The notes under the pieces: model-generated
Database searches by the model: none
What the model saw: the letters and a program-made list of their open reading frames with translations, nothing else
What the model was told of the DNA's origin: nothing
Position numbers and translations under genes: made by a program
Assembly: GCA_040755995.1 (NCBI GenBank)
Contig: JBFMAF010000023.1
Coordinates: 224,001-288,000 of the forward strand
Reading direction: 5' to 3'
DNA length: 64,000 bases
Origin: Acidobacteriota bacterium
Lineage (GTDB): Bacteria; Acidobacteriota; CAIWXX01
In this document: one piece after another, positions 1 through 64,000 of the stretch
How positions within the stretch are numbered: the first letter of the stretch is position 1
Layout of the letters: every line of letters starts with the position of its first letter

Positions 1-11
1 CTTTCGCTGTT

Positions 12-392
12 CTAGTCTCCGGAGCGCGTTCGAGCTATTCGGATGCCGAAGGAGTCGAGCCCTGCGCCTTTCACCTTTCGCAGCGTCAAGACGACGGCAC
101 GAACACCTCCCAGTCGCAGGATCTCGGAGGCGATCGCCCCGCCCAGAGATTCCAGCAGGCGATGCTCGGATCGCCCCGCTACCGCCTGGACAAGATCGAA
201 GACATGCTGGTAATCGATCGTGTCCTCGATCCGGTCGCTTATCTGCGCGCGGCGAAGATCCCGCTGAATCTCGATAGAGAGCGTGCAGCGAGGCCGGCGA
301 GACCGCTCGCGGGCCGTCGTGCCCACTCGCGGCCGGATCCGGACGCCCTCCAGGAGAACCATGTCAGCCGGGCCGCGCCGCGACTTCATCAC
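12..392 (-). CDS. folB: Dihydroneopterin aldolase
   Basis: G-x4-ER, 'SDRIEDTIDY', 'LLESLG' and 'LRK' motifs; ~120 aa. Confidence 0.85.
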   Translation of the reverse strand: MMKSRRGPADMVLLEGVRIRPRVGTTARERSRRPRCTLSIEIQRDLRRAQISDRIEDTIDYQHVFDLVQAVAGRSEHRLLESLGGAIASEILRLGGVRAVVLTLRKVKGAGLDSFGIRIARTRSGD

Positions 393-447
393 TCGGGTCC
401 GCCCGGCGGCCGCAGCGCGCCCGCACGCGCTGCCGTTGTCTCAAGGT

Positions 448-687
448 CTAGCGCTTCGGAGTGCATCCTGCGCAGCTCGATGCGGAGCATCCGGCGCAGC
501 CTCCGCCCATCGAGGACGTGAACGTACTCTTTCCACCAGAGGACACGCTTTTCATTCCGAAGACGGAGAACTCGCGACTATTATTGAAGCCGCCGCACTT
601 GGGGCAGGCGATCGCTTCGTTCCTGCTCATTACCAGCATCTCGAACTTGACCTTGCAGTCCTCGCAAACGTACTCGTAAATCGGCAT
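448..687 (-). CDS. FmdB-family zinc-ribbon protein
   Basis: MPIYEYxCxxC...CPxCG plus Cys-rich tail; SD AGGAG. Confidence 0.9.
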   Translation of the reverse strand: MPIYEYVCEDCKVKFEMLVMSRNEAIACPKCGGFNNSREFSVFGMKSVSSGGKSTFTSSMGGGCAGCSASSCAGCTPKR

Positions 688-935
688 CTACAACTCCTAC
701 GATGAATCTAGCACAGCTCTGCGCCAAGTCAATCGACCCTGCTCCCTCGGCGAATCACGGGACAGCTGCGCCCGATTGCCGGCCGACAATATGCGTGGAC
801 ATCGCGCTCGGCCGGTTGTACAGTGTTGCGGTGCATACCGCGTTCGCCCGACCGGGAGGAGACAGGCTCTCGGCTATTCGACCGCGGCGGCGCGTCTGAT
901 TGATGGCACCCGACGAATGAGCAGGAGGCAACGCG

Positions 936-1658
936 TTGAGCAAGATCAAAAGGCCGGCTTTCGTACTCGCAGTCATGACAGCCCTCGCCGGGGTCGCATC
1001 GGCCCAGAACATGAACGAACTGTCCGACCAGGAGGTGTCTAATCGCCTCACTTACATTCAGACCGTCCTGAACGAGGGGCAGACAAAGGCCAAGGTCTGG
1101 TGGTACGGTTGGCTTGTGGGATACACGGGTGCCACGGCCGGCCAGATGGCGTTCTACGCCGCCACGGATGAGCAGAAGACAAAGCAGGACATGGCCGCTG
1201 GGGCCGGCACCACGGCCCTCGGGGCCGTCGGGTTGCTCATCATGCCCATGGATCCAGCCCGGCTGCCCAATGATCTTCGCGCGATCCCAGCCGACACACC
1301 CGAGGCGCGGCGGGCCAAGCTGGCCACGGCAGAGAGCTACCTCCGCCGGAGCGCTGCGCGCGAGGCGAGCGGGCGATCGTGGAAGGTCCACGCACTCGCG
1401 GCGGCGGTCAACCTCGGAGCCGGCCTTGCTATCGGCCTTCGGCACGATCGCCCATTCTCCGACGGCCTGATCACATTCGCCGTCGGGCAACTGGTTTCTG
1501 AGGCTCAGATATTCACGCAGCCGAGAAGGGCGATTCGTGACCTCCGGGAATATGAGGGGCGGTCTGACTGGAGCAGTGCGAGCGTTCGGAGCGAGGCGCC
1601 TCGCGAGTGGTACATCGGAGCTTCTCCGTCGGGATTCGTCGTCGGGCTCAGGTTCTGA
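936..1658 (+). CDS. Hypothetical exported/membrane protein
   Basis: SD AGGAGG + TTG start, signal peptide, Gly/Ala hydrophobic segments, C-terminal ...GLRF. Confidence 0.7.
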   Translation: MSKIKRPAFVLAVMTALAGVASAQNMNELSDQEVSNRLTYIQTVLNEGQTKAKVWWYGWLVGYTGATAGQMAFYAATDEQKTKQDMAAGAGTTALGAVGLLIMPMDPARLPNDLRAIPADTPEARRAKLATAESYLRRSAAREASGRSWKVHALAAAVNLGAGLAIGLRHDRPFSDGLITFAVGQLVSEAQIFTQPRRAIRDLREYEGRSDWSSASVRSEAPREWYIGASPSGFVVGLRF

Positions 1659-1662
1659 GGGA

Positions 1663-3222
1663 CTATTGGCCGCGTGAAGATCCCTTTGTAAGCACACGTG
1701 CGCGAATCAGGCGCACGCCATGAACGCTCTTCTGGTAGGATCTTGCGAGGTCGGCGGCCGGGGTGTCGCCGGCAGGCAACCAGAAGAATCCTCCGAGCCT
1801 GTGAACCAATTTGGCCCTGACCGGCTGCATTGTCGCCGGGTCGCCGGGCTGGATGTTCTCGACCCGGATGCCGGATTCGGTGCCGACGTACTCGATCAGC
1901 GCGCTTGTCTCGATCAATCCGTACGGATCCGCACCTCGCACGTAGTAGACCTTGTTCAAGCCGAGGGATTGCTGGGCCAGCTCGGCGCAGATATCGCGCG
2001 ATTCCGCCCTGAGAAACAGAACAGGAACATCAATGGGGAAGACATCCACGATCCGGCGGGCTTCGTCTAGCAGACGCTGACTCCTTTCGGAGATGCGCGC
2101 GTAGTCAGCGACCTCGGCCCGGGCCACGTTGAGGCCGGCAATACCAACAAGCCCCGCGAGTGCGAGCAAGAGAGCTGTCACCCACCGAGAATGCTGTGCG
2201 GCCGTTTCAGCGAGGCTCGCGGCGAGAAGCAGGAAACCGAGATAAGGAATCGCGATGTATCGCGTGGGCATGTAGGGTATCAGCGCTACTGGAATGAGCG
2301 GGAGTAGTAGTAGACAAAGCCCGAGTGCGCCCGGGGCAGAACGTGACCGAAGCGCGTACCATCCCGCCAGAAGGACCACCAAAGTGGCGAGCAATCCCTT
2401 CCATCCGACGGGGAAACCGACGGGCACTGGCTCCTGCATCTGAAGGAAGGCGGAGAAGAGGTGCGGGATCTTCGCCATTGGGGCGATGTCGTATTCGTAG
2501 GTCCTCCATTGTTCGCGCGGTTCCGTGGGCAGGTAGAGAACAAGGTATGCGACGAGGGCGATCAGAAAAGGCGCCATCGCACGAAGCGACTTTCTCCACG
2601 ACGAGCCGTGGTGAAAACGTTCGAGGACTAATGCGATCGCCGGAGTGACTACCCAGGTCTCCTTGCTGCAGATCGCCATGGCCGTCGACACGCCGGCAAG
2701 TGCAATCCGCGCGCGCGACCAATCTTCTCCCGATCGTGGCCAGGCCGCCGCGAGGCCAAGCAACCCGAGCGCGAGCAGGGCGTCGGCGAGCATCGCTGGT
2801 TGGGTCGCTATCTCGATGGAGTAAGGTGAAGTCACCCAGAGCAGAGCGACACAGAGTGCTGTGACGTGGTGAAGCCGCAGCCGCATAGAGGCCAGTAGAA
2901 GCAGTATCCCGTTGGCGGAATGCACGAGGAGGTTGTCGAGCCGATAACCCAGGGGATTGATCCCCCAGAGCGCCCGGTCGATCAGGAACACGAGCGTGGT
3001 GGACGGCCTGAAGTAGTTGCCCATTCGAGAGAAGAACAGGTCGGGCCTGTCCGGAACGCGTCTCGTATACTGTATCCACTCATAGTCATCTCCGACGAGC
3101 GCCATGTGTAGAGTGGGAGCGAGGAGTGCAAACACGGCAAGCGGGATGACCGCAGCGCACAGCAGCCCGATGAGCCTTCGCGACGAAGCCGCGGGAGGCG
3201 TCAATCGCTGCACCGTGGCCAT
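1663..3222 (-). CDS. Polytopic GT-C-fold (PMT/TMTC-like) glycosyltransferase-like membrane protein
   Basis: 'GDDY', 'YFRP', 'GYRLDNLLVH', 'SKE', 'RY' motifs; many TM helices; start reassigned to MATVQR at 3222. Confidence 0.7.
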   Translation of the reverse strand: MATVQRLTPPAASSRRLIGLLCAAVIPLAVFALLAPTLHMALVGDDYEWIQYTRRVPDRPDLFFSRMGNYFRPSTTLVFLIDRALWGINPLGYRLDNLLVHSANGILLLLASMRLRLHHVTALCVALLWVTSPYSIEIATQPAMLADALLALGLLGLAAAWPRSGEDWSRARIALAGVSTAMAICSKETWVVTPAIALVLERFHHGSSWRKSLRAMAPFLIALVAYLVLYLPTEPREQWRTYEYDIAPMAKIPHLFSAFLQMQEPVPVGFPVGWKGLLATLVVLLAGWYALRSRSAPGALGLCLLLLPLIPVALIPYMPTRYIAIPYLGFLLLAASLAETAAQHSRWVTALLLALAGLVGIAGLNVARAEVADYARISERSQRLLDEARRIVDVFPIDVPVLFLRAESRDICAELAQQSLGLNKVYYVRGADPYGLIETSALIEYVGTESGIRVENIQPGDPATMQPVRAKLVHRLGGFFWLPAGDTPAADLARSYQKSVHGVRLIRARVLTKGSSRGQ

Positions 3223-3496
3223 CGGCGCCCATTCTATACAGCGCGTCATGAGTCCACAACAGATGGTATGTACCTCCGGGTCATGTTCGTAGCTGTGAAC
3301 GGAGCCCGCACGCGCCCTGCCGACTTCAACCGCGTAGGCAGCGTGGCGCCCGGCAATGGCCGCGCGCAGCAGCCCGCATCCGCGGTATTCCCGACGGCCC
3401 TTGAGGGACGCCCCACACAGTGGCACAATGATACCGGTGGACATGTGGGAGAGGAAGTCGAAGGGGTGACCTACGCAAGTCGGGAGGCGAGAGCCA

Positions 3497-4033
3497 ATGG
3501 GGGGTGAGGCTGGCGTCGAGCCGGAGGAGACGGTTTGCCCACTCCCTGAGGTTGCCGAGTGGGCGGTGGCCTGGACCAAGGCGCGCGCGGAGAAGACGTT
3601 CGTGAAGTACCTGGACGGCTTGGGCGTCAAGTCGTATCTCCCGCTGGCCCGCAAGCGCCGAGTCTACGGGAGGCACATACGGCAGTCGCTGCTGCCGTTG
3701 TTTCCAGGGTACGTCTTCTACGACGCCACCGGGATTGACCGGCGCGGGGTGTTCGAATCGAGGAAGGTGGCGCAGATCCTGCGCACGGAGGAGCAGGAGA
3801 GGCTGAAGGAGGAGCTGGCGAGCCTCTCGCTCGCCCTCGCGCAGCAGCCGCTGCTCCACAATGTTCCATTCGATGTCTCCGGCACGCCCGTGCGCGTGGT
3901 CGGCGGCCCGTTCAAGGATGTGCGCGGCGAGTTCATCCGCCGCAAGAAGGGCGACATGCTGGTCGTCAAGATCACACTGCTCCAGCGCGCCGTCGAGATG
4001 GAGATCGATGAGGCGTACGTGGAGAGAGTCTAG
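3497..4033 (+). CDS. NusG-paralogue transcription antiterminator (RfaH/UpxY type)
   Basis: NGN motifs 'WAVAWTKARAEK', 'YLPL', 'PLFPGYVF'; KOW 'GTPVRVVGGPF'. Confidence 0.9.
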   Translation: MGGEAGVEPEETVCPLPEVAEWAVAWTKARAEKTFVKYLDGLGVKSYLPLARKRRVYGRHIRQSLLPLFPGYVFYDATGIDRRGVFESRKVAQILRTEEQERLKEELASLSLALAQQPLLHNVPFDVSGTPVRVVGGPFKDVRGEFIRRKKGDMLVVKITLLQRAVEMEIDEAYVERV

Positions 4034-4076
4034 AAGATTTCAGGTTGCTGTCGTTGATGAACCATCTACTCGGCCG

Positions 4077-4994
4077 ATGGTGATCATGGACGCGCACTCT
4101 ACGGCGGTAACTATCCTGACCGAGCTGGATCAGACCGCCCGGGGCGTTGCGATCGGGCAGTTTCTGGCGGAAATGACCTACCGCGAGGCGAAGCAGATTC
4201 TCGGCCCGGCAGGCATAGACGTCCTGGTGCTCAAGGGCCCACACCTCGGCAACACGGTCTACGATTCACCAGCCGAACGCCCGTACTGCGACCTGGACCT
4301 GCTAGTCAGGCCGCGGGACCACCGCAAGGCGATCGAGCTTCTGACGCAGGGGCGCTTCACGCTCGCCGACTGGGATCCCGCTCGACTGGCTACCGAGCGC
4401 ACCTACTACAACCGGGCGCTGCGCTCGCGCTTCGGCGTGCTGGTCGAGTTGCACCGAGACCTCGCCGGGCACGCCCGCTATCCCGTCGACGTGGATGCGC
4501 TCTTCTCCCGCGCGGAATCCTTTCGGTTCGGCGAGACCGATGCGCGCGGACTCGGCACAGAAGATCTTCTCTGCCACCTGTGCCTCCACATCACGAAGAC
4601 TTACTTCTGGCTGGTCCAGCCGAAGCATCTCGAGGACATCAGGCTGCTGGTCGGCCGGCGGACGATAGACTGGGAGGTGCTGTCTGAGCGGATCGAGCAG
4701 ACGCGCTGCCGCGTCGGATCGTACTACTGCTTCATGTCGGCGAGTGAGAAGCTCGGTGTAGACGTCCCACGCTGGGTATTGGAGGCACTGAGGCCCGGCC
4801 CGGTCCGTAGATGGTGGCTGGAACGATTCATCGACTGGCGGAACTGGCCGTCGTACAAGTACCCCGCGCACTCATCCGCGCAGGTACAGTGGCGCGTGGG
4901 CATTCCATTGATCGATCGAGTGAAGGACTGGGTCCCGTTCACACTGACGTACGCATCCATCAGGCTCAAGGACGCCGCCTGTCGCCTGCGGTGA
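4077..4994 (+). CDS. Nucleotidyltransferase family protein (NTP_transf_5-like)
   Basis: 'LKG...Y...R...DLDLLV', 'VELH', 'LLCHLCLH' motifs; start uncertain. Confidence 0.85.
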   Translation: MVIMDAHSTAVTILTELDQTARGVAIGQFLAEMTYREAKQILGPAGIDVLVLKGPHLGNTVYDSPAERPYCDLDLLVRPRDHRKAIELLTQGRFTLADWDPARLATERTYYNRALRSRFGVLVELHRDLAGHARYPVDVDALFSRAESFRFGETDARGLGTEDLLCHLCLHITKTYFWLVQPKHLEDIRLLVGRRTIDWEVLSERIEQTRCRVGSYYCFMSASEKLGVDVPRWVLEALRPGPVRRWWLERFIDWRNWPSYKYPAHSSAQVQWRVGIPLIDRVKDWVPFTLTYASIRLKDAACRLR

Positions 4995-5006
4995 AAGCGG
5001 GGGCGG

Positions 5007-6836
5007 CTATCCGCGCTCTTGCATCTGCGCTATCCACGATGTTGCGTAGCGTCCTCCTGCGGAAAGCAGCTCCGCGTGGGTGCCACATTCAACCACGCGG
5101 CCCTGCTGCATCACATGGATGATGTCCGCCCGCATCGCGGTGGTGAAGCGGTGCGTGATGAGGAGGGTCGTGCGGCCTGCTGCCAGATCGCGAAAGCGGT
5201 CCATCCACGATGCCTCGGCCCAGGAGTCCATGGCGCTGGTCGGCTCGTCGAGAAGCATGATGGGAGCCTGGCGGAGGAATGCGCGTGCGAGCGCCAGCCG
5301 GTGCCACTCGCCTACGCTCAGCTCCGTCCCGCCGGCGAACCACTTCCCGAGCAGGGTGTCATATCCTTCAGGTAGACGCGCCACTGGACCATCGGCACCG
5401 GCCGCGCGTGCCGCGGCTTCAATCGCCTGTCGCGACGGCGCGCCGGCCAGGTCGCCAAGGGCGATGTTCTCGGCGACCGACGCGCTGTACTGGACGGGTT
5501 CCTGGAAGAGCACTGCAACAAGCCGCCGCAGCTCGGGGACGGAGAGGGTGCGGATGTCGACGCCGTCGAGCTCCACGCCGCCCTGTTCCGGATCGTACAG
5601 GCGGCAGACGAGCTTGATCAGGGTTGTCTTCCCCGCTCCGTTCTCGCCGACCACGGCCACCATCTTCCCAGCAGGGATGAAGAGGTCGAGGCCGCGGAGC
5701 ACGTCACGTCGGCCGTTCGGATAACGGAAGGTGACGTTCTTGAAGGCGATGCCGTGGCGCAGAACGGTGGGCGCAGGCCGTGGCTGCCTCGGATCCCTGA
5801 TCCGCGTTTCGAGCCCCAGGAACTCGAAGAGGTCTCCCAGGAATAGTGTGTTGCCGTAGATCTGGCCGAGGTTATGGAGCAGGTTGCTCATCAGCCCCTG
5901 TCCTCGGGTGAAGGCCTGGTAGAAGAAGGCGAGGACGCCGAGGCTGATCTCCCCGAGAATCGCGCGCCAGACCATCCACCCCATGGCACCGGCTGTTATG
6001 AGCAGACCGAAGACAGCTGCCGACAGCTCCCCCAGCCCTGCCGCCCTCTCCAGCCGGAGACTCTCCTTGCGCAGGCGGCCGCGCACACCCCTGTAGGCTT
6101 GCATGAAGTAGTCGCCGAGGGCCATGATGCGGATCTCGGAGGCCGGCACGACGTTCGTGAGGAGCCAGTTGTAGTACCATGCGCGGCGCTCGTCGGCAGT
6201 CATGCGCACGCGAGACTCGTGCATCCTCGCCCCGTGCCGCAGGACCACGTAGAGGGCGGGTACGGTGCTGATCAACAGCACCACAGGCAGCCAGGCACCG
6301 AGCGGTATCAGCACCGCGGTCATCGCGATCAAAGTGATCATATTCTGGAAGATCGCGCCGGCCTGTTCGATGAGCGTGACGGGACGGTATTGGGCCTCCT
6401 GCTGAGCCCGGAACATGTGGTCATGGTACTCCGGGGATTCGTAGTAGGCCATGTCGACCGAGATGGACTTCTGGTGGATCAGGCCTGCGATGTGGTCCTT
6501 GACGAGCTCGGCCTGCTGGGTACGCGTCCATTCGATGAGGCCTTCAGCGATCTCGTCCAGCAGCATCACGGCGGCTACGGCCGCCACGCAGAGCAGAAGC
6601 GGCCGGGCGGCCGGCCAGATCGTCCCGGCGCCCATCACCGCCACCAGGTCGTCCACGAGTATCCTGGTCAGGTAGACGGTTGCTATCGGCAGGAGCCCCT
6701 GGATCACGAGGAGTCCCGTCCATAGAAACATCCACCTCCCGGCGCCGGCCCAGACAAGCCGGAGTGCCCGGGGGATATAGGGCAGGTGGGCAAGGAATCT
6801 GCGGAACAACCCTGCGGCAGACTGATTGACAGCCAT
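5007..6836 (-). CDS. ABC exporter, fused permease/ATPase
   Basis: TM domain plus Walker A GENGAGKT, signature LSVGE, Walker B LLDEPT. Confidence 0.95.
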   Translation of the reverse strand: MAVNQSAAGLFRRFLAHLPYIPRALRLVWAGAGRWMFLWTGLLVIQGLLPIATVYLTRILVDDLVAVMGAGTIWPAARPLLLCVAAVAAVMLLDEIAEGLIEWTRTQQAELVKDHIAGLIHQKSISVDMAYYESPEYHDHMFRAQQEAQYRPVTLIEQAGAIFQNMITLIAMTAVLIPLGAWLPVVLLISTVPALYVVLRHGARMHESRVRMTADERRAWYYNWLLTNVVPASEIRIMALGDYFMQAYRGVRGRLRKESLRLERAAGLGELSAAVFGLLITAGAMGWMVWRAILGEISLGVLAFFYQAFTRGQGLMSNLLHNLGQIYGNTLFLGDLFEFLGLETRIRDPRQPRPAPTVLRHGIAFKNVTFRYPNGRRDVLRGLDLFIPAGKMVAVVGENGAGKTTLIKLVCRLYDPEQGGVELDGVDIRTLSVPELRRLVAVLFQEPVQYSASVAENIALGDLAGAPSRQAIEAAARAAGADGPVARLPEGYDTLLGKWFAGGTELSVGEWHRLALARAFLRQAPIMLLDEPTSAMDSWAEASWMDRFRDLAAGRTTLLITHRFTTAMRADIIHVMQQGRVVECGTHAELLSAGGRYATSWIAQMQERG

Positions 6837-6925
6837 GCCCCCTAGTATCACCCAGAATCGCTCCGCATGGAAATAGGCGATCACGGAATTCGGCGGACCA
6901 GGCTGAATTCGAGGGAAAGTTTATG

Positions 6926-6953
6926 TTGACAAATCGGTATTCGCGTGCATACT
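6926..6953 (+). promoter_or_regulatory. Sigma70-type promoter of EPS operon
   Basis: TTGACA-16 nt-CATACT in an AT-rich spacer. Confidence 0.65.
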
Positions 6954-6977
6954 TAGGAGAAATAAAGAGTCTGAATC

Positions 6978-6989
6978 GGCGGTAGATTG
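6978..6989 (+). promoter_or_regulatory. ops-like element (antiterminator loading site)
   Basis: GGCGGTAGATTG matches GGCGGTAGnnTG, in the leader of a polysaccharide operon. Confidence 0.7.
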
Positions 6990-7105
6990 GAGCACGGGAA
7001 GCAGCAACAGGGCAAGCGGATTGATGGCACGGCATCTCGATTTCGAGTGTGCTGTCGGATCACCAGCAATCGCGAGTGGTGGTCACGGAGCATAAGGAGG
7101 GAAAC

Positions 7106-7591
7106 ATGCTCAGAACGATCCGGCGAAACGTGGGTGGAATGGCTCTCTTCTTCGCGTGGGCAGTACTTTTCGCAACGATGCCGCTGGAGTTGATGGCTCA
7201 GACTGCCGAGCAGGCGACGGGGAGTGTCGTGGGCTTCCTGTATGACACCGACGGCAAGAGTCCGGTCAAGGAAGGGATCCTGAAGTTCAAGAACGTCTTC
7301 ACGAACCAGGAATTCCTCAGCCAGCCCACCGATGACCAGGGCGCCTACAAGGTCGAAGGCCTCCCGATAGGACAGTATACCGCTGTAGCCACCGTCGACA
7401 AGAAGGACTACAAGTTCGAGTACGTCATCGTCGTGGTCAGTCCGAACGAACAGGCCAAGGTCAATTTCATGCTCTACAAGAGACGCGGCTGCCTGTGGCT
7501 GGTCCTGCTGGGCGGGGGCGCCGCGGTGGCAACCACTGCTGCCATTCTCCTCACGGGCGAAGAGGAGCCGCCGGCCAGCCCTGCAAGGTGA
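7106..7591 (+). CDS. Exported carboxypeptidase-regulatory-like (beta-sandwich) protein with C-terminal TM
   Basis: SD AAGGAGG, signal peptide, 'TDDQGAYKVEGLPIGQYT', C-terminal hydrophobic segment. Confidence 0.8.
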   Translation: MLRTIRRNVGGMALFFAWAVLFATMPLELMAQTAEQATGSVVGFLYDTDGKSPVKEGILKFKNVFTNQEFLSQPTDDQGAYKVEGLPIGQYTAVATVDKKDYKFEYVIVVVSPNEQAKVNFMLYKRRGCLWLVLLGGGAAVATTAAILLTGEEEPPASPAR

Positions 7592-7716
7592 GATGACAAG
7601 GTCGCGGGGACATGCGCAAGCACCGGGCGGTTGCTACATCCCCGCGATTGATGCCTCCTCGATTCTGTTGATCTGCGCGCAGGAGATAGGGCTGCGCCGC
7701 AGGGGGTGATGGAACA

Positions 7717-8970
7717 ATGCCACGGGTTCCCCCCGGCCGTTCCCGCCCTCTCCGGAATGCGGCATCCCTGCTGCTGGCGGCCTGCCTGGCGGGGCCGAAC
7801 GTCTGCTCCGGCATCGAATCCGAAGATCCTATCGAGAAGATCCGTCGGATGTACGACGATGCGCCTTTTCGCCTGGGGCCGTTCAAGGCGTCGCCTGAGC
7901 TGTTTTTGAACAACGCCGGTGTCGACGACAACGTCTGGGGCGCCTACGAGGATCCGATCCGTGACTTCACCTTCACGGCGGGCGGCGGCGGCACGCTCTT
8001 CCTCCGTGCGGGCCATCGCGTTCTCCTCTCTGTGCACGAGACCCCGAGTTACGTGTACTTCAACGAGACTGAACAGCTCCGGGGGTGGAACAACGCGCTG
8101 ACCGTGCGGCAGCACGTGGCGCTCAACCGGTTTCTCGTGACTTTCACCGAGGCGGCCTCGATCGTCCGCGAGCGATACAGTTCGGAGATGGACGCTCCGC
8201 CGCGGCACAAGGAGAACGCAATCGAAGGCTCGGTGCTGTGGCTGACCGCCCAGCGTACGTCCTTGGAGATCCGCGGCAGGGGCACGCAGATTCGATACAC
8301 CGACGAAGACTTCGAGGGGCAGAACCTCGATACGCTCCTGAGCCGCGACGAGACGCTCGTGGCCGGGAGGCTCTACTACCAGCTCTTCCCGAAGACGAAG
8401 TTGTTCGTGGAGGGCGAGGGCGTTCGGTACGCCTTCAGGGATGACCCGGAGGCCAGGGATTCGCGAAGCCGCGGCCTCTACGCGGGCTTCGAGTTCTCGC
8501 CGGAAGCCACTCTGTCCGGCGCGGTGAGACTGGGTTACGAGTCATTCGAGCCGCTCGATCCGGCGGCGAAGTCTTACGACGGCATTGCAGGCGAGGCCAA
8601 GATCGCATATCGCTTCATGAGCCGTTTCGTTGCCCGGGGGCTCTTCTCGAGGAACCCATACTTCTCGGTCTACTCCGACAACACGTACTTCCTGGAGACG
8701 CGCGCGGGGATCGGGGGCACGGTTTACCTGCTGCGTGGGCTGCGCATCGAGTACGACTACACCCGCGGAGAGAACTCGTACCCTGAGGAACCCTCGCCGG
8801 AGAACAGGGTGGATCGCTATTACATAAACCAGTTCCGCCTTGCGTATCGCCTGCGCCGGCACTGGGACCTCGGCCTGTCAGTCTACCAGTGGTCGCGCGA
8901 CTCGACCGTCACCGACCTGGGAGACAACAGAACTACGTGGGGATTCAATCTTGCCTATGCCGGGAAGTAG
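7717..8970 (+). CDS. Outer-membrane beta-barrel (BBP2/EpsX-like), polysaccharide export associated
   Basis: Signal peptide, alternating aromatic beta-strands, position before wzc. Confidence 0.75.
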   Translation: MPRVPPGRSRPLRNAASLLLAACLAGPNVCSGIESEDPIEKIRRMYDDAPFRLGPFKASPELFLNNAGVDDNVWGAYEDPIRDFTFTAGGGGTLFLRAGHRVLLSVHETPSYVYFNETEQLRGWNNALTVRQHVALNRFLVTFTEAASIVRERYSSEMDAPPRHKENAIEGSVLWLTAQRTSLEIRGRGTQIRYTDEDFEGQNLDTLLSRDETLVAGRLYYQLFPKTKLFVEGEGVRYAFRDDPEARDSRSRGLYAGFEFSPEATLSGAVRLGYESFEPLDPAAKSYDGIAGEAKIAYRFMSRFVARGLFSRNPYFSVYSDNTYFLETRAGIGGTVYLLRGLRIEYDYTRGENSYPEEPSPENRVDRYYINQFRLAYRLRRHWDLGLSVYQWSRDSTVTDLGDNRTTWGFNLAYAGK

Positions 8971-9107
8971 CCGATGGAATTCAGATTTCGGATCTCAAAT
9001 CTCAGGTTTCGGATCTGGGATCTGGTGGTTAGCGAGCAGGCGGTGGTTCTGATTCTCCGTTGCCGCCCGGAGGCGGTGAATTCGAGAATCCAGATTGGGG
9101 TGAGCCG

Positions 9108-11318
9108 ATGAACGAATGGGGTGCCGAAGGAGTCCAGCCGGTCGAGGAGATCAATCTCCGCGACTATTGGGTGATCGTCCGGAAGAGGCGCTGGATCATT
9201 CTCACCAGCGTCATCGTCGTCGCGCTACTCGGCACGCTATACAGCCTGATGCAGCGTCCGGCATATAGAGCCACGGCCACGCTGCTCATCGACAAGGAGC
9301 TCAACATCCTCAGCAGTATGGAAGGATTCTATTACGACGCCTGGTACGTTCAGAGCGAGTACCTCCAGACTCAGTACAAGCTGCTCCAGAGCCGCACGCT
9401 CGCCGAACGCGTCGTCGAGAGGCTGAAGCTGGATCAGAATCCTGAGTTCGGATTCGACCCCGCCGATAAGAAGGCGGATCCTGCGGAGGCGGCCGAGCGG
9501 AGGGGCGGAATCGCCGGTCTGGTGCAGGCAGTGATCCAGGTAGCGCCGGTGAAGGACACCAGGCTTGTGAACGTCAGCTACACGGCGAACGATCCGGCGT
9601 TGGCGGCAACAATCGCCAACAGCCTGGTCAACACGTTCATCGAGATGGATATCGAGCGGAAGTACCAGGCAACCGAACAGGCCAGCGCCTTCCTGACAGA
9701 ACAGGTGTCGGATCTGCGCAAGACGATCGCCAACCTCGAGCGGCAGCTCCAGGACTACTCCGTGAAAAAGAGCATCGTGGCCCTCAGCGACAAGGAGACC
9801 ACGATCGTGGAGAAACTCGGCGATCTGAACCGGGCTCTCACCGAGGCGCAGATCGACCGGGTGCGCAAGGAAGCCGTCTACAAGCAGCTCTCAGGTGCCG
9901 CGCCGGACGCCCTGCAGGATGTCCCCGGCAACGAGGTCTTCAAGAGCACGAAAGAAGACTACGTGCGATTGCAGCGCGAATACCAGAAGAAGGGAGAGAT
10001 CTTCAAGCCGGAGTACCCGGAAATGATCGCGCTGAAGGCGGAGCTGGATAACGCGCGGCGGGCGGTGGAGGCTGAAGCCAGGAACCTCGCCAGCAGCGCG
10101 TACGCCGACTACCAGGCGGCGCTCAAGAAGGAACAGGCGCTCGCCTCGATGTTCGACGATCAGAAGTCCGAGGCCACGCAGCTCAACAGCGCCGCCATCC
10201 AGTACAACAGCATAAAGATCGAGATCGACAACAAGAAGCGCCTCATGGAGGAGCTGCTGACGAAGCAGAGCGAGACCGGGATCTCGGCGCGGCTCCGCGG
10301 CCTGCGCACGTCCAACATCCGTGTGGTCGACCGGGCCGAGGTGCCCAAGGTTCCAATCGGCCCCAGAACCAGGCGGAACGCTCTGCTCTCGATTCTGCTT
10401 GGGCTCTTCGCGGGCCTCGGCCTCGCGTTCCTCATCGAGCACCTGGATAGCTCGGTGAAGAGTACGGAGGAGGTCGAGAGGATAGCGGCCCTGCCGGCTC
10501 TGGGCGTCATCCCTGCGCTCAACCCAGACTCCAACCGCAACGGTTATTACTACTACTATTACAGGCGGCGGACACCCGGGGCCGGCAAGAGCGCGAAGCC
10601 GGCCGTCGACCAGCCGAAATCGATCGACCTCATCCCTTTGACGGCCTCGCGATCGAACATCGCCGAGGCGTATCGGGCCGTCCGTACCGCTGTTCTGATG
10701 GCGTCGGTCGACAATCCGCACCGGGTGTTCATCGTGACCTCCGCGCTGCCGAGCGAGGGCAAGTCCGCGACGGCATCGAACCTGGCCGCTTCGCTGACGC
10801 AAGCGGACAAGAAGGTGCTGCTGCTCGACCTGGACCTCCGCAAGCCGCGCCTCCACCGGATCCTCGGAATGAAGAACGTCAACGGTCTCACCAACTACCT
10901 TTCCGGCGCGGCAGAATACATGAGCATCGTGAGACCCACGAAGGTCCCGGGTCTCTTCCTGGTCTCCTCGGGACCCCTGCCGCCCAACCCGGCAGAGCTG
11001 CTGCATTCGCAGAAGATGGCGGAGCTGATGAGCAGCTTGCGCCAACACTTCGACTACGTGCTGATCGATTCGCCGCCGATGCTGACCGTCACCGACGCCC
11101 TCGTGATCGCCCCCCGGACCGACGGCGTGCTGCTCGTCGTCTGGGGTGGCAAGACGTCCCGCGAGGCGCTCAAACGGGCCCGCGAGAAAATGGACCTCCT
11201 GAAAGTCCATTGCATCGGCGTCGTCCTGAACAACATCGACCTCGAACGCCACGATTACTACTACCGGCATCACTACTACCACTACTACTACGCAGATCAG
11301 GAGCAGGGTAAATCGTAG
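9108..11318 (+). CDS. wzc: Polysaccharide co-polymerase / BY tyrosine autokinase
   Basis: Wzz-like N-terminus, coiled coil, 'TSALPSEGKS', 'DLDLRKP', 'IDSPP', C-terminal Tyr cluster. Confidence 0.95.
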   Translation: MNEWGAEGVQPVEEINLRDYWVIVRKRRWIILTSVIVVALLGTLYSLMQRPAYRATATLLIDKELNILSSMEGFYYDAWYVQSEYLQTQYKLLQSRTLAERVVERLKLDQNPEFGFDPADKKADPAEAAERRGGIAGLVQAVIQVAPVKDTRLVNVSYTANDPALAATIANSLVNTFIEMDIERKYQATEQASAFLTEQVSDLRKTIANLERQLQDYSVKKSIVALSDKETTIVEKLGDLNRALTEAQIDRVRKEAVYKQLSGAAPDALQDVPGNEVFKSTKEDYVRLQREYQKKGEIFKPEYPEMIALKAELDNARRAVEAEARNLASSAYADYQAALKKEQALASMFDDQKSEATQLNSAAIQYNSIKIEIDNKKRLMEELLTKQSETGISARLRGLRTSNIRVVDRAEVPKVPIGPRTRRNALLSILLGLFAGLGLAFLIEHLDSSVKSTEEVERIAALPALGVIPALNPDSNRNGYYYYYYRRRTPGAGKSAKPAVDQPKSIDLIPLTASRSNIAEAYRAVRTAVLMASVDNPHRVFIVTSALPSEGKSATASNLAASLTQADKKVLLLDLDLRKPRLHRILGMKNVNGLTNYLSGAAEYMSIVRPTKVPGLFLVSSGPLPPNPAELLHSQKMAELMSSLRQHFDYVLIDSPPMLTVTDALVIAPRTDGVLLVVWGGKTSREALKRAREKMDLLKVHCIGVVLNNIDLERHDYYYRHHYYHYYYADQEQGKS

Positions 11319-11544
11319 GCGTTCGTTTGGCGTTGGCCGCGCTGCTCTCTGCTCCCTACGCGGTGACGCGGTGAAGGGCCGGTGACGGGGTCATGAATTC
11401 CTTATCACTCTGGCTCCGCTTCTCGGTTTCCCTCCTCACCGTTTCCCCGTTTCTCCGTTTCCCCGGCTCGGCTGCAACACGCCGCAGCCTATCCCGTGCA
11501 ACAGTTGGACCGATAGAACGATTCATGCCGTATAATAGGGTGCA

Positions 11545-12225
11545 ATGGTCCAGTTCTTCCACGTCTACAAACAGTATGATCGCGACACGACCGCGCTCAC
11601 GGATATCAATCTGCAGATTCGGCGAGGCGAGTTTGTGTTCGTCACGGGGCCCAGCGGAGCCGGGAAGACGACCCTGTTGCGGCTGGTCTTCCGCGACGAG
11701 CTGCCCAGCAAGGGGCAGATCCTGGTGGCGGGACGCAACATTGGTGTGATGCCCATCGGCAAGCTCTATCGCCTGCGGCGGAACATAGGGGTGGTTTTCC
11801 AGGACTTCAAGCTGCTGAAGCGGCGCACGGTGATCGAGAACATCTGCTTCGCGCTGCAGATCGTGGCCGTGCCGGTGCGCGCGCAGAGGCAGCGTGCCTT
11901 CGCCATCCTCAAGATGGTGGGCCTGCAGCACAAGATGCAGTCTCATCCTCTGCAGCTTTCGGGTGGGGAACAGCAGCGGGTCGCGATTGCCCGCGCTCTG
12001 GTGAACGAGCCTCCGTTGCTGCTCGCCGACGAGCCCACCGGCAACCTGGACCCGGAGCTTTCGCAGGAGATCATGCGGATCTTCGGCGACATCAACGTTC
12101 ACGGCACCACGGTGGTCGTGGCGACGCACAACCGCGAGATCATCCGGGCGATGGGCAAGCGCACGGTGACGCTTGACCGCGGCCGTGTGGTAGACGATAC
12201 CGGGAAGCCGTCCGAGGCGGCATGA
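11545..12225 (+). CDS. ftsE: Cell division ATP-binding protein
   Basis: GPSGAGKT, '[11 protein letters not shown]', [18 protein letters not shown]; precedes ftsX. Confidence 0.95.
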
Positions 12226-13124
12226 TCCTTTTTCAGAACTTCCGATACTTCCTCTCAGAGGCGCTGCACAGCCTCTGGCGGAGCCGCGCGCGCAACCTGC
12301 TGTCGCTCGCCACCATCACCATCTCGCTTGCAGTCACCGGGGTCTTCCTGTATCTCTCTCTGAACGCGCGCGCCGTGGTGCGGGCGTGGGTGCGTGACAT
12401 TCCGATGATCTTCTTCCTGAGGGAGGGCACGAGCGAGGCGGAGGTGCATCGGCTGCGCGAGAAGTTCATGAGCAATCCCATGGTGCAGCGGGTCAGCTAC
12501 GTCTCCCCGGCCGACGCGCTGGCCCGGTTCAGGACCGCCTACGCGCGCTTCGCCGACCTCAGCGCCGAGCTCGGCGAGAACCCGTTTCCGGCTTCGTTCG
12601 AGGTCAAGCTCGGTGCGGGGGCCTCGCGCGCCGCGATGCAGTCGATCGTGGACGAGATGAGGCAGCAGCGCAGCGTGAGCGACGTGCAGTTCGATGAGGC
12701 GTGGGTGAAACGGCTCGACGCCTCGCTGCTGCTCGTGGACGCAGCCGGCATCTTCCTCGGCGGCATCCTGATGCTGGCCTCGATCTTCACCATCTCGAAC
12801 GTCATCCGCCTGAACATATACAGCTACCAGGAGGAGATCGAGATCATGATGCTGGTAGGGGCGACCCTGGGCTTCATCCGCGCCCCGTTCCTGATCGAGG
12901 GAGCCATCCAGGGCCTGTTCGGCGGCGCCCTCTCCCTCGGCGCCTTGGCCGTCCTGCTGCAGGGCTTCTTACGCTACGTGGCGCCGCTGAATCCGCTGAT
13001 ATCCTCGTTCGTCAAGATCCAATTCCTGCCGTTCAACGCCTGCATCGCCGTCATCCTCGGCGGCATGATCATGGGGCTGATTGGGAGCGCCACCTCGGTG
13101 GGGAAGGTGGTTAGAGAGACGTGA
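12222..13124 (+). CDS. ftsX: Cell division permease
   Basis: 'ENPFPASFEV', 'EIEIMMLVGAT..FIRAPF.IEG'; ATGA overlap with ftsE. Confidence 0.95.
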   Translation: MILFQNFRYFLSEALHSLWRSRARNLLSLATITISLAVTGVFLYLSLNARAVVRAWVRDIPMIFFLREGTSEAEVHRLREKFMSNPMVQRVSYVSPADALARFRTAYARFADLSAELGENPFPASFEVKLGAGASRAAMQSIVDEMRQQRSVSDVQFDEAWVKRLDASLLLVDAAGIFLGGILMLASIFTISNVIRLNIYSYQEEIEIMMLVGATLGFIRAPFLIEGAIQGLFGGALSLGALAVLLQGFLRYVAPLNPLISSFVKIQFLPFNACIAVILGGMIMGLIGSATSVGKVVRET

Positions 13125-13272
13125 GGATCTCAGATTTCAGATTCCAGATTCCAGATTTCGGATTGGCCGCACCGCATTCGGCATCGCTGAATCGGGCTTC
13201 TGCACTCCGCACTCGGCATTCCGCTTCGGCTTGTATCGCTATTCCGCATTCCGCATTCCGCATTCCGCATTC

Positions 13273-14439
13273 ATGAGACGCCCCTTCTACCTCCGCTTGC
13301 TGCTTTTCCTACTGAAGTGGCTCTTCGTTCCGATCTGCCTCTTTGTCGCCGCCGTCGTCGGGCTCTATTTCGCCGTACGGAACAATGTTCCGGACATCTC
13401 GCCGCTCAAGAGCTTCACCCCGCTTGCCACGACCCGGCTCTTCGATCGGGGCGGCGCGCTGATCGCCCAGTTCCAGGACCCGCGGATCCGCTTGTGGGTA
13501 ACGCTGGACAAGGTGCCGAAGGAGGTCATTGATGCTGTCACGTGCGCCGAGGACCCCAACTTCTTCACGCACGGGGGTGTCGACGTACCTGCCATCTGGG
13601 AAGCGCTGAAGATCGACATCCAGCACATGGCCTATGTCCGGGGAGCATCGACAATCACGCAGCAGCTCATGAAGAACCTCTTCCTGTCGCGCGAGAAGAC
13701 CCTGACCAGGAAGATCAAGGAAGTCGTACTATCGACAAACGTCGAGAACTTGATTACCAAGCGCGAGATCCTCGAGCAGTACTTGAACCAGGTGGAATGG
13801 GGAGAGAACCTGCATGGGATCGAAGCGGCGAGCCGGTATTATTTTGGCAAACCCGTCGAGTCGCTCCGCATGGACCAGGGGGCGCTCCTGGCCGGCATGC
13901 TACCCAACCCCAAGTACTACAACCCATACACAAACCTGTCGAAGCTTCGGGTCCGCCAACGCATCATCCTGGGGCTCATGTGGAAGTACCACAAGATCAG
14001 CAAGCCACAGTACGAGGAGGCCATTGCGCGCCCGGTTGTGCTGGCCACGACGAAGACGCGGCCATACGTGGCCTCGGAACTCAAGGAGCGCTACCGCACC
14101 AAGCCGGTTGGCTACCGCCTGATCATCGAGGACACGATCGAGGACTACCTCGGCCCCTTCAGGCTCTGGCAGGGCGGCCTGACGCTCCACACCACCCTCG
14201 ACCTCGACACCGTGAAGCAGGCCGAGAGATTCTTGGGCAAACCCGAGAGGCTGATACGGCGCCGCTTCGCATTGCTGCGCAAGGGCGGCGCCGTCGTCGG
14301 AATCGCCACGGCCCCCACCAAGAGCTCTGACCCGAAGTTCGATGTTTGGATCAAGGAGCGGGGGATCGTGGTCGAGATAGTAACGGATCGGATTCCGTGG
14401 GACCAGATTCTGGTGGCTCCCAGAACGGAGGCAAAATGA
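13273..14439 (+). CDS. Peptidoglycan glycosyltransferase (GT51) lacking a transpeptidase domain
   Basis: EDxxFxxHxG, GASTITQQL, RKxxE, KxxILExYLN motifs; N-terminal TM. Confidence 0.9.
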   Translation: MRRPFYLRLLLFLLKWLFVPICLFVAAVVGLYFAVRNNVPDISPLKSFTPLATTRLFDRGGALIAQFQDPRIRLWVTLDKVPKEVIDAVTCAEDPNFFTHGGVDVPAIWEALKIDIQHMAYVRGASTITQQLMKNLFLSREKTLTRKIKEVVLSTNVENLITKREILEQYLNQVEWGENLHGIEAASRYYFGKPVESLRMDQGALLAGMLPNPKYYNPYTNLSKLRVRQRIILGLMWKYHKISKPQYEEAIARPVVLATTKTRPYVASELKERYRTKPVGYRLIIEDTIEDYLGPFRLWQGGLTLHTTLDLDTVKQAERFLGKPERLIRRRFALLRKGGAVVGIATAPTKSSDPKFDVWIKERGIVVEIVTDRIPWDQILVAPRTEAK

Positions 14440-15701
14440 GAGCGGATTTCGTGCTGGAGAACATAGGTGAGCTTGTGACGCCGATCGGTCCGGCGCCGCT
14501 CTGCGGCCCGGCGGCATCCGAGCTTCGCGTCGTCCCCAAGGCCCTTGTCGCCTCCCTCAACGGACGCATAGTCTATGCCGGGACGCGCGCGGGGGCCGAT
14601 ATCGAGCTCATGCCGGGCGCCAGGCGGCTGGACGCCCGAGGGAAGGCGGTGCTGCCGGGGTTCGTAGATTGTCACACACACCTGCCGTTCGCCGGGGACC
14701 GGTCGTACGAGTTCCTTCTCCGCATGCAGGGCAAGACCTACCAGGAGATCGCCGCGGCCGGCGGCGGCATCAACAGCACCGTGAAGGCTACGCGGGAGGC
14801 CTCCGAATGGGACCTCCAGGCCCTGGCGGAATCGCGGGTGGACCGCGCCTTGCTCCACGGCACCACCGCCATGGAGGCGAAGAGCGGCTACGGGCTTGAC
14901 CTTGAGAACGAGCTGAAGCAACTCCGGGTTTGCCGGAAGATCGCCGCAACACACGTAATGACGATCATCCCAACGTGCATGTGCGCGCACGATTTCCCGC
15001 CGGAGTACCGGCTGCAGCGCGAGAAGTACGTCGAAGTGATCTGCGAGGAGATTCTGCCCGAGGTTCGCCGGCAGGGATTGGCCGATTTCTTCGACGTGTT
15101 CGTCGAAGAAGGCGTGTATACGCGCGCCCAGGCTACACTGCTCTGCACGCGAGCGAAGGATCTGGGGTTCCAACTGAAGATACACGCGGACGAGCTGAGC
15201 GACACGGGTGGAGCCGGACTGGCAGCCGAGCTCGGAGCCATCTCGGCCGAGCACCTGCTGTACGCGTCCAAGGCCGGGATCCGAGAGATGGCTGCCGCGC
15301 ACGTCGTGGCGGTGCTGCTGCCGGGAGTCCCGTTCTTCCTGATGATGGACCGGCACGCTCCTGCGCGCGCGATGATCGAGGCCGGGGTCGCCGTGGCTCT
15401 CGCCACCGACCTCAACCCGGGCAGCTCCTACACCGAGTCCATGCCCGCGATCATGCAGCTCGCCTGCTTCAGAATGAAGCTGAAGGTGGAAGAAGCGCTG
15501 GTCGCGGCCACGCTCAACGCGGCGCGGGCCATCCGGCGGGATCAGGACATAGGCAGCATCGAGATCGGCAAACAGATGGACGCCGTCGTGCTCAACAGCG
15601 CCTCATACGTCGACCTGATATACCACTTCGGCGTAGACCCGGTGGCCTCGGTGATCAAGGGAGGCCGCGTTGTGGTTCAGGACGGCTGGATGGTCAGCTG
15701 A
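14436..15701 (+). CDS. hutI: Imidazolonepropionase
   Basis: 'PGFVDCHTH', 'GGGINSTV', 'KSGYGL', 'HADEL', 'ATDLNPGS'. Confidence 0.95.
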   Translation: MRADFVLENIGELVTPIGPAPLCGPAASELRVVPKALVASLNGRIVYAGTRAGADIELMPGARRLDARGKAVLPGFVDCHTHLPFAGDRSYEFLLRMQGKTYQEIAAAGGGINSTVKATREASEWDLQALAESRVDRALLHGTTAMEAKSGYGLDLENELKQLRVCRKIAATHVMTIIPTCMCAHDFPPEYRLQREKYVEVICEEILPEVRRQGLADFFDVFVEEGVYTRAQATLLCTRAKDLGFQLKIHADELSDTGGAGLAAELGAISAEHLLYASKAGIREMAAAHVVAVLLPGVPFFLMMDRHAPARAMIEAGVAVALATDLNPGSSYTESMPAIMQLACFRMKLKVEEALVAATLNAARAIRRDQDIGSIEIGKQMDAVVLNSASYVDLIYHFGVDPVASVIKGGRVVVQDGWMVS

Positions 15702-15802
15702 GAGTTGTCAGTTGGCGCAACACCACCGACCCCGGCGCGCAACTGGCAACTGCTTCCTCACTCGTCGGCCAGCGCCGTTCGTTTACCACCGACTGACAAC
15801 TA

Positions 15803-16396
15803 TCAACTGACAACTGCCAGCTGTTTTCTCAGCGTGTCTGCTTCCGCCTTGAGCTCACTCACGACCTGCTGGTCCTTGATGGACGGAATGTTGATATCGA
15901 CGTTGGCGAGGCCGCCGATGAGACCGGTGCGCGCGAGCTCGCGGGCGACGGTCCAGTCGCTGCGTATCGAATCGAGGACGTCGGAGGAAACGGCGTCGAG
16001 TCGCGCGAGCAGCTCGGAGCAGGTCCTGGCCGTTCTCATTGGCACCCTGGCGGCCTCGATCGAGGCCTGTTGTATCGCGGCCGAGCGCGCCGCCTTTTCG
16101 ATCTCGGTGCCCTTCGGAAGCTTGAAGGCCGCCATCACGGCGTCGTAGGCAGAGCTGTCCTGGTCCATCAGGTCGCCGAGCGTTGCGGCGGCTGCCGGCA
16201 TCGCTGCTGCCACATCGGCCAGCGCGTCATGGTCGGGCTTCTTCTTGAGAGAGATCCTGGCCACCATTTCCAGCAGCGAGGCCGATAGCATGCCGGCGAG
16301 GGCTGCCGCCGTGCCGCCGCCCGGAGTGGGATCGCTGGATGCAAGCTTCAGGGTGAAATCGACGATCCGGCAGTTGACGAATTTCTCTTGTTTCAT
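15803..16396 (-). CDS. Formiminotetrahydrofolate cyclodeaminase/cyclohydrolase (FTCD_C family)
   Basis: 'S..PTPGGG.AAA', 'A.KLPK', 'NV.IN' motifs. Confidence 0.9.
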   Translation of the reverse strand: MKQEKFVNCRIVDFTLKLASSDPTPGGGTAAALAGMLSASLLEMVARISLKKKPDHDALADVAAAMPAAAATLGDLMDQDSSAYDAVMAAFKLPKGTEIEKAARSAAIQQASIEAARVPMRTARTCSELLARLDAVSSDVLDSIRSDWTVARELARTGLIGGLANVDINIPSIKDQQVVSELKAEADTLRKQLAVVS

Positions 16397-16504
16397 GATG
16401 CCTCCGATCAGGGTCCTCTATTGCGGGCAGACGAGCGCGGGATGGACGCGGGGAACCAAAGGGGCCCTGCTCACCGCGTCTCCGTGTCCTCGCGTCTCGG
16501 CGTC

Positions 16505-16933
16505 TCAGATCTTCTTGAAAAGGGCGTCAAACGCCTGGCGTGGGTCGGAGGGAGTGCTGGACGAGTCGATCGAGATATCGACGGTGATCTTCGGCTTGAA
16601 GAGCTTGCACATGTTGGCGACCCGTTTCGATTCGATCGGTTCCTCCAGCGGTTGGCTGCACTCGAAGCGTACGGAGGGATCGAAGAAGCGGCAGTTGATG
16701 CACGAGTGTATGTCTGCGCCGCAGCTTGCGCATTTCTCGCCGGGTGTGAGAACGTCCGGGAGCGCCTGGGAGTTGCCGCAGCTCGCGCACCTGAACAGGC
16801 GCCTGGCGGTGCGCGGCTCGGGGACGCGAATCACGGGATCGGTCTTGCTCCTCGGCTGGCGCGGCCGGCGCGCGGCGGGCTTGGGCCTGCCGGAGTCCAT
16901 GTAGCCGCGCTGGCGATATTTCTGGGGGGCCAT
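16505..16933 (-). CDS. Cys-rich (zinc-ribbon) hypothetical protein
   Basis: CASCG twice, CINC, C-terminal 'AFDALFK'; starts 3 nt after mglA. Confidence 0.75.
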   Translation of the reverse strand: MAPQKYRQRGYMDSGRPKPAARRPRQPRSKTDPVIRVPEPRTARRLFRCASCGNSQALPDVLTPGEKCASCGADIHSCINCRFFDPSVRFECSQPLEEPIESKRVANMCKLFKPKITVDISIDSSSTPSDPRQAFDALFKKI

Positions 16934-16936
16934 GGT

Positions 16937-17521
16937 TCACCCCTTCCGCAGTTCGACCAGGATCAGCTTGACCGTGGCCTTGAGCGTTTCGAAGACGCCC
17001 AGGCCCTGAGGGGCGACGGCCTCGATGACGGGCTCGCCCTTCTTCATCAGCTCCGCCGCCAACACCTGTGCAGGCGCAGCTGATGGCAGGTCGCGCTTGT
17101 TCAGTTGGAGCACGTACGGGATGGCCATTAGGTCGAAACCCTGGCTCTTGAGGTTGATGTCGAGGTTCTGGAGGCTTTCGATATTGGCCTCCCGGCGTTC
17201 CTCCTGCGAATCCGCCACGAAGATCACGCCGTCCACCCCCTTCAGGATGAGCCTGCGGCTCGCGTCGTAGAACACCTGTCCGGGGACGGTGTAGAGGTGG
17301 AAGCGAGTCTTGAAGCCGCGGACGGTGCCGAGGTCGAGGGGGAGGAAGTCGAAGAAGAGAGTGCGGTCGGTCTCGGTGGCGAGCGAGATAAGTCGTCCCT
17401 TGGCGTTGGGGTGGGTCTTGTCGTAGATGTACTGAAGGTTGGTGGTCTTGCCGCAGAGGCCGGGGCCGTAGTATACGATCTTGCAGTTGACTTCCCGTGC
17501 GGCGTAATTGATGAACGTCAT
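16937..17521 (-). CDS. mglA: MglA small GTPase
   Basis: '[16 protein letters not shown]', 'TDRTLFFDF', 'YTVPGQVFY', NKRD. Confidence 0.97.
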
Positions 17522-17539
17522 CGAAAGGTCGTGACGGGG

Positions 17540-18040
17540 TCAGGCCGAGAAGAGGTTGTCGATGTCCTCGTCGGTGATCTCCGAGAATGGCGATTCGAAC
17601 CCCGTCCCCAGCGCCTCCTTCTCTTTCTCTGCCTTGGCGAGAATCTGGTCGAACACATGGGTCAACTCCACGCTGGCCTTCTTTACGCGCAGGCGAACGA
17701 GACCCAGGCTGCTGCGGTCATCGAAGATGACCACGAGAATGATGCGCTGGGCCACGATGGTGATGTGGATGTTGTCCTTCTGGCCTTCGCCGTGGATGAC
17801 CAGAAACTCCTTCTCGCCAATCAGCTTCGCTAGCCCATCGGATGCGGCCACGTTGCCTGCCGTCAGTGAGGCCAATGAGGTCGTATCGAGGTTCTCGATG
17901 TCCCCGTGGGCGGCGATTGGTTGGCCATTCTTGTCCACGAGGAACACGATCTTCGCATTTGCATCGCTGCGCAGCCGAGCGATGATCTGCTTGAGAAGAT
18001 TGAACTCCTCCTCGTACACGACCATGTTTGGAGAGAGCAT
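17540..18040 (-). CDS. mglB: MglB roadblock/LC7 GAP
   Basis: 'LVDKNGQ', 'TSLASLTAGN', 'SSLGLVRLRVKK', 'ITDEDIDNLF'. Confidence 0.97.
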   Translation of the reverse strand: MLSPNMVVYEEEFNLLKQIIARLRSDANAKIVFLVDKNGQPIAAHGDIENLDTTSLASLTAGNVAASDGLAKLIGEKEFLVIHGEGQKDNIHITIVAQRIILVVIFDDRSSLGLVRLRVKKASVELTHVFDQILAKAEKEKEALGTGFESPFSEITDEDIDNLFSA

Positions 18041-18101
18041 AAACCGAATTCACCTCGCCAGAGTAACGCACTCACCCGATAAGCGGGCTACTGAGACTGG
18101 A

Positions 18102-18130
18102 ATTATATCGAAAGCCCACAGCCAAATCAA
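18102..18130 (-). promoter_or_regulatory. Sigma70-type promoter for mglBA
   Basis: TTGATT-17 nt-TATAAT on the minus strand. Confidence 0.6.
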
Positions 18131-18358
18131 ACCATTCCACGGGGTTGCCGCATGGTTGAGTCAGAACGGATGCCCGGGGCCTCTGCAGCTCCCCGGTGTC
18201 CGACGCTGAGACGCGGGGAGGGAGAGACGCGGAGAGCCGGGTCAAGGCAGTCTCCGTCTCTCCGGTTCGCCGGTTCTCCGCTTCGCCGTTTCCCCGGTTC
18301 TCCGTGCCCCCGCGCCGGCTGCGATGTGCAGCCGTTTTGCGGAGTTCCGATGTCCACC

Positions 18359-18958
18359 TCAAAGCTCCCGTCGTGCCATGAGCGCCCGTGCGAGGGTGAC
18401 CTCGTCCGCGTATTCGAGATCGCCGCCCACCGGGATTCCCATTCCGATGCGGGTGACCTTGCAGCCTGAGGGTTTGATTAGCTTGAGGAGGTACAGGGCG
18501 GTGGCTTCGCCGTCTATGGTCGGGTTCGTGGCGATTATGACCTCGGTTACTCCACCGCTCCGAATCCGGTCCATCAGTCCGGCGACAGCGAGGTCCTCCG
18601 GGTTGACACCGTGGATAGGCGACAGGCTGCCCAGCAGCACGTGGTACAGGCCGCGAAACTCGCCGCTTTTCTCCACGGGCAGCACCGATGAGGGCTCTTC
18701 CACAACACAGATCACCGACCTGTTCCGTCCGGGATCGGCGCAGAAATGGCACAGGTCGCCGACCGCGAAGTAGTTGCACTGTCTGCAACGGTGGACCTGT
18801 CGCTTGGCGTCGAGAAACGCGGTCGACAGCGACTCGACCTGTTCCGGCTGCGTCTTCAGCACGTGGAAGACTATCCGCTGGGCGGACTTCGGGCCGATGC
18901 CCGGGAGCCTCTTCAGCTCGTCTACCAGCCGCTCTATGGGTTCCGGGAATACGCCCAT
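18359..18958 (-). CDS. recR: Recombination protein RecR
   Basis: 'LPGIGPKSAQR', C4 zinc finger, Toprim 'ICVVEE', 'GGDLEYAD..TL'. Confidence 0.97.
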   Translation of the reverse strand: MGVFPEPIERLVDELKRLPGIGPKSAQRIVFHVLKTQPEQVESLSTAFLDAKRQVHRCRQCNYFAVGDLCHFCADPGRNRSVICVVEEPSSVLPVEKSGEFRGLYHVLLGSLSPIHGVNPEDLAVAGLMDRIRSGGVTEVIIATNPTIDGEATALYLLKLIKPSGCKVTRIGMGIPVGGDLEYADEVTLARALMARREL

Positions 18959-19122
18959 GGGACTCAGTGATCTCCCTTGCCTGGCGGCGAAAGCTGCGGC
19001 CTGCCTCGGCGGAATCGGAGAAACGGGGAATCGGGGAAGCGGAGAGTGGGCCGGGGCCGCTTCGCGGCCTGTCGGTCTCTTCGCGTCACGACACCAGTCG
19101 GGCGCACAGCCTTGTTCTTGCC

Positions 19123-19428
19123 TCAGAAGCCGGGGAGGTTGAGTGCCGACGCGAAGCCGCTGAGCTGCTGGCGCGCCGATTCGTCCGCCTTGTTCATGGC
19201 GTCGTTGAGCGCCGCCTGGATCAGGTCCTGCAGCATCTCGCGCTCTTCGGGCTTGATCACATCGGGGTCGATCGTGACTGCGAGGACATGCTTGTGGCCG
19301 TCGATCGTGACCTTGACCATGCCGCCGCCGCTCGAGCCTTCAAACCGCTGCTCCGCCATCTGCTGCTGGATCTGCTCCTGCATCTTCTGAGCGGTCTTCA
19401 TCATCTGCTGCAAGTCTTTCAGTCCCAT
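19123..19428 (-). CDS. ybaB: YbaB/EbfC nucleoid-associated protein
   Basis: 'GSSGGGMVKV', 'MLQDLI.AA.N'; lies between dnaX and recR. Confidence 0.95.
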   Translation of the reverse strand: MGLKDLQQMMKTAQKMQEQIQQQMAEQRFEGSSGGGMVKVTIDGHKHVLAVTIDPDVIKPEEREMLQDLIQAALNDAMNKADESARQQLSGFASALNLPGF

Positions 19429-19485
19429 CGCGTTACTCCTTGTGCGCCACGGGATCGGCCTGTAGCAGAACCCCGCAGAGATTCA

Positions 19486-20640
19486 TCACCGCCCCTCCTT
19501 AGGTGCAGCCGCTTCGATCGCCTTCAGAGCCTCGCCGATGGGCAGGAGTTTGCGGAAGTGGCACATGTTCAGCAGTCCGGCCTCGATGAGGTATCGAGGG
19601 TTGTGGATGAACTTCAGGTTGGCGTCGATCTGCATGAGGAACTGGAGGTGGCGGAGGAGGTCGGCGTCCTGCGGGAAGAGCCCGGCGACGTCGCGGAGCC
19701 CCGCGATGTCCTCGCTGTAAACGTCGAGAATCTTGTCGGGGGCCCGAGCTACTTTCACGATCAGCACCTGGCGCAGGTAGTTTTCGAAGTCGTGCAGGAA
19801 ATTGATGAGATCGTAGCCGCTGTCTACGATCTGGGCGATCTCGTCGAGGATGGCGCCGCCGTTCTGCTCGGCCAGTGCCTGCGCGACGCGCCGGTGCACG
19901 TCCGCGGGCATGATGTTGAGGATGACATTGACCTCGTCGTCGCGGACGCTGTCGCCGCAGTAGGCGACGAGCTGATCCAGGAGCGAGATGCCGTCGCGCG
20001 AGCTGCCGGCGGCCAGGCGCGCGACCTGGTAGAGAGCGCGCTCGGTGATCGTGACCGACTCCTTCTCGCATATCGATTTCAGGTGGTCGACGAGTGTCGG
20101 AATGGCGAGCGGACGGAAGAAGAAGACCTGGCATCGCGACAGGATCGTCGCCGGGACCTTGCGGTACTCGGTGGTGGCGAAGATGAAGACGATCCAGGAG
20201 GGCGGCTCTTCGAGCGTCTTCAGCAGGGCGTTGAATGCCGCCTGCGTGACCATGTGCACTTCGTCTATGATCACGACCTTGTATCGATCGCGGAACGGCG
20301 TGTACCGAACGTCCTCGCGCAGCTCGCGGATCTGATCCACACCTCCGCTGCTCGCGCCGTCGATCTCCATTATGTCCACGGCGTTCCCGGCCAGCGCCTC
20401 CTTGCAGCTCGTGCACTCGTTGCACGGGGATGCGGTGGGGCCGCTGGCGCAGTTGAGTGCTTTGGCGAGCAGCCGCGCCGTGGTGGTCTTGCCGATGCCT
20501 CGCATTCCAGAGAAGAGATACGCGTGGTGGATCCGCCGCCGTTCGAGACTGTTGCGAAGTGTCGTGACGATCGGCTCCTGGCCCACCACCTCCTCGAAGG
20601 ACTGCGGGCGATGCTTGCGCGCGAGTGCCAGATAGCTCAT
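19486..20640 (-). CDS. dnaX: DNA polymerase III subunit gamma/tau (short form)
   Basis: 'ALARKHRP', GxRGxGKTT, zinc motif, DEVHM, SRC. Confidence 0.97.
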   Translation of the reverse strand: MSYLALARKHRPQSFEEVVGQEPIVTTLRNSLERRRIHHAYLFSGMRGIGKTTTARLLAKALNCASGPTASPCNECTSCKEALAGNAVDIMEIDGASSGGVDQIRELREDVRYTPFRDRYKVVIIDEVHMVTQAAFNALLKTLEEPPSWIVFIFATTEYRKVPATILSRCQVFFFRPLAIPTLVDHLKSICEKESVTITERALYQVARLAAGSSRDGISLLDQLVAYCGDSVRDDEVNVILNIMPADVHRRVAQALAEQNGGAILDEIAQIVDSGYDLINFLHDFENYLRQVLIVKVARAPDKILDVYSEDIAGLRDVAGLFPQDADLLRHLQFLMQIDANLKFIHNPRYLIEAGLLNMCHFRKLLPIGEALKAIEAAAPKEGR

Positions 20641-20734
20641 GGGGCAGTTGGCGGTTGTCAGTTGCCAGTCGTCAGTGAGAGTCGCGTGATCATTGTCGCT
20701 GCCGTCCGCACGTTTTATTAGAAAAATGCCCGGC

Positions 20735-20840
20735 GGTGGCCCCCGGTTGACCGCGGCACATGAGGCGTTCTGCTTACCGTTGCTTCCTTCCGGACCTGGC
20801 GGGGTTCACAGTGCCTCATTGCACGGGACCGGAGTCCACC
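20735..20840 (-). ncRNA. ffs: Small bacterial SRP RNA (4.5S)
   Basis: Minus strand reads GTGAACCCCGCCAGGTCCGGAAGGAAGCAACGGTAAGC inside a long hairpin, upstream of dnaX. Confidence 0.95.
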
Positions 20841-20965
20841 CTCCGAGGCACTCTTACAATATCAAGAATCTCTCGCCAGTTCCAGTTGACCCCTGACCCC
20901 TGATGATTCAGCCAAAGGGATCTTGCACGGACAATCCTAGTCGCTCAGCACATGTGAGACGCGGC

Positions 20966-21013
20966 CTTGACAGAATCTTGATGCCACGCGGGTGTTATTT
21001 GACCCCGTCTTGA
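20966..21013 (+). promoter_or_regulatory. Phased TTGA direct repeats upstream of the kdp operon
   Basis: TTGA at 20967, 20978, 20999, 21010 (11, 21, 11 bp spacing). Confidence 0.5.
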
Positions 21014-21192
21014 TCTGTCGAGAGCTACATTTCTCTTTGACCGGGCGCCGCAGCCGAAGGTTCGGATGCGGTCGCCGGGAGGGAGATTGTGGAACTGCTT
21101 CACGTGGCCCACCGCGCCGGACCGTCGGGAGGAATGAGCCGCCAGCGGCGCTTCTGGTTCCGTGCGATGGCCACGTTTGTGAAGGAGGCAAG

Positions 21193-21507
21193 ATGGAAGT
21201 GATCGAGATCAGACCGAACCTGGTAGCCGACCCGGAAGGCCGGGGACTGAGTGACTTCTTCGCCGCCCAGCTCGTCTGCGAGCGTGCCACGGCCCGGCGT
21301 GTGTTCCTCGCACACATGACGGCGATCCTCGGCGTTCCTGTCTGGTTCTGCGCCACGATCTCGCAACTACGAACGCTGCGAGAGCCCGCGTTGATCCTGT
21401 TCGCGATAGTCGCTGCGGCTCTTGCCGTCTCGTTCGTCACAGAGATCCGCTGCCGTCTCGCGGTCAGCGAAGCTGAGAAACACGTCAGAGTCAACAGGGT
21501 CGGATGA
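21193..21507 (+). CDS. Small hypothetical membrane protein at the head of the kdp operon
   Basis: SD AAGGAGG, 104 aa, two hydrophobic segments. Confidence 0.65.
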   Translation: MEVIEIRPNLVADPEGRGLSDFFAAQLVCERATARRVFLAHMTAILGVPVWFCATISQLRTLREPALILFAIVAAALAVSFVTEIRCRLAVSEAEKHVRVNRVG

Positions 21508-21515
21508 GGCTGACC

Positions 21516-21599
21516 ATGGCTGACGTAGTCCTCTTGCTTCTGACGATCGCGTTTTTCGCAATGAGCTGGGCGTTTGCCCGCGCCTGCGGGCGACTTTAG
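21516..21599 (+). CDS. 27-aa hydrophobic peptide upstream of kdpF
   Basis: Hand translation MADVVLLLLTIAFFAMSWAFARACGRL; SD GAGG; absent from the ORF track. Confidence 0.7.
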   Translation: MADVVLLLLTIAFFAMSWAFARACGRL

Positions 21600-21607
21600 G
21601 AGAACGT

Positions 21608-21697
21608 ATGCATGTCGAATACTGGCTCGGGGCGGCGCTTGCGCTGCTGCTCCTCGTGTACCTGGTCTATGCGCTCGTGCGCGCGGAAGAGTTCTAG
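21608..21697 (+). CDS. kdpF: K+-transporting ATPase subunit F
   Basis: MHVEYWLGAALALLLLVYLVYALVRAEEF (YLxYALxxxExF); SD AGGAG. Confidence 0.9.
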   Translation: MHVEYWLGAALALLLLVYLVYALVRAEEF

Positions 21698-21736
21698 CCG
21701 CATGCTGACAACAGAAAGGCGATCCGGGAGCTCCTC

Positions 21737-23458
21737 ATGACAGTCATAGGGTGGTCGCAGATCCTCATCTACGCGCTGCTTGTGCTGCTTGTCACTAAGC
21801 CCGCCGGCGTATATCTCTATCGAGTCTTCGAGAGCGAGCGGCGTCCGTTGCCGAGCGTCTTCGGCCGTCTGGAGCGATTCGTGTGCCGCCTCTGCGGGGT
21901 CGACGATCACGCCGGGCAGACCTGGAAGGAGTACACGCTGGCGTTGCTCGCGTTCAGCGTGCTCGGCATCCTGGTCACCTACGCGATCGAGCGCTCGCAG
22001 CACGTGCTGCCGTTCAACCCGCAGCGATTCCCGCCGGTGGCTCCGGCGCTTGCCTGGAGTACCGCCGTGAGTTTCACCACCAACACCAACTGGCAGGCGT
22101 ACGCCGGCGAATCGACTATGAGCTATTTTGCGCAGATGGCCGGCCTGGCCTGGCACAACTTCACATCCGCCGCCGCCGGCATCGCTGTAGCCCTCGCGCT
22201 CGCGCGTGGGCTGACGCGCCAGTCGGGGCCGGCCGGACCCCAGACGATCGGCAACTTCTGGATCGACCTGATCCGGTCCGTTCTCTATGTGCTGCTCCCC
22301 GTGTCCATCGTCGTCGCGCTGGTCTTCGTCGGGATGGGGATGATCCAGAACCTCTCTCCCTATGTCGAGGTCGCGACGCTCGATGGCGGCAGCCAGGCGA
22401 TCGCGATGGGGCCGGTGGCGTCGCAGGAGGTCATCAAGGAGCTCGGCACCAACGGCGGCGGGTTCTTCAACGCCAACGCCGCGCATCCATTCGAGAATCC
22501 GACTCCGCTGACGAATCTGATCGAGCTGCTGCTCATTTTCGTTATCCCGGCGGGGCTCACATACACGTACGGCCGCATGGCGGGGGACGCCCGGCAGGGA
22601 TGGGGGATCTTCGCCGCGATGGCGGTGCTCTTCTTGGCCGGCATCACCGCCGCGTACTGGGCCGAGTCGCACGGCAACCCGGCCCTCGCGCGGCTCGGTG
22701 TTGAGGAGCCGATCGGAAACATGGAGGGCAAGGAGGTGCGCTTCGGCATCTCCGCCTCGACACTCTTCGCCACGGTGACCACGGACGCATCCTGCGGAGC
22801 GGTCAACTCCATGCACGACAGCTACACCCCGCTCGGCGGTCTCGTGCCGCTCGTCAACATCCAGCTCGGCGAGGTCATCTTCGGCGGAGTTGGCGCCGGA
22901 CTCTACGGGATGCTCGTCATGGTGCTGCTTTCGGTGTTCATTGCGGGGCTGATGGTCGGGCGCACTCCCGAGTACCTCGGCAAGAAGATCGAGGCGAAAG
23001 AGATGAAGCTCGCGATGCTCTACATCCTGGTGTTCCCGATCGCCATCCTTGTCTTGTCGGCATGGTCGGCGGTGGCGAGCTACGGGACGTCGTCGCTCAA
23101 CAACTCGGGGCCCCACGGGCTCTCCGAGATCCTCTACGCCTGTACGAGCGGCGCGGGCAACAACGGCTCCGCGTTCGCCGGTCTCAATGCGAATACCGCA
23201 TGGTGGAATATCTCCCTCGGCCTGGACATGCTCATCGGGCGGTTCTTGATGATGATTCCGGCATTGGCCATCGCAGGATCGATGGTCGGGAAGAAAGTCG
23301 TACCGGCAGGCCCGGGCACATTCCCCACCACCGGTCCGCTCTTCACGTTCGTGCTCGTATCGGTAGTGATCGTTGTGGGAGCCCTGACGTTCTTTCCAGC
23401 GCTCAGCCTCGGGCCCGTGGTGGAACACTTTCTTGGGGCAGCAGGGAGGACATTCTGA
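21737..23458 (+). CDS. kdpA: K+-transporting ATPase subunit A
   Basis: '[12 protein letters not shown]', 'LGTNGGG', 'SCGAVN.MH', 'NNGSAF'. Confidence 0.98.
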
Positions 23459-25506
23459 TGCCGGCAATGAGAGCAAAGGCTGTGCCGCTCTTCGATTGGG
23501 AGATCCTCCGTAAGGCCGTCCCCGAGAGCTTCCGAAAGCTCGCGCCGCTGCACGTCGCAAAGAACCCCGTGATGTTCGTCGTCGAAGTGGGGAGTGTCCT
23601 GACCTCCGTGTTGTGGGTTCGCGATCTTGTCGCCGGCCACCCGAGCGCGCCACTGTGGTTCACGGGTCAGGTCGCGATATGGTTGTGGTTCACGGTGGTG
23701 TTCGCCAACTTCGCCGAAGCCGTCGCAGAAGGGCGCGGCAAGGCGCAGGCCGAGAGCCTCAGAAAGATGCGTACGGAATTGACGGCCGTGCGCCGAGTCG
23801 ACGGCAGAGAGGAGACCGTGCCGGCATCCAGGCTGGGCAAGGGGGACGTTGTCATCGTCGAGGCGGGGATGCTTATCCCGGGAGATGGAGAAGTGATCGA
23901 GGGCATTGCGTCGGTCGACGAATCTGCTATCACCGGCGAATCGGCTCCGGTGATCCGGGAGTCCGGCGGCGATCGATCGGCCGTGACGGGCGGCACGAAG
24001 GTGCTCTCGGATCGAATCGTCGTGCGCATCACCGCGAACCCCGGCGAATCGTTCCTGGATCGGATGATCGAGCTCGTCGAGGGAGCCTCACGCCAGAAGA
24101 CCCCGAACGAGATCGCGCTCCACATCCTGCTGGTCGGCCTGACGATCGTGTTCCTGATCGCCTGCGTGACGCTGGTGCCGCTGGCCCTGTACTCGGGCGT
24201 TGCGCTGTCAACGACCTCGGTGGTGGCGCTTCTCGTCTGCCTCATCCCGACTACCATCGGCGGCCTCCTCTCCGCGATCGGAATCGCCGGCATGGACCGG
24301 CTCTTGCGCAAGAACGTCATCGCGATGAGCGGCCGCGCGGTGGAGGCCGCGGGCGACGTGGACGTTCTCCTTCTCGACAAGACCGGCACCATCACGCTCG
24401 GAAACCGGATGGCAACCGGCTTCATCCCTCTGCCAGGCGTGACCGAGGTTGAGCTCGCCGACGCGGCTCAGCTGGCCAGCCTGGCGGACGAGACGCCCGA
24501 GGGCCGCTCGATCGTCGTCCTCGCCAAGGAGAAGTACCGCCTTCGAGGCCGCGACGTGCGGCAGATCGGTGCGAGCTTCGTTCCATTCTCGGCCCATACG
24601 CGGATGAGCGGCTGCGACCTGGACGGCCGGCGGATCCGGAAGGGCGCAGTCGACGCGATCCGCAAACACGTCGTGTCGCTCGGTGGGCGGGCCTCCGACG
24701 GCCTCGATGCCATCGCACAGGCTATCGGCGATTCAGGCGGCACACCGCTGGCGGTCTCCGACGGCGATCGCCTGCTCGGCGTGATCCACCTCAAGGACGT
24801 CGTGAAGGGCGGCATCAGGGAGCGGTTCGCTCGGTTCCGCGCCATGGGCATTCGGACAGTGATGATCACGGGCGACAACCCTCGAACCGCCGCCGCCATC
24901 GCGGCCGAAGCGGGAGTGGATGATTTCCTGGCCGAAGCGACGCCTGAGCGGAAGATGGTGCTCATCAAGGAGGAACAGGCCAAGGGCAAGCTGGTCGCGA
25001 TGACCGGAGACGGCACGAACGATGCTCCGGCTCTCGCCCAGGCCGACGTCGGCGTCGCCATGAATACGGGCACTCAGGCGGCCAAGGAGGCCGGTAACAT
25101 GATCGACCTCGACTCCAATCCCACGAAGCTCCTGGAGGTCGTGGAGGTCGGCAAGCAGCTCCTGATGACGCGCGGCAACCTGACCACCTTCTCGATCGCC
25201 AACGATGTGGCGAAGTATTTCGCCATTCTGCCGGCGATGTTCATGTCGGTGTTCCCGGAGATAACACCGCTCAACCTCATGCATCTCGCATCGCCGCAGA
25301 GCGCGATTCTCTCAGCCGTGATCTTCAACGCGCTCATCATCGTGTTGCTCATCCCGCTTGCGTTACGCGGCGTGCGCTACAGGCCGCTTGGGGCAGCAGC
25401 GCTCCTCCGGCGCTCGCTGTCCATCTACGGCCTCGGCGGGATTGTCGCCCCGTTTGTGGGCATCAAGGCCGTCGACATCGCTCTTCAAGCGATGCATGTC
25501 CTCTGA
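23458..25506 (+). CDS. kdpB: K+-transporting ATPase subunit B
   Basis: TGES, DKTGT, TGDN, GDGTND, '[11 protein letters not shown]'. Confidence 0.98.
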
Positions 25507-25514
25507 GGTTAACC

Positions 25515-26108
25515 ATGAAAGAGACACTTGTCATCGCTATGCGCACGACGCTGGTTACACTGCTGCTCACCGGCCTGGCCTATCCGCTTCTCGTCACCGG
25601 CCTTGCGCAACTGATCTTCCCGCACCAGGCGAACGGCAGCCTGGTTCGGGACGAGCGCGGGCGAATCGTGGGCTCCGAGCTGATTGGCCAGGCGTTCACA
25701 AGCCCGGCCTACTTGCAGCCCCGGCCGTCGGCAGCCGGTGCCGGCGGGTACGACGCCGCCGCATCCTCCGGCTCGAATCTCGGGCCGACCTCCGCCAGGT
25801 TGCGAGAGCGAGTAGCGGCGGAGGCGGAGCGTCTGCGCAGCGCTAATCCGGAGAAGCGTGAGATCCCCGCCGACCTCGTCACGACCTCGGCCAGCGGGCT
25901 CGATCCCCACATCTCACCCGAGGCGGCTCTCTGGCAGGTCCCGCGCATCGCCGCGGCGAGACGAGTCGCACCCGTTCGGGTGCGCGGTGTCGTCGAGGCG
26001 AATGTCGAGGGGCGCGAGCTTGGCATCCTGGGCGAGCCCAGAGTGAACGTGCTACTCGTGAACCTGGCCCTCGACCGGCAGTTCGGCCGCCCGGGGAGCC
26101 TGCCTTGA
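25515..26108 (+). CDS. kdpC: K+-transporting ATPase subunit C
   Basis: 'QANGSL', 'GSELIGQ', '[11 protein letters not shown]', 'RVNVL..NLALD'. Confidence 0.97.
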
Positions 26109-26226
26109 GAGGCATGAGAGGTTGCCGCTCGGCCAAGTGAGCCTGACACCGCGAAGTGAATCGATTTCACGAGTCCCAGTTGTCACTGCAGATGACGGGG
26201 TGTCTCGATCGACCGAGCACGGGAGA

Positions 26227-27375
26227 ATGACGAAGGATCGCACGCGTGCGGAGGATTTCCTCGAGCTCCTCGAGCGCGCCAGGCGGGGACGCCTGAAGGT
26301 GTACCTCGGGTTCGCGGCGGGCGTCGGCAAGACCTACCGGATGCTGGAGGAGGCACATTCGCTGAAGAAGAGGGGTATGGATGTCGTGATCGGCCTGGTG
26401 GAGCCACACGGGCGGCCCGAGACGGCTGCCCTCATCGATGGGCTCGAAGTCGTCCCCCGCAAGCGCATCGAGTACCGGGGTGTAGTAGTAGAAGAGATGG
26501 ACCTCGACGCCGTCCTCGCCCGGCGCCCCCAGATCGCCATCGTCGATGAGCTGGCGCACACGAATGCGCCGGGGTCCAGAAACCGCAGGCGATACCAGGA
26601 CGTGCTGGAGATCTGCGAGGCAGGCTTCAACGTCATCTGCGCGTTCAACGTACAGCACCTCGAATCTCTGAAAGATCTCGTGGAGCGCGAGACCGGCGTC
26701 GTGGTGCGAGAGACGGTTCCGGACACGTTCTTGAGGCAGGCCGACCAGGTGGTGACATTGGATCTCAGCGTCGAGGACCTCGTCGAACGCCTTCATGGCG
26801 GGAAGATCTATACACAAGACAAGGTGGCGTGGGCGCTCCAGCACTTCTTCAAAGACCGCAACTTGAAGACGCTGCGCGAGCTCGTCCTGCGGGAGGTTGC
26901 GGAGAGCGTCGAGCGATCCGGCAGTCCGCCCGAGGGTTCGGCGCAGGCCGGCCCGACGCCCGTCGCCTGGAAGATCATGGTGTGCATGTCGTCCTATTCG
27001 CCGCGGGCCACGGCGCTTCTCCGTCGTGGCTCCCGCATGGCCGGGCGGCTTTCGACCGATTGGTACGTCGTCTATGTCGAGACGCCACAGGAAGCCCCCA
27101 ACCAAATCGATGCGGCAATCCAGCGGCATCTTCACGAGAACATCCAGATCGCCCGCGAGCTGGGCGCGGAGGTGGCGCATATCAAGGGGCGTGAGCCGGT
27201 TCGTGCCATCCTGGACTTTGCGAATTCCCACGGGGTGGGCCATCTCATCGTCGGGCGGTCGCACCAGCCGTGGTGGAAGCGGTTCCTCGGAATCGACTTC
27301 GTCCAACGGATCGTGCGGGAGGCGACGGATGTCGACGTGCAGGTTGTGGCGTTCGAGGAGCCTGAACGGCCATGA
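26227..27375 (+). CDS. kdpD: Stand-alone KdpD N-terminal + Usp domain protein
   Basis: 'GRLKVYLG.A.GVGKTY.ML', 'VDELAHTN', 'NVQHLESL'; Usp C-terminus; no TM or kinase. Confidence 0.92.
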   Translation: MTKDRTRAEDFLELLERARRGRLKVYLGFAAGVGKTYRMLEEAHSLKKRGMDVVIGLVEPHGRPETAALIDGLEVVPRKRIEYRGVVVEEMDLDAVLARRPQIAIVDELAHTNAPGSRNRRRYQDVLEICEAGFNVICAFNVQHLESLKDLVERETGVVVRETVPDTFLRQADQVVTLDLSVEDLVERLHGGKIYTQDKVAWALQHFFKDRNLKTLRELVLREVAESVERSGSPPEGSAQAGPTPVAWKIMVCMSSYSPRATALLRRGSRMAGRLSTDWYVVYVETPQEAPNQIDAAIQRHLHENIQIARELGAEVAHIKGREPVRAILDFANSHGVGHLIVGRSHQPWWKRFLGIDFVQRIVREATDVDVQVVAFEEPERP

Positions 27376-28709
27376 CGCTGCGGAGGAAGCTCCTCTTGGC
27401 CCAGCTGCCGCTCGGGCTCGTCCTCACTCTCCTGGGGATCGTCTCAGTCGTCACGGTCGACACCCTGGGTAAGACATCCGACCGCATCCTGAGGGACAAC
27501 TACCGGAGCGTGCTTTCGGCACAACGAATGAAGGAGTTCGTCGAGCGCATCGACACTGCGGCGCTCTTCCTGGTCGCCGGTGAGAACGAACGAGGCATAG
27601 CTCAGGCCGAAACCTACCGCACCCCCTTCGAGCAAGAGCTGAGAGTCCAGGAAGGAAACATCACCGAAGCCGGCGAGCTGGAGGCCACGCGAGAGCTCCG
27701 CGCCGCCTGGAGTGCCTACACAAGGGCGTTCGACGAGCTCGAGGCAAACCCCGTGGCGGCCGTCTATTTCGACAGACTCGAGCCACGGTTCAAGGCCGTC
27801 AGTGCAGCCGCGGACGCTGTTCTGGCGCTCAATCAAGATGCGATGGTCCGCAAGAGCGAGGAGGCCCGCAAGATCGCCCGCAGCAAGATGAACCTGATGA
27901 CCGGTGTCACACTACTCGCGCTGTGCGCTGGTATCTTCTCCTCCTTCTGGCTCACCAGCCGCCTCATGCTTCCTCTCGAGAGCTTGAGCCTGGCCGTCAG
28001 GCGCGTGGGGGAAGGCGACCACTCGGCACGAGCGGCGGTGGAGGGCGATGACGAAATCGCGCATCTCGCGCGGGAGATCAACGAGATGACAACGCGCATC
28101 GAGACGTATCGACGAAGCTCGCTTGGCGAGCTGCTGCAGGCGCAGCTCGCCTCGCAAGCCGCCATCGACAGTATCCCGGATCCAGTGATCATCTTCGCCG
28201 TTGATGGCGGCCTGCTCTGCTCGAACCAGGCAGCCGACATCATGCTCGACATGGACATCTCGCAGGGGTCGTCCGGGGGCCTGGCGCCGGTCGATCAAGA
28301 GCTGAGGGCGGCAATCGAGCGGGTTCGGGATCACGTCCTGACGGGGAAAGGACCGTACCTGCCCAAGGGGCTCGATGAGGCCGTCACAATGCCCTCCTCT
28401 GAGGGAGAACGATACTTGCTGCCGCGAGCCACACCGGTCTACAGCGAAGAGAAAGTGATTACGGGCGTCACCGTGATCCTGCAGGACGTGACCCGTCTCC
28501 GCCGATTCGATGATCTCCGGCGGAACCTCTCGGCGGGCTTCGCCCACCAGATCGGCGTCCCGCTCGGTTCGCTGCGCATGGCGATCCATGTGTGTATCGA
28601 TGGAGCGGCGGGCGAGCTGACTCCGAAGCAGCTCGACATCCTCTACGCTGCTCGCGACGAGTGCGAGCGCATGCAGACGATCGTCGAGGAGTTCCAGGAC
28701 CTCACATGA
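27372..28709 (+). CDS. Membrane sensor (4-helix bundle, HAMP, PAS, degenerate HisKA) without HATPase domain
   Basis: 2 TM, HAMP 'DEIAHLAREINEM', PAS 'IDSIPDPV...LQDVT', H-box 'AHQIGVPL', then stop. Confidence 0.85.
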   Translation: MTLRRKLLLAQLPLGLVLTLLGIVSVVTVDTLGKTSDRILRDNYRSVLSAQRMKEFVERIDTAALFLVAGENERGIAQAETYRTPFEQELRVQEGNITEAGELEATRELRAAWSAYTRAFDELEANPVAAVYFDRLEPRFKAVSAAADAVLALNQDAMVRKSEEARKIARSKMNLMTGVTLLALCAGIFSSFWLTSRLMLPLESLSLAVRRVGEGDHSARAAVEGDDEIAHLAREINEMTTRIETYRRSSLGELLQAQLASQAAIDSIPDPVIIFAVDGGLLCSNQAADIMLDMDISQGSSGGLAPVDQELRAAIERVRDHVLTGKGPYLPKGLDEAVTMPSSEGERYLLPRATPVYSEEKVITGVTVILQDVTRLRRFDDLRRNLSAGFAHQIGVPLGSLRMAIHVCIDGAAGELTPKQLDILYAARDECERMQTIVEEFQDLT

Positions 28710-29191
28710 AGCTCGCCGACTTCCTCGGACCCGACGCCGTGATACCGGAGCTGCAGGGGCGGGATCCCCGATCGGTGCTCGCGGATCTCAGCGCTCCAAT
28801 CGCCGAGGCCGAGGGGTTGAGCACGTCGGAACTGGTGGAAGGTCTCCTCGAGCGGGAGGCGTTGGGTTCGACCGCCGTCGGCGACGGTGTCGCGCTTCCG
28901 CACGCGAGGTTTGCGAAGCTGACGAGGTTGACGGCGAGCTTCGGCCGTTCGAGAGCCGGGATACCCTTTGGTGCCGCAGACGGCGAGCCGGTGCATCTCT
29001 TCTTCGCGATCTTCACGCCGGAGGACCTGGCCGGAGCCCACCTCAAGGCCCTGGCACACGTGAGCCGCGTCCTGGGCAATCCCGCTATTCGCGAGGCCGC
29101 GCTGAGCGCCGCGGACGCCGACGAGATCTACCGGGCTCTCATCTCGAACGACAGGCCCTCGCCTGTCGTGCCTGATCGAGGCGCCACCTGA
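28706..29191 (+). CDS. ptsN: PTS EIIA (Ntr-type)
   Basis: 'EREALGSTAVGDGVALPHAR', 'HLKALA.VSR'; ATGA overlap with the sensor. Confidence 0.85.
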   Translation: MKLADFLGPDAVIPELQGRDPRSVLADLSAPIAEAEGLSTSELVEGLLEREALGSTAVGDGVALPHARFAKLTRLTASFGRSRAGIPFGAADGEPVHLFFAIFTPEDLAGAHLKALAHVSRVLGNPAIREAALSAADADEIYRALISNDRPSPVVPDRGAT

Positions 29192-29350
29192 GGCGACTTC
29201 GGCTACGCGCCGGGGGTGGGCAAGACACACCCGATATTGGAGTCTGGCCGGCGCCTCGTGGCCCAGCACGTCGATGAGGTCGTGGGATGCGTTGAGCCAC
29301 ACGGCCGTCCGCAAACAGCCGAGCTGGTGGACGGCATCGGGGTGACGCCG
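29177..29350 (+). pseudogene. Remnant of a second kdpD 5' end
   Basis: Translates ...FGYAPGVGKTHPILE...VVGCVEPHGRPQTAELVDGI.VTP, matching the KdpD N-terminus. Confidence 0.75.
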
Positions 29351-29705
29351 CACGACTGGAGCACGCCTTCCAGTACGACTTGGCCAAGTAGCGAGGGATT
29401 CCGTCGCTTACCGGACCAGATCTTGTCTAGGCCGGCAACCGCACTTCACGCGTGGACTCTGTGAGCGTCCAGTCATGGGGTGTGATCAACATCATCTTGG
29501 CCAATCCGTGGGGCAGTACCTGCTCCGGCCAGGAGATTCTCATCAGACTTGCCGGCGCTGTGCAGCATAGACGGTTACGATACCAGACATTCGTCGGCAT
29601 GCAAACAAGTCAGCGGAGCCACAGTCACCAAGGCATAGAACGATATACCTTCTTTCGATGGCCATTGCTTTCGACATCGCTGTAGTGCACAATTGTCGGG
29701 ATCAA

Positions 29706-30392
29706 ATGGACCTGCGTCGAGTTCGCGCGATTGTGTCGACCACGGGCGATCCTGCTTTCGCCACCGATGAACGGGGCCTGATTGTCGGGTGGAACCGAGC
29801 CAGTGAGGAGCTGATGGGGATTCCGGCCGAGAAGAGTATCGGCAAGCCCTGCGGCGAAGTCCTGGATGCCGCTGATGAATGTGGGCCCGTCTGCTCCCGA
29901 GATTGCGTCGTGCAGCGGGCTGTCCACAGAAAGACGCCCCTCAGGAATTTCGATTTCCTGATACCGACCAAGGCCGGGAGGCAGTGGTGCAATGTCTCTG
30001 TGTTCTGGGTCGACGGCGAGGCGACCGGTTCCTGGTACGCAGTCCACATCCTCCGGATGATCGACATTCGGAAGCGGATGGAGCTTCTTCTGGCAGACTT
30101 CATCCGGGGCTGCACGGATCTCCCCACGGAGCAAGTCAAGGCTCTGATCTCGAAATCACGAACGCCTGCCCGAGACAGCAGGCTGACTGCGCGGGAGCTG
30201 GAAACCTTGCAGCTGGTCTCACGAGGCATGACCACGCACCAGATGGCCAAGAAGATGGGCATCAGCCGTACGACCGTGAACAACCACATCCAGCATCTGA
30301 TGAAGAAGCTCGGCGCAAGAACCCGCCTGGAAGCCCTCCGGCGCGCCGAGCGTGCCGGGCTCCTGCCATGGGCTCATGATCAGGGGCAATGA
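29706..30392 (+). CDS. PAS + LuxR-HTH transcriptional regulator
   Basis: PAS 'IVGWNRASEELMG' with Cys cluster; 'LTARELE.L...G.T...A..MGIS..TV.NH'. Confidence 0.92.
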   Translation: MDLRRVRAIVSTTGDPAFATDERGLIVGWNRASEELMGIPAEKSIGKPCGEVLDAADECGPVCSRDCVVQRAVHRKTPLRNFDFLIPTKAGRQWCNVSVFWVDGEATGSWYAVHILRMIDIRKRMELLLADFIRGCTDLPTEQVKALISKSRTPARDSRLTARELETLQLVSRGMTTHQMAKKMGISRTTVNNHIQHLMKKLGARTRLEALRRAERAGLLPWAHDQGQ

Positions 30393-30419
30393 GCGGTTCC
30401 TGGCGCTGAGCTCATTGCG
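30386..30419 (+). terminator. Hairpin overlapping the LuxR stop codon
   Basis: GCAATGAGC...GCTCATTGC inverted repeat; no U-tract; second copy near 44277. Confidence 0.4.
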
Positions 30420-30714
30420 CCTCCTCGATCAACGGCTGTGATCGTTTGCCCTTGGTGAGTCGCCCCCTCCGACAAGCCACAGACCTGAAGACATCCGCAG
30501 ATTCATGAGATTGCGAAGACATCCGCAGATTCCGCAGATCTGCGATATCTGCGGATCTCCGGGTTCGCAGCCATACCCGCTACCCGCGTTCGCCAAAGCC
30601 TTCGTACCCCTGTGTATGTCACCACTACTAGACAGACTCATCACGAGAATGATGTGAATATGCGATTGTTCCCTCCCCTTGGGAACCCTGATAATCAGTT
30701 GGGCGGTTGGATAC

Positions 30715-31332
30715 ATGCTGCCATTTGAACGGCATCAGTGCGAGGGCGCAACGGAGTCTCATCAACGCGGCGATGTCACTGAGCTGCTGAAAGAATGGCG
30801 CGAGGGGAGCGAGGAGGCGCTGCAGCGGCTGATCCCTCTTGTCTACGGAGAGCTGCGTTCACGGGCCGCACGATACCTGCGGCACGAGCGCGCCGGACAC
30901 ACGCTGCAGCCGACCGCGCTGGTTCATGAAGCGTTTCTCCGCCTCTTCGGGCAGCACCCGGTCGAGTGGCAGAATCGGGCGCAGTTTTTCGGCGTGGCTG
31001 CTCAGATGATGCGTCGGATACTTGTCGATCATGCGCGATCCAAGTACGCCGGGAAGCGCGGCGGCGTGTGCATTAAGCTGGACGTCGAGTCGGTAGAGGA
31101 TGCTCCTGCCGGAGCTACTACGGTCGATGTTGTCGCCGTCGATCAGGCGCTGAGCAGGCTTGCGGCGCTCGATCCCGATCAGGCGCGAGTCGTCGAGCTC
31201 CGGTTCTTCGGTGGATTGACGGTCGAAGAAACGGCGGAAGTCATCGGATGTTCGCCGCGGACCGTGAAGCGCGAGTGGCGTTCGGCCAAGGCGTGGCTCC
31301 ACAGGGAGCTGTCAGGAGCAGGAGCACGTTGA
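30715..31332 (+). CDS. ECF sigma factor, kinase-associated (ECF43/TIGR02999-like)
   Basis: 'HTLQPTALVHEAFLRL', 'MRRILVDHAR', 'LRFFGGLT.EE.A', 'TVKREW'. Confidence 0.92.
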   Translation: MLPFERHQCEGATESHQRGDVTELLKEWREGSEEALQRLIPLVYGELRSRAARYLRHERAGHTLQPTALVHEAFLRLFGQHPVEWQNRAQFFGVAAQMMRRILVDHARSKYAGKRGGVCIKLDVESVEDAPAGATTVDVVAVDQALSRLAALDPDQARVVELRFFGGLTVEETAEVIGCSPRTVKREWRSAKAWLHRELSGAGAR

Positions 31333-33908
31333 CACCCGAACGATGGTCGCGCGTGAAAGCGCTCTTCGACGAAGCGTGTGAGCGGCCGGACGGGGAGCGT
31401 GCTGCGTTTCTCGACGATGCCTGCCCGGGGGACACCGAGTTGCGAGGCGAGGTCGAGGCGCTCCTCCGCTCCGATGAGGCAGCGCCCGGATTCCTCGACA
31501 CTCCCGCCGCCGTGACAACCGGCGCCGTCACGGATCGTCCCGTGAGGCAGGCCGGGCCGTACAGCATAGTGCGCGAGATCGGTCGAGGCGGAATGGGTGC
31601 TGTCTACCTGGCGACCCGCGCCGACAGCGAGTACAGGAAGGACGTTGCGTTGAAGATCCTGCCGCTCGGTCTCGACTCCGAGCTCGCGCAGGAGAAGTTT
31701 CGGAACGAGCGGCAGATCCTCGCTTCGCTCCAACACCCCTACATCGCGGCGCTCCACGACGGCGGAACCACCGAGGATGGCCTGCTCTACTTCGTCATGG
31801 AGCATGTACAGGGGGAGGATGTCCTCACCTACTGCGATCGCAGAAGGCTCTCGATCACCGCGCGCCTCGAGCTGTTCCGAAAGATCTGCTCGGCCGTCCA
31901 GTACGCTCATCAGAACCTTGTCATCCACCGCGACATCAAGCCCGGGAACATCTTCGTGACCGAGTCCGGCGATCCGAAGCTGCTCGATTTCGGCATCTCG
32001 AAGCTCGTCGATCCGCGCTCTGGCGGCTCCGAGCTCACCGAGATGTCCTTCCGAGTCATGACGCCTGAATACGCCAGTCCCGAGCAGCTCCGGGGAGACC
32101 GTATTACGACGGCCAGCGACGTGTATTCGCTTGGCGTCCTGCTCTACACGCTTCTGACCGGCTGGCGGCCATACGACGTCTCCGATGCCACTCCCGAGAT
32201 CGTCATCAGGGCGGTTTGCGAGACCGAGCCGGAGCGGCCGAGTCTGGCCGTAGAGCGGCAGGACGCCTCCGCGAGCGCCGCCGAGGCGCGCGCGACAACG
32301 CCGAGCGGCCTGAGGCGCGCGCTCACCGGCGACCTCGACAACATTCTGCGCTTCGCGCTGCGCAAGGAGCCGGAACGCCGGTACCAGTCGGTCGAGCAGC
32401 TCTCAGACGATCTCAGGCGGCACCTGAGCGGCCTGCCGGTAAGGGCCCGCCCAGCCACGCTGAGTTATCGTACGGGGAAGTACATCACAAGGCACAAAGC
32501 GCTCTTCGCGGCCGGCTCGCTCGTGATCGCCACCCTGGTCGGAGGCCTTGTGTCTACATCATGGCAGGCCAGCGTGGCGCGGCGCGAACGGCAGAGGGCC
32601 GAGCGCCGATTCAACGATGTGCGCAAGCTCGCGACCGCGTTCCTCCTCGAGTTCCACGACGCGATCGCGGATCTCGAAGGCGCGACAGCAGCGCGCGCGC
32701 TGGTCGTGAAGAAGGCTATCGAATACCTCGACGACCTCGCCACCGAGGCTGGCGATGACGTGTCGCTGCAACGGGAGCTCGCCGCGGCATACTTCCAGGT
32801 GGCGGTTATTCAAACCGAGACCGGCACCGGTACAGCCGACGAGTCGGAGGCGATACTCGCCAGTTACAAGAAGGCGCTCGCGATTCTCGAAAGGGTGGTG
32901 GAAAGCGGCTCGAAGTCGATCGACGACGTGGCCAAGTTCGCCGATCTGCTTGGCTCGATCTCGAGCTTCCAGTCCCGACAGGGGCGATACGCCGAGGGGA
33001 TCCAGTACGGCAATCGAGCCCTGTCGTATTGCGAGCAGGCGATTGCCGCCCGGCCGGACGACAAGGAGTCCGGCCACGTCATGGCGGCTGTCTACCAGGA
33101 TCTGTCGTACGCGTACGCACAGGCCGGAGACGCGACAAACGCGCTGGCGATGGCCGAGAAGGAGTTGACTCTCTTCGAATCGCTCTCGAAGAAGCACGCT
33201 TCGGACACGCGGTTGACCGCGGGTGTGGCTTTCGGCCATCGAATGGTCGGCGTGGCGCTCAGGGAGCTCGGCCGCCCGGCTGAAGCCGTGGTGCACCACG
33301 AAGCTGCAATCGAGATCGACAAGCGGTTGGCCTCATCGGATCCGACGAATCCACACCTGGCAAGACGGATGTCGCTCGGGCACTCGTATGCGGCTCAATG
33401 CCTGAATGAGATCGGCGATCTGGACCGGGCCTACGTTCACGCGAGGGCCGCGCTCACGCTCCGCGAGACAATGGCGGCATCGGACCAGGGTGGCAGTCGT
33501 CTCAAGCTGCTGGTGGCCGACAGTCGCTGCGTCGAGGCTCAGATACTGGCAGGCCTGGGCCGCGGTCAGGAGGCCCTGGGGGAAGCATCGTTGGCACTCG
33601 AGTGGTTGGAACCCGAGTCAAGGCGTGATCAGGGGGACGTGGAGATCCAGGAAGCTCTTGCCGACGCATACTACAGCATGGCGACAGCTACGGGCGTCAC
33701 TCCGCCGTCAGCCGCGTCGCGGACCGGCAAAAACGATGCGTGCGAGTGGTTCGAGAAGGCGATCGGCGTTTACGATGCGCTCGGTGCGAAAGGTGCTCTC
33801 AGCGTTGCCACCTCAAAGACCCTCGAGAAGGTCAGGAAGAGACGCGATCAGACATGCGGGGCGCCTCGGGATGCGCGATCCGACGCCGTGGATCACCAGG
33901 AGAACTGA
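31329..33908 (+). CDS. Membrane Ser/Thr protein kinase with C-terminal TPR-like region
   Basis: GRGGMG, VALK, HRDIKPGN, DFG, TPEYASPE; TM; helical repeats; TTG start overlapping the sigma stop. Confidence 0.95.
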   Translation: MTPERWSRVKALFDEACERPDGERAAFLDDACPGDTELRGEVEALLRSDEAAPGFLDTPAAVTTGAVTDRPVRQAGPYSIVREIGRGGMGAVYLATRADSEYRKDVALKILPLGLDSELAQEKFRNERQILASLQHPYIAALHDGGTTEDGLLYFVMEHVQGEDVLTYCDRRRLSITARLELFRKICSAVQYAHQNLVIHRDIKPGNIFVTESGDPKLLDFGISKLVDPRSGGSELTEMSFRVMTPEYASPEQLRGDRITTASDVYSLGVLLYTLLTGWRPYDVSDATPEIVIRAVCETEPERPSLAVERQDASASAAEARATTPSGLRRALTGDLDNILRFALRKEPERRYQSVEQLSDDLRRHLSGLPVRARPATLSYRTGKYITRHKALFAAGSLVIATLVGGLVSTSWQASVARRERQRAERRFNDVRKLATAFLLEFHDAIADLEGATAARALVVKKAIEYLDDLATEAGDDVSLQRELAAAYFQVAVIQTETGTGTADESEAILASYKKALAILERVVESGSKSIDDVAKFADLLGSISSFQSRQGRYAEGIQYGNRALSYCEQAIAARPDDKESGHVMAAVYQDLSYAYAQAGDATNALAMAEKELTLFESLSKKHASDTRLTAGVAFGHRMVGVALRELGRPAEAVVHHEAAIEIDKRLASSDPTNPHLARRMSLGHSYAAQCLNEIGDLDRAYVHARAALTLRETMAASDQGGSRLKLLVADSRCVEAQILAGLGRGQEALGEASLALEWLEPESRRDQGDVEIQEALADAYYSMATATGVTPPSAASRTGKNDACEWFEKAIGVYDALGAKGALSVATSKTLEKVRKRRDQTCGAPRDARSDAVDHQEN

Positions 33909-33989
33909 AAGCCGCCTGGTCTCATTACTCCGACGCCCTTGACCGGGCCAAGAACCACTTGGGGCGGGGCATATGTCGGCACGACGCCG
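33537..33989 (+). repeat. 453-bp diverged direct repeat, copy 1 (copy 2 at 37014-37466)
   Basis: Ungapped match covering the kinase 3' end and the 3' end of the convergent gene. Confidence 0.9.
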
Positions 33990-34691
33990 GATTGACGGAT
34001 AGCTGAGCACAACGAAGGTGTCTCCGTAGACCTCTGCTATCCAGCGCAGGCTGAAATCCTGTGTCGACACAGCCAGCCGATTGGTGCGGGCAAGGAACTC
34101 CAGAAGGAGCGGATCGGTATGCGGTTCCCCGCTGGCGCGTTTGAGTGTCAGAAAGACGCAGCCCTCGTACTGTCGCTTGCCGACGATCGTGAGACGGCTC
34201 CCGGGCGGAACCGGCTCGTACGGAAGGCAGATCTCGGTTGTCAGGTCTCTCGACAACGACTGTTCTCGGGACCGGATCTGCGCAGTGAGATCGGGGACCT
34301 CTCCCAGGTATTCTACTACTCTGCTGAAATCGTCGTTGACCGGCACGTCCGCGAGCTGCCTTGAGAGCGCTTGATATTCCTCGGGGACGAGTGCCACCAC
34401 GTGATCAGGATCGGGAAGGGCGACCAGGATGTGGGCTATGCACGTAACCGGCGCCCGCCACGTATGGAGAACGAGATACCTCCGGCCGCTCGTTGGGATC
34501 GCCTGTACAACCGAAAAGCTCTCGCAGGCTCGATCGGCCGGGTGGCGGAGGCGCACATTGACTCGATCCCCATCTCGCCAGCGGTCGACGATCTCGAGCG
34601 TGAGCCCCGGTTCGGCGTCGAAGCTCAGCGTCCTCAGGAAGATCGTGCAGTCTTCGACGGAAATCGACGGCTGATCACTCATGCCTGGCAC
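33990..34691 (-). pseudogene. Hypothetical gene, apparently 3'-truncated by running into the repeat
   Basis: ORF 33813-34691; the last ~60 codons are out-of-frame repeat sequence. Confidence 0.45.
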
Positions 34692-34919
34692 CGATGCCTG
34701 TCAGGGGCTCGAACGACATGACGACCTCCCATGTGCTCCTCTCGCCCTCTTCCGTCTCGCAGTGAGCTCAGCGTGGAATCGGGCTCATGACGGCGCGAAG
34801 CAGTTGTTCAGAAGTCGTGGCTGACACAAGGCCCGGCGGGAACGCGCGCAGGTGATATCGCCCGGATGGCCCAGTCAGCCGGTAGTTTCCAGTCGAGTCG
34901 GTGATGCTGATCGGAGACA

Positions 34920-35032
34920 GTGAGCTCGGAGAGCTGATAGTAGAGATCGGGCTCGAGCCAGCCGGCTTCGATCACGTTGGCGATGTGAGACGAGTGAGTG
35001 AGCTGACGGCCGGCCTCCGCGTTCAGGCACAC
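34920..35032 (-). repeat. 113-bp diverged inverted repeat (other copy 39221-39333)
   Basis: Both encode CLNAEAGRxLTHSxHIANVIExGWLEPxxYYQxSE. Confidence 0.85.
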
Positions 35033-35326
35033 CGCGCGGACGCGGTCGCAACAAAGGCACCCAGGATGACATTGATGTCAGAGAACCCATCGCCCGGTGG
35101 AACAGCGAAGAGTGTTGGCAATGCGATGGCGGCGCATCTGCCAGTGGAAGTAGCATTGCCTACTACTTTAGTAGTAGGGCACCCGGCGTTGGTGATCGCG
35201 CGCCGAAGTGCGATTATGACGGCTTCGGTACGGCCTCGCGCTCCGAGCTCCCACAGCCCGCACCTGTGAAAGCGGAAGGGTCTATCGACACCAGGGACCG
35301 CCACGGCCCCCAGTGTCGCATCATGC

Positions 35327-36505
35327 TCAATCATTGTCGACAATGGTCCCGACTGCTGTCAGATCTGGCGCAGTCAAGCCTCTCGGGCTGCTGAGCCGTA
35401 TCTGAAAAATCTCGTTCGGTTCGTCTGCAGTGTCCTTGCAAATCATTACCGAGATCGTCTTGGATCTTTCGCCGGGCTGGAATGTGACTGTGCCACTGCT
35501 GCCTGAGTAGTCACCGTTATAGCATATGCCGATTCTCAAAGAGGAGGTTGCAGTTCCACTGACGCAAGCGTAATCGATCGAGCAGCCGTTGTGATTGGAG
35601 TCGGAGAGCGACAGTGTAAAGACCGCAGTGCTGTACAATATCCCTATTCGATCGCTCGGCTCGGTGACAGACACGTCGCCTATCGAGAGGACCGGGACCA
35701 CCGGCTCGTCGTTGATGATGATGTGCAGACCCGATAGTGAGCCGGGTTGAATGGTTGCGTTGACTGCATTGGACAAGACAACCCTGAACTGCTCGTTGGA
35801 TTCGCTCCATGTGTCGCCGCAGACAGGGACGTTGATCGTTTGCGAGGAAACACCAGGCGCGAACCTCAAGGTTCCGTTCGTATTTACGTAATCCACACCA
35901 GCGCCGCAGGATGCACCTCCAGTGGCGGTATCATTGCTGGTTGCGTAGACCACGGAGACTTCTCGCCCACTCGGAGGGGCGAGAGTTACGGTGAAGGTCG
36001 AGTTAGTCTGCCCGGAATTGCCCTCGTTCCGGTTGACACCGCCGATGCTGAGGGACGGAGGAGGATCGTCGTCGAGAATCGTTGCCTGCCCCTGTGGGTC
36101 TGCGATCGAGGCCCCGCTGGGTGAGCTGAGGTAGACCGTGAAGGTTTCATCTGCTTCGTCCAGCGTGTCCCCGCAGACTGCGATCGCAATCGTCTTGGTT
36201 ATCTCTCCGGTGGAGAAGGTAAGGCTGCTGCTCATGCGGAGGTAGTCGCAACTGCCGCTGCACGAGTTCCCGCCCTCCGTTGCCGTGCCGCCCGACGTGC
36301 TGAACATCACGGATGAGCTCGTACTGGATTCGGAGCGGATCACCGAGAAGGTCGCGACCGTGGTGCCGCCGTTCCCTTCGGATACCGTCACATCATTTAT
36401 GCCAATCTGTGGATAGGCAAGAGCCGCCACTGGCAGATGCACCAGCAAGAACGACACGAAAGAGACGATCAGTTTGCCGCAGGTCTTAGCTCCCATTTTC
36501 TTCAC
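35327..36505 (-). CDS. Secreted protein with three Calx-beta domains
   Basis: Signal peptide; three repeats of 'I.DV.V.EG...TAT.G...DY...L.F..GE..KTI.V.VC.D..DE..E.F...TI.DDD'. Confidence 0.92.
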   Translation of the reverse strand: MKKMGAKTCGKLIVSFVSFLLVHLPVAALAYPQIGINDVTVSEGNGGTTVATFSVIRSESSTSSSVMFSTSGGTATEGGNSCSGSCDYLRMSSSLTFSTGEITKTIAIAVCGDTLDEADETFTVYLSSPSGASIADPQGQATILDDDPPPSLSIGGVNRNEGNSGQTNSTFTVTLAPPSGREVSVVYATSNDTATGGASCGAGVDYVNTNGTLRFAPGVSSQTINVPVCGDTWSESNEQFRVVLSNAVNATIQPGSLSGLHIIINDEPVVPVLSIGDVSVTEPSDRIGILYSTAVFTLSLSDSNHNGCSIDYACVSGTATSSLRIGICYNGDYSGSSGTVTFQPGERSKTISVMICKDTADEPNEIFQIRLSSPRGLTAPDLTAVGTIVDND

Positions 36506-36524
36506 TCCTCGTATGTCAAGAATC

Positions 36525-36889
36525 TAGTGGATCTCGTCCGGTGTGTAGTCAGATCAGATCTGAACGCTGATCGTCTTCGAGCGTTCGCTGGGGGAGAACA
36601 CGAGGGTTCCCCGCGTCCCGATGTAATCGCTGCCGCTGCCGCGCGCGCCGGAACCCTTGATTGTCTGACCCTGTGGACCGGCGGGCACGGTCAAGTACTC
36701 AACCGTGGATGTTCTCCCGGTTTCGGAGCGGGTGAGCGTGAACGTCGCGGTGGTGCTGCTGATATTCCCTTCCTGCACCGTGATGTCGCTGGCCGTGATG
36801 ACCGGCTCTGCTGAGGCCGGGCTCGGCATACACAATAGCAGATACGTTGCAAACGTGACGGGAATCCTTCCGAGCGGAATGCTTCGCAT
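36525..36889 (-). pseudogene. Truncated Calx-beta gene, paralogue of 39467-40648
   Basis: Same signal peptide and first domain; TGA replaces TGC in 'VQICPDYT'; remainder missing. Confidence 0.85.
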
Positions 36890-36934
36890 GTCTTTGCCTC
36901 CTCTGGGCTCGTGGTTCAACCTCATCATCCCCTG

Positions 36935-36962
36935 ACGCGGAAACCGGCGGGAGATGGGGCCA
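36935..36962 (-). promoter_or_regulatory. Putative ECF promoter, copy 1
   Basis: TGGCCCC-N16-CGCGT, ~45 nt before ATG 36889. Confidence 0.7.
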
Positions 36963-37013
36963 GCGGCGGCCCGAGTCGGGCAGATTTGCGGCGTTCCCAC
37001 CGCGGGTTCCTGC

Positions 37014-37385
37014 GCTCAGATCCTGGCAGGCCTGGGCCGCGGTCAGGAGGCTCTGCGGGAAGCATCGTCAGCTCTCGAATGGCTGGAACCCGAGTCGAGG
37101 CGTGATGAGGGGGACGTGGAGATCCAGGAAATTCTTGCCGACGCATACTACAGCATGGCGACAGCTACGGGCGTTGCTCCGCCGTCAGCCGCGCCGCGGA
37201 CCGGCAGGAACGATGGGTGCGAGTGGTTCGAGAAGGCGATCGGCGTTTACGATGCGCTCGGTGCGAAAAGTGCTCTCAGCGTTGCCACCTCAAAGACCCT
37301 CGAGAAGGTCAGGAAGAGACGCGATCAGACATGCGGGGCGCCTCGGGATGCGCGATCCGGCAGCGTGGATCACCAGGAGAACTGA
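37014..37385 (+). pseudogene. 3' remnant of a paralogue of the Ser/Thr kinase
   Basis: Near-identical to the kinase C-terminus (AQILAGLGRGQEAL...VDHQEN). Confidence 0.9.
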
Positions 37386-38395
37386 AAGCCGCCTGGTCTC
37401 ATTACTCCGACGCCCTTGACCGGGCCGAGAACCACCTGGGGCGGCGCATATGACGGCACGACGCCGCTTCCGATGACGTTTGTGACAGTGCCCGCAACCA
37501 GCATCGTCGTGAACTTCGAGGCGAACCATGCGCTGAATGTGTCGATCCGCTGAGAGCCCTCCGGCCAGTCCTTGGCGGCGCCGATCCTGGACTTGATCCT
37601 TGCGGCGATCATTCCAGCCGATAGGTCGCCGGCGCTTTGCGTGAGGCTCGCGAGCGGTGTGGGCAGGTTCGGCGTGGGCGGGGCGGAGGCTCCCGGAAAG
37701 GCGGCGAAGGCCGGGTACCACGCCAGTCCGGGCACGCGCACTGACGCCTGCCATTGCTCCCAGCCTTCGCGCAGGGCGAGCGCGAAGCCGCGTGAGACGT
37801 CTGCCGGGGTCCCCGCGCGCATCATCGATTCGGACACGAGCGATTCCGGGAACGTGCCGGCCACCCGCCCTCCCCATGCCATCGCTCCGTCGATTCGCAC
37901 ATCCACCAGCACAGCCGCACCCTTCCACAGATTCACGGCGCTGCTACTGCCCTCCATGGCGGACTGTGCCCAGCCGCTCCAGTCCGCAAATGCCTTGGCC
38001 GTGACAGGCGTCCGGTTGTCGCTGCGTTCGATCGCGGTCACCTCGAGCAGGCTGTTCGGATCGACCTCGGCATGGAACGTGTGCTGTCCGGCCAGAGCGG
38101 TCCACGAGGCAAACACCTCGAGTGCCGTCCCTGCAGTGACGCCTGTCTTGGTATCAGATTTCACTAGCGCCAGGTTGTCCGCGTAGATCACCCACATCAC
38201 ATCCCGCACGCCGCTGCCCTTCGTTTCGATCTTGAGGCTCAGCTTCTGACTGTCGCCCGGCTTCGTGCCGCCGCTTATCGTGAGCCCCTTGGCGGCCACC
38301 GTGAACGAGCTGGCGGCACCGCACGAGGCGGCCGCTGCCAGCATCACGAGCACCGCGGAGATCGTGGTAGTGCCTCCAATACAACTTCTGTTCAA
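37370..38395 (-). CDS. Secreted protein with N-terminal CARDB-like domain and unknown C-terminal domain
   Basis: SD AAGGAG + TTG; signal peptide; 'W.A.AG.HTF.AEVDP...E....DN'. Confidence 0.8.
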   Translation of the reverse strand: MNRSCIGGTTTISAVLVMLAAAASCGAASSFTVAAKGLTISGGTKPGDSQKLSLKIETKGSGVRDVMWVIYADNLALVKSDTKTGVTAGTALEVFASWTALAGQHTFHAEVDPNSLLEVTAIERSDNRTPVTAKAFADWSGWAQSAMEGSSSAVNLWKGAAVLVDVRIDGAMAWGGRVAGTFPESLVSESMMRAGTPADVSRGFALALREGWEQWQASVRVPGLAWYPAFAAFPGASAPPTPNLPTPLASLTQSAGDLSAGMIAARIKSRIGAAKDWPEGSQRIDTFSAWFASKFTTMLVAGTVTNVIGSGVVPSYAPPQVVLGPVKGVGVMRPGGFQFSW

Positions 38396-38479
38396 GCGAA
38401 GCTCCTTTCCGTATCGAGCGCAAGCGAGTCGATCCCTCCGGTCCGGCCGTCGCCTCCGCGCCACCCTGCCTGCTTCATG

Positions 38480-38507
38480 ACGCGGATTCAACGCGGAAAC
38501 GGGGCCG
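38480..38507 (-). promoter_or_regulatory. Putative ECF promoter, copy 2
   Basis: CGGCCCC-N16-CGCGT. Confidence 0.7.
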
Positions 38508-38856
38508 CTGTGAGCGAGTGCCGCCTCCAGGATGGCCGCCGTTTAGGAGGGGAAATGATAGGGAGGATGATCTGGAAAATCAGACTGTGCCCTGAGGTCA
38601 TGTGGACTGTGATGCTTGGCGCCCTGGCGACGCTGATCATGATGGAACATGGCCGGGCTGAGGAGCGGCCAGGCGGCGCCGATGGCGCCACGCTGTCAGC
38701 AGCCGTCACCGACGCGTGCGCATGCCTCGCGTAAGGCGCGCGGATCGAGGCTTCGAGGAGCCGTCTTGAAAACGATTCCAGCCGATCCATATACTCTAGT
38801 TGGGTACCCAGATGTCGAAAGTGGGCGATCCAGCTGCCCAGGGAATCAACGCGCCG

Positions 38857-39078
38857 ATGAAAGGCCGCATCGTCTCCCACTTCGAGGTCCTCGACCAACT
38901 CGGGCGCGGCGGCATCGGGGTCATCTATCGGGCTCGCGATCTCACCCTTGATCGCGAGGTCGCTCTGAAGTTCCTTCCTCCACACACCGCAGAAAGTGCG
39001 GAAGAGCGACAGCGACTACTGCGCGAGGCGCGCACCGCATCGCGACTGGATCATCCCAATGTGTGCACGATCTACGAG
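38857..39078 (+). pseudogene. 5' fragment of another Ser/Thr kinase
   Basis: 'LGRGGIGVIYRARD..LDREVALKFL...REAR.AS.LDHPNVCTIYE', after which similarity ends. Confidence 0.85.
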
Positions 39079-39394
39079 ACTCCTCACCGAAGTCGCCGCG
39101 AGAGGGTCTCCTGCCGCGGCATCCTCATGCGAGCGCTCGCCATAGTCTCGTTCACGACCCCTGCCGTGTGCGGACTCTCGGCTCGATCTGGTCGTTGCCC
39201 GCGGCGATCGCATCGGCGCTGTGTGCCTGAACGCCGAGGCAGGCCGGCGCCTCACTCACTCGCCCCACATCGCTAACGTGATCGAGACCGGTTGGCTCGA
39301 GCCGAACCGCTACTACCAAATCTCTGAGATCACCCCCTCAGCGCAGGGAGTCGCGGTGGGAACGGCCGTAAATCTGCCCGGCTCGGGCCGCCGC

Positions 39395-39422
39395 TGGCCC
39401 CATCTCCCGCCGATTTCCGCGT
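39395..39422 (+). promoter_or_regulatory. Putative ECF promoter, copy 3
   Basis: TGGCCCC-N16-CGCGT. Confidence 0.7.
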
Positions 39423-39466
39423 CAGGGGATGATGGGGTGAACCACGAGCCCACAGGAGGTAAAGAC

Positions 39467-40648
39467 ATGCAAAGCATTCCGTCCGGAAGGATTCTCGTCA
39501 CGTTCGGAACGTATCTGCTGCTGTGTATTCCGAGACCAGCCACAGCACAGCCGGTCATCACAGTAAACGACATCAGCGTACAGGAAGGGAATACCGGCAC
39601 CACCACGGCGACGTTCACGTTCGTCCGCTCCTACACCGGGCAGACCTCCTCGGTTGCGTACGCGACCCAACCCCTCCGCACTTCGCTGATGGATACCGTC
39701 GAGGGTTCCGGCGCGTGCGGGGGCGGCAGCGATTACATCGGCGCGCGGGGAACCGTCTCGTTCACCTCGAGCGAACGCTCGAAGACCGTCAACGTTCAGA
39801 TCTGCCCGGACTACACGGTGGAAAGCCACAACGAGATGTTCCTTCTCACCCTGAGCTCTCACACGGGAGCCAAGCGCGGCACCCTCTATGCGAAATGCAC
39901 AATCGTGGACGATGACAGATTGCCGTACGTCACCATCGAGGATTATGGACGCCTCGAAGGCAGCTCCAGTTCGTCCGCTTTCTGGTTCCCAATAACGCTC
40001 GAGAAGAGCAGCACGCAGCGGGTAACCGTCTGGTTCGACGTGCGGTCGGTAACCGACCTTCCGCATGGGACGCCCGACACGGCCACTGCTGGAACATCAT
40101 GCGGAGGATCCACGGACTACTGGGGTGCCACTGGCCGGTCAATCGTCTTCAGCCCTGGGGAGACACGGAAGTCCATCGACGTAAACGTCTGCGGCGATAC
40201 GACGATCGAGCCGGAGGAGACGTTCAGCGTCGTGTTGACGCGGGCCGAGGGCGCCATCCCGCGAGGCACTGGGCGCGGGACAATCTACAACGATGACCTG
40301 CCAGTCCTGTCAGTCCTAGACTTCAACGTGAATGAAGGCGGCACCGCCTATTGCCAATTGAGACTCTCTTCCACCAATCACCACGGCTGCTATGTCGACT
40401 ACCGAGTCATTCAAGGAACTGCCTACCCCTCGGACATGTACCAGGCGTGTTCGAATGCGAGTGATGTCTGGAACAAAAGCGGAACTGCCAGCTTCAGTGA
40501 CGGCACAGATTACATCATGATCGAAATACCCACCTGCGGGGATACGGTTCGCGAGGGAAACGAAACATTCCAGATTCATTTCACCAACCCAAGAGGACTA
40601 TCAGTGCCAGACACTTTGGCGGTCGGCACGATCATCGACAACGACTGA
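39467..40648 (+). CDS. Secreted protein with three Calx-beta domains
   Basis: SD AGGAGG, signal peptide, Calx-beta repeats, ends 'AVGTIIDND'. Confidence 0.92.
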   Translation: MQSIPSGRILVTFGTYLLLCIPRPATAQPVITVNDISVQEGNTGTTTATFTFVRSYTGQTSSVAYATQPLRTSLMDTVEGSGACGGGSDYIGARGTVSFTSSERSKTVNVQICPDYTVESHNEMFLLTLSSHTGAKRGTLYAKCTIVDDDRLPYVTIEDYGRLEGSSSSSAFWFPITLEKSSTQRVTVWFDVRSVTDLPHGTPDTATAGTSCGGSTDYWGATGRSIVFSPGETRKSIDVNVCGDTTIEPEETFSVVLTRAEGAIPRGTGRGTIYNDDLPVLSVLDFNVNEGGTAYCQLRLSSTNHHGCYVDYRVIQGTAYPSDMYQACSNASDVWNKSGTASFSDGTDYIMIEIPTCGDTVREGNETFQIHFTNPRGLSVPDTLAVGTIIDND

Positions 40649-41423
40649 ATCCACTGGCATTAGAACGTACTCGGCGGGGAAAGATCGAATCCCCGCCGAG
40701 CAATGCATGCCGATTGCCGGGTGAACCGGGGCCGGCAGGCCAACACCTCAAGCGTGACGACGGCCGGACTTGATCGTGCTGGTTCGAGTAGCGACTGATT
40801 GGTTCGACGTGCCTCTCCGAAGCTCGCTCCCGCTGTGATGGAGCGTCCGGGAGGAACGGGAACCGCGATGCACCGTACTTTCCATTCATGACCATCGCGA
40901 AGGTCGCCTTTCCATCGCGCGAGGGTTGGCTCACGGGTGTGCTCGCCATGCCGGTGTTCTCCAAGCCGGACGATCACCATCGGACTCAGACTCGAGCTCG
41001 TCGGCTTGGCCCCGCGCGCACTCGAATCCCGCGTCAGTGAATGAGGGGCGGAACCAGAAGACCGTCAGCTCGTCGACCACAGTGACGATCACCGCCGGAC
41101 CGGGATCCGGCTCGAAGAGTGCAACCATCGTCGTCCGGCATTAGCAGGCTTCCCGGGCCGCCGAGACAGCGCATTGTCGGCGACATTGCTGAGTGGCAGT
41201 ACATCGAGAGCAACGATTGCAGGCGTTTGACCTTCCACCACCCCCAGCATGTGCTCCCAATTGGAACGGGATCAGTCTGAGGGCGCGACGGAGTCTCATC
41301 AGCACGGCGATATCACGAAAGGGGCCGCTGCGTGCGGCCACCGCATCGAGGGTGGCCGCGGTTAGGATGCCAGGCGGAACCATGTTGGACCGTAGATGGG
41401 TTCAGTCGCCGGTGGTCGGCACC

Positions 41424-41451
41424 TGGCCCCCTTTTCTCCCTCCTTGCGCGT
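41424..41451 (+). promoter_or_regulatory. Putative ECF promoter, copy 4
   Basis: TGGCCCC-N16-CGCGT. Confidence 0.7.
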
Positions 41452-41483
41452 CTTTCAATGTGGGGCGAACCCAGGAGGACAAA

Positions 41484-42857
41484 ATGAGAAGACTCTTCCT
41501 TGTCGCGACGACTGTGTGCCTGACGTGGAGCGCCGATACCGCGCCCGCCGCTGAGTTCAATATCGCCGACGGTGACGTCGCGGGGCTGGTTGCGGCCGTC
41601 AACACCGCTAACGCCAACAATCAGCCCGACGTAATTCACCTCGCCGCAGGGGGAACTTACACCCTGACGGTGATCCAAGAGACCAACGATGGTGGAAACG
41701 GCTTGCCGGTGATCATGCTCGACACGAGCACCGCGAACACGCTTACCATCGAGGGGCACGGTGCCACGCTGATGAGGAGCGCGGACGGAGGCACACCGAG
41801 CTTTCGGATTCTGAAGCAAGGAAACGGAGCGCTCATCCTGAACGACCTGACGGTGGCCGGCGGGTTCACACCCCACGAGGGTGGGATCTTCCACCTCTCG
41901 AGCGGTATCACATCGATACAGCGATGCACGCTCACCGGCAGCCACTCCGATAATAAGGGTGAGGCCCTCTACATAGGAAACAGCTGCAACGTTACCCTCG
42001 TGAACTGCACCCTCTCCGGGAACTCAAGTGCGAAGACATCGGACCTGAGCAATTCGGCAGGCGGCGGGTGCATCAATACACGGGGTACCCTTACGCTGCG
42101 CCACTGCACGGTGGCGAACAACCTGCACACCGGCCCGGCCGCATCGGGAGGCGGAATCAGGGTGTGGGGAACCCTGACGCTCGTCAACACAGTCCTCGGC
42201 AACAACTCCGACCAGTCCGGCCCGAATGATCTTGAGCGCGTGAGCGGCACGGTGAACTCGACCAACAGCCTGATCGAGGCCCTTGCTGCAGGGACGATCA
42301 ACGGCACTGACGTCGGGAATATCACAGGCCTCGACACCGTCCTCGGGCCTCTGGCCGACAACGGAGGACTCACGATGACGCATGCCCTCCTCCCGTCCAG
42401 TCCGGCGATCGACGCCGCGAGCGCCGCCGACTGCGAGAGTCAAGATCAACGAGGCCTCCCCCGGCCCTCCGGCCTCGGCTGCGACATCGGCGCATATGAG
42501 CTCATACAAGAACCCGATCTCGTTCCCGATCTGCAGTCCACCGTGAAGCTCGATAGCAACCTGAAGTCATTCGTGGCCCGCTTCAAGGTGTTGAACGACG
42601 GTTTCACGCCGGCTGGACCGTTCACGGTCGGCTTGTACCTTTCCGCGGATGCCACCTTCGGCCGGCGCGACAGGCTGCTCAAGAAGCTCAGCGTCGGCGC
42701 TATCGGGCCGTCAGGTGCGAGCAAGTTGCTGCGGGTGAAATACCAGGGATCTCGATCGATCCTGGGCAAGTACGTGATCATAGCCGTCGACACGACGAAC
42801 GCGGTCGACGAGGGGAGCGAAGACAACAACGTCCTGGTGAAACTCCTGTCAAAATAG
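41484..42857 (+). CDS. Secreted beta-helix (choice-of-anchor Q type) protein with C-terminal CARDB-like domain
   Basis: Signal peptide, GGI repeats, 'LGPLADNGG.T.THAL...SPAIDA...DQRG..RP....CDIGAYE', 'VD..NAVDE..EDNN'. Confidence 0.9.
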   Translation: MRRLFLVATTVCLTWSADTAPAAEFNIADGDVAGLVAAVNTANANNQPDVIHLAAGGTYTLTVIQETNDGGNGLPVIMLDTSTANTLTIEGHGATLMRSADGGTPSFRILKQGNGALILNDLTVAGGFTPHEGGIFHLSSGITSIQRCTLTGSHSDNKGEALYIGNSCNVTLVNCTLSGNSSAKTSDLSNSAGGGCINTRGTLTLRHCTVANNLHTGPAASGGGIRVWGTLTLVNTVLGNNSDQSGPNDLERVSGTVNSTNSLIEALAAGTINGTDVGNITGLDTVLGPLADNGGLTMTHALLPSSPAIDAASAADCESQDQRGLPRPSGLGCDIGAYELIQEPDLVPDLQSTVKLDSNLKSFVARFKVLNDGFTPAGPFTVGLYLSADATFGRRDRLLKKLSVGAIGPSGASKLLRVKYQGSRSILGKYVIIAVDTTNAVDEGSEDNNVLVKLLSK

Positions 42858-42989
42858 CGAGGCGCGGCCTCAGACCGATGAAGCATGCGAGGCCGCTCCG
42901 GCCGCGCCTCGCGGAGAGAGTGGAGAGTGGGCAGCTCCCGTGTGACGATGACGCACCGCTCCGAAAATTTGACTCAATCGCGATATGTT
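42855..42989 (+). repeat. 135-bp structured element starting at a stop codon, copy 1
   Basis: Ungapped ~81% match (25 mismatches by hand) to the reverse complement of 57526-57660. Confidence 0.85.
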
Positions 42990-43034
42990 CTTCGCCTCAG
43001 GCCATTCTAGGGCGGGTTCTGCACCCCTGACCGA

Positions 43035-44192
43035 TCACAAGCCTATTTCCCGCAGTCCTTGTTGCCACGGCAGGACCCAGATACCGGCGATCTTCCTTGC
43101 TGTGGAATCCCGGGACAGGCAGAATGACTCGCTGTGAGGAATGTCTTTCGCCAGGGATGCCAGGGCGCGAATGTCATCGTCGACGACGTGTTCGGTCGAC
43201 TTGATCTCCACAAGTGCCCGCGGCATGCCGGGACGTTCCACAATCAAGTCGATCTCCACCCCATCTTTGGTCCTGAGGTACGAAAGGCGGTAGTCCCTCT
43301 TCTTGTATGACTGCAGCCTGACCACTTCATTGACTACGAAATGCTCGAATGCGACTCCGTACCCGTATGTGCGTGGCACGAGCGGGACGTTGAGAATGTT
43401 GCTCAGAGATCGCAGCACTCCCGTGTCAAAAAAGTAGAACTTCGGGTTTCCCTTCTGTCGCTTGCGTATCGACTCATGGAAGGGCTGCAGCATGAAGCCG
43501 ATAAGCGTGTCTTCGAGGATCTCGAAGTACGACTGAACCGTCGGTGTGCTGGCGCCGATCTCCCTTGCTATCTTTGAGAAGTTGAGGATCTGGCCGCTCA
43601 TTTGGGCGGCCACGACGAGGAAACGGCGAAAGGGAACCAGGCGGCGAACAATCTGTTCTTGCAGGATTTCTTCCTGAAGATAGGTGTGAGCGTAGGCTCT
43701 GAGAAAATCCTGCTTTTCCTCGGATGTCTCCAGCGAGAACAGGTGGGGAAGCGTTCCCCACTCGAGAGTGGACTGCAGCGAAAAACTGTCCCCGATTTCC
43801 TGAGCTGTCAGCGGAAACAGATGATTGACAAAGGCTCTTCCGGCGAGAAGATTGGCGCCGCCGTGTTTCAGTTTTCGTGCGCTGGAACCCGACAGCACAA
43901 AGCGGAAGCGAGCCGATTCTATTTGCTGGTGCACCAGATCAAGGAGTTTGGGGACTCTCTGAACTTCATCTATGACGACCCAATCGATTTCTCTGCCGAG
44001 CGCTCCCAACTGTTCCGTCAGTGTTTGGGGTCTCAGGCTGTATGTTTCCGTCAAATCCGGATTCAGAAGATCAATGAAGAAAGTCCGTGTGGGGCTCAAC
44101 CGGTGTTTCAAGAGGTGAGTCTTTCCTGTCCCTCTTGCACCAAAGAGAAAGAAGCTGTTCTTCTTCGGCAGGCGAATCAGTCTATCAAACAT
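43035..44192 (-). CDS. AAA_14 ATPase with DUF4143 domain
   Basis: GARGTGKT, 'IDEVQ', 'SGSSARKL', 'PKFYFFDTG', 'EIDLI...VEIKS'. Confidence 0.93.
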   Translation of the reverse strand: MFDRLIRLPKKNSFFLFGARGTGKTHLLKHRLSPTRTFFIDLLNPDLTETYSLRPQTLTEQLGALGREIDWVVIDEVQRVPKLLDLVHQQIESARFRFVLSGSSARKLKHGGANLLAGRAFVNHLFPLTAQEIGDSFSLQSTLEWGTLPHLFSLETSEEKQDFLRAYAHTYLQEEILQEQIVRRLVPFRRFLVVAAQMSGQILNFSKIAREIGASTPTVQSYFEILEDTLIGFMLQPFHESIRKRQKGNPKFYFFDTGVLRSLSNILNVPLVPRTYGYGVAFEHFVVNEVVRLQSYKKRDYRLSYLRTKDGVEIDLIVERPGMPRALVEIKSTEHVVDDDIRALASLAKDIPHSESFCLSRDSTARKIAGIWVLPWQQGLREIGL

Positions 44193-44448
44193 ATTTTAGA
44201 ATCGTCCGACAATTATGAAGTATACTTGTTGCTCGAATGCGGTTCAACAGGGCCCCTGTGTGAAGTTCCGGAGGGAGCAATGATCGGTTCCTGGCGGTGA
44301 GCTCATTGCGGCTCCTCGATCATGCAGGCCCCCTGCGCCGGCGACTCGCGCGATAGAACCCGGTTAGCTGGCAGCCGGAATTCGGCACTGAATACCAGAC
44401 TCAATCTGCGTCATCTCCTGCCTCTCCACTACCCCTGTTACCGATAGG

Positions 44449-44531
44449 CAGACTCATCACAAGAATGATGTGAATACACGATTGTTCCCTACCCTTGAGA
44501 GCTCCGATAATCAGTCGGGCGGTTTGATACA
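44449..44531 (+). repeat. Second copy of the ECF-gene upstream region (first copy 30633-30715)
   Basis: Shared CAGACTCATCAC.AGAATGATGTGAATA...GATAATCAGT.GGGCGGTT.GATAC. Confidence 0.85.
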
Positions 44532-44552
44532 CGGGGAAAGAGGCTGGAATGA

Positions 44553-44580
44553 CGGCCCCGAATCACCGGGATTCCCGCGT
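44553..44580 (+). promoter_or_regulatory. Putative ECF promoter, copy 5
   Basis: CGGCCCC-N16-CGCGT. Confidence 0.7.
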
Positions 44581-44638
44581 TCATAGACGGGGGTTGTAAG
44601 GCGTGTGGCACAAGCCATGACGACTGGAGGAAAAGAAC

Positions 44639-44870
44639 ATGGGAATCAAGACCAGCGGCAAACTGCTCGTGTCGTTCGTTTCGTTCCTACTGGTGCATCT
44701 GCCAACCTTGGCGTCTGCCCTACCATCTTTCTCCATCAATGACGTAACGGTGGAAGAAGGGAACCTCGGCTATAGCAACGCGGAGCTTCGAGACGGCGAG
44801 GCAGTGGGCACCATCGTAAATGATGACTGATGATCCAGTAATACCCGTCCTCTCCATGGGTGACGTGTCT
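44639..44870 (+). pseudogene. Internally deleted Calx-beta gene, paralogue of 35327-36505
   Basis: Same signal peptide, 'INDVTVEEGN' fused to 'AVGTIVNDD', then shifted-frame 'DPVIPVLSMGDVS'. Confidence 0.8.
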
Positions 44871-45012
44871 TGCAGTGACTTGATGATGCCGAGGGGTGTC
44901 GCACTCACTCTCGTTGTCCATGCTGGAGTTACTACCTCAGTAGTAACTCGGACACGCGGTACGAAGAGCAGCTTTCTGCGTCCAAGACTAATCGAGTAGA
45001 GGAGAAGTGAAA

Positions 45013-46641
45013 ATGGAACATCGAACGGTGATCGTAGCGATTCTGTGCTCGCTTCTGTGCATGATCCCGGCGGCGGCCGGCAATCTGTGGGTGCGTACAT
45101 TCGATACGAGCGGGTCCGCGGATGAGGCGCGGTCGGTCGTGGAGACTGCGGATGGAGGTCTGTGCTTCCTCGGGAAGACGAGCCCTGAGAGTGCGTTACG
45201 CATCGTGAAGATAAGCTCGACCGGCGTACTTGAATGGCAGCGATCCTATGGGTACGGGTCGGCCTTCTTCACGGTGCGCAGGCTTATCCAGACGAGTGAC
45301 GGCGGGTTTGCCGTGGCTGGCGATGTCATGGGGGACAAGGGGCTCCTCCTGCGATTCAGCGGCTCGGGATCCCTGCTCTGGCAGCGCATGTATGGCGGCA
45401 CGTCGTCCGGCTTCTATGATGTGGAGGAGACGGATGACGGAGGCTTCATCCTGGCAGGCAGCACCGGCGACTACGACGTGGGGAGCGGCGACACCTGGGT
45501 GGTCAAGACGGACTCGTCAGGCGAGGTCGTGTGGGCGAAGGCGTATGGCGGCACCGGTGCCGAGGAACATGGCAGCGCGGAGCAGACGAGCGACGGCGGC
45601 TACATAGTCTCCGCACAGAGCGATTCGTTTGGGAGCGCAACCGGGATACTGTGGCTGCTCAAGCTCGACTCTACAGGCACGCCGGTATGGCAGAGGCAGT
45701 ATGACGGCGGAGATTGGATGGACGGATTCGCTCGACCGACAGCAGAGGGTGGATACATCGTCTCTGGCTGGATTGGCGGCGCAGCCAGAGATGCGATTCT
45801 CATGAAGCTCACATCGAGCGGGAGCGTGTCATGGGCCAGGACCTACGGCGGCGGCGATGACGATGTTGCAAGCCCGCACCCCGCCACCTGCAGCGACGGC
45901 GGCTTCCTCGTCGCAGGAACCACGCGATCCTTCGGCGCAGGCGGCCGGGACGCCTGGATGTTCAAGACCGATTCATCCGGTTCGCTGATGTGGCAACGGA
46001 GCTATGGATCCAGCGGTGATGACGACGTCCGTGACGGCCCAATAGAGACCGGCAGCCACGGGGCGGCGCTGGCCGGTACGTACAGACCGGCATCGGTTTC
46101 TGATGCATTCCTGCTGCGCACGACTTCCAGCGGCGACGTCGACCCATCCTGCGGCTCGACGGTCCAGATCGGTGGCGCTACCGCCTCAACCTTCACACCG
46201 GCTGTTTCAGATACGACGGCGACCGTAACTCCGATTTCGCTCACGGCCATCCCGGCCGGGATGTCGGAAACGGTCCTGGCGATGACCACCGCCAACATAT
46301 GCACATCACCAGACCTGGCCGATCTCACGGGCTCCTTCACCAAGCTCAGGAGGAAGGGGTCGGCCATCAAGGTGACATTCAGCTGCCGCAACATTGGAAC
46401 GCTCGCCAGTGGCAGCTTCAATCTGAAGATCTATCTCGCGGGGAGCCCGACGGTGGGCCGGAAGGCCAACCTGATTGCGACGAAATCAATCGGGCCGCTC
46501 GCCCCCGGTGCGACCGCTGCGATCAAGGCGAACGGTCAGAAGACGAGCAAAACGAAATACGTCGTGGCAGTCATCGACACAACGAGCGCTGTTGTCGAAT
46601 CCGATGAAGGGAACAACAAGATCGCCGCGTCGGTGCCGTAG
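45013..46641 (+). CDS. Secreted beta-propeller-repeat protein with C-terminal CARDB-like domain
   Basis: Repeats 'T.DGG...AG...D.W..K.DSSG...W.R.YGG'; C-terminal 'ID....V.ESDEGNN'. Confidence 0.88.
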   Translation: MEHRTVIVAILCSLLCMIPAAAGNLWVRTFDTSGSADEARSVVETADGGLCFLGKTSPESALRIVKISSTGVLEWQRSYGYGSAFFTVRRLIQTSDGGFAVAGDVMGDKGLLLRFSGSGSLLWQRMYGGTSSGFYDVEETDDGGFILAGSTGDYDVGSGDTWVVKTDSSGEVVWAKAYGGTGAEEHGSAEQTSDGGYIVSAQSDSFGSATGILWLLKLDSTGTPVWQRQYDGGDWMDGFARPTAEGGYIVSGWIGGAARDAILMKLTSSGSVSWARTYGGGDDDVASPHPATCSDGGFLVAGTTRSFGAGGRDAWMFKTDSSGSLMWQRSYGSSGDDDVRDGPIETGSHGAALAGTYRPASVSDAFLLRTTSSGDVDPSCGSTVQIGGATASTFTPAVSDTTATVTPISLTAIPAGMSETVLAMTTANICTSPDLADLTGSFTKLRRKGSAIKVTFSCRNIGTLASGSFNLKIYLAGSPTVGRKANLIATKSIGPLAPGATAAIKANGQKTSKTKYVVAVIDTTSAVVESDEGNNKIAASVP

Positions 46642-46677
46642 TCACGCATGTTCCAAACCTCACTGAAAGGGTCAACA

Positions 46678-48045
46678 ATGTGTCGAAGAGGAGCAGTTCG
46701 ATATCTCGTGGTCGTGTGCTCAGTTGTGCTTGCTTCGCCGACGGCGTCGGGTTCGGGAGCGGAGGAGCCCCAGGCGCTGATCTCTGCGAGTCCCGATGAG
46801 AACGGTACAGATCGCTTCAGAATCATGGCCGAGGTCAAGCTGCATCTGAGGGACTCCGCGGCGGTCGAGGTCAAGGACGCTTTTCCGTTTCCACCGGATT
46901 TCATACCGCCCGGCCAGGACGGCGTGTATCTGCGCACGCCGGATGCCGGGACGTCGCTCGATATTTCCAATCTGGCGCTGATCGGGGAGGCCGATCTGAC
47001 GCCGGATATCAAAGGGCGCGTGCGCGTTCACATCCTCGACCTGTACAACCGCAACCCGACCTCCTCGGACGACCGCATCGCGTTGCGGGAGGCATGGGTA
47101 CAGTTCGGTCACCGCTATGATCCGCTCAAGGCGACGCCGCGTTCATCTTTTTATGCGCTCCTGGGCAAGGCGCCGCGTTTCAACCGCCAGACCACCCGTC
47201 GTCTGGAGAGCTACGGCCTCTGGGGGACGGCGGTGGGGCGGTTGGAGCAGGTGCAGTTGCAGCTCGGGGGATCGACGGGGAAAGCGGTCTACTGGCGTGT
47301 CCATCTGGCCAACGGGAATCCGGTGTTCTTCCGTGACCCGAATGCACTGGCGGGCGACAACGGGACGCCGGAGCGAGTCCCGGGCGCGGTTGATCCGATC
47401 TACCAGTCCGGGTTTCCGATTCTCTACGACACGAAGGCCGGCGACGTCAGTGGTCGATTCGAAGGTGGGGCGGGCTTGGGTGTCCGCGTCCTCGGCGCGG
47501 ACGAGAAGACGGGTATCGACGTATTGGGCTGGTACTTCTCGAGGCGCCTCGCTGACCGCGCGCGTATTCAGGGTACGTACTACGGTGGGGAGATCGAGCT
47601 GCTCCAGGGGGCAGGGATTTCGCTCCCGATTACGAGTCGCGACAAGAAAGAGCGGGGCCTGAACGCGGAAGGGAAATGGCGGGGGATGCATGTCTTTGCA
47701 CAGTATATCCGACAGGACATCGCCGGGCTGGTGCGAGACGGTGTAGAGATCGAGACCGCGTACCGGCTCCCGATCAACGGGCTCTTCGCCCTCGGTGACT
47801 CACCTCTATTCAACTGGATTCAGCCGGCTTTTCGCTATTCGACTATCGACAACAAGTTCGAGGCCCCTGTGCAGTTTGTCGCGCCATCGGTCGCGTGGGA
47901 CTGGGACAAGTATGACATCGGCGTGCGCGTAGGTGTCTATCCCGGAATCGATGTGACGGCTGAATACGCCCGTAACGAAATGCACACCAGAGCCGGACCG
48001 AAGCATCCGGACGAGTTGCTGGTGACACTCCGCGCGGCCTTCTGA
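46678..48045 (+). CDS. Putative outer-membrane beta-barrel protein
   Basis: Signal peptide, amphipathic strands, C-terminal 'VTLRAAF'. Confidence 0.7.
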   Translation: MCRRGAVRYLVVVCSVVLASPTASGSGAEEPQALISASPDENGTDRFRIMAEVKLHLRDSAAVEVKDAFPFPPDFIPPGQDGVYLRTPDAGTSLDISNLALIGEADLTPDIKGRVRVHILDLYNRNPTSSDDRIALREAWVQFGHRYDPLKATPRSSFYALLGKAPRFNRQTTRRLESYGLWGTAVGRLEQVQLQLGGSTGKAVYWRVHLANGNPVFFRDPNALAGDNGTPERVPGAVDPIYQSGFPILYDTKAGDVSGRFEGGAGLGVRVLGADEKTGIDVLGWYFSRRLADRARIQGTYYGGEIELLQGAGISLPITSRDKKERGLNAEGKWRGMHVFAQYIRQDIAGLVRDGVEIETAYRLPINGLFALGDSPLFNWIQPAFRYSTIDNKFEAPVQFVAPSVAWDWDKYDIGVRVGVYPGIDVTAEYARNEMHTRAGPKHPDELLVTLRAAF

Positions 48046-48058
48046 ACGACCATGGCCG

Positions 48059-48103
48059 CCGTGAACCGTGAACCGCGAACCGAGAACCGTGAACCGCGAA
48101 CCG
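48059..48103. repeat. Heptamer tandem repeat (CG[T/C/A]GAAC)x6
   Basis: ccgtgaaccgtgaaccgcgaaccgagaaccgtgaaccgcgaaccg. Confidence 0.9.
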
Positions 48104-48152
48104 GTTGGGGTCTGATGGCCATGCCGCGGCCCGTTCAGGCCGCGCTGCACCG

Positions 48153-48180
48153 TGGCCCCGAATCACCGGGATTCGCGCGT
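48153..48180 (+). promoter_or_regulatory. Putative ECF promoter, copy 6
   Basis: TGGCCCC-N16-CGCGT. Confidence 0.7.
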
Positions 48181-48221
48181 TTATGAGTGGACGGAAGGGG
48201 CGATTCCTCCCGGGGGTGAAG

Positions 48222-50369
48222 ATGGACACGAGATCGGCGGTGAACAGGTTGGTGCGCGTGGGGGTGCTGGCCGTCCCGTGCTCAGCGATGCTGCTTGGGG
48301 CCGAGCTCGGTTCGACGCTGACGGTCGGCGCCAGCTTCGCCGGCGGGGAGTTGATCAAGCAGGGGGGGCACATCGAGCTGAGTCTCAGCCGCCCCCTGGG
48401 ACCGACCGATGGCAGGCTCGCGGTGTTCCTGAACGAGATGGACCTTACGCCCCTCTTTACACTTGAAGGTACGAAGTTCACCATCCGTCCCACGTTTCCG
48501 AGTCTTCCCACAGGCGAGCACACCATGATCGTTTACCTTTTTGCGCCGGATGAATCATGGCGGGAAGTGGCGAGGTTCCCATTGAGGATCGAAGAGACAC
48601 CGTCTGAGCCGGTGGTCCTTGAGCCGGCAGTTCAGGCCGGGGGAACCACCAGCCAATGGTCGGCCACATGGGTGCCTTCCGTGACGCTGAACGTCGCGCA
48701 CCAATCCACACTCGAATACTACCCCGACACCAACCGCCCTGAACGCACTCGCTTCACTGACGTATCCCTCCAGGCCAGCGTGCAAGCAGGCCTGGCCCGA
48801 GGCCTGTTCAATACTCAGACCCAGTTCGACATCATGGGTGCCTCATTCGAGCAACAGGCACTCCGATACGGAGAAATGGGGGATAGCGCGCCGCAGGTTG
48901 ACCTGTCGAGCTACCTGGCCTCGGCCGAAATCAACAAGGTGAAAGTACAGTTGGGGCACACCTCCTTTGGCGGCCACCGCTATCTCATCAACAGCTTCAA
49001 CAGTCGTGGCATCACCCTGACCGTGCCGATTGCCGGGTGGGCGGACGTGTCCTTTTCAGGGATGAATGGCACCAGCATCGTAGGATGGGACAACTTCAGC
49101 GGGCTCAGCCGGCGCAAGCATCAGGTCTACGGCGGGACGGTCGGCCTCGAGCTCGTGCCAAAAAGGCCCGGCGGGGCGCGACTCGAGTTGAGCGCGCTCC
49201 ACGGATCGCTCCTGCCCGTGAGCAACTACAACCAGAGCAACCTCAACGATGCTGAGACCAGCCGAGGCTACGGAGCTCGGATCCTCGCCAGTGATACCGC
49301 GCAGCGTCTGCGCCTGGAAGCTGGCATCGCGCGAAGCCGTTTCACGAATCCCTCGGACCCTCTCCTGGACCAGGGAACAACGGTTGTGCCCGTACGGGCT
49401 GCGACAGGCTTGGCCCACTACCTCGACGTCAGTTATCAGATGTTGAGAGACCGTCCGGTGACCGAGCAGTGGATGTCCGGCTTGACTCTCGCCTTGCGCT
49501 ACAGCCGCGTCGATCCTCTCTATCGAAGCACAGCAGTTTTCGCGCAATCGGACCGGTTCGATACTCAGTACGAGCTTTCGGGAAACGTCGGCGACATCAC
49601 GGCGACGGGTAGTTACACGCGCGGGAACGACAATCTCGCTGGGGTCACATCAGTCCTGAAGACGCTCACCCGGCGCGCGAACGGGCAGTTCGCGGTTCCG
49701 CTCCCGGCGGTGTTCAGCGTCTCCGGTCTCCGGGGCCAGCTGTTTCCGCGAGTGGGCTACTCGTACGACCGTACCCACCAGTATGGTGCGAGCATGCCGA
49801 CCGGCGGTGACTTCGATCCCTCGAGCGTTCCCGATCAGGTGAGCACGAATCAGATCCTGACCGCCGATTGGCAGCTGGCCAACTGGCGGTTCGGCTATCG
49901 CCTGAACCAGTCCTTTCAGGACAACCGCCAGATCGGCCGGGCCGGGTCGGACTTGAAAAACCGGGTCAACAGTATGACCCTCGGAGTGACGCCTCACAAG
50001 AAATTGGATGTCAGCTTCGATCTGAGCTCCGAGCGCTCCCTCAACTACGAGACGGGTGCGCGCTATCAGATCTGGCGCAGCACCGCGGCTCTCAGTCTCC
50101 AGACCACACTCCGTTCAATGCTGACACTGACCATCGGCACGACCTTCGAAGGCGATGTGGCGAAGTCGAACGACAGCCGCAACATCGACCTCGACGCCCA
50201 ATGGGCCGCCGGGTTCAGCAAGCAGAAGGATCGCTTCCGCAAGTTCGACACGCAGTTCTTCATTCGCTACGCACAGCGATATGCCAGCTCGTACGACCAT
50301 GTTTTCATCACGGAAAACCTGACCAGACTGCAGACCGTGAATGCCGGGCTGAAGATTACTTTCTTCTGA
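48222..50369 (+). CDS. Large putative outer-membrane beta-barrel with N-terminal Ig-like domain
   Basis: Signal peptide, 'LPTGEHT..V' Ig-like segment, long strand-rich region, C-terminal 'GLKITFF'. Confidence 0.7.
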   Translation: MDTRSAVNRLVRVGVLAVPCSAMLLGAELGSTLTVGASFAGGELIKQGGHIELSLSRPLGPTDGRLAVFLNEMDLTPLFTLEGTKFTIRPTFPSLPTGEHTMIVYLFAPDESWREVARFPLRIEETPSEPVVLEPAVQAGGTTSQWSATWVPSVTLNVAHQSTLEYYPDTNRPERTRFTDVSLQASVQAGLARGLFNTQTQFDIMGASFEQQALRYGEMGDSAPQVDLSSYLASAEINKVKVQLGHTSFGGHRYLINSFNSRGITLTVPIAGWADVSFSGMNGTSIVGWDNFSGLSRRKHQVYGGTVGLELVPKRPGGARLELSALHGSLLPVSNYNQSNLNDAETSRGYGARILASDTAQRLRLEAGIARSRFTNPSDPLLDQGTTVVPVRAATGLAHYLDVSYQMLRDRPVTEQWMSGLTLALRYSRVDPLYRSTAVFAQSDRFDTQYELSGNVGDITATGSYTRGNDNLAGVTSVLKTLTRRANGQFAVPLPAVFSVSGLRGQLFPRVGYSYDRTHQYGASMPTGGDFDPSSVPDQVSTNQILTADWQLANWRFGYRLNQSFQDNRQIGRAGSDLKNRVNSMTLGVTPHKKLDVSFDLSSERSLNYETGARYQIWRSTAALSLQTTLRSMLTLTIGTTFEGDVAKSNDSRNIDLDAQWAAGFSKQKDRFRKFDTQFFIRYAQRYASSYDHVFITENLTRLQTVNAGLKITFF

Positions 50370-50378
50370 GGTCGCACA

Positions 50379-51647
50379 ATGAAAAGAACATCCTTGAACC
50401 TTTCTGTTTTCACCGCCGCGATTCTTCTCTTCCTGGTCGAGCCGGCGGCGGCGCAGCCGATCAAAGTCAACCCGACCGCTCTGAACATCAATGCTCAGGG
50501 GGGCACAGTGGCCTTTCTCACCTTCGGCGGATTGACGGACGAGGTGCCCGCCGATGCTTGCTGGTGCCGCGAGTTGACCCCGGCGGCTCCGGACATCGGG
50601 CTCATGTGCGATCCGGCGACCATACTGGGGTGCCTCCCCACCCGCTATGACCAATCCGTGCACAGCGGCACAGGCGGGTTCACGGACATCATGTCCATCC
50701 CGCCCTCTGTGGCAAGGCGCGCCTATCAGGCGGCCGCCGAAGGCGAGACTTCCAGCTTCCATTACGTCAGGCGATTCGTCAGCCCGAGCGGCGGCCCCGA
50801 CCAATACGTGAGCGTGCTCCTCCGGCTGACGGGCGGCGGAGCTCGCACCCCCTTCTCCCTCACATCTGTGACACTCGGCTTCGATCCGCCGCAGACCGTG
50901 ACGGTCGTTCGTCCGGACGAGCTTGTGCCGCCGATCGAGGCCGAGATCGTCTACAGCGGCACAGGCCGGCTTATGGGACGGTGGGAGGTGGTGCTACCCG
51001 GCGATCAGCTGCCCGAAGATGACGACCTGCTCACGGGCGCGACACTCCCGGCCGAAGCTCGTACGCTCCAGCGCCGCTACACCCAGATCAGCACGTTCAA
51101 CGTCTTCCTGCCGCCGACAGGTAGATACACGTTGCCGGGGCCCGATCCATCGCGGCTGCCTACCCGCATTCCCGGCCAGTACTTCATGCTCCTGCGCATC
51201 GAATGCACTGACGACAAGGAAGATGATTCGGACCTAGCCGCGGTTGGCGCCGGGCCCGGGGTGATTCACGCCGGAGCGGTCGCGGCATTTCCGCTGCCGA
51301 CGCTGCGATACTTCGTCGGCGGCACGCCGGACGTCCAGCAGTCCGGTGGCGTCTCATTCGCACCGGCCGATCGGGCCGTTATTCTCACGCTGCCCGTCGT
51401 CTTCACGTGGCCAGTTCTTTCGACGGAGGCGGCGCTCTACCGCCTCGAGATCGAACGGCTTTCAGGTGAGCACATTCTCTCTGCCCTTGTGCCTCCAGAA
51501 CTGAGCGTCTACCGGGCTCCGCCATTGTTGGTGGAGAAGGCGGGGAGGGACGTCGTGCGCTGGAGAGTCCTCGGCCTCGACACCGGTGGCAAGTCGATTA
51601 TCGAATCCGCCTGGCGCACGCTGCGCATCGGTGTGGCCAGGAGTTAG
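50379..51647 (+). CDS. Hypothetical exported beta-rich protein
   Basis: Signal peptide ending AAA; Pro/beta-rich; 9 nt after the barrel gene. Confidence 0.75.
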   Translation: MKRTSLNLSVFTAAILLFLVEPAAAQPIKVNPTALNINAQGGTVAFLTFGGLTDEVPADACWCRELTPAAPDIGLMCDPATILGCLPTRYDQSVHSGTGGFTDIMSIPPSVARRAYQAAAEGETSSFHYVRRFVSPSGGPDQYVSVLLRLTGGGARTPFSLTSVTLGFDPPQTVTVVRPDELVPPIEAEIVYSGTGRLMGRWEVVLPGDQLPEDDDLLTGATLPAEARTLQRRYTQISTFNVFLPPTGRYTLPGPDPSRLPTRIPGQYFMLLRIECTDDKEDDSDLAAVGAGPGVIHAGAVAAFPLPTLRYFVGGTPDVQQSGGVSFAPADRAVILTLPVVFTWPVLSTEAALYRLEIERLSGEHILSALVPPELSVYRAPPLLVEKAGRDVVRWRVLGLDTGGKSIIESAWRTLRIGVARS

Positions 51648-51699
51648 GACGATGCGCCGGTCAGGAAGGGCCGTTTCGAAAGAGCGCACCCGTGTGGCT

Positions 51700-51867
51700 C
51701 GCGAGATCTCCCAGATCCGAAAGATGTACAGGCTCAATCCAATTCGCGACCTCCGTCCAGTCTGTCCAAATTGCCACACGATAATTCACCTGCGTGCGCC
51801 GGCCTACAAGGTCAAGGAAGTGAAGTCGTTCCTGCGCAAGGAGAGGCAAGCCCATGCTGCACACTGA
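51700..51867 (+). pseudogene. HNH endonuclease C-terminal remnant
   Basis: 'Y.LNPIRDLRPVCPNCH.IIH' without an N-terminal part. Confidence 0.7.
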
Positions 51868-52028
51868 ACCAACACATATACTGGCGTGAGGTTGACACCA
51901 GGTGTAAGGTGCTCGGAGCAGAGACCCTCGCCTGTCGTCGATGTAGAACCAAGTCCCGCGATACTTGACCGCGATGCCTGCGCGGTCCGGCGGTTTCGGG
52001 GCGGATTGAACTCGAATCAGTCGGCGCG

Positions 52029-52387
52029 TCACGTTCTTCCAGTAAAGACCTCACCTGCAGGGGTGCGCGTGGTCGTGACGATGAACGAGCGGATGATCCT
52101 CGCCGAATCCGGCAGTGATTCAAGCGGCAGCTCCTCATGGGCATCGAGACGACGGAGCGCCTCCTCGTAGACCAACAGGACCCGCTTGAGCACGCCGTGC
52201 TCTCGCATCAGGTCCTCGCCCGGCGAGACCTCCTGCTCACCGCGGGTGGGACCACTCTGGGTCTACCGGACGCAGCCAAGCTCGCGCATGCGTATCCAAC
52301 GATCGCAAGAGTCGTGCCCGAGGCGAGGGCTTCGAGGAACCGGCGGCGCTCATTGCCGCAACCGTGAACATCTATCTGATCTTTCAC
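52029..52387 (-). pseudogene. Frameshifted, truncated Tat-exported hemerythrin-like gene
   Basis: 'RRRFL' signal in one frame, 'EVSPGEDLMREHGVLKRVLLVYEE...IIRSFI' in another. Confidence 0.7.
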
Positions 52388-52413
52388 AATGATCTCCTTT
52401 CGACGTGCCTCTT

Positions 52414-53826
52414 TCACACAGGCCACACCCACGCGGTCAGAACGGCACTGAAGAGTACTGCGGCACACGCGAGGCCCGCTCTGGCTCCGGCGACCGACCC
52501 TGCGGGGACCTGTCGGGACCACACATAGGCCTTCCCGAAGACCGCCAACGTCGTGGCGAGCATGGCCCAGCCCAGTGCGGAGAGCCCGAGGAAGCCGGCT
52601 GGAGAGGCCAGCGTGTGATCGGCGATGCGACGAAGAGTGTCGACGCCGAGAGGATCGTGTAGCGCCAGGGGCAGGAATCCTCCCCATGCTGTTATCTTGG
52701 CCGCGGCCTTGGCGAGGTGTGCGACGGCCACGACCGGGGCCGCGCCGGTTGCGGCGGCGAGCAGGAGAGTCCGGAGATCGCCGCGATGGCCAATTAGGTA
52801 CCCAATGCCACAGACAACTGCCCAGACCAAGAGCGGAAACACCACGAGAAACCACAGCGCCTCGTACCATCCGAAGGGAATTGACGGGACGAGCGTATTC
52901 AACCATGCGGGGAGAGAGTGGAATGTGCCATCGAGCCAGTTGACCTCACCGATCACTTCGTGAGCAACGAAGCCGAGGGCGATCATCACAAACGCCGCCT
53001 CGAAGGGCCGAAGAAGGCCCTTGCGACGCACGGGCGCACTGGATTCGACGAGGCCAAGGCCCATGTTGTGATATGGGCAGACCTTGGCACACTGGAGGCA
53101 GAGCACGCAACCATCGGACGGGTCGCGCCGGAACGGGACCAGCAGTGACGGGCAGCTCCGCTTGTCGAAGCGTTCGCGGTTCCGGGCACGGAGACAGTCG
53201 TGCGACGGGCAGGCATCGCAAACTGCCTGATCGCGCACCTCGAGCTGGATCGGCGTATGCCGCCCGTACACGGAAAGGAGCGCGGAGGCCGGGCAGAATG
53301 CCTTGCAGAACGAACGATGCTCGCGAAACAGGAATCCCGATAGCAGTGCGCCGCCGGCAAGCGTGGCGAGCAGGACGCTGGTGTAGTGCGGCACACGATG
53401 GACCGAGCCGCCTGCAACCAGGAGCTGCATCACGAGATACACAGCCACGGTCATCCACCCGGCGCGGAGAAACCGACCCAGCCGCGCCCGCGGCCACGCC
53501 GCCCGGCGGGCGAGCGAGTCGCCGAGCCGGTTCACCAGTTCCATGGGACAGACCGTGCACCAGGCACGGCCAAGCGCGAGGGCCACCGCGATCATGCCGG
53601 GCCACCACAGCCCCCAGACCACCAGTGTGGTGATGTTGGTCTTGCGAAGCGTCATGAGCTCATCGGCCTTCATCCCTGCGCCGATGCCCGCGCCGCTGAT
53701 CGCGAGCCACGACATCACCGCCATCGTGATCACCTGAAGCGCCAGAGGAAAGGCGGCCGAGTCGACTAGTGCGCGAACCGGACGCCACGCGAGCAGGTCA
53801 GGGCTCACAAGAGACGGCCGATTCAC
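52414..53826 (-). CDS. Membrane polyferredoxin (4Fe-4S binding, NapH/MauN-like)
   Basis: 'GRAWCTVCP', 'FCKAFCP', CxxCxxCxxxCP; many TM. Confidence 0.88.
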   Translation of the reverse strand: MNRPSLVSPDLLAWRPVRALVDSAAFPLALQVITMAVMSWLAISGAGIGAGMKADELMTLRKTNITTLVVWGLWWPGMIAVALALGRAWCTVCPMELVNRLGDSLARRAAWPRARLGRFLRAGWMTVAVYLVMQLLVAGGSVHRVPHYTSVLLATLAGGALLSGFLFREHRSFCKAFCPASALLSVYGRHTPIQLEVRDQAVCDACPSHDCLRARNRERFDKRSCPSLLVPFRRDPSDGCVLCLQCAKVCPYHNMGLGLVESSAPVRRKGLLRPFEAAFVMIALGFVAHEVIGEVNWLDGTFHSLPAWLNTLVPSIPFGWYEALWFLVVFPLLVWAVVCGIGYLIGHRGDLRTLLLAAATGAAPVVAVAHLAKAAAKITAWGGFLPLALHDPLGVDTLRRIADHTLASPAGFLGLSALGWAMLATTLAVFGKAYVWSRQVPAGSVAGARAGLACAAVLFSAVLTAWVWPV

Positions 53827-54170
53827 GAGTCCTCCTCCGCTTCTTCGCGCAGGACAACCTCGCGGTACAGTTGGACGATGTGTTCACGCAGGAGGGCCAG
53901 GACCTCCTGGCCGCTCTTCGTCAACGAATAGTCTCTGCGTGCGCGCGGACCGCCGCGAGGGTCGACCTTGCACCGCAGCCATCCGTGCTTCTCCAACCTC
54001 GCAAGCAGCGGATAGATTGTTCCCGGGCTCACCTCATATCCGTGACGGCTCAGCTCCCGAATCATCCACTGGCCTACCATCGGCCCCTCGGACGCATGAT
54101 GCAAGATGTGCGCCTTCCAGAACGCGAGGAGTATCTCGCGCTGCAGTGCTTTCGTGCTATCCACGGTCAT
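53823..54170 (-). CDS. PadR-family transcriptional regulator
   Basis: 'SPGTIYPLL.RLE..GWL', 'RR.Y.LT..G'. Confidence 0.92.
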   Translation of the reverse strand: MTVDSTKALQREILLAFWKAHILHHASEGPMVGQWMIRELSRHGYEVSPGTIYPLLARLEKHGWLRCKVDPRGGPRARRDYSLTKSGQEVLALLREHIVQLYREVVLREEAEEDS

Positions 54171-54184
54171 GCCTCCCCTCAATC

Positions 54185-54222
54185 ATTACGATAATCGTAA
54201 TCGATCCTCGTAACCCTGTCAA
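54185..54222 (-). promoter_or_regulatory. Promoter with overlapping palindromic operator for the padR operon
   Basis: TTGACA-17-TACGAT; perfect inverted repeat ATTACGAT-A-ATCGTAAT at 54185-54201. Confidence 0.75.
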
Positions 54223-54313
54223 CATGCAAGGTCCCGCCCACGTCCTCTCCGACGGCCCAAGGATCACCCAGCAGCCAGGATCGCGCTTGAAATGCCCTCG
54301 CGCGCGCGTGGCC

Positions 54314-54584
54314 GCCGCTCGGCCAAGTGAGCCTGACACCGCGGAGTGAATCGTTTTCACGAGTCCCAGTTGTCACCGCAGATGACGGGGTGACTCGATC
54401 GACCGGGCAGAGGAGAATGACGACGAAGGATCGCACGCGTGCGGAGGATTTCCTCGAGCTAGTCGAGCGCGCCAGGCGCGGACGCCTCAAGGTGTACCTC
54501 GGGTTCGCGGCGGGGTCCAGAAACCGGCGTCGTGGTGCGAGAGACGGTTCCGGACACGTTCTTGAGGCAGGCGGACCAGGTGGT
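54314..54584 (+). pseudogene. Deleted copy of kdpC-kdpD spacer and kdpD 5' pieces
   Basis: Matches ~26124-26321, ~26570-26585 and ~26693-26753, joined directly. Confidence 0.9.
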
Positions 54585-54677
54585 CTATGCAACGGATGTG
54601 TCCAAGCAGATGGTTCGCCGCGCGAGGAAGCGTTTGCAAGGCCGTTCGAATGTGCGATTCATCGAGACCAACGGGGT

Positions 54678-55096
54678 GGATCCGGAAGGGCGCAGTCGAC
54701 GCGATCTGCAAACACGTCGTGTCACTCGGTGGGCGGGCCTCCGACGGCCTCGATGCCGTGGCACAGGCTGCCGGGGACACAGGCGGCACACCCCCTGGCC
54801 GTCTCCGACGGCGATCGCCTGCTCGGCGTGATCCATCTCAAGGACGTCGTGAAGGGGGCATCAAGGAGCGGTTCGCCCGGTTCCGCGCCATGGGCATTCG
54901 GACCGTCATGATCACGGGAGACAACCCTCGAACCGCCGCCGCCATCGCGGCCGAGGCGGGAGTGGATGATTTCCTGGCCGAGGCGACGCCTGAGCGGAAG
55001 ATGGTGCTCATCAAGGAGGAACAGGCCAAGGGCAAGCTAGTCGCGATGACCGGAGACGGCAGGAATGATGCTCCGGCTCTCGCCCAGGCCGACGTC
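54678..55096 (+). pseudogene. Internal kdpB fragment
   Basis: Matches 24632-25050 with substitutions and two indels; GDGTND changed to GDGRND. Confidence 0.92.
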
Positions 55097-55198
55097 CATC
55101 GGGCGGCCGGGAGCTCCGCATCGACTCTGGCTCCGGCACAAACCAAGCGCCGCCCCTGGGCGGCATGGATGTCCCGCCGGTGGGACGTGCTTCATCCC

Positions 55199-55685
55199 AT
55201 GAAGAGCCCCGGTCCTGAACGACGAAAGCCTGGCTCGCAGGCCGGCACCTCTTCCAAGGATCGCTCTCTGGGTCTTGTGATCCTTGGTGGCACTGGTTTC
55301 ATAGGCGGCCATCTGTGCGATCTCCTCCTGCGCCGCGGACACCGGGTTGTCTGCGTCGACAATCTCTTCTCCTTCTCCATGCGCGGCGTGGAGCACCTTT
55401 CGGGGCACGAGCGCTTTCACTTCTTCAATCGCGACGTATCGCGGCCGATCGAGATCGCGCCGCCAGTGGACGGTGTTCTGCACCTGGCGACTCCCGCCGA
55501 TCCCCGGCTCTTTCGGACTCATCCGGTGGATGTCGCGCGAGCTGCCGGGCTCGGGACGGCATCGGCGCTTGACCTCGCCCGCGAGCACGGGTGCCGCTTT
55601 CTCCTCGCCTCCTCGGAGGCGGTCTACGGGGAGCCGTCGGAACACCCGCAAAGTGAGCGGACGCTGGGAAGCCTCGATCCCCGGT
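55199..55685 (+). pseudogene. 5' fragment of a UDP-glucuronate decarboxylase-like SDR
   Basis: '[22 protein letters not shown]', 'LLASS..VYGEP.EHPQ.E..G.LDP'; stops before YxxxK. Confidence 0.8.
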
Positions 55686-55885
55686 GGGTAGACGAGCAGG
55701 GCCAAGTCTCCATGCCGCACTCCTGCCTGTTGCGAGAGCCAGGCAGCGAGCCGGCGCGTGCGCTCATGGAATGACGCACAGGTGTACGCCTCTCGTTCCC
55801 TTCCGTCCGCGTCGAGGAAGCTATAGAGGCACTTGTGAGGCTGCAGCGCGGCCCAGTCGTCCAAGCAGTCGATGATGGAGCTCAT
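55676..55885 (-). pseudogene. 5' fragment of a fatty acyl-AMP ligase
   Basis: 'QP.K.LYSFL...G.E...T...F.......LAA.L......GD..LLVYPPG'. Confidence 0.75.
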
Positions 55886-56479
55886 GCATCATGCCCTTTC
55901 GGGTCCGGCACGGCGACGGCTGCCGCTCTTCGCGATATCCTCTGTTCGTTCGAACGCGCTATGATCGTCGACAAGGCGGGAGATAGTGTACCCCGAGTTG
56001 CTTCGCATCGGTAGGTTCTCGGTCGGGGCCAATGCCGGTCGACGAGCCAACTCATCAGCATCGTGATCGTCGTCATCTCGGTGGCATGCATCATCAGGCG
56101 CATCAGGGCGCGTGGAATCACACGGGTGCCCTGCCCGGTGTGAGCCGAACTCTACATACACGCCTATCCTTGACAGAGGTCGATCTCCACGCTATCTTTC
56201 GGCCATGTCCTGTCCGCTCCGCGCTAGTGCGCGATGCCATGCTACATCGGTAGTATTTTCGCGGCTGCCTGCGTGAATGAGCACACACCGATCTCCGTGG
56301 TGGCACCATGTATCCGGTAATTCACGTCGGCACGTGGGGGATCGGCTCTCACACCGTCATGATCTCCCTGACGATGTTGAAGTTCAAGGCGAAGGCCCGG
56401 GTGGCCGCGCGCGCGGAGCCGACCTGAAAGCGTCTCGGCGACCACGGCCTGACTGCACCCATCGCCCCTGCCGCCATCA

Positions 56480-57496
56480 GTGGCACAACAGAACTCGGTG
56501 AGTTTCCGTGAGGAGCCGTGCCTGGTCACGGGGGCCACCGGCTTTGTCGGTAGCCACTTGGTTGACAGCTTGATACAGGGGGGAGCCTCGGTCTCGGTGC
56601 TTGTCCGCCGGAACAGCAATCTGCAATGGCTGCGTGACAAACCCGTGCAGCTACTCCGGGGTGACATCCTGGATGCCATCACTGCCGAGGTGACCGAGGT
56701 TCTCAAGAGGAGCACCTATGTCTTTCATGCGGCGGGAGCCATCATGGCCTTGCGCCGGGAAGACTATTTCAAGGTCAACGCTGACGGGACCAGGAGACTA
56801 CTAGCGGCCCTGAGGAATGCGAACGGCCCGCTGAAGCGGTTTGTGCTGATTTCGTCGCTGGCAGCCGCGGGTCCTGGCACCGGTGACGCTCTGATCGGCG
56901 AAGATCAGGAACCGCATCCCGTCAGTTGGTATGGCAGCAGCAAACTGGAGGCCGAGCGAATCGCCCACGAGTACGGGCCGTCGGTACCGTTCACGATCGT
57001 TCGGCCGCCACCAGTCTATGGACCTCGTGACTACGCACTGCTGCCTGTGTTCAGATTACTGAAGCGCGGTCTCACGCCTGTGGTGGGACGAGGTTCCCAG
57101 ACCAACTTCGTCTACATCACGGATCTCATCGAGGGTATCCTGCTTGCAGCCAGGTCCGAACAGGGGCGTGGGGAGATATTCCATATCGGTGCTCTGGAGA
57201 ACTGCAGCGCCACACTTGTTCTCAACCGGATTGTGGCTGCGATCCAGCGGAAGACGATTACCCTACCCATTCCTATGCCGTTGGTCTATCTGGCTGCTCT
57301 CTTTTCTGAGATCAGGATGAGAATGACCGGCACACCGGAGATCCTCAGTTTCCAGAAATTGGCCGAACTGAAGCAGGCCAACTGGAGCATGGATATCAGC
57401 AAGGCTCGGCGAATCCTGCACTATGATCCAAGAGTATCGATCGAAGAGGGCGGGCGTTTGACATATGAGTGGTATCAGCGGGCCGGGTGGTTGTGA
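56480..57496 (+). CDS. NAD-dependent epimerase/dehydratase (extended SDR)
   Basis: TGATGFVG, 'SSLAAAGP', YGSSK, 'RPPPVYGPRD'. Confidence 0.92.
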   Translation: MAQQNSVSFREEPCLVTGATGFVGSHLVDSLIQGGASVSVLVRRNSNLQWLRDKPVQLLRGDILDAITAEVTEVLKRSTYVFHAAGAIMALRREDYFKVNADGTRRLLAALRNANGPLKRFVLISSLAAAGPGTGDALIGEDQEPHPVSWYGSSKLEAERIAHEYGPSVPFTIVRPPPVYGPRDYALLPVFRLLKRGLTPVVGRGSQTNFVYITDLIEGILLAARSEQGRGEIFHIGALENCSATLVLNRIVAAIQRKTITLPIPMPLVYLAALFSEIRMRMTGTPEILSFQKLAELKQANWSMDISKARRILHYDPRVSIEEGGRLTYEWYQRAGWL

Positions 57497-57525
57497 GAAG
57501 CTGCTCCGCGCCCCACCGCGGTGCT

Positions 57526-57660
57526 AACATGTTGCGATGGAGTCAGGTGTTTGGTGCGATGCGTCATGGTCACACGCGAGCTGTCCGCTCTCTACTCTAA
57601 ACGCGAGGTGCGGCCAGTGCGGCCTCGCGTGCTACATCGATCCGAAGCCGCGCCTCGCTA
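57526..57660 (-). repeat. 135-bp structured element starting at a stop codon, copy 2
   Basis: Reverse complement matches 42855-42989. Confidence 0.85.
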
Positions 57661-58182
57661 GAACCTCACGCCCAGATTGAGGATGACATCCGTCTGTGCC
57701 TCGTCGGCGAATGCCCGGCGGAACTCGAACTCGATCGTGTAGTGTCTGGCCAGTTTGAGGCCGCCGAATGCCTGCAAGGCCGGACTCGTGTCGGATCCCT
57801 CGAAGATCCGCAGGCCGAGTATCGTGGTACTCCAGTCATTCCTGAGAAATCCGAACCCGAGGCCGCCGTAGGGAACGGCTACTGCCTCCTTTGCCGGTGA
57901 GAATGTGACGTTGCCGAACAAGCCCCACAGAGTCCGTGAGGTGTCGACGATGAGGATGGTCGTGGTTACGTGCTGGAGCTCGAACTCGGGCCCGACCAGC
58001 ACAAGATCAGTGAGCCTGAAGTCCGCGCCGACCTGGTAGTTGAGCCTGTCCACAAGGTCGTAGATCTCATCGGTATTCACGTTCAGGTCTACTCCGATCG
58101 CACCGTAGATGCGATGCTCGACCGAGAGCGCTGGACTGGAAAGCCCGGCCACGAGTAGCACGGCCGTCAAGAGGTCCCTCAT
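57658..58182 (-). CDS. Small outer-membrane beta-barrel protein
   Basis: Signal peptide, 'PYGGLGFG', C-terminal 'NLGVRF'. Confidence 0.85.
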   Translation of the reverse strand: MRDLLTAVLLVAGLSSPALSVEHRIYGAIGVDLNVNTDEIYDLVDRLNYQVGADFRLTDLVLVGPEFELQHVTTTILIVDTSRTLWGLFGNVTFSPAKEAVAVPYGGLGFGFLRNDWSTTILGLRIFEGSDTSPALQAFGGLKLARHYTIEFEFRRAFADEAQTDVILNLGVRF

Positions 58183-58264
58183 CTGTCATGCTCCTTTCGT
58201 GTCAAGAAACGGCGCACCAGGATGTCGTCGGGTGCGTGGGCGTGAAGACCGGCGCCTGTGTGAG

Positions 58265-59473
58265 TCACCAGGGAATCCCCCTGATCGCGTCTACAACGTG
58301 CATCCGGGCAGCTCGAACGGCCGGCGCGAGACCGCCGAGGGCGCCGAGCAGCAACGACAAAAGGAAGCTCCCGGCGAGGAGCGCGGGAGTCACGCGCATT
58401 TCGTAGACGACCGCGGTCATGCTCGTCTGGCTGAGGAGCGCCTTCTGGATCCCGTTGAACTGTGCCGCCAGTAGACATCCGAGAATGCCTCCCGTGCCGC
58501 TCAGAAGGAGCGCCTCAACGAGGAACGCAGCCAGTACGGCCGTGCTGCTGAATCCGATCGCGCGGAGAACGCCGATCTCGCGCAGGCGGCCGGAGGCGGC
58601 CGCAAACAGAGTATTCGCGATGGCGAAGACCGCACCGGCCCCCATCAGAACGCCGAGCACGGCTGCCGCGAAGCGAATCTCGCGAGCATGCCGCGAGTAC
58701 TCGCCGAAGACTTCCGGCTCTCGGCGCGCATCCACGTCGCTTCCGGTGGCAATGGTCTCCATGATGCTCTGAACATCCTGCGGGCCGGCGTCGTCGGCCA
58801 CCCGGAGTCGCACGGAGTTCAAGAATGGGCGGCGGTAGCTGTCCATGATCATCACGTAGTCCCCCCACAGCTCGCTCTCCCGAACGCTCCCTGTGTCGCC
58901 GTCCTGTCCGCTGATCGCAAATACACCCACGATCTCGAACCGGTCTCCAATGCCGCTCCCGATCATCACCCTGTCGCGGGGCGCCAACCCTTCGAACCAG
59001 CGGCTAGCCGCGCGCCCTACGATGAGCTCACGGCGCCCTTGTTCGAACAGGCGGCCGTTTACGATGCGGATGCCGGGAATCATCCGGCGGACTTGCCGCC
59101 ATTCCAGTCCCCGGACGGCGATGTTCGTGCGCTCCGCGCCCTGCCGCCCCCGCGGCAGAACCGCCACGTAGCCTGTGCACTCCGGACTCATAACCGGTGT
59201 CCCGTCGGGGTGGCGGGCGAGGTGGGGGAGGCTCGCGAGAGGGCCCAGCGCCGTGAGGGGTATGGCGCTGGCTGCTTCAGCTCTTGCGCGTTTCGACTTC
59301 ACCACCAGGACGCGCGGGTCGCCGGCATCCACGAGAGTGTGATCGAGACCGCGAGCCAGCGACAGGACCAGCGTGAGCATCGTCACGACACCGACGACCA
59401 CGAGGAGGTGAATCGCGGTGGCAGTTCGGCGATTCCACAAGTGGCGAAGAGTATAGACGAGGGGGATGCGCAT
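58265..59473 (-). CDS. ABC permease, MacB/FtsX family
   Basis: 'R.REIGVLRAIGF', 'PA.RAAR....DA.R'. Confidence 0.9.
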   Translation of the reverse strand: MRIPLVYTLRHLWNRRTATAIHLLVVVGVVTMLTLVLSLARGLDHTLVDAGDPRVLVVKSKRARAEAASAIPLTALGPLASLPHLARHPDGTPVMSPECTGYVAVLPRGRQGAERTNIAVRGLEWRQVRRMIPGIRIVNGRLFEQGRRELIVGRAASRWFEGLAPRDRVMIGSGIGDRFEIVGVFAISGQDGDTGSVRESELWGDYVMIMDSYRRPFLNSVRLRVADDAGPQDVQSIMETIATGSDVDARREPEVFGEYSRHAREIRFAAAVLGVLMGAGAVFAIANTLFAAASGRLREIGVLRAIGFSSTAVLAAFLVEALLLSGTGGILGCLLAAQFNGIQKALLSQTSMTAVVYEMRVTPALLAGSFLLSLLLGALGGLAPAVRAARMHVVDAIRGIPW

Positions 59474-59478
59474 GATCG

Positions 59479-60717
59479 TCAGCCAGCGTCTCTCAACACA
59501 TCGACCGGGTTGCTCCGCGCCGCCATGAGCGCAGGCGGAATGGTGGAGAGCAATCCGATGATCGCGGAGATGCATAGAGCGGCGATGACGGAACGCGCGT
59601 CGATCCGGAGTCGCGTCAGCTCGAAGATGCTGGGGGAAATCCCCCGGGCTGCCGCCGTCTCGATGTCACCGCCCGCCTCCTCAGCTCCCGAATGAACTCC
59701 GGCGATGGAAGACAGTATGCCGGTATTGCACAGAGCCGCCGGAAGCATGGAGCCGGCCGCGCCGGCGGCCAGGGCAAGAAGCAGGCCTTCCGATAGGAGC
59801 AGTATGAAGATGCGGGCACTGGAAAACCCAACCGCTCTCATCACCCCGAACTCATGCATTCTCTGCCGGATTCCGATGCCGAGGCTGTCGGCGGCCGCGA
59901 GACTTGTAACTGCAACGGCCAGCCCGGCGATTCCCAGCAGCAGGCCGGCTACGGGCGTTCCGGAAAAGAGCATGTCTCTGAGCAGGGTGTCCTCGTGCTG
60001 CGTCCGGGTGGGATGCGCCGAATCTGCGAACAGCCGGTCGATCTCCCGGGCGGTGTCGTCCAGGTCTCCAAGGGTGCGGCATCGAACGAATACCACGTTG
60101 GACCCGGCTGACATCGGGTAGCGTAGATTCTCATGGCACGCTTCCAGATAGTCTTTCCGAAGGATCAACGCATAATCGTAGTACATTTCGGGAATGATGC
60201 CGGCGATCAGGAGCTCTACGCGTGCAAAAGGCGGCATAGTCCCCGTTACCGAGACCAGGTCGCCCGGCTTCCAACCGTAGTAGCCGGCGGTCATGCGCCC
60301 GACCAGGGCCGCCCGGCGTTCTCGGATCCACGCCTCCCGAGCCTCGATCGGCAAAGCCAGATCCGGATGGGTCCTGAGGAGCCCGTCGGCATCTACGGCG
60401 ATACCCGGGATGTTCAGCTTCTCTGTTCCCACGCTGCCACCGAACCATCGCAGCCGGCAGACACCCGCTATGCGAAGGGACTTCGGATCCATCTCCTCTA
60501 TCTTCCGCCGGCAGCTGTCGGGGAGAAGCTCGGCGAAGCTGGTCCGGTGCTGAACGAGCAGGCGGGCCTGGACAGCCATGCGATCCATGGTCTGCTCAGC
60601 CAGCCGGCTCACGGCCAGTGCGACGACGAGGATGGCACATGGGGCGGCGATGGTCAGCGCGGTCAATATTGAGCGAATGGGATTGCGCGCCAGGTTCCAG
60701 AGGATCAGCCGATGCAT
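59479..60717 (-). CDS. ABC permease, MacB/FtsX family
   Basis: 'NL.RN..RS.LT', 'R..EFGVMRAVGF', 'PPA..AAR..PVD.LR'. Confidence 0.9.
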   Translation of the reverse strand: MHRLILWNLARNPIRSILTALTIAAPCAILVVALAVSRLAEQTMDRMAVQARLLVQHRTSFAELLPDSCRRKIEEMDPKSLRIAGVCRLRWFGGSVGTEKLNIPGIAVDADGLLRTHPDLALPIEAREAWIRERRAALVGRMTAGYYGWKPGDLVSVTGTMPPFARVELLIAGIIPEMYYDYALILRKDYLEACHENLRYPMSAGSNVVFVRCRTLGDLDDTAREIDRLFADSAHPTRTQHEDTLLRDMLFSGTPVAGLLLGIAGLAVAVTSLAAADSLGIGIRQRMHEFGVMRAVGFSSARIFILLLSEGLLLALAAGAAGSMLPAALCNTGILSSIAGVHSGAEEAGGDIETAAARGISPSIFELTRLRIDARSVIAALCISAIIGLLSTIPPALMAARSNPVDVLRDAG

Positions 60718-60800
60718 GTCTCGATTGGATGAGCCGCCGGGGTCATAAGATCAGGACGGGCCCACCGATGCAGTTGATGCAAGATCTTCCGCCCGGTCGT

Positions 60801-62216
60801 TCACAGGTCCAGGCTCTTCTGCCGATCCCCCCCCATCCTGAGCCTGCGTAGATGAGAGAGCGCGGCCTTGCCGGCCGCGCGAATCAGCGAGAGGGGTTGC
60901 ACGCGGAGGATCTGGTTAGCCAGGATCAGTTGGGGATCAATGTTGTAGAGCAGGAGTTGCCTCTGGAGGAGTCGCGAGAGCTCCTGGCAGCTCAGGTGCC
61001 GCGTACGGACGTTGCACGTGAATCCGTCGTAGGCGGAGAAGTCCTTCTCGTTCGCGACCAGCCCGGCGCTTATGAGCTCGTCGCGCAAGGGGGTTTTCGG
61101 ATAGGGTGTGAGGTACTGGGCGTAGATGAGATCCGGCTTCAGCCTCATTATTAGCTTGAAACCGGCCACAATCGATTCCCTCGTATCATCGGGGTAGCCG
61201 AAGATGCATCCGGCGATGACCGCTATGCCGTGCTTTCTGAGGAGCTCTGCCGCCTTCGCGTTGAGATCCGGGGTCGTCGGTTTCTTGAGGTCCCGAAGCG
61301 CTGCCGGATCCATCGTCTCGAACCCTACGAAGACGAGCCGGAACCTGGCGCGTTTCATGTCGCGCACCAGCTCCGGGTTACGGGCGATCCCCACGGCCGT
61401 CATTTGGGTTGTGTACCACATGCTGTTGAGTCGGTGATCGATGATCGCGCGGCACACCTTCGCAAAGTGATCGGGATCGTGCGTAATGTTGTCGTCGGCG
61501 AAAAAAACGGCGCGAGTGCCACGGGCCTTGACGGCCTCCAGGTCCGTGACTATGCGGGCTATCGGGAATGTCCTGAACTGGCTCCCGTACATCCGCGTGA
61601 TCGAGCAGAATCGGCAGAGATAGGGGCACCCGCGTGATGTTTCGGCGACATCCAGCTTGTTCCCCAGGATATGGTATCCGTCCGTCACGCGGCCGTCCCT
61701 GCGGGGCAGGGGCAGTCCATTCAGGGACGTCAGAGGCCTGTCCTCGTTGTGAGTCCACCGGCCGTCCTCGCTCTTGAAGCTCAATCCTCTGATGCTGCCG
61801 AAGTCCGCGCGGGGATTCTGCAGGCCGTCGACCAGCTCCCGGAGGGTGATTTCCCCTTCGCCGCGCACGACGAAATCCAGCAGGTCCGCGTCCATTTCGT
61901 CGGCCATCAGTGAGGGGTGGTAGCCTCCGGCGACAATGCGGATGGCCGGATCGACGCCGCGGATGAAGCGCGCGACGCGCAGGAGGCTGTCGTACTGGAA
62001 GGTCATCGCGCTGACTCCGACGACCTCAGGCCGGAAGTCACGCAGCAGCTTCTCGAGGTGCCGTCGCACGCGTGGCTTGACCGTCACCAGGTCGAAAACC
62101 TTCACATCATGTCCGGCGAGGTTGCCGGCCAGCGACACGAGAGCCAGGTTCGGCATCCTGGAGTAGTAATCGATGAGGCTGACGGTATCGGGCATGGCCA
62201 GCAAGAGAATCCTCAC
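60801..62216 (-). CDS. B12-binding radical SAM protein
   Basis: N-terminal cobalamin domain 'VAGGYHPS', 'SRGCPYLCRFC', 'FADDN'. Confidence 0.93.
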   Translation of the reverse strand: MRILLLAMPDTVSLIDYYSRMPNLALVSLAGNLAGHDVKVFDLVTVKPRVRRHLEKLLRDFRPEVVGVSAMTFQYDSLLRVARFIRGVDPAIRIVAGGYHPSLMADEMDADLLDFVVRGEGEITLRELVDGLQNPRADFGSIRGLSFKSEDGRWTHNEDRPLTSLNGLPLPRRDGRVTDGYHILGNKLDVAETSRGCPYLCRFCSITRMYGSQFRTFPIARIVTDLEAVKARGTRAVFFADDNITHDPDHFAKVCRAIIDHRLNSMWYTTQMTAVGIARNPELVRDMKRARFRLVFVGFETMDPAALRDLKKPTTPDLNAKAAELLRKHGIAVIAGCIFGYPDDTRESIVAGFKLIMRLKPDLIYAQYLTPYPKTPLRDELISAGLVANEKDFSAYDGFTCNVRTRHLSCQELSRLLQRQLLLYNIDPQLILANQILRVQPLSLIRAAGKAALSHLRRLRMGGDRQKSLDL

Positions 62217-62521
62217 GAATTGCCCTCCCCGGCCGTTCCGGGCGAATCGCCAGCGACGGTTACCGAAGTACTGCCCATCTCATGCCGTGCCATGCCCTCT
62301 CTTGGAGAGTATGTTTTCCCCTCCGAGTCATGTCAAGGGAATTGTCCTCGCCGGGCGCGTAGCAGTTCTGGGGGCGCAGTCAGACAGTCAGGACGGCGAG
62401 CTCGATATGCTATACTCGGCCATGGGCATGATCGTGGTGGTCTTCATCCGCCGAGAGATTACCACGATAGTCCCGGCGCTCCGCGCTCGATATGTTTTCG
62501 CGATCGAAACCGACTGAAGTG

Positions 62522-63625
62522 ATGATTGGAGTGAGGAAGGTGCGGAGTCCAGCCGACCTCCGGCTCTTTGTCAACCTTCCTTATCGGAAGTATGACGGCC
62601 ATCCGCACTGGATCCCACCGTTGCGTCTCCAAGAGCGCGCTCTGCTGAACCGGAAGCGTCACCCATTCTACAGGCACGCCATGGCCGACCTCTTCATTGC
62701 AGACGGAAACCGGGGCGCTGCCGGGCGAATAGCCTGCATTCAGGATTCCCGCCAGCATGAGTTGACCGGGCGGCGGACGGCGTCGTTTGGCTTCTTCGAA
62801 GCCGCCGACAAGGAGACGGCCCGGACGCTGCTCGATGCTGCGGAAGCGTGGGCGAAGGAGCGGGAATGCCAATCTCTCGTGGGACCGCTCAATCCCAGCC
62901 TCAACTACACCGCGGGGCTCCTGGTGGACGGGTTTTGCGAAGCGCCTTTCGTGCAAATGCCATACAATCCACCCGAGTATGCCGATTTCATCGAGGCTGC
63001 CGGCTTCCACAAGATCCGGGATCTCTACGCGTGGATCTGGGACATGAGAGTAGACCTCGGCGAGCAGATCCCACGGCTGGCGGAGTGGGGCCGGGACAGG
63101 TGCGAAATCAGAGAGGCACGGCCGAAGACACTCGCGGCGGATCTGAGAATTGTCCATGACATCTACAGCCAGGCCTGGGCGGGCAACTGGGGGTTTGTCG
63201 CGCCAAGCGCTGAGGAAGCGGCCGAAATCGCCGCTGAGATGAGCGCGGTTCTGGATCCGAAAGGAATCCTGTTTGCGATCGTCGACGGGCGGGCCGTGGG
63301 ATGCGCATTGCTCGTGCCAGACATCAACCAGGTTCTCAAGGGTACCCGCGGGCGGCTCAGCCTCCGCACGCTCTACCGGTTCTTCCGGCGCAAGCGGATC
63401 ATCGATCAGGGCCGGCTGGCTCTCCTAGGAATCGTCCCCGGGTACCGGCACCCGGGCCTCTACCCGCTCCTCCTCCTGGAGATCCACGCGCGGGCCAAGA
63501 GGGCAGGATACCGCCGGGTCGAGTTTTCCTGGATACTCGACAACAACCGCGACATTAACCGGCCTGCTGAGGAGATGGGATGCGTCCGGTACAAGACCTA
63601 TCGTCTGTACGCGAAGGATCTATGA
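62522..63625 (+). CDS. GNAT-fold acyltransferase, YghO / bacterial ceramide synthase-like
   Basis: 'F..LP...Y..HP.WIPPL', 'HPFY.HA', 'GRI', 'FGFFE', 'GP', 'GLLVDGF', 'MPYNP.Y', 'W..NWGF', 'SWIL..N', 'KTYR.Y'. Confidence 0.8.
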   Translation: MIGVRKVRSPADLRLFVNLPYRKYDGHPHWIPPLRLQERALLNRKRHPFYRHAMADLFIADGNRGAAGRIACIQDSRQHELTGRRTASFGFFEAADKETARTLLDAAEAWAKERECQSLVGPLNPSLNYTAGLLVDGFCEAPFVQMPYNPPEYADFIEAAGFHKIRDLYAWIWDMRVDLGEQIPRLAEWGRDRCEIREARPKTLAADLRIVHDIYSQAWAGNWGFVAPSAEEAAEIAAEMSAVLDPKGILFAIVDGRAVGCALLVPDINQVLKGTRGRLSLRTLYRFFRRKRIIDQGRLALLGIVPGYRHPGLYPLLLLEIHARAKRAGYRRVEFSWILDNNRDINRPAEEMGCVRYKTYRLYAKDL

Positions 63626-64000
63626 GCAGCCGTCAGAATGCGCGCCTCATGGCACTACTCATCTACCCCGAATTCTCCCCTTATAGCTTCTGGAATTACA
63701 AGGAAGTCTGCCGGTTGGTCGGTGCCAAGTACCCCGCGGCCCCTCTCGGACTGATCACGCTCGCCGCCCTTCTCCCGGAGTCCTGGCAGATGAAGCTCGT
63801 CGACATGAACACGACCGAGCTGCGTGACTCCGACATCGATGAGGCGGACCTGGTCTTCATCGGAGGCATGCTGCCCCAACAGGCGAATTTCTTGAGACTG
63901 ATCGACCGGGTACACGGGCGAGGAAAGAAGGTGGTCGCCGGCGGCCCCGACCCCACTTCCCAGCCGGAAATCTACCGTAGATCGGACTATCTCGTCCTGG
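63622..64000 (+). CDS. B12-binding radical SAM protein (HpnP/DUF4070-like), runs off the window
   Basis: Hand translation '...LLIYPEF...SFWNY...GAKYPAAPLGLITLAALLP.SW...LVDMN...VVAGGPDPTSQP'; ATGA overlap. Confidence 0.85.
   Translation, partial: MSSRQNARLMALLIYPEFSPYSFWNYKEVCRLVGAKYPAAPLGLITLAALLPESWQMKLVDMNTTELRDSDIDEADLVFIGGMLPQQANFLRLIDRVHGRGKKVVAGGPDPTSQPEIYRRSDYLVL

Follow-up and report, generated by a model that had tools for sequence, protein, structure and literature searches.

A repeated bipartite motif near an ECF43-type sigma factor and kinase gene pair in an Acidobacteriota bacterium is probably the promoter read by that sigma factor

The motif YGGCCCC-N16-CGCGT, repeated in the window (the whole stretch of 64,000 nucleotides that was analysed), is best explained as a -35/-10 promoter read by the ECF43-type sigma factor encoded nearby. 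The sigma factor would be switched on by its partner membrane kinase through phosphorylation of Thr67, so that local genes for predicted exported or outer-membrane proteins are transcribed. We put the probability of this reading at roughly 0.8. The original prediction, that the motif is the target promoter of the local ECF sigma factor, was supported in three ways: the same frame recurs beside foreign sigma genes, the variable bases of the motif follow three residues of the sigma factor, and among the 12 paralogues of the genome only the local sigma is the predicted reader.

Results

The sigma factor and its kinase

Only a few members of the kinase-linked ECF sigma factors have been studied. 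We class the local sigma (residues numbered from the ATG at 30715) as ECF43-type on the basis of its predicted domain, its kinase neighbor and the features of its sigma-2.2 region; the profile search gave no Sigma70_r2 match. In the register of E. coli RpoE, Q65-P-T67-A68 aligns to D45-V-P-D48, and R101, D105, R182 and K185 correspond to Asn80, Asn84, Gly168 and Arg171, respectively. A threonine occupies the phospho-position in 248 of 262 comparison sigma rows. The kinase has complete catalytic motifs (GRGGMG, VALK, HRDIKPGN, DFG and TPEYASPE) and a single hydrophobic 19-mer (residues 391-409, mean 2.0), followed by a weak TPR region with matches of about 1e-4, below the Pfam cut-off. A PDB sequence search with the local sigma returned two weak matches only and no ECF43 structure. 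Relatives carry up to 22 copies of kinase-linked ECF sigmas per genome.

The pair resembles two known systems. In EcfP/PknT of Vibrio parahaemolyticus (ECF43), the sigma likewise lacks the acidic sigma-2.2 motif, has Thr at the third place and adjoins a Hanks kinase; its targets, however, concern polymyxin resistance, as opposed to the predicted exported and barrel proteins here (PMC8999054, PMC8103513). In EcfK/PknS of Xanthomonas citri (ECF43), the sigma-kinase pair also controls neighboring envelope genes, and its QTTA-type motif corresponds to QPTA here. EcfK differs in driving a type VI secretion system and in having further linker phosphosites, and no secretion system was present in the window locus (PMC13147305, PMC6653060). 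EcfK is reported to retain function with the T51A change (PMC13147305), and Thr67 may thus be joined by further switches. By analogy with EcfP and EcfK, kinase activation of the local sigma is probable. The ECF43 entry of Casas-Pastor et al. 2021 matches in its Sigma70_ECF domain, in the kinase at position +1, and in Ser/Thr in place of DAED; it gives that kinase one membrane helix and TPRs, to which the hydrophobic segment and the weak TPR region here may correspond. However, the promoter predicted there from 69 proteobacterial proteins, with GTC at -35 and CAG at -10, disagrees with the window motif (PMC7826278). No promoter sequence of EcfP or consensus of EcfK, and no ECF43 promoter like the window motif, was found in the passages and supplements searched.

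Distribution of the motif

Seven exact matches to YGGCCCC-N16-CGCGT were found in the window, compared to a mean of 0.06 and a maximum of 1 in 100 dinucleotide shuffles (Table 1). The six copies first listed were all confirmed in coordinates and strand, but that count missed the one at 41007. All seven are non-coding and lie within about 11.2 kb. Six stand in the sense orientation before a start codon, and the gaps measured agree with the distance of about 30 to 85 nt first noted; the 41007 copy is orphaned, with no intact gene behind it before 41484. A small inverted repeat, GAATC-N5-GATTC, occurs in the spacer of two copies. A scan for the sigma-70 consensus gave 3 sites, compared to 3.9 in shuffles.

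Table 1. Features of the sigma factor locus (positions in the window)
Feature	Position	Strand	Details
ECF43-type sigma factor, 205 aa	30715..31332	+	TIGR02999 225.7 bits (cut-off 126.15); PF07638 1.8e-58
Hanks-type Ser/Thr kinase, 859 aa	31329..33908	+	PF00069 1.6e-46; start overlaps sigma stop
Calx-beta repeat protein, 389 aa, signal-like N-terminus	35327..36496	-	PF03160 5.6e-44, three stretches
Truncated Calx-beta protein, 111 aa, signal-like N-terminus	36554..36889	-	Paralogue of the 39467 gene; first after copy 36935
Putative promoter copy 1	36935..36962	-	Predicted start 36926; 45 nt from motif end to start codon
341-aa protein, TTG start, signal-like N-terminus, no Pfam family	37370..38395	-	
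Putative promoter copy 2	38480..38507	-	Predicted start 38471; 84 nt from motif end to start codon
Putative promoter copy 3	39395..39422	+	Predicted start 39431; 44 nt from motif end to start codon
Calx-beta repeat protein, 393 aa, signal-like N-terminus	39467..40648	+	PF03160 2.6e-23
Putative promoter copy, additional to the first six	41007..41034	+	Predicted start 41043; no intact gene before 41484
Putative promoter copy	41424..41451	+	Predicted start 41460; 32 nt from motif end to start codon
Beta-helix / choice-of-anchor Q / CARDB protein, 457 aa, signal-like N-terminus	41484..42857	+	
Possible decayed copy, AGGCCCC-N16-CGCGA	44326..44353	+	Two changes; non-coding
Putative promoter copy	44553..44580	+	Predicted start 44589; 58 nt from motif end to start codon
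Calx-beta gene remnant, 63 aa	44639..44830	+	73% identical to first 44 aa of the 36496 protein
542-aa repeat protein, C-terminal CARDB, signal-like N-terminus	45013..46641	+	
455-aa predicted porin-like barrel	46678..48045	+	Nearest named structure cluster OprO/OprP-like, TM 0.66
Putative promoter copy	48153..48180	+	Predicted start 48189; 41 nt from motif end to start codon
715-aa protein, N-terminal beta domain and large predicted outer-membrane beta-barrel	48222..50369	+	No named family
422-aa partner of the barrel protein, signal-like N-terminus	50379..51647	+	

The genome-wide scan proposed with the original prediction revealed a strong local cluster but no genome-wide enrichment: the whole 7.7-Mb genome holds 11 exact copies, compared to 1-9 at 12 other spacings (10 to 22). 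Counts in 40 relatives were similar to those of a reversed-pattern control. The four copies elsewhere in the genome are intragenic and antisense to the called genes that contain them, as is one further match that begins with G, and any regulon would thus be local. The rate outside the cluster predicts 0.006 copies for the 11.25-kb span, a number that exaggerates the contrast because the motif was defined on the window copies; it is the tests on foreign DNA that carry weight. No autoregulatory or divergent copy was found at the local sigma gene, whereas divergent placement is common elsewhere (66 of 162 foreign sites within 400 nt).

Promoter numbering and comparison with the ECF code

The sequences are best numbered T-36 G G C C C C-30, a 16-nt spacer and C-13 G C G T-9, which would place the start of transcription 13 nt after the first C of CGCGT. 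A pyrimidine-purine step is present at the predicted -1/+1 in all seven window copies, and at the predicted start of 103 of 162 foreign sites, compared to 21-77 at seven other offsets. Under this most likely alignment (C-13 G-12 C-11 G-10 T-9), the CGT within CGCGT, to which attention was first drawn, is not the canonical ECF CGT. Indeed, all seven copies have C in place of T at -11, Arg101 replaces Asn at the Asn80 position, and no canonical CGT-type -10 box is present. In its geometry the motif fits an ECF target promoter: it is bipartite with a fixed spacer, non-coding and on the sense strand ahead of genes, with one of seven orphaned.

We compared the motif with the published ECF code, citing Table S1 and the mutant data of Todor 2020 (PMC7776599). 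Table S1 gives a seven-base -35 element (-36 to -30) and C-13 G-12, and assigns -33 to Gly168, -32/-31/-30 to Arg171, -13/-12 to Asn84 and the -10 base to Phe64/Ser68. In the mutant data, Lys171 scored 0.98 for C-31 and Asp84 0.62 for CG. The bases of the window motif fit the specificity residues of the local sigma, with Lys171 facing C-31 and Asp84 facing C-13 G-12. The two schemes share the seven-base -35, the 16-nt spacer, C-13 G-12 and the Gly168, Arg171 and Asn84 positions governing the same bases, and Todor 2020 also describes "local" ECFs with small linked regulons (PMC7776599). They differ at -11, which is C here instead of T, and at -10, where the base here tracks the residue at the Asn80 position. 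The word ECF43 is absent from the main text of Todor 2020 (PMC7776599). Since the local sigma has no Sigma70_r2 match, the pipeline used there may have overlooked the ECF43-type family.

A family-wide frame beside foreign sigma genes

Word pairs were counted de novo in the upstream regions of 80 foreign TIGR02999 sigma loci with no window data used. Among the top words were TGAT-N19-CGCGT, GAGCC-N18-GCGT and TGGCC-N18-CGCGT (the last as its reverse complement), and CGCGT paired with TG 23 bases upstream was among the top matches of this blind count. The set was raised to 180 loci by 100 more, with 30 short loci, mostly duplicates, excluded. TG-N21-CGCGT then gave 100 non-coding sense-strand upstream sites in 60 of the 180 loci, compared to 11-37 sites at 12 other gaps. 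The family-wide frame beside related sigma genes can be written TG-N21-CGC[N]T. Once corrected for background, the consensus shows T-tracts in its spacer, and its -10 box carries T as the fifth base. Furthermore, the -35 element repeats within a locus: 33 of 56 site pairs had at least three of the four variable bases alike, compared to a mean of 8.9 and a maximum of 21 in 2000 shuffles.

For a prospective set, 120 metagenome loci were picked only by the protein motif RTVKR[ED]W, and 119 were confirmed as sigma genes. The strict test on these was weak, with TGGCCC-N17-CGCGT matching 4 times in 119 loci (452 kb), compared to 0-2 at other gaps. Forty of the loci, which had only 300 bases on each side, were dropped to leave 79. 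In a blind count on these, TGGC-N19-CGC ranked first among words of its size and TGTCC-N18-CGC ranked high in another class, after which the -10 box was relaxed to CGC. With this post hoc -10 box, TGGCC-N18-CGC was found in 15 of the 79 loci (1-4 at ten other gaps) and TG[GT]CC-N18-CGC in 27 (1-6 at other gaps). Neither showed a peak in 176 control sigma rows (8 vs 3-9 for TGGCC and 11 for TG[GT]CC). Conversely, TGAGC-N18-CGC was present in 27 of the 176 control rows (1-12 at other gaps) compared to 1 of the 79 RTVKR[ED]W loci, which makes a double dissociation. Boxes as in the window also stand beside foreign sigmas that are ~60% identical and have the same residues (loci L009, L024, L159, L211, L257 and L272). 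A set of 28 short loci, drawn from the class to which a gammaproteobacterial genome belongs, showed no peak (11 at gap 21 vs 2-13), so the frame may not extend to the group that includes EcfK and EcfP.

Residues of the sigma factor that follow the promoter bases

Mutual information was calculated for 162 filtered sites, of which about a fifth are background (21-39 at other gaps); they came from 121 of 262 sigma rows, and the remaining 141 had no site passing the filter. The top column was that of R182 for -34/-33, of K185 for -32/-31/-30 and of R101 for -10, with z of 10.7-21.3 over five variable bases. Rows with R182 plus K185 had TG[GT]CC in 20 of 24 cases, compared to 7 of 97 for the others, although kin among the rows are not independent. 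The -10 base corresponded to the residue at the Asn80 position as Arg-G (91/131), Gln-A (12/15) and His-T (9/12). When training was confined to rows less than 60% identical, the residue gave the right base in 0.61-0.69 of cases, compared to 0.36-0.47 for the three nearest relatives and 0.40-0.55 for the majority base. In a FastTree tree built without the specificity columns, there were 18-19 changes per residue, with just 2-3 contrasts on supported branches.

Trained without the window, the code predicts TGGCCC..CGCGT for the local sigma alone among the 12 paralogues (log2 ratio 7.3, compared to at most 3.3 for the other 11), the training set being enriched for RK sigmas by selection. For one paralogue, C23:42304, the -35 prediction TGGCGG corresponded to five local sites in its first five bases and three in all six, and the -10 prediction failed (CGCAT predicted, CGTT found). 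For the 10 other paralogues, no repeated word fitting the code was found.

These results bear on the possibility that the copies are promoters read by another sigma of the genome, which encodes 12 full PF07638 paralogues and has 68 TIGR02937 matches. Several paralogues also have D105 and R101, hence the CGCGT box, and among the 58 of 68 sigma-70 matches that could be aligned (10 short ones excluded), one other sigma, the canonical ECF C27:15353, has R and K at both helix positions. However, the full set of R182, K185 and R101 occurs only in the local sigma among the 12 paralogues, and all sense-strand copies lie 6-18 kb from its gene, with no paralogue close to any of them. The helix of the C27 sigma is dissimilar, and the single match near that sigma is intragenic and on the opposite strand. 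We consider a different sigma improbable as the reader.

Genes behind the motif

Genes were called with a codon-model script written for this analysis, and signal peptides were judged by eye from the N-termini. It had been claimed that every downstream gene encodes a secreted or outer-membrane protein. Signal-like N-termini and two barrels agree with this; the first genes behind 36935 and 44553, however, are truncated Calx-beta paralogues, and one copy is orphaned. From gene order, the 389-aa Calx-beta gene is likely read through from copy 1, and the 542-aa repeat protein gene from the 44553 copy; read-through is also likely for the porin-like barrel gene at 46678. The nearest predicted structures to the 341-aa protein are hypothetical proteins, mostly of Myxococcota (TM 0.50-0.57). 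The 715-aa protein was modeled with a mean pLDDT of 88 and has 248 homologues; the Foldseek matches listed for its barrel are generic outer-membrane barrels (TM 0.18-0.35). The 422-aa partner gene follows the barrel gene in all nine homologous loci, from eight genomes. In these nine loci, covering up to about 9 kb on each side, there was no ECF43-type sigma, and no credible promoter of this kind stood ahead of the barrel homologues. Among genes behind foreign sites, 66 of 146 looked exported by a crude hydrophobicity rule, compared to 439 of the 1840 remaining genes of these loci, which suggests a tendency, not a rule.

Copying of the promoter core in a mosaic region

The region is a mosaic. 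It contains duplicates from the end of the kinase gene, from the 5' end of the sigma gene and the stretch upstream of it, and from Calx-beta genes, as well as pieces related to a locus on contig C10. The 44553 copy is closely preceded by a duplicated version of the region upstream of the sigma gene (44274-44322 and 44445-44531). The copies 36962, 39395, 41007 and 41424 have a common leader sequence just downstream, alike at up to 14-16 of 20 bases, and they would thus descend from one ancestral cassette, in which the spacer probably drifted and the boxes were kept. Both boxes are invariant over five spacer types, among which no more than 3-8 of 16 bases agree. Given the four with a common leader, the independence of the copies is lower than was originally claimed.

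It is even less probable that the copies are non-functional leftovers of local duplications in a decaying region. The duplicated pieces, the truncated first genes, the orphaned copy and the common leader would all suit such decay, yet boxes kept unchanged while spacers diverged, identical boxes beside foreign sigmas ~60% identical with the same residues, and mostly intact downstream genes argue against it. Least probable of all is an operator of a non-sigma regulator such as the PAS-LuxR protein, whose gene (29658-30392) adjoins the sigma gene, despite the inverted repeat in two spacers. Against it stand the asymmetry and strand specificity of the motif, its co-variation with residues of the sigma factor, and a search at E 1e-8 of the DNA behind the 262 comparison rows, which gave no homologue of this LuxR protein.

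The 48153 and 44553 copies have a 31-nt core in common, with 15 of 16 spacer bases alike, but agree at only 3 of 12 bases upstream and 7 of 20 downstream. The like core and unlike flanks of this one case suggest that the barrel-plus-partner operon was captured by a copied promoter core.

Discussion

By analogy with EcfP and EcfK, an outside signal at the TPR-like region would activate the kinase, which would phosphorylate Thr67 of the sigma; phospho-Thr67 would restore the negative charge needed for binding of core RNA polymerase. For promoter recognition, we infer that R182 sets -34/-33, K185 sets -32 to -30, D105 sets -13/-12 and R101 sets -10. The activated sigma would then read the local motif copies and direct transcription of genes, all of them local, that encode predicted exported or outer-membrane proteins. 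Judging from their domains, the target proteins may serve in adhesion or as a surface coat.

A broader picture, which we offer tentatively and at somewhat less than even odds, has two parts. ECF43-type sigmas would work as private channels shielded from one another, with a promoter code of three residues and a -10 contact outside the canonical scheme, in which Arg, Gln or His at the Asn80 position reads the -10 base, with C at -11. At the same time, the locus would be a regulon assembled by copying, with a flankless 31-nt core placed before a barrel-plus-partner operon whose nine homologous loci all lack such a promoter, and also lack an ECF43-type sigma within about 9 kb.

The residue-to-base code would make direct targets of ECF43-type sigmas predictable from sequence, and it gives exact start sites and mutations that are open to testing. 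The -10 contact would extend the general ECF code beyond the published table. Furthermore, the code would explain how a dozen paralogues in one genome avoid cross-talk.

Duplications around the sigma and kinase genes

The region upstream of the local ECF43-type sigma gene is present in duplicate in the window (87-92% identical), and the second copy sits immediately 5' of the 44553 promoter. A TTGTTC-N18-GATAAT stretch, possibly a housekeeping promoter, was retained in the duplicate. A copy of the sigma 5' end was joined to duplicated sequence from behind the 38480 promoter, and what is left in this fusion is a minus-strand -35 half-site that lacks a -10 box. Furthermore, a direct duplication carries the 3' ends of the partner kinase gene and of the convergent 38395 gene, and its two copies bound a block of the window that is arranged as though it had been inserted between them. 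Pieces related to another contig of the genome (C10) were also observed and included a 5'-end fragment of a second kinase.

Positions of duplicated regions and neighbouring genes in the window
Feature	Position	Strand	Remark
Presumed kdp operon	21737-29191		precedes sigma locus
Sigma upstream region and its duplicate	30383-30715; 44274-44531		
Direct duplication	33537-33970; 37014-37450		
Bounded block	33970-37014		
C10-related piece	33813-34691	(-)	related to C10 locus 291-297 kb
C10-related piece	34900-35050		related to C10 locus 291-297 kb
C10-related piece	38850-39350		related to C10 locus 291-297 kb
Fusion	41260-41363		
AAA_14/DUF4143 ATPase gene	43035-44192	(-)	interrupts target cluster
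Barrel gene pair	48222-51647		
Presumed KdpB-like fragment	54908-55774		

Neighbouring genes and a dispersed element

The genes for the large predicted outer-membrane barrel, which belongs to no named family, and for its 422-aa partner are a conserved pair, adjacent in 9 of 9 loci; the barrel gene was present in 10 of the 401 genomes searched within the phylum. The ATPase gene has many paralogues in the genome, and within the window it is without the promoter motif (YGGCCCC-N16-CGCGT). Ahead of the sigma locus lies what we take to be an operon for a kdp potassium pump, in which KdpD is split into parts, together with a PTS IIA-like gene; these names and that of the KdpB-like fragment were given from the translations. 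A dispersed MITE- or REP-like element of ~70 nt, whose ends are inverted (ATACAGCGCGTCA ... TGACGCGCTGTAT), has a window copy near 3236 (+), and its 11-base end word occurs in 67 copies genome-wide. It raises the CGCGT background and has no relation to the promoter motif.

Sites at related sigma genes

Contig C23 (~35600-44900), which is not part of the window, carries a second ECF43-type sigma with five local TGGCG-N18-CGTT sites, which differ from the window motif in the -10 box (CGTT). One site each consistent with the residue-to-base code (sigma residues R182, K185 and R101) was found immediately 5' of paralogous sigma genes at C31:131827 (-) and C26:6411 (-), reading TGATGAT and TGGCGGA, with CGCGT; these single sites are possibly autoregulatory. 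The window locus, without a promoter between the sigma and kinase genes, differs from five foreign loci with the sigma helix RTVLRD (L039, L047, L049, L131 and L135), where the promoter also lies between the two genes, and those sigmas would thus induce their own kinase.
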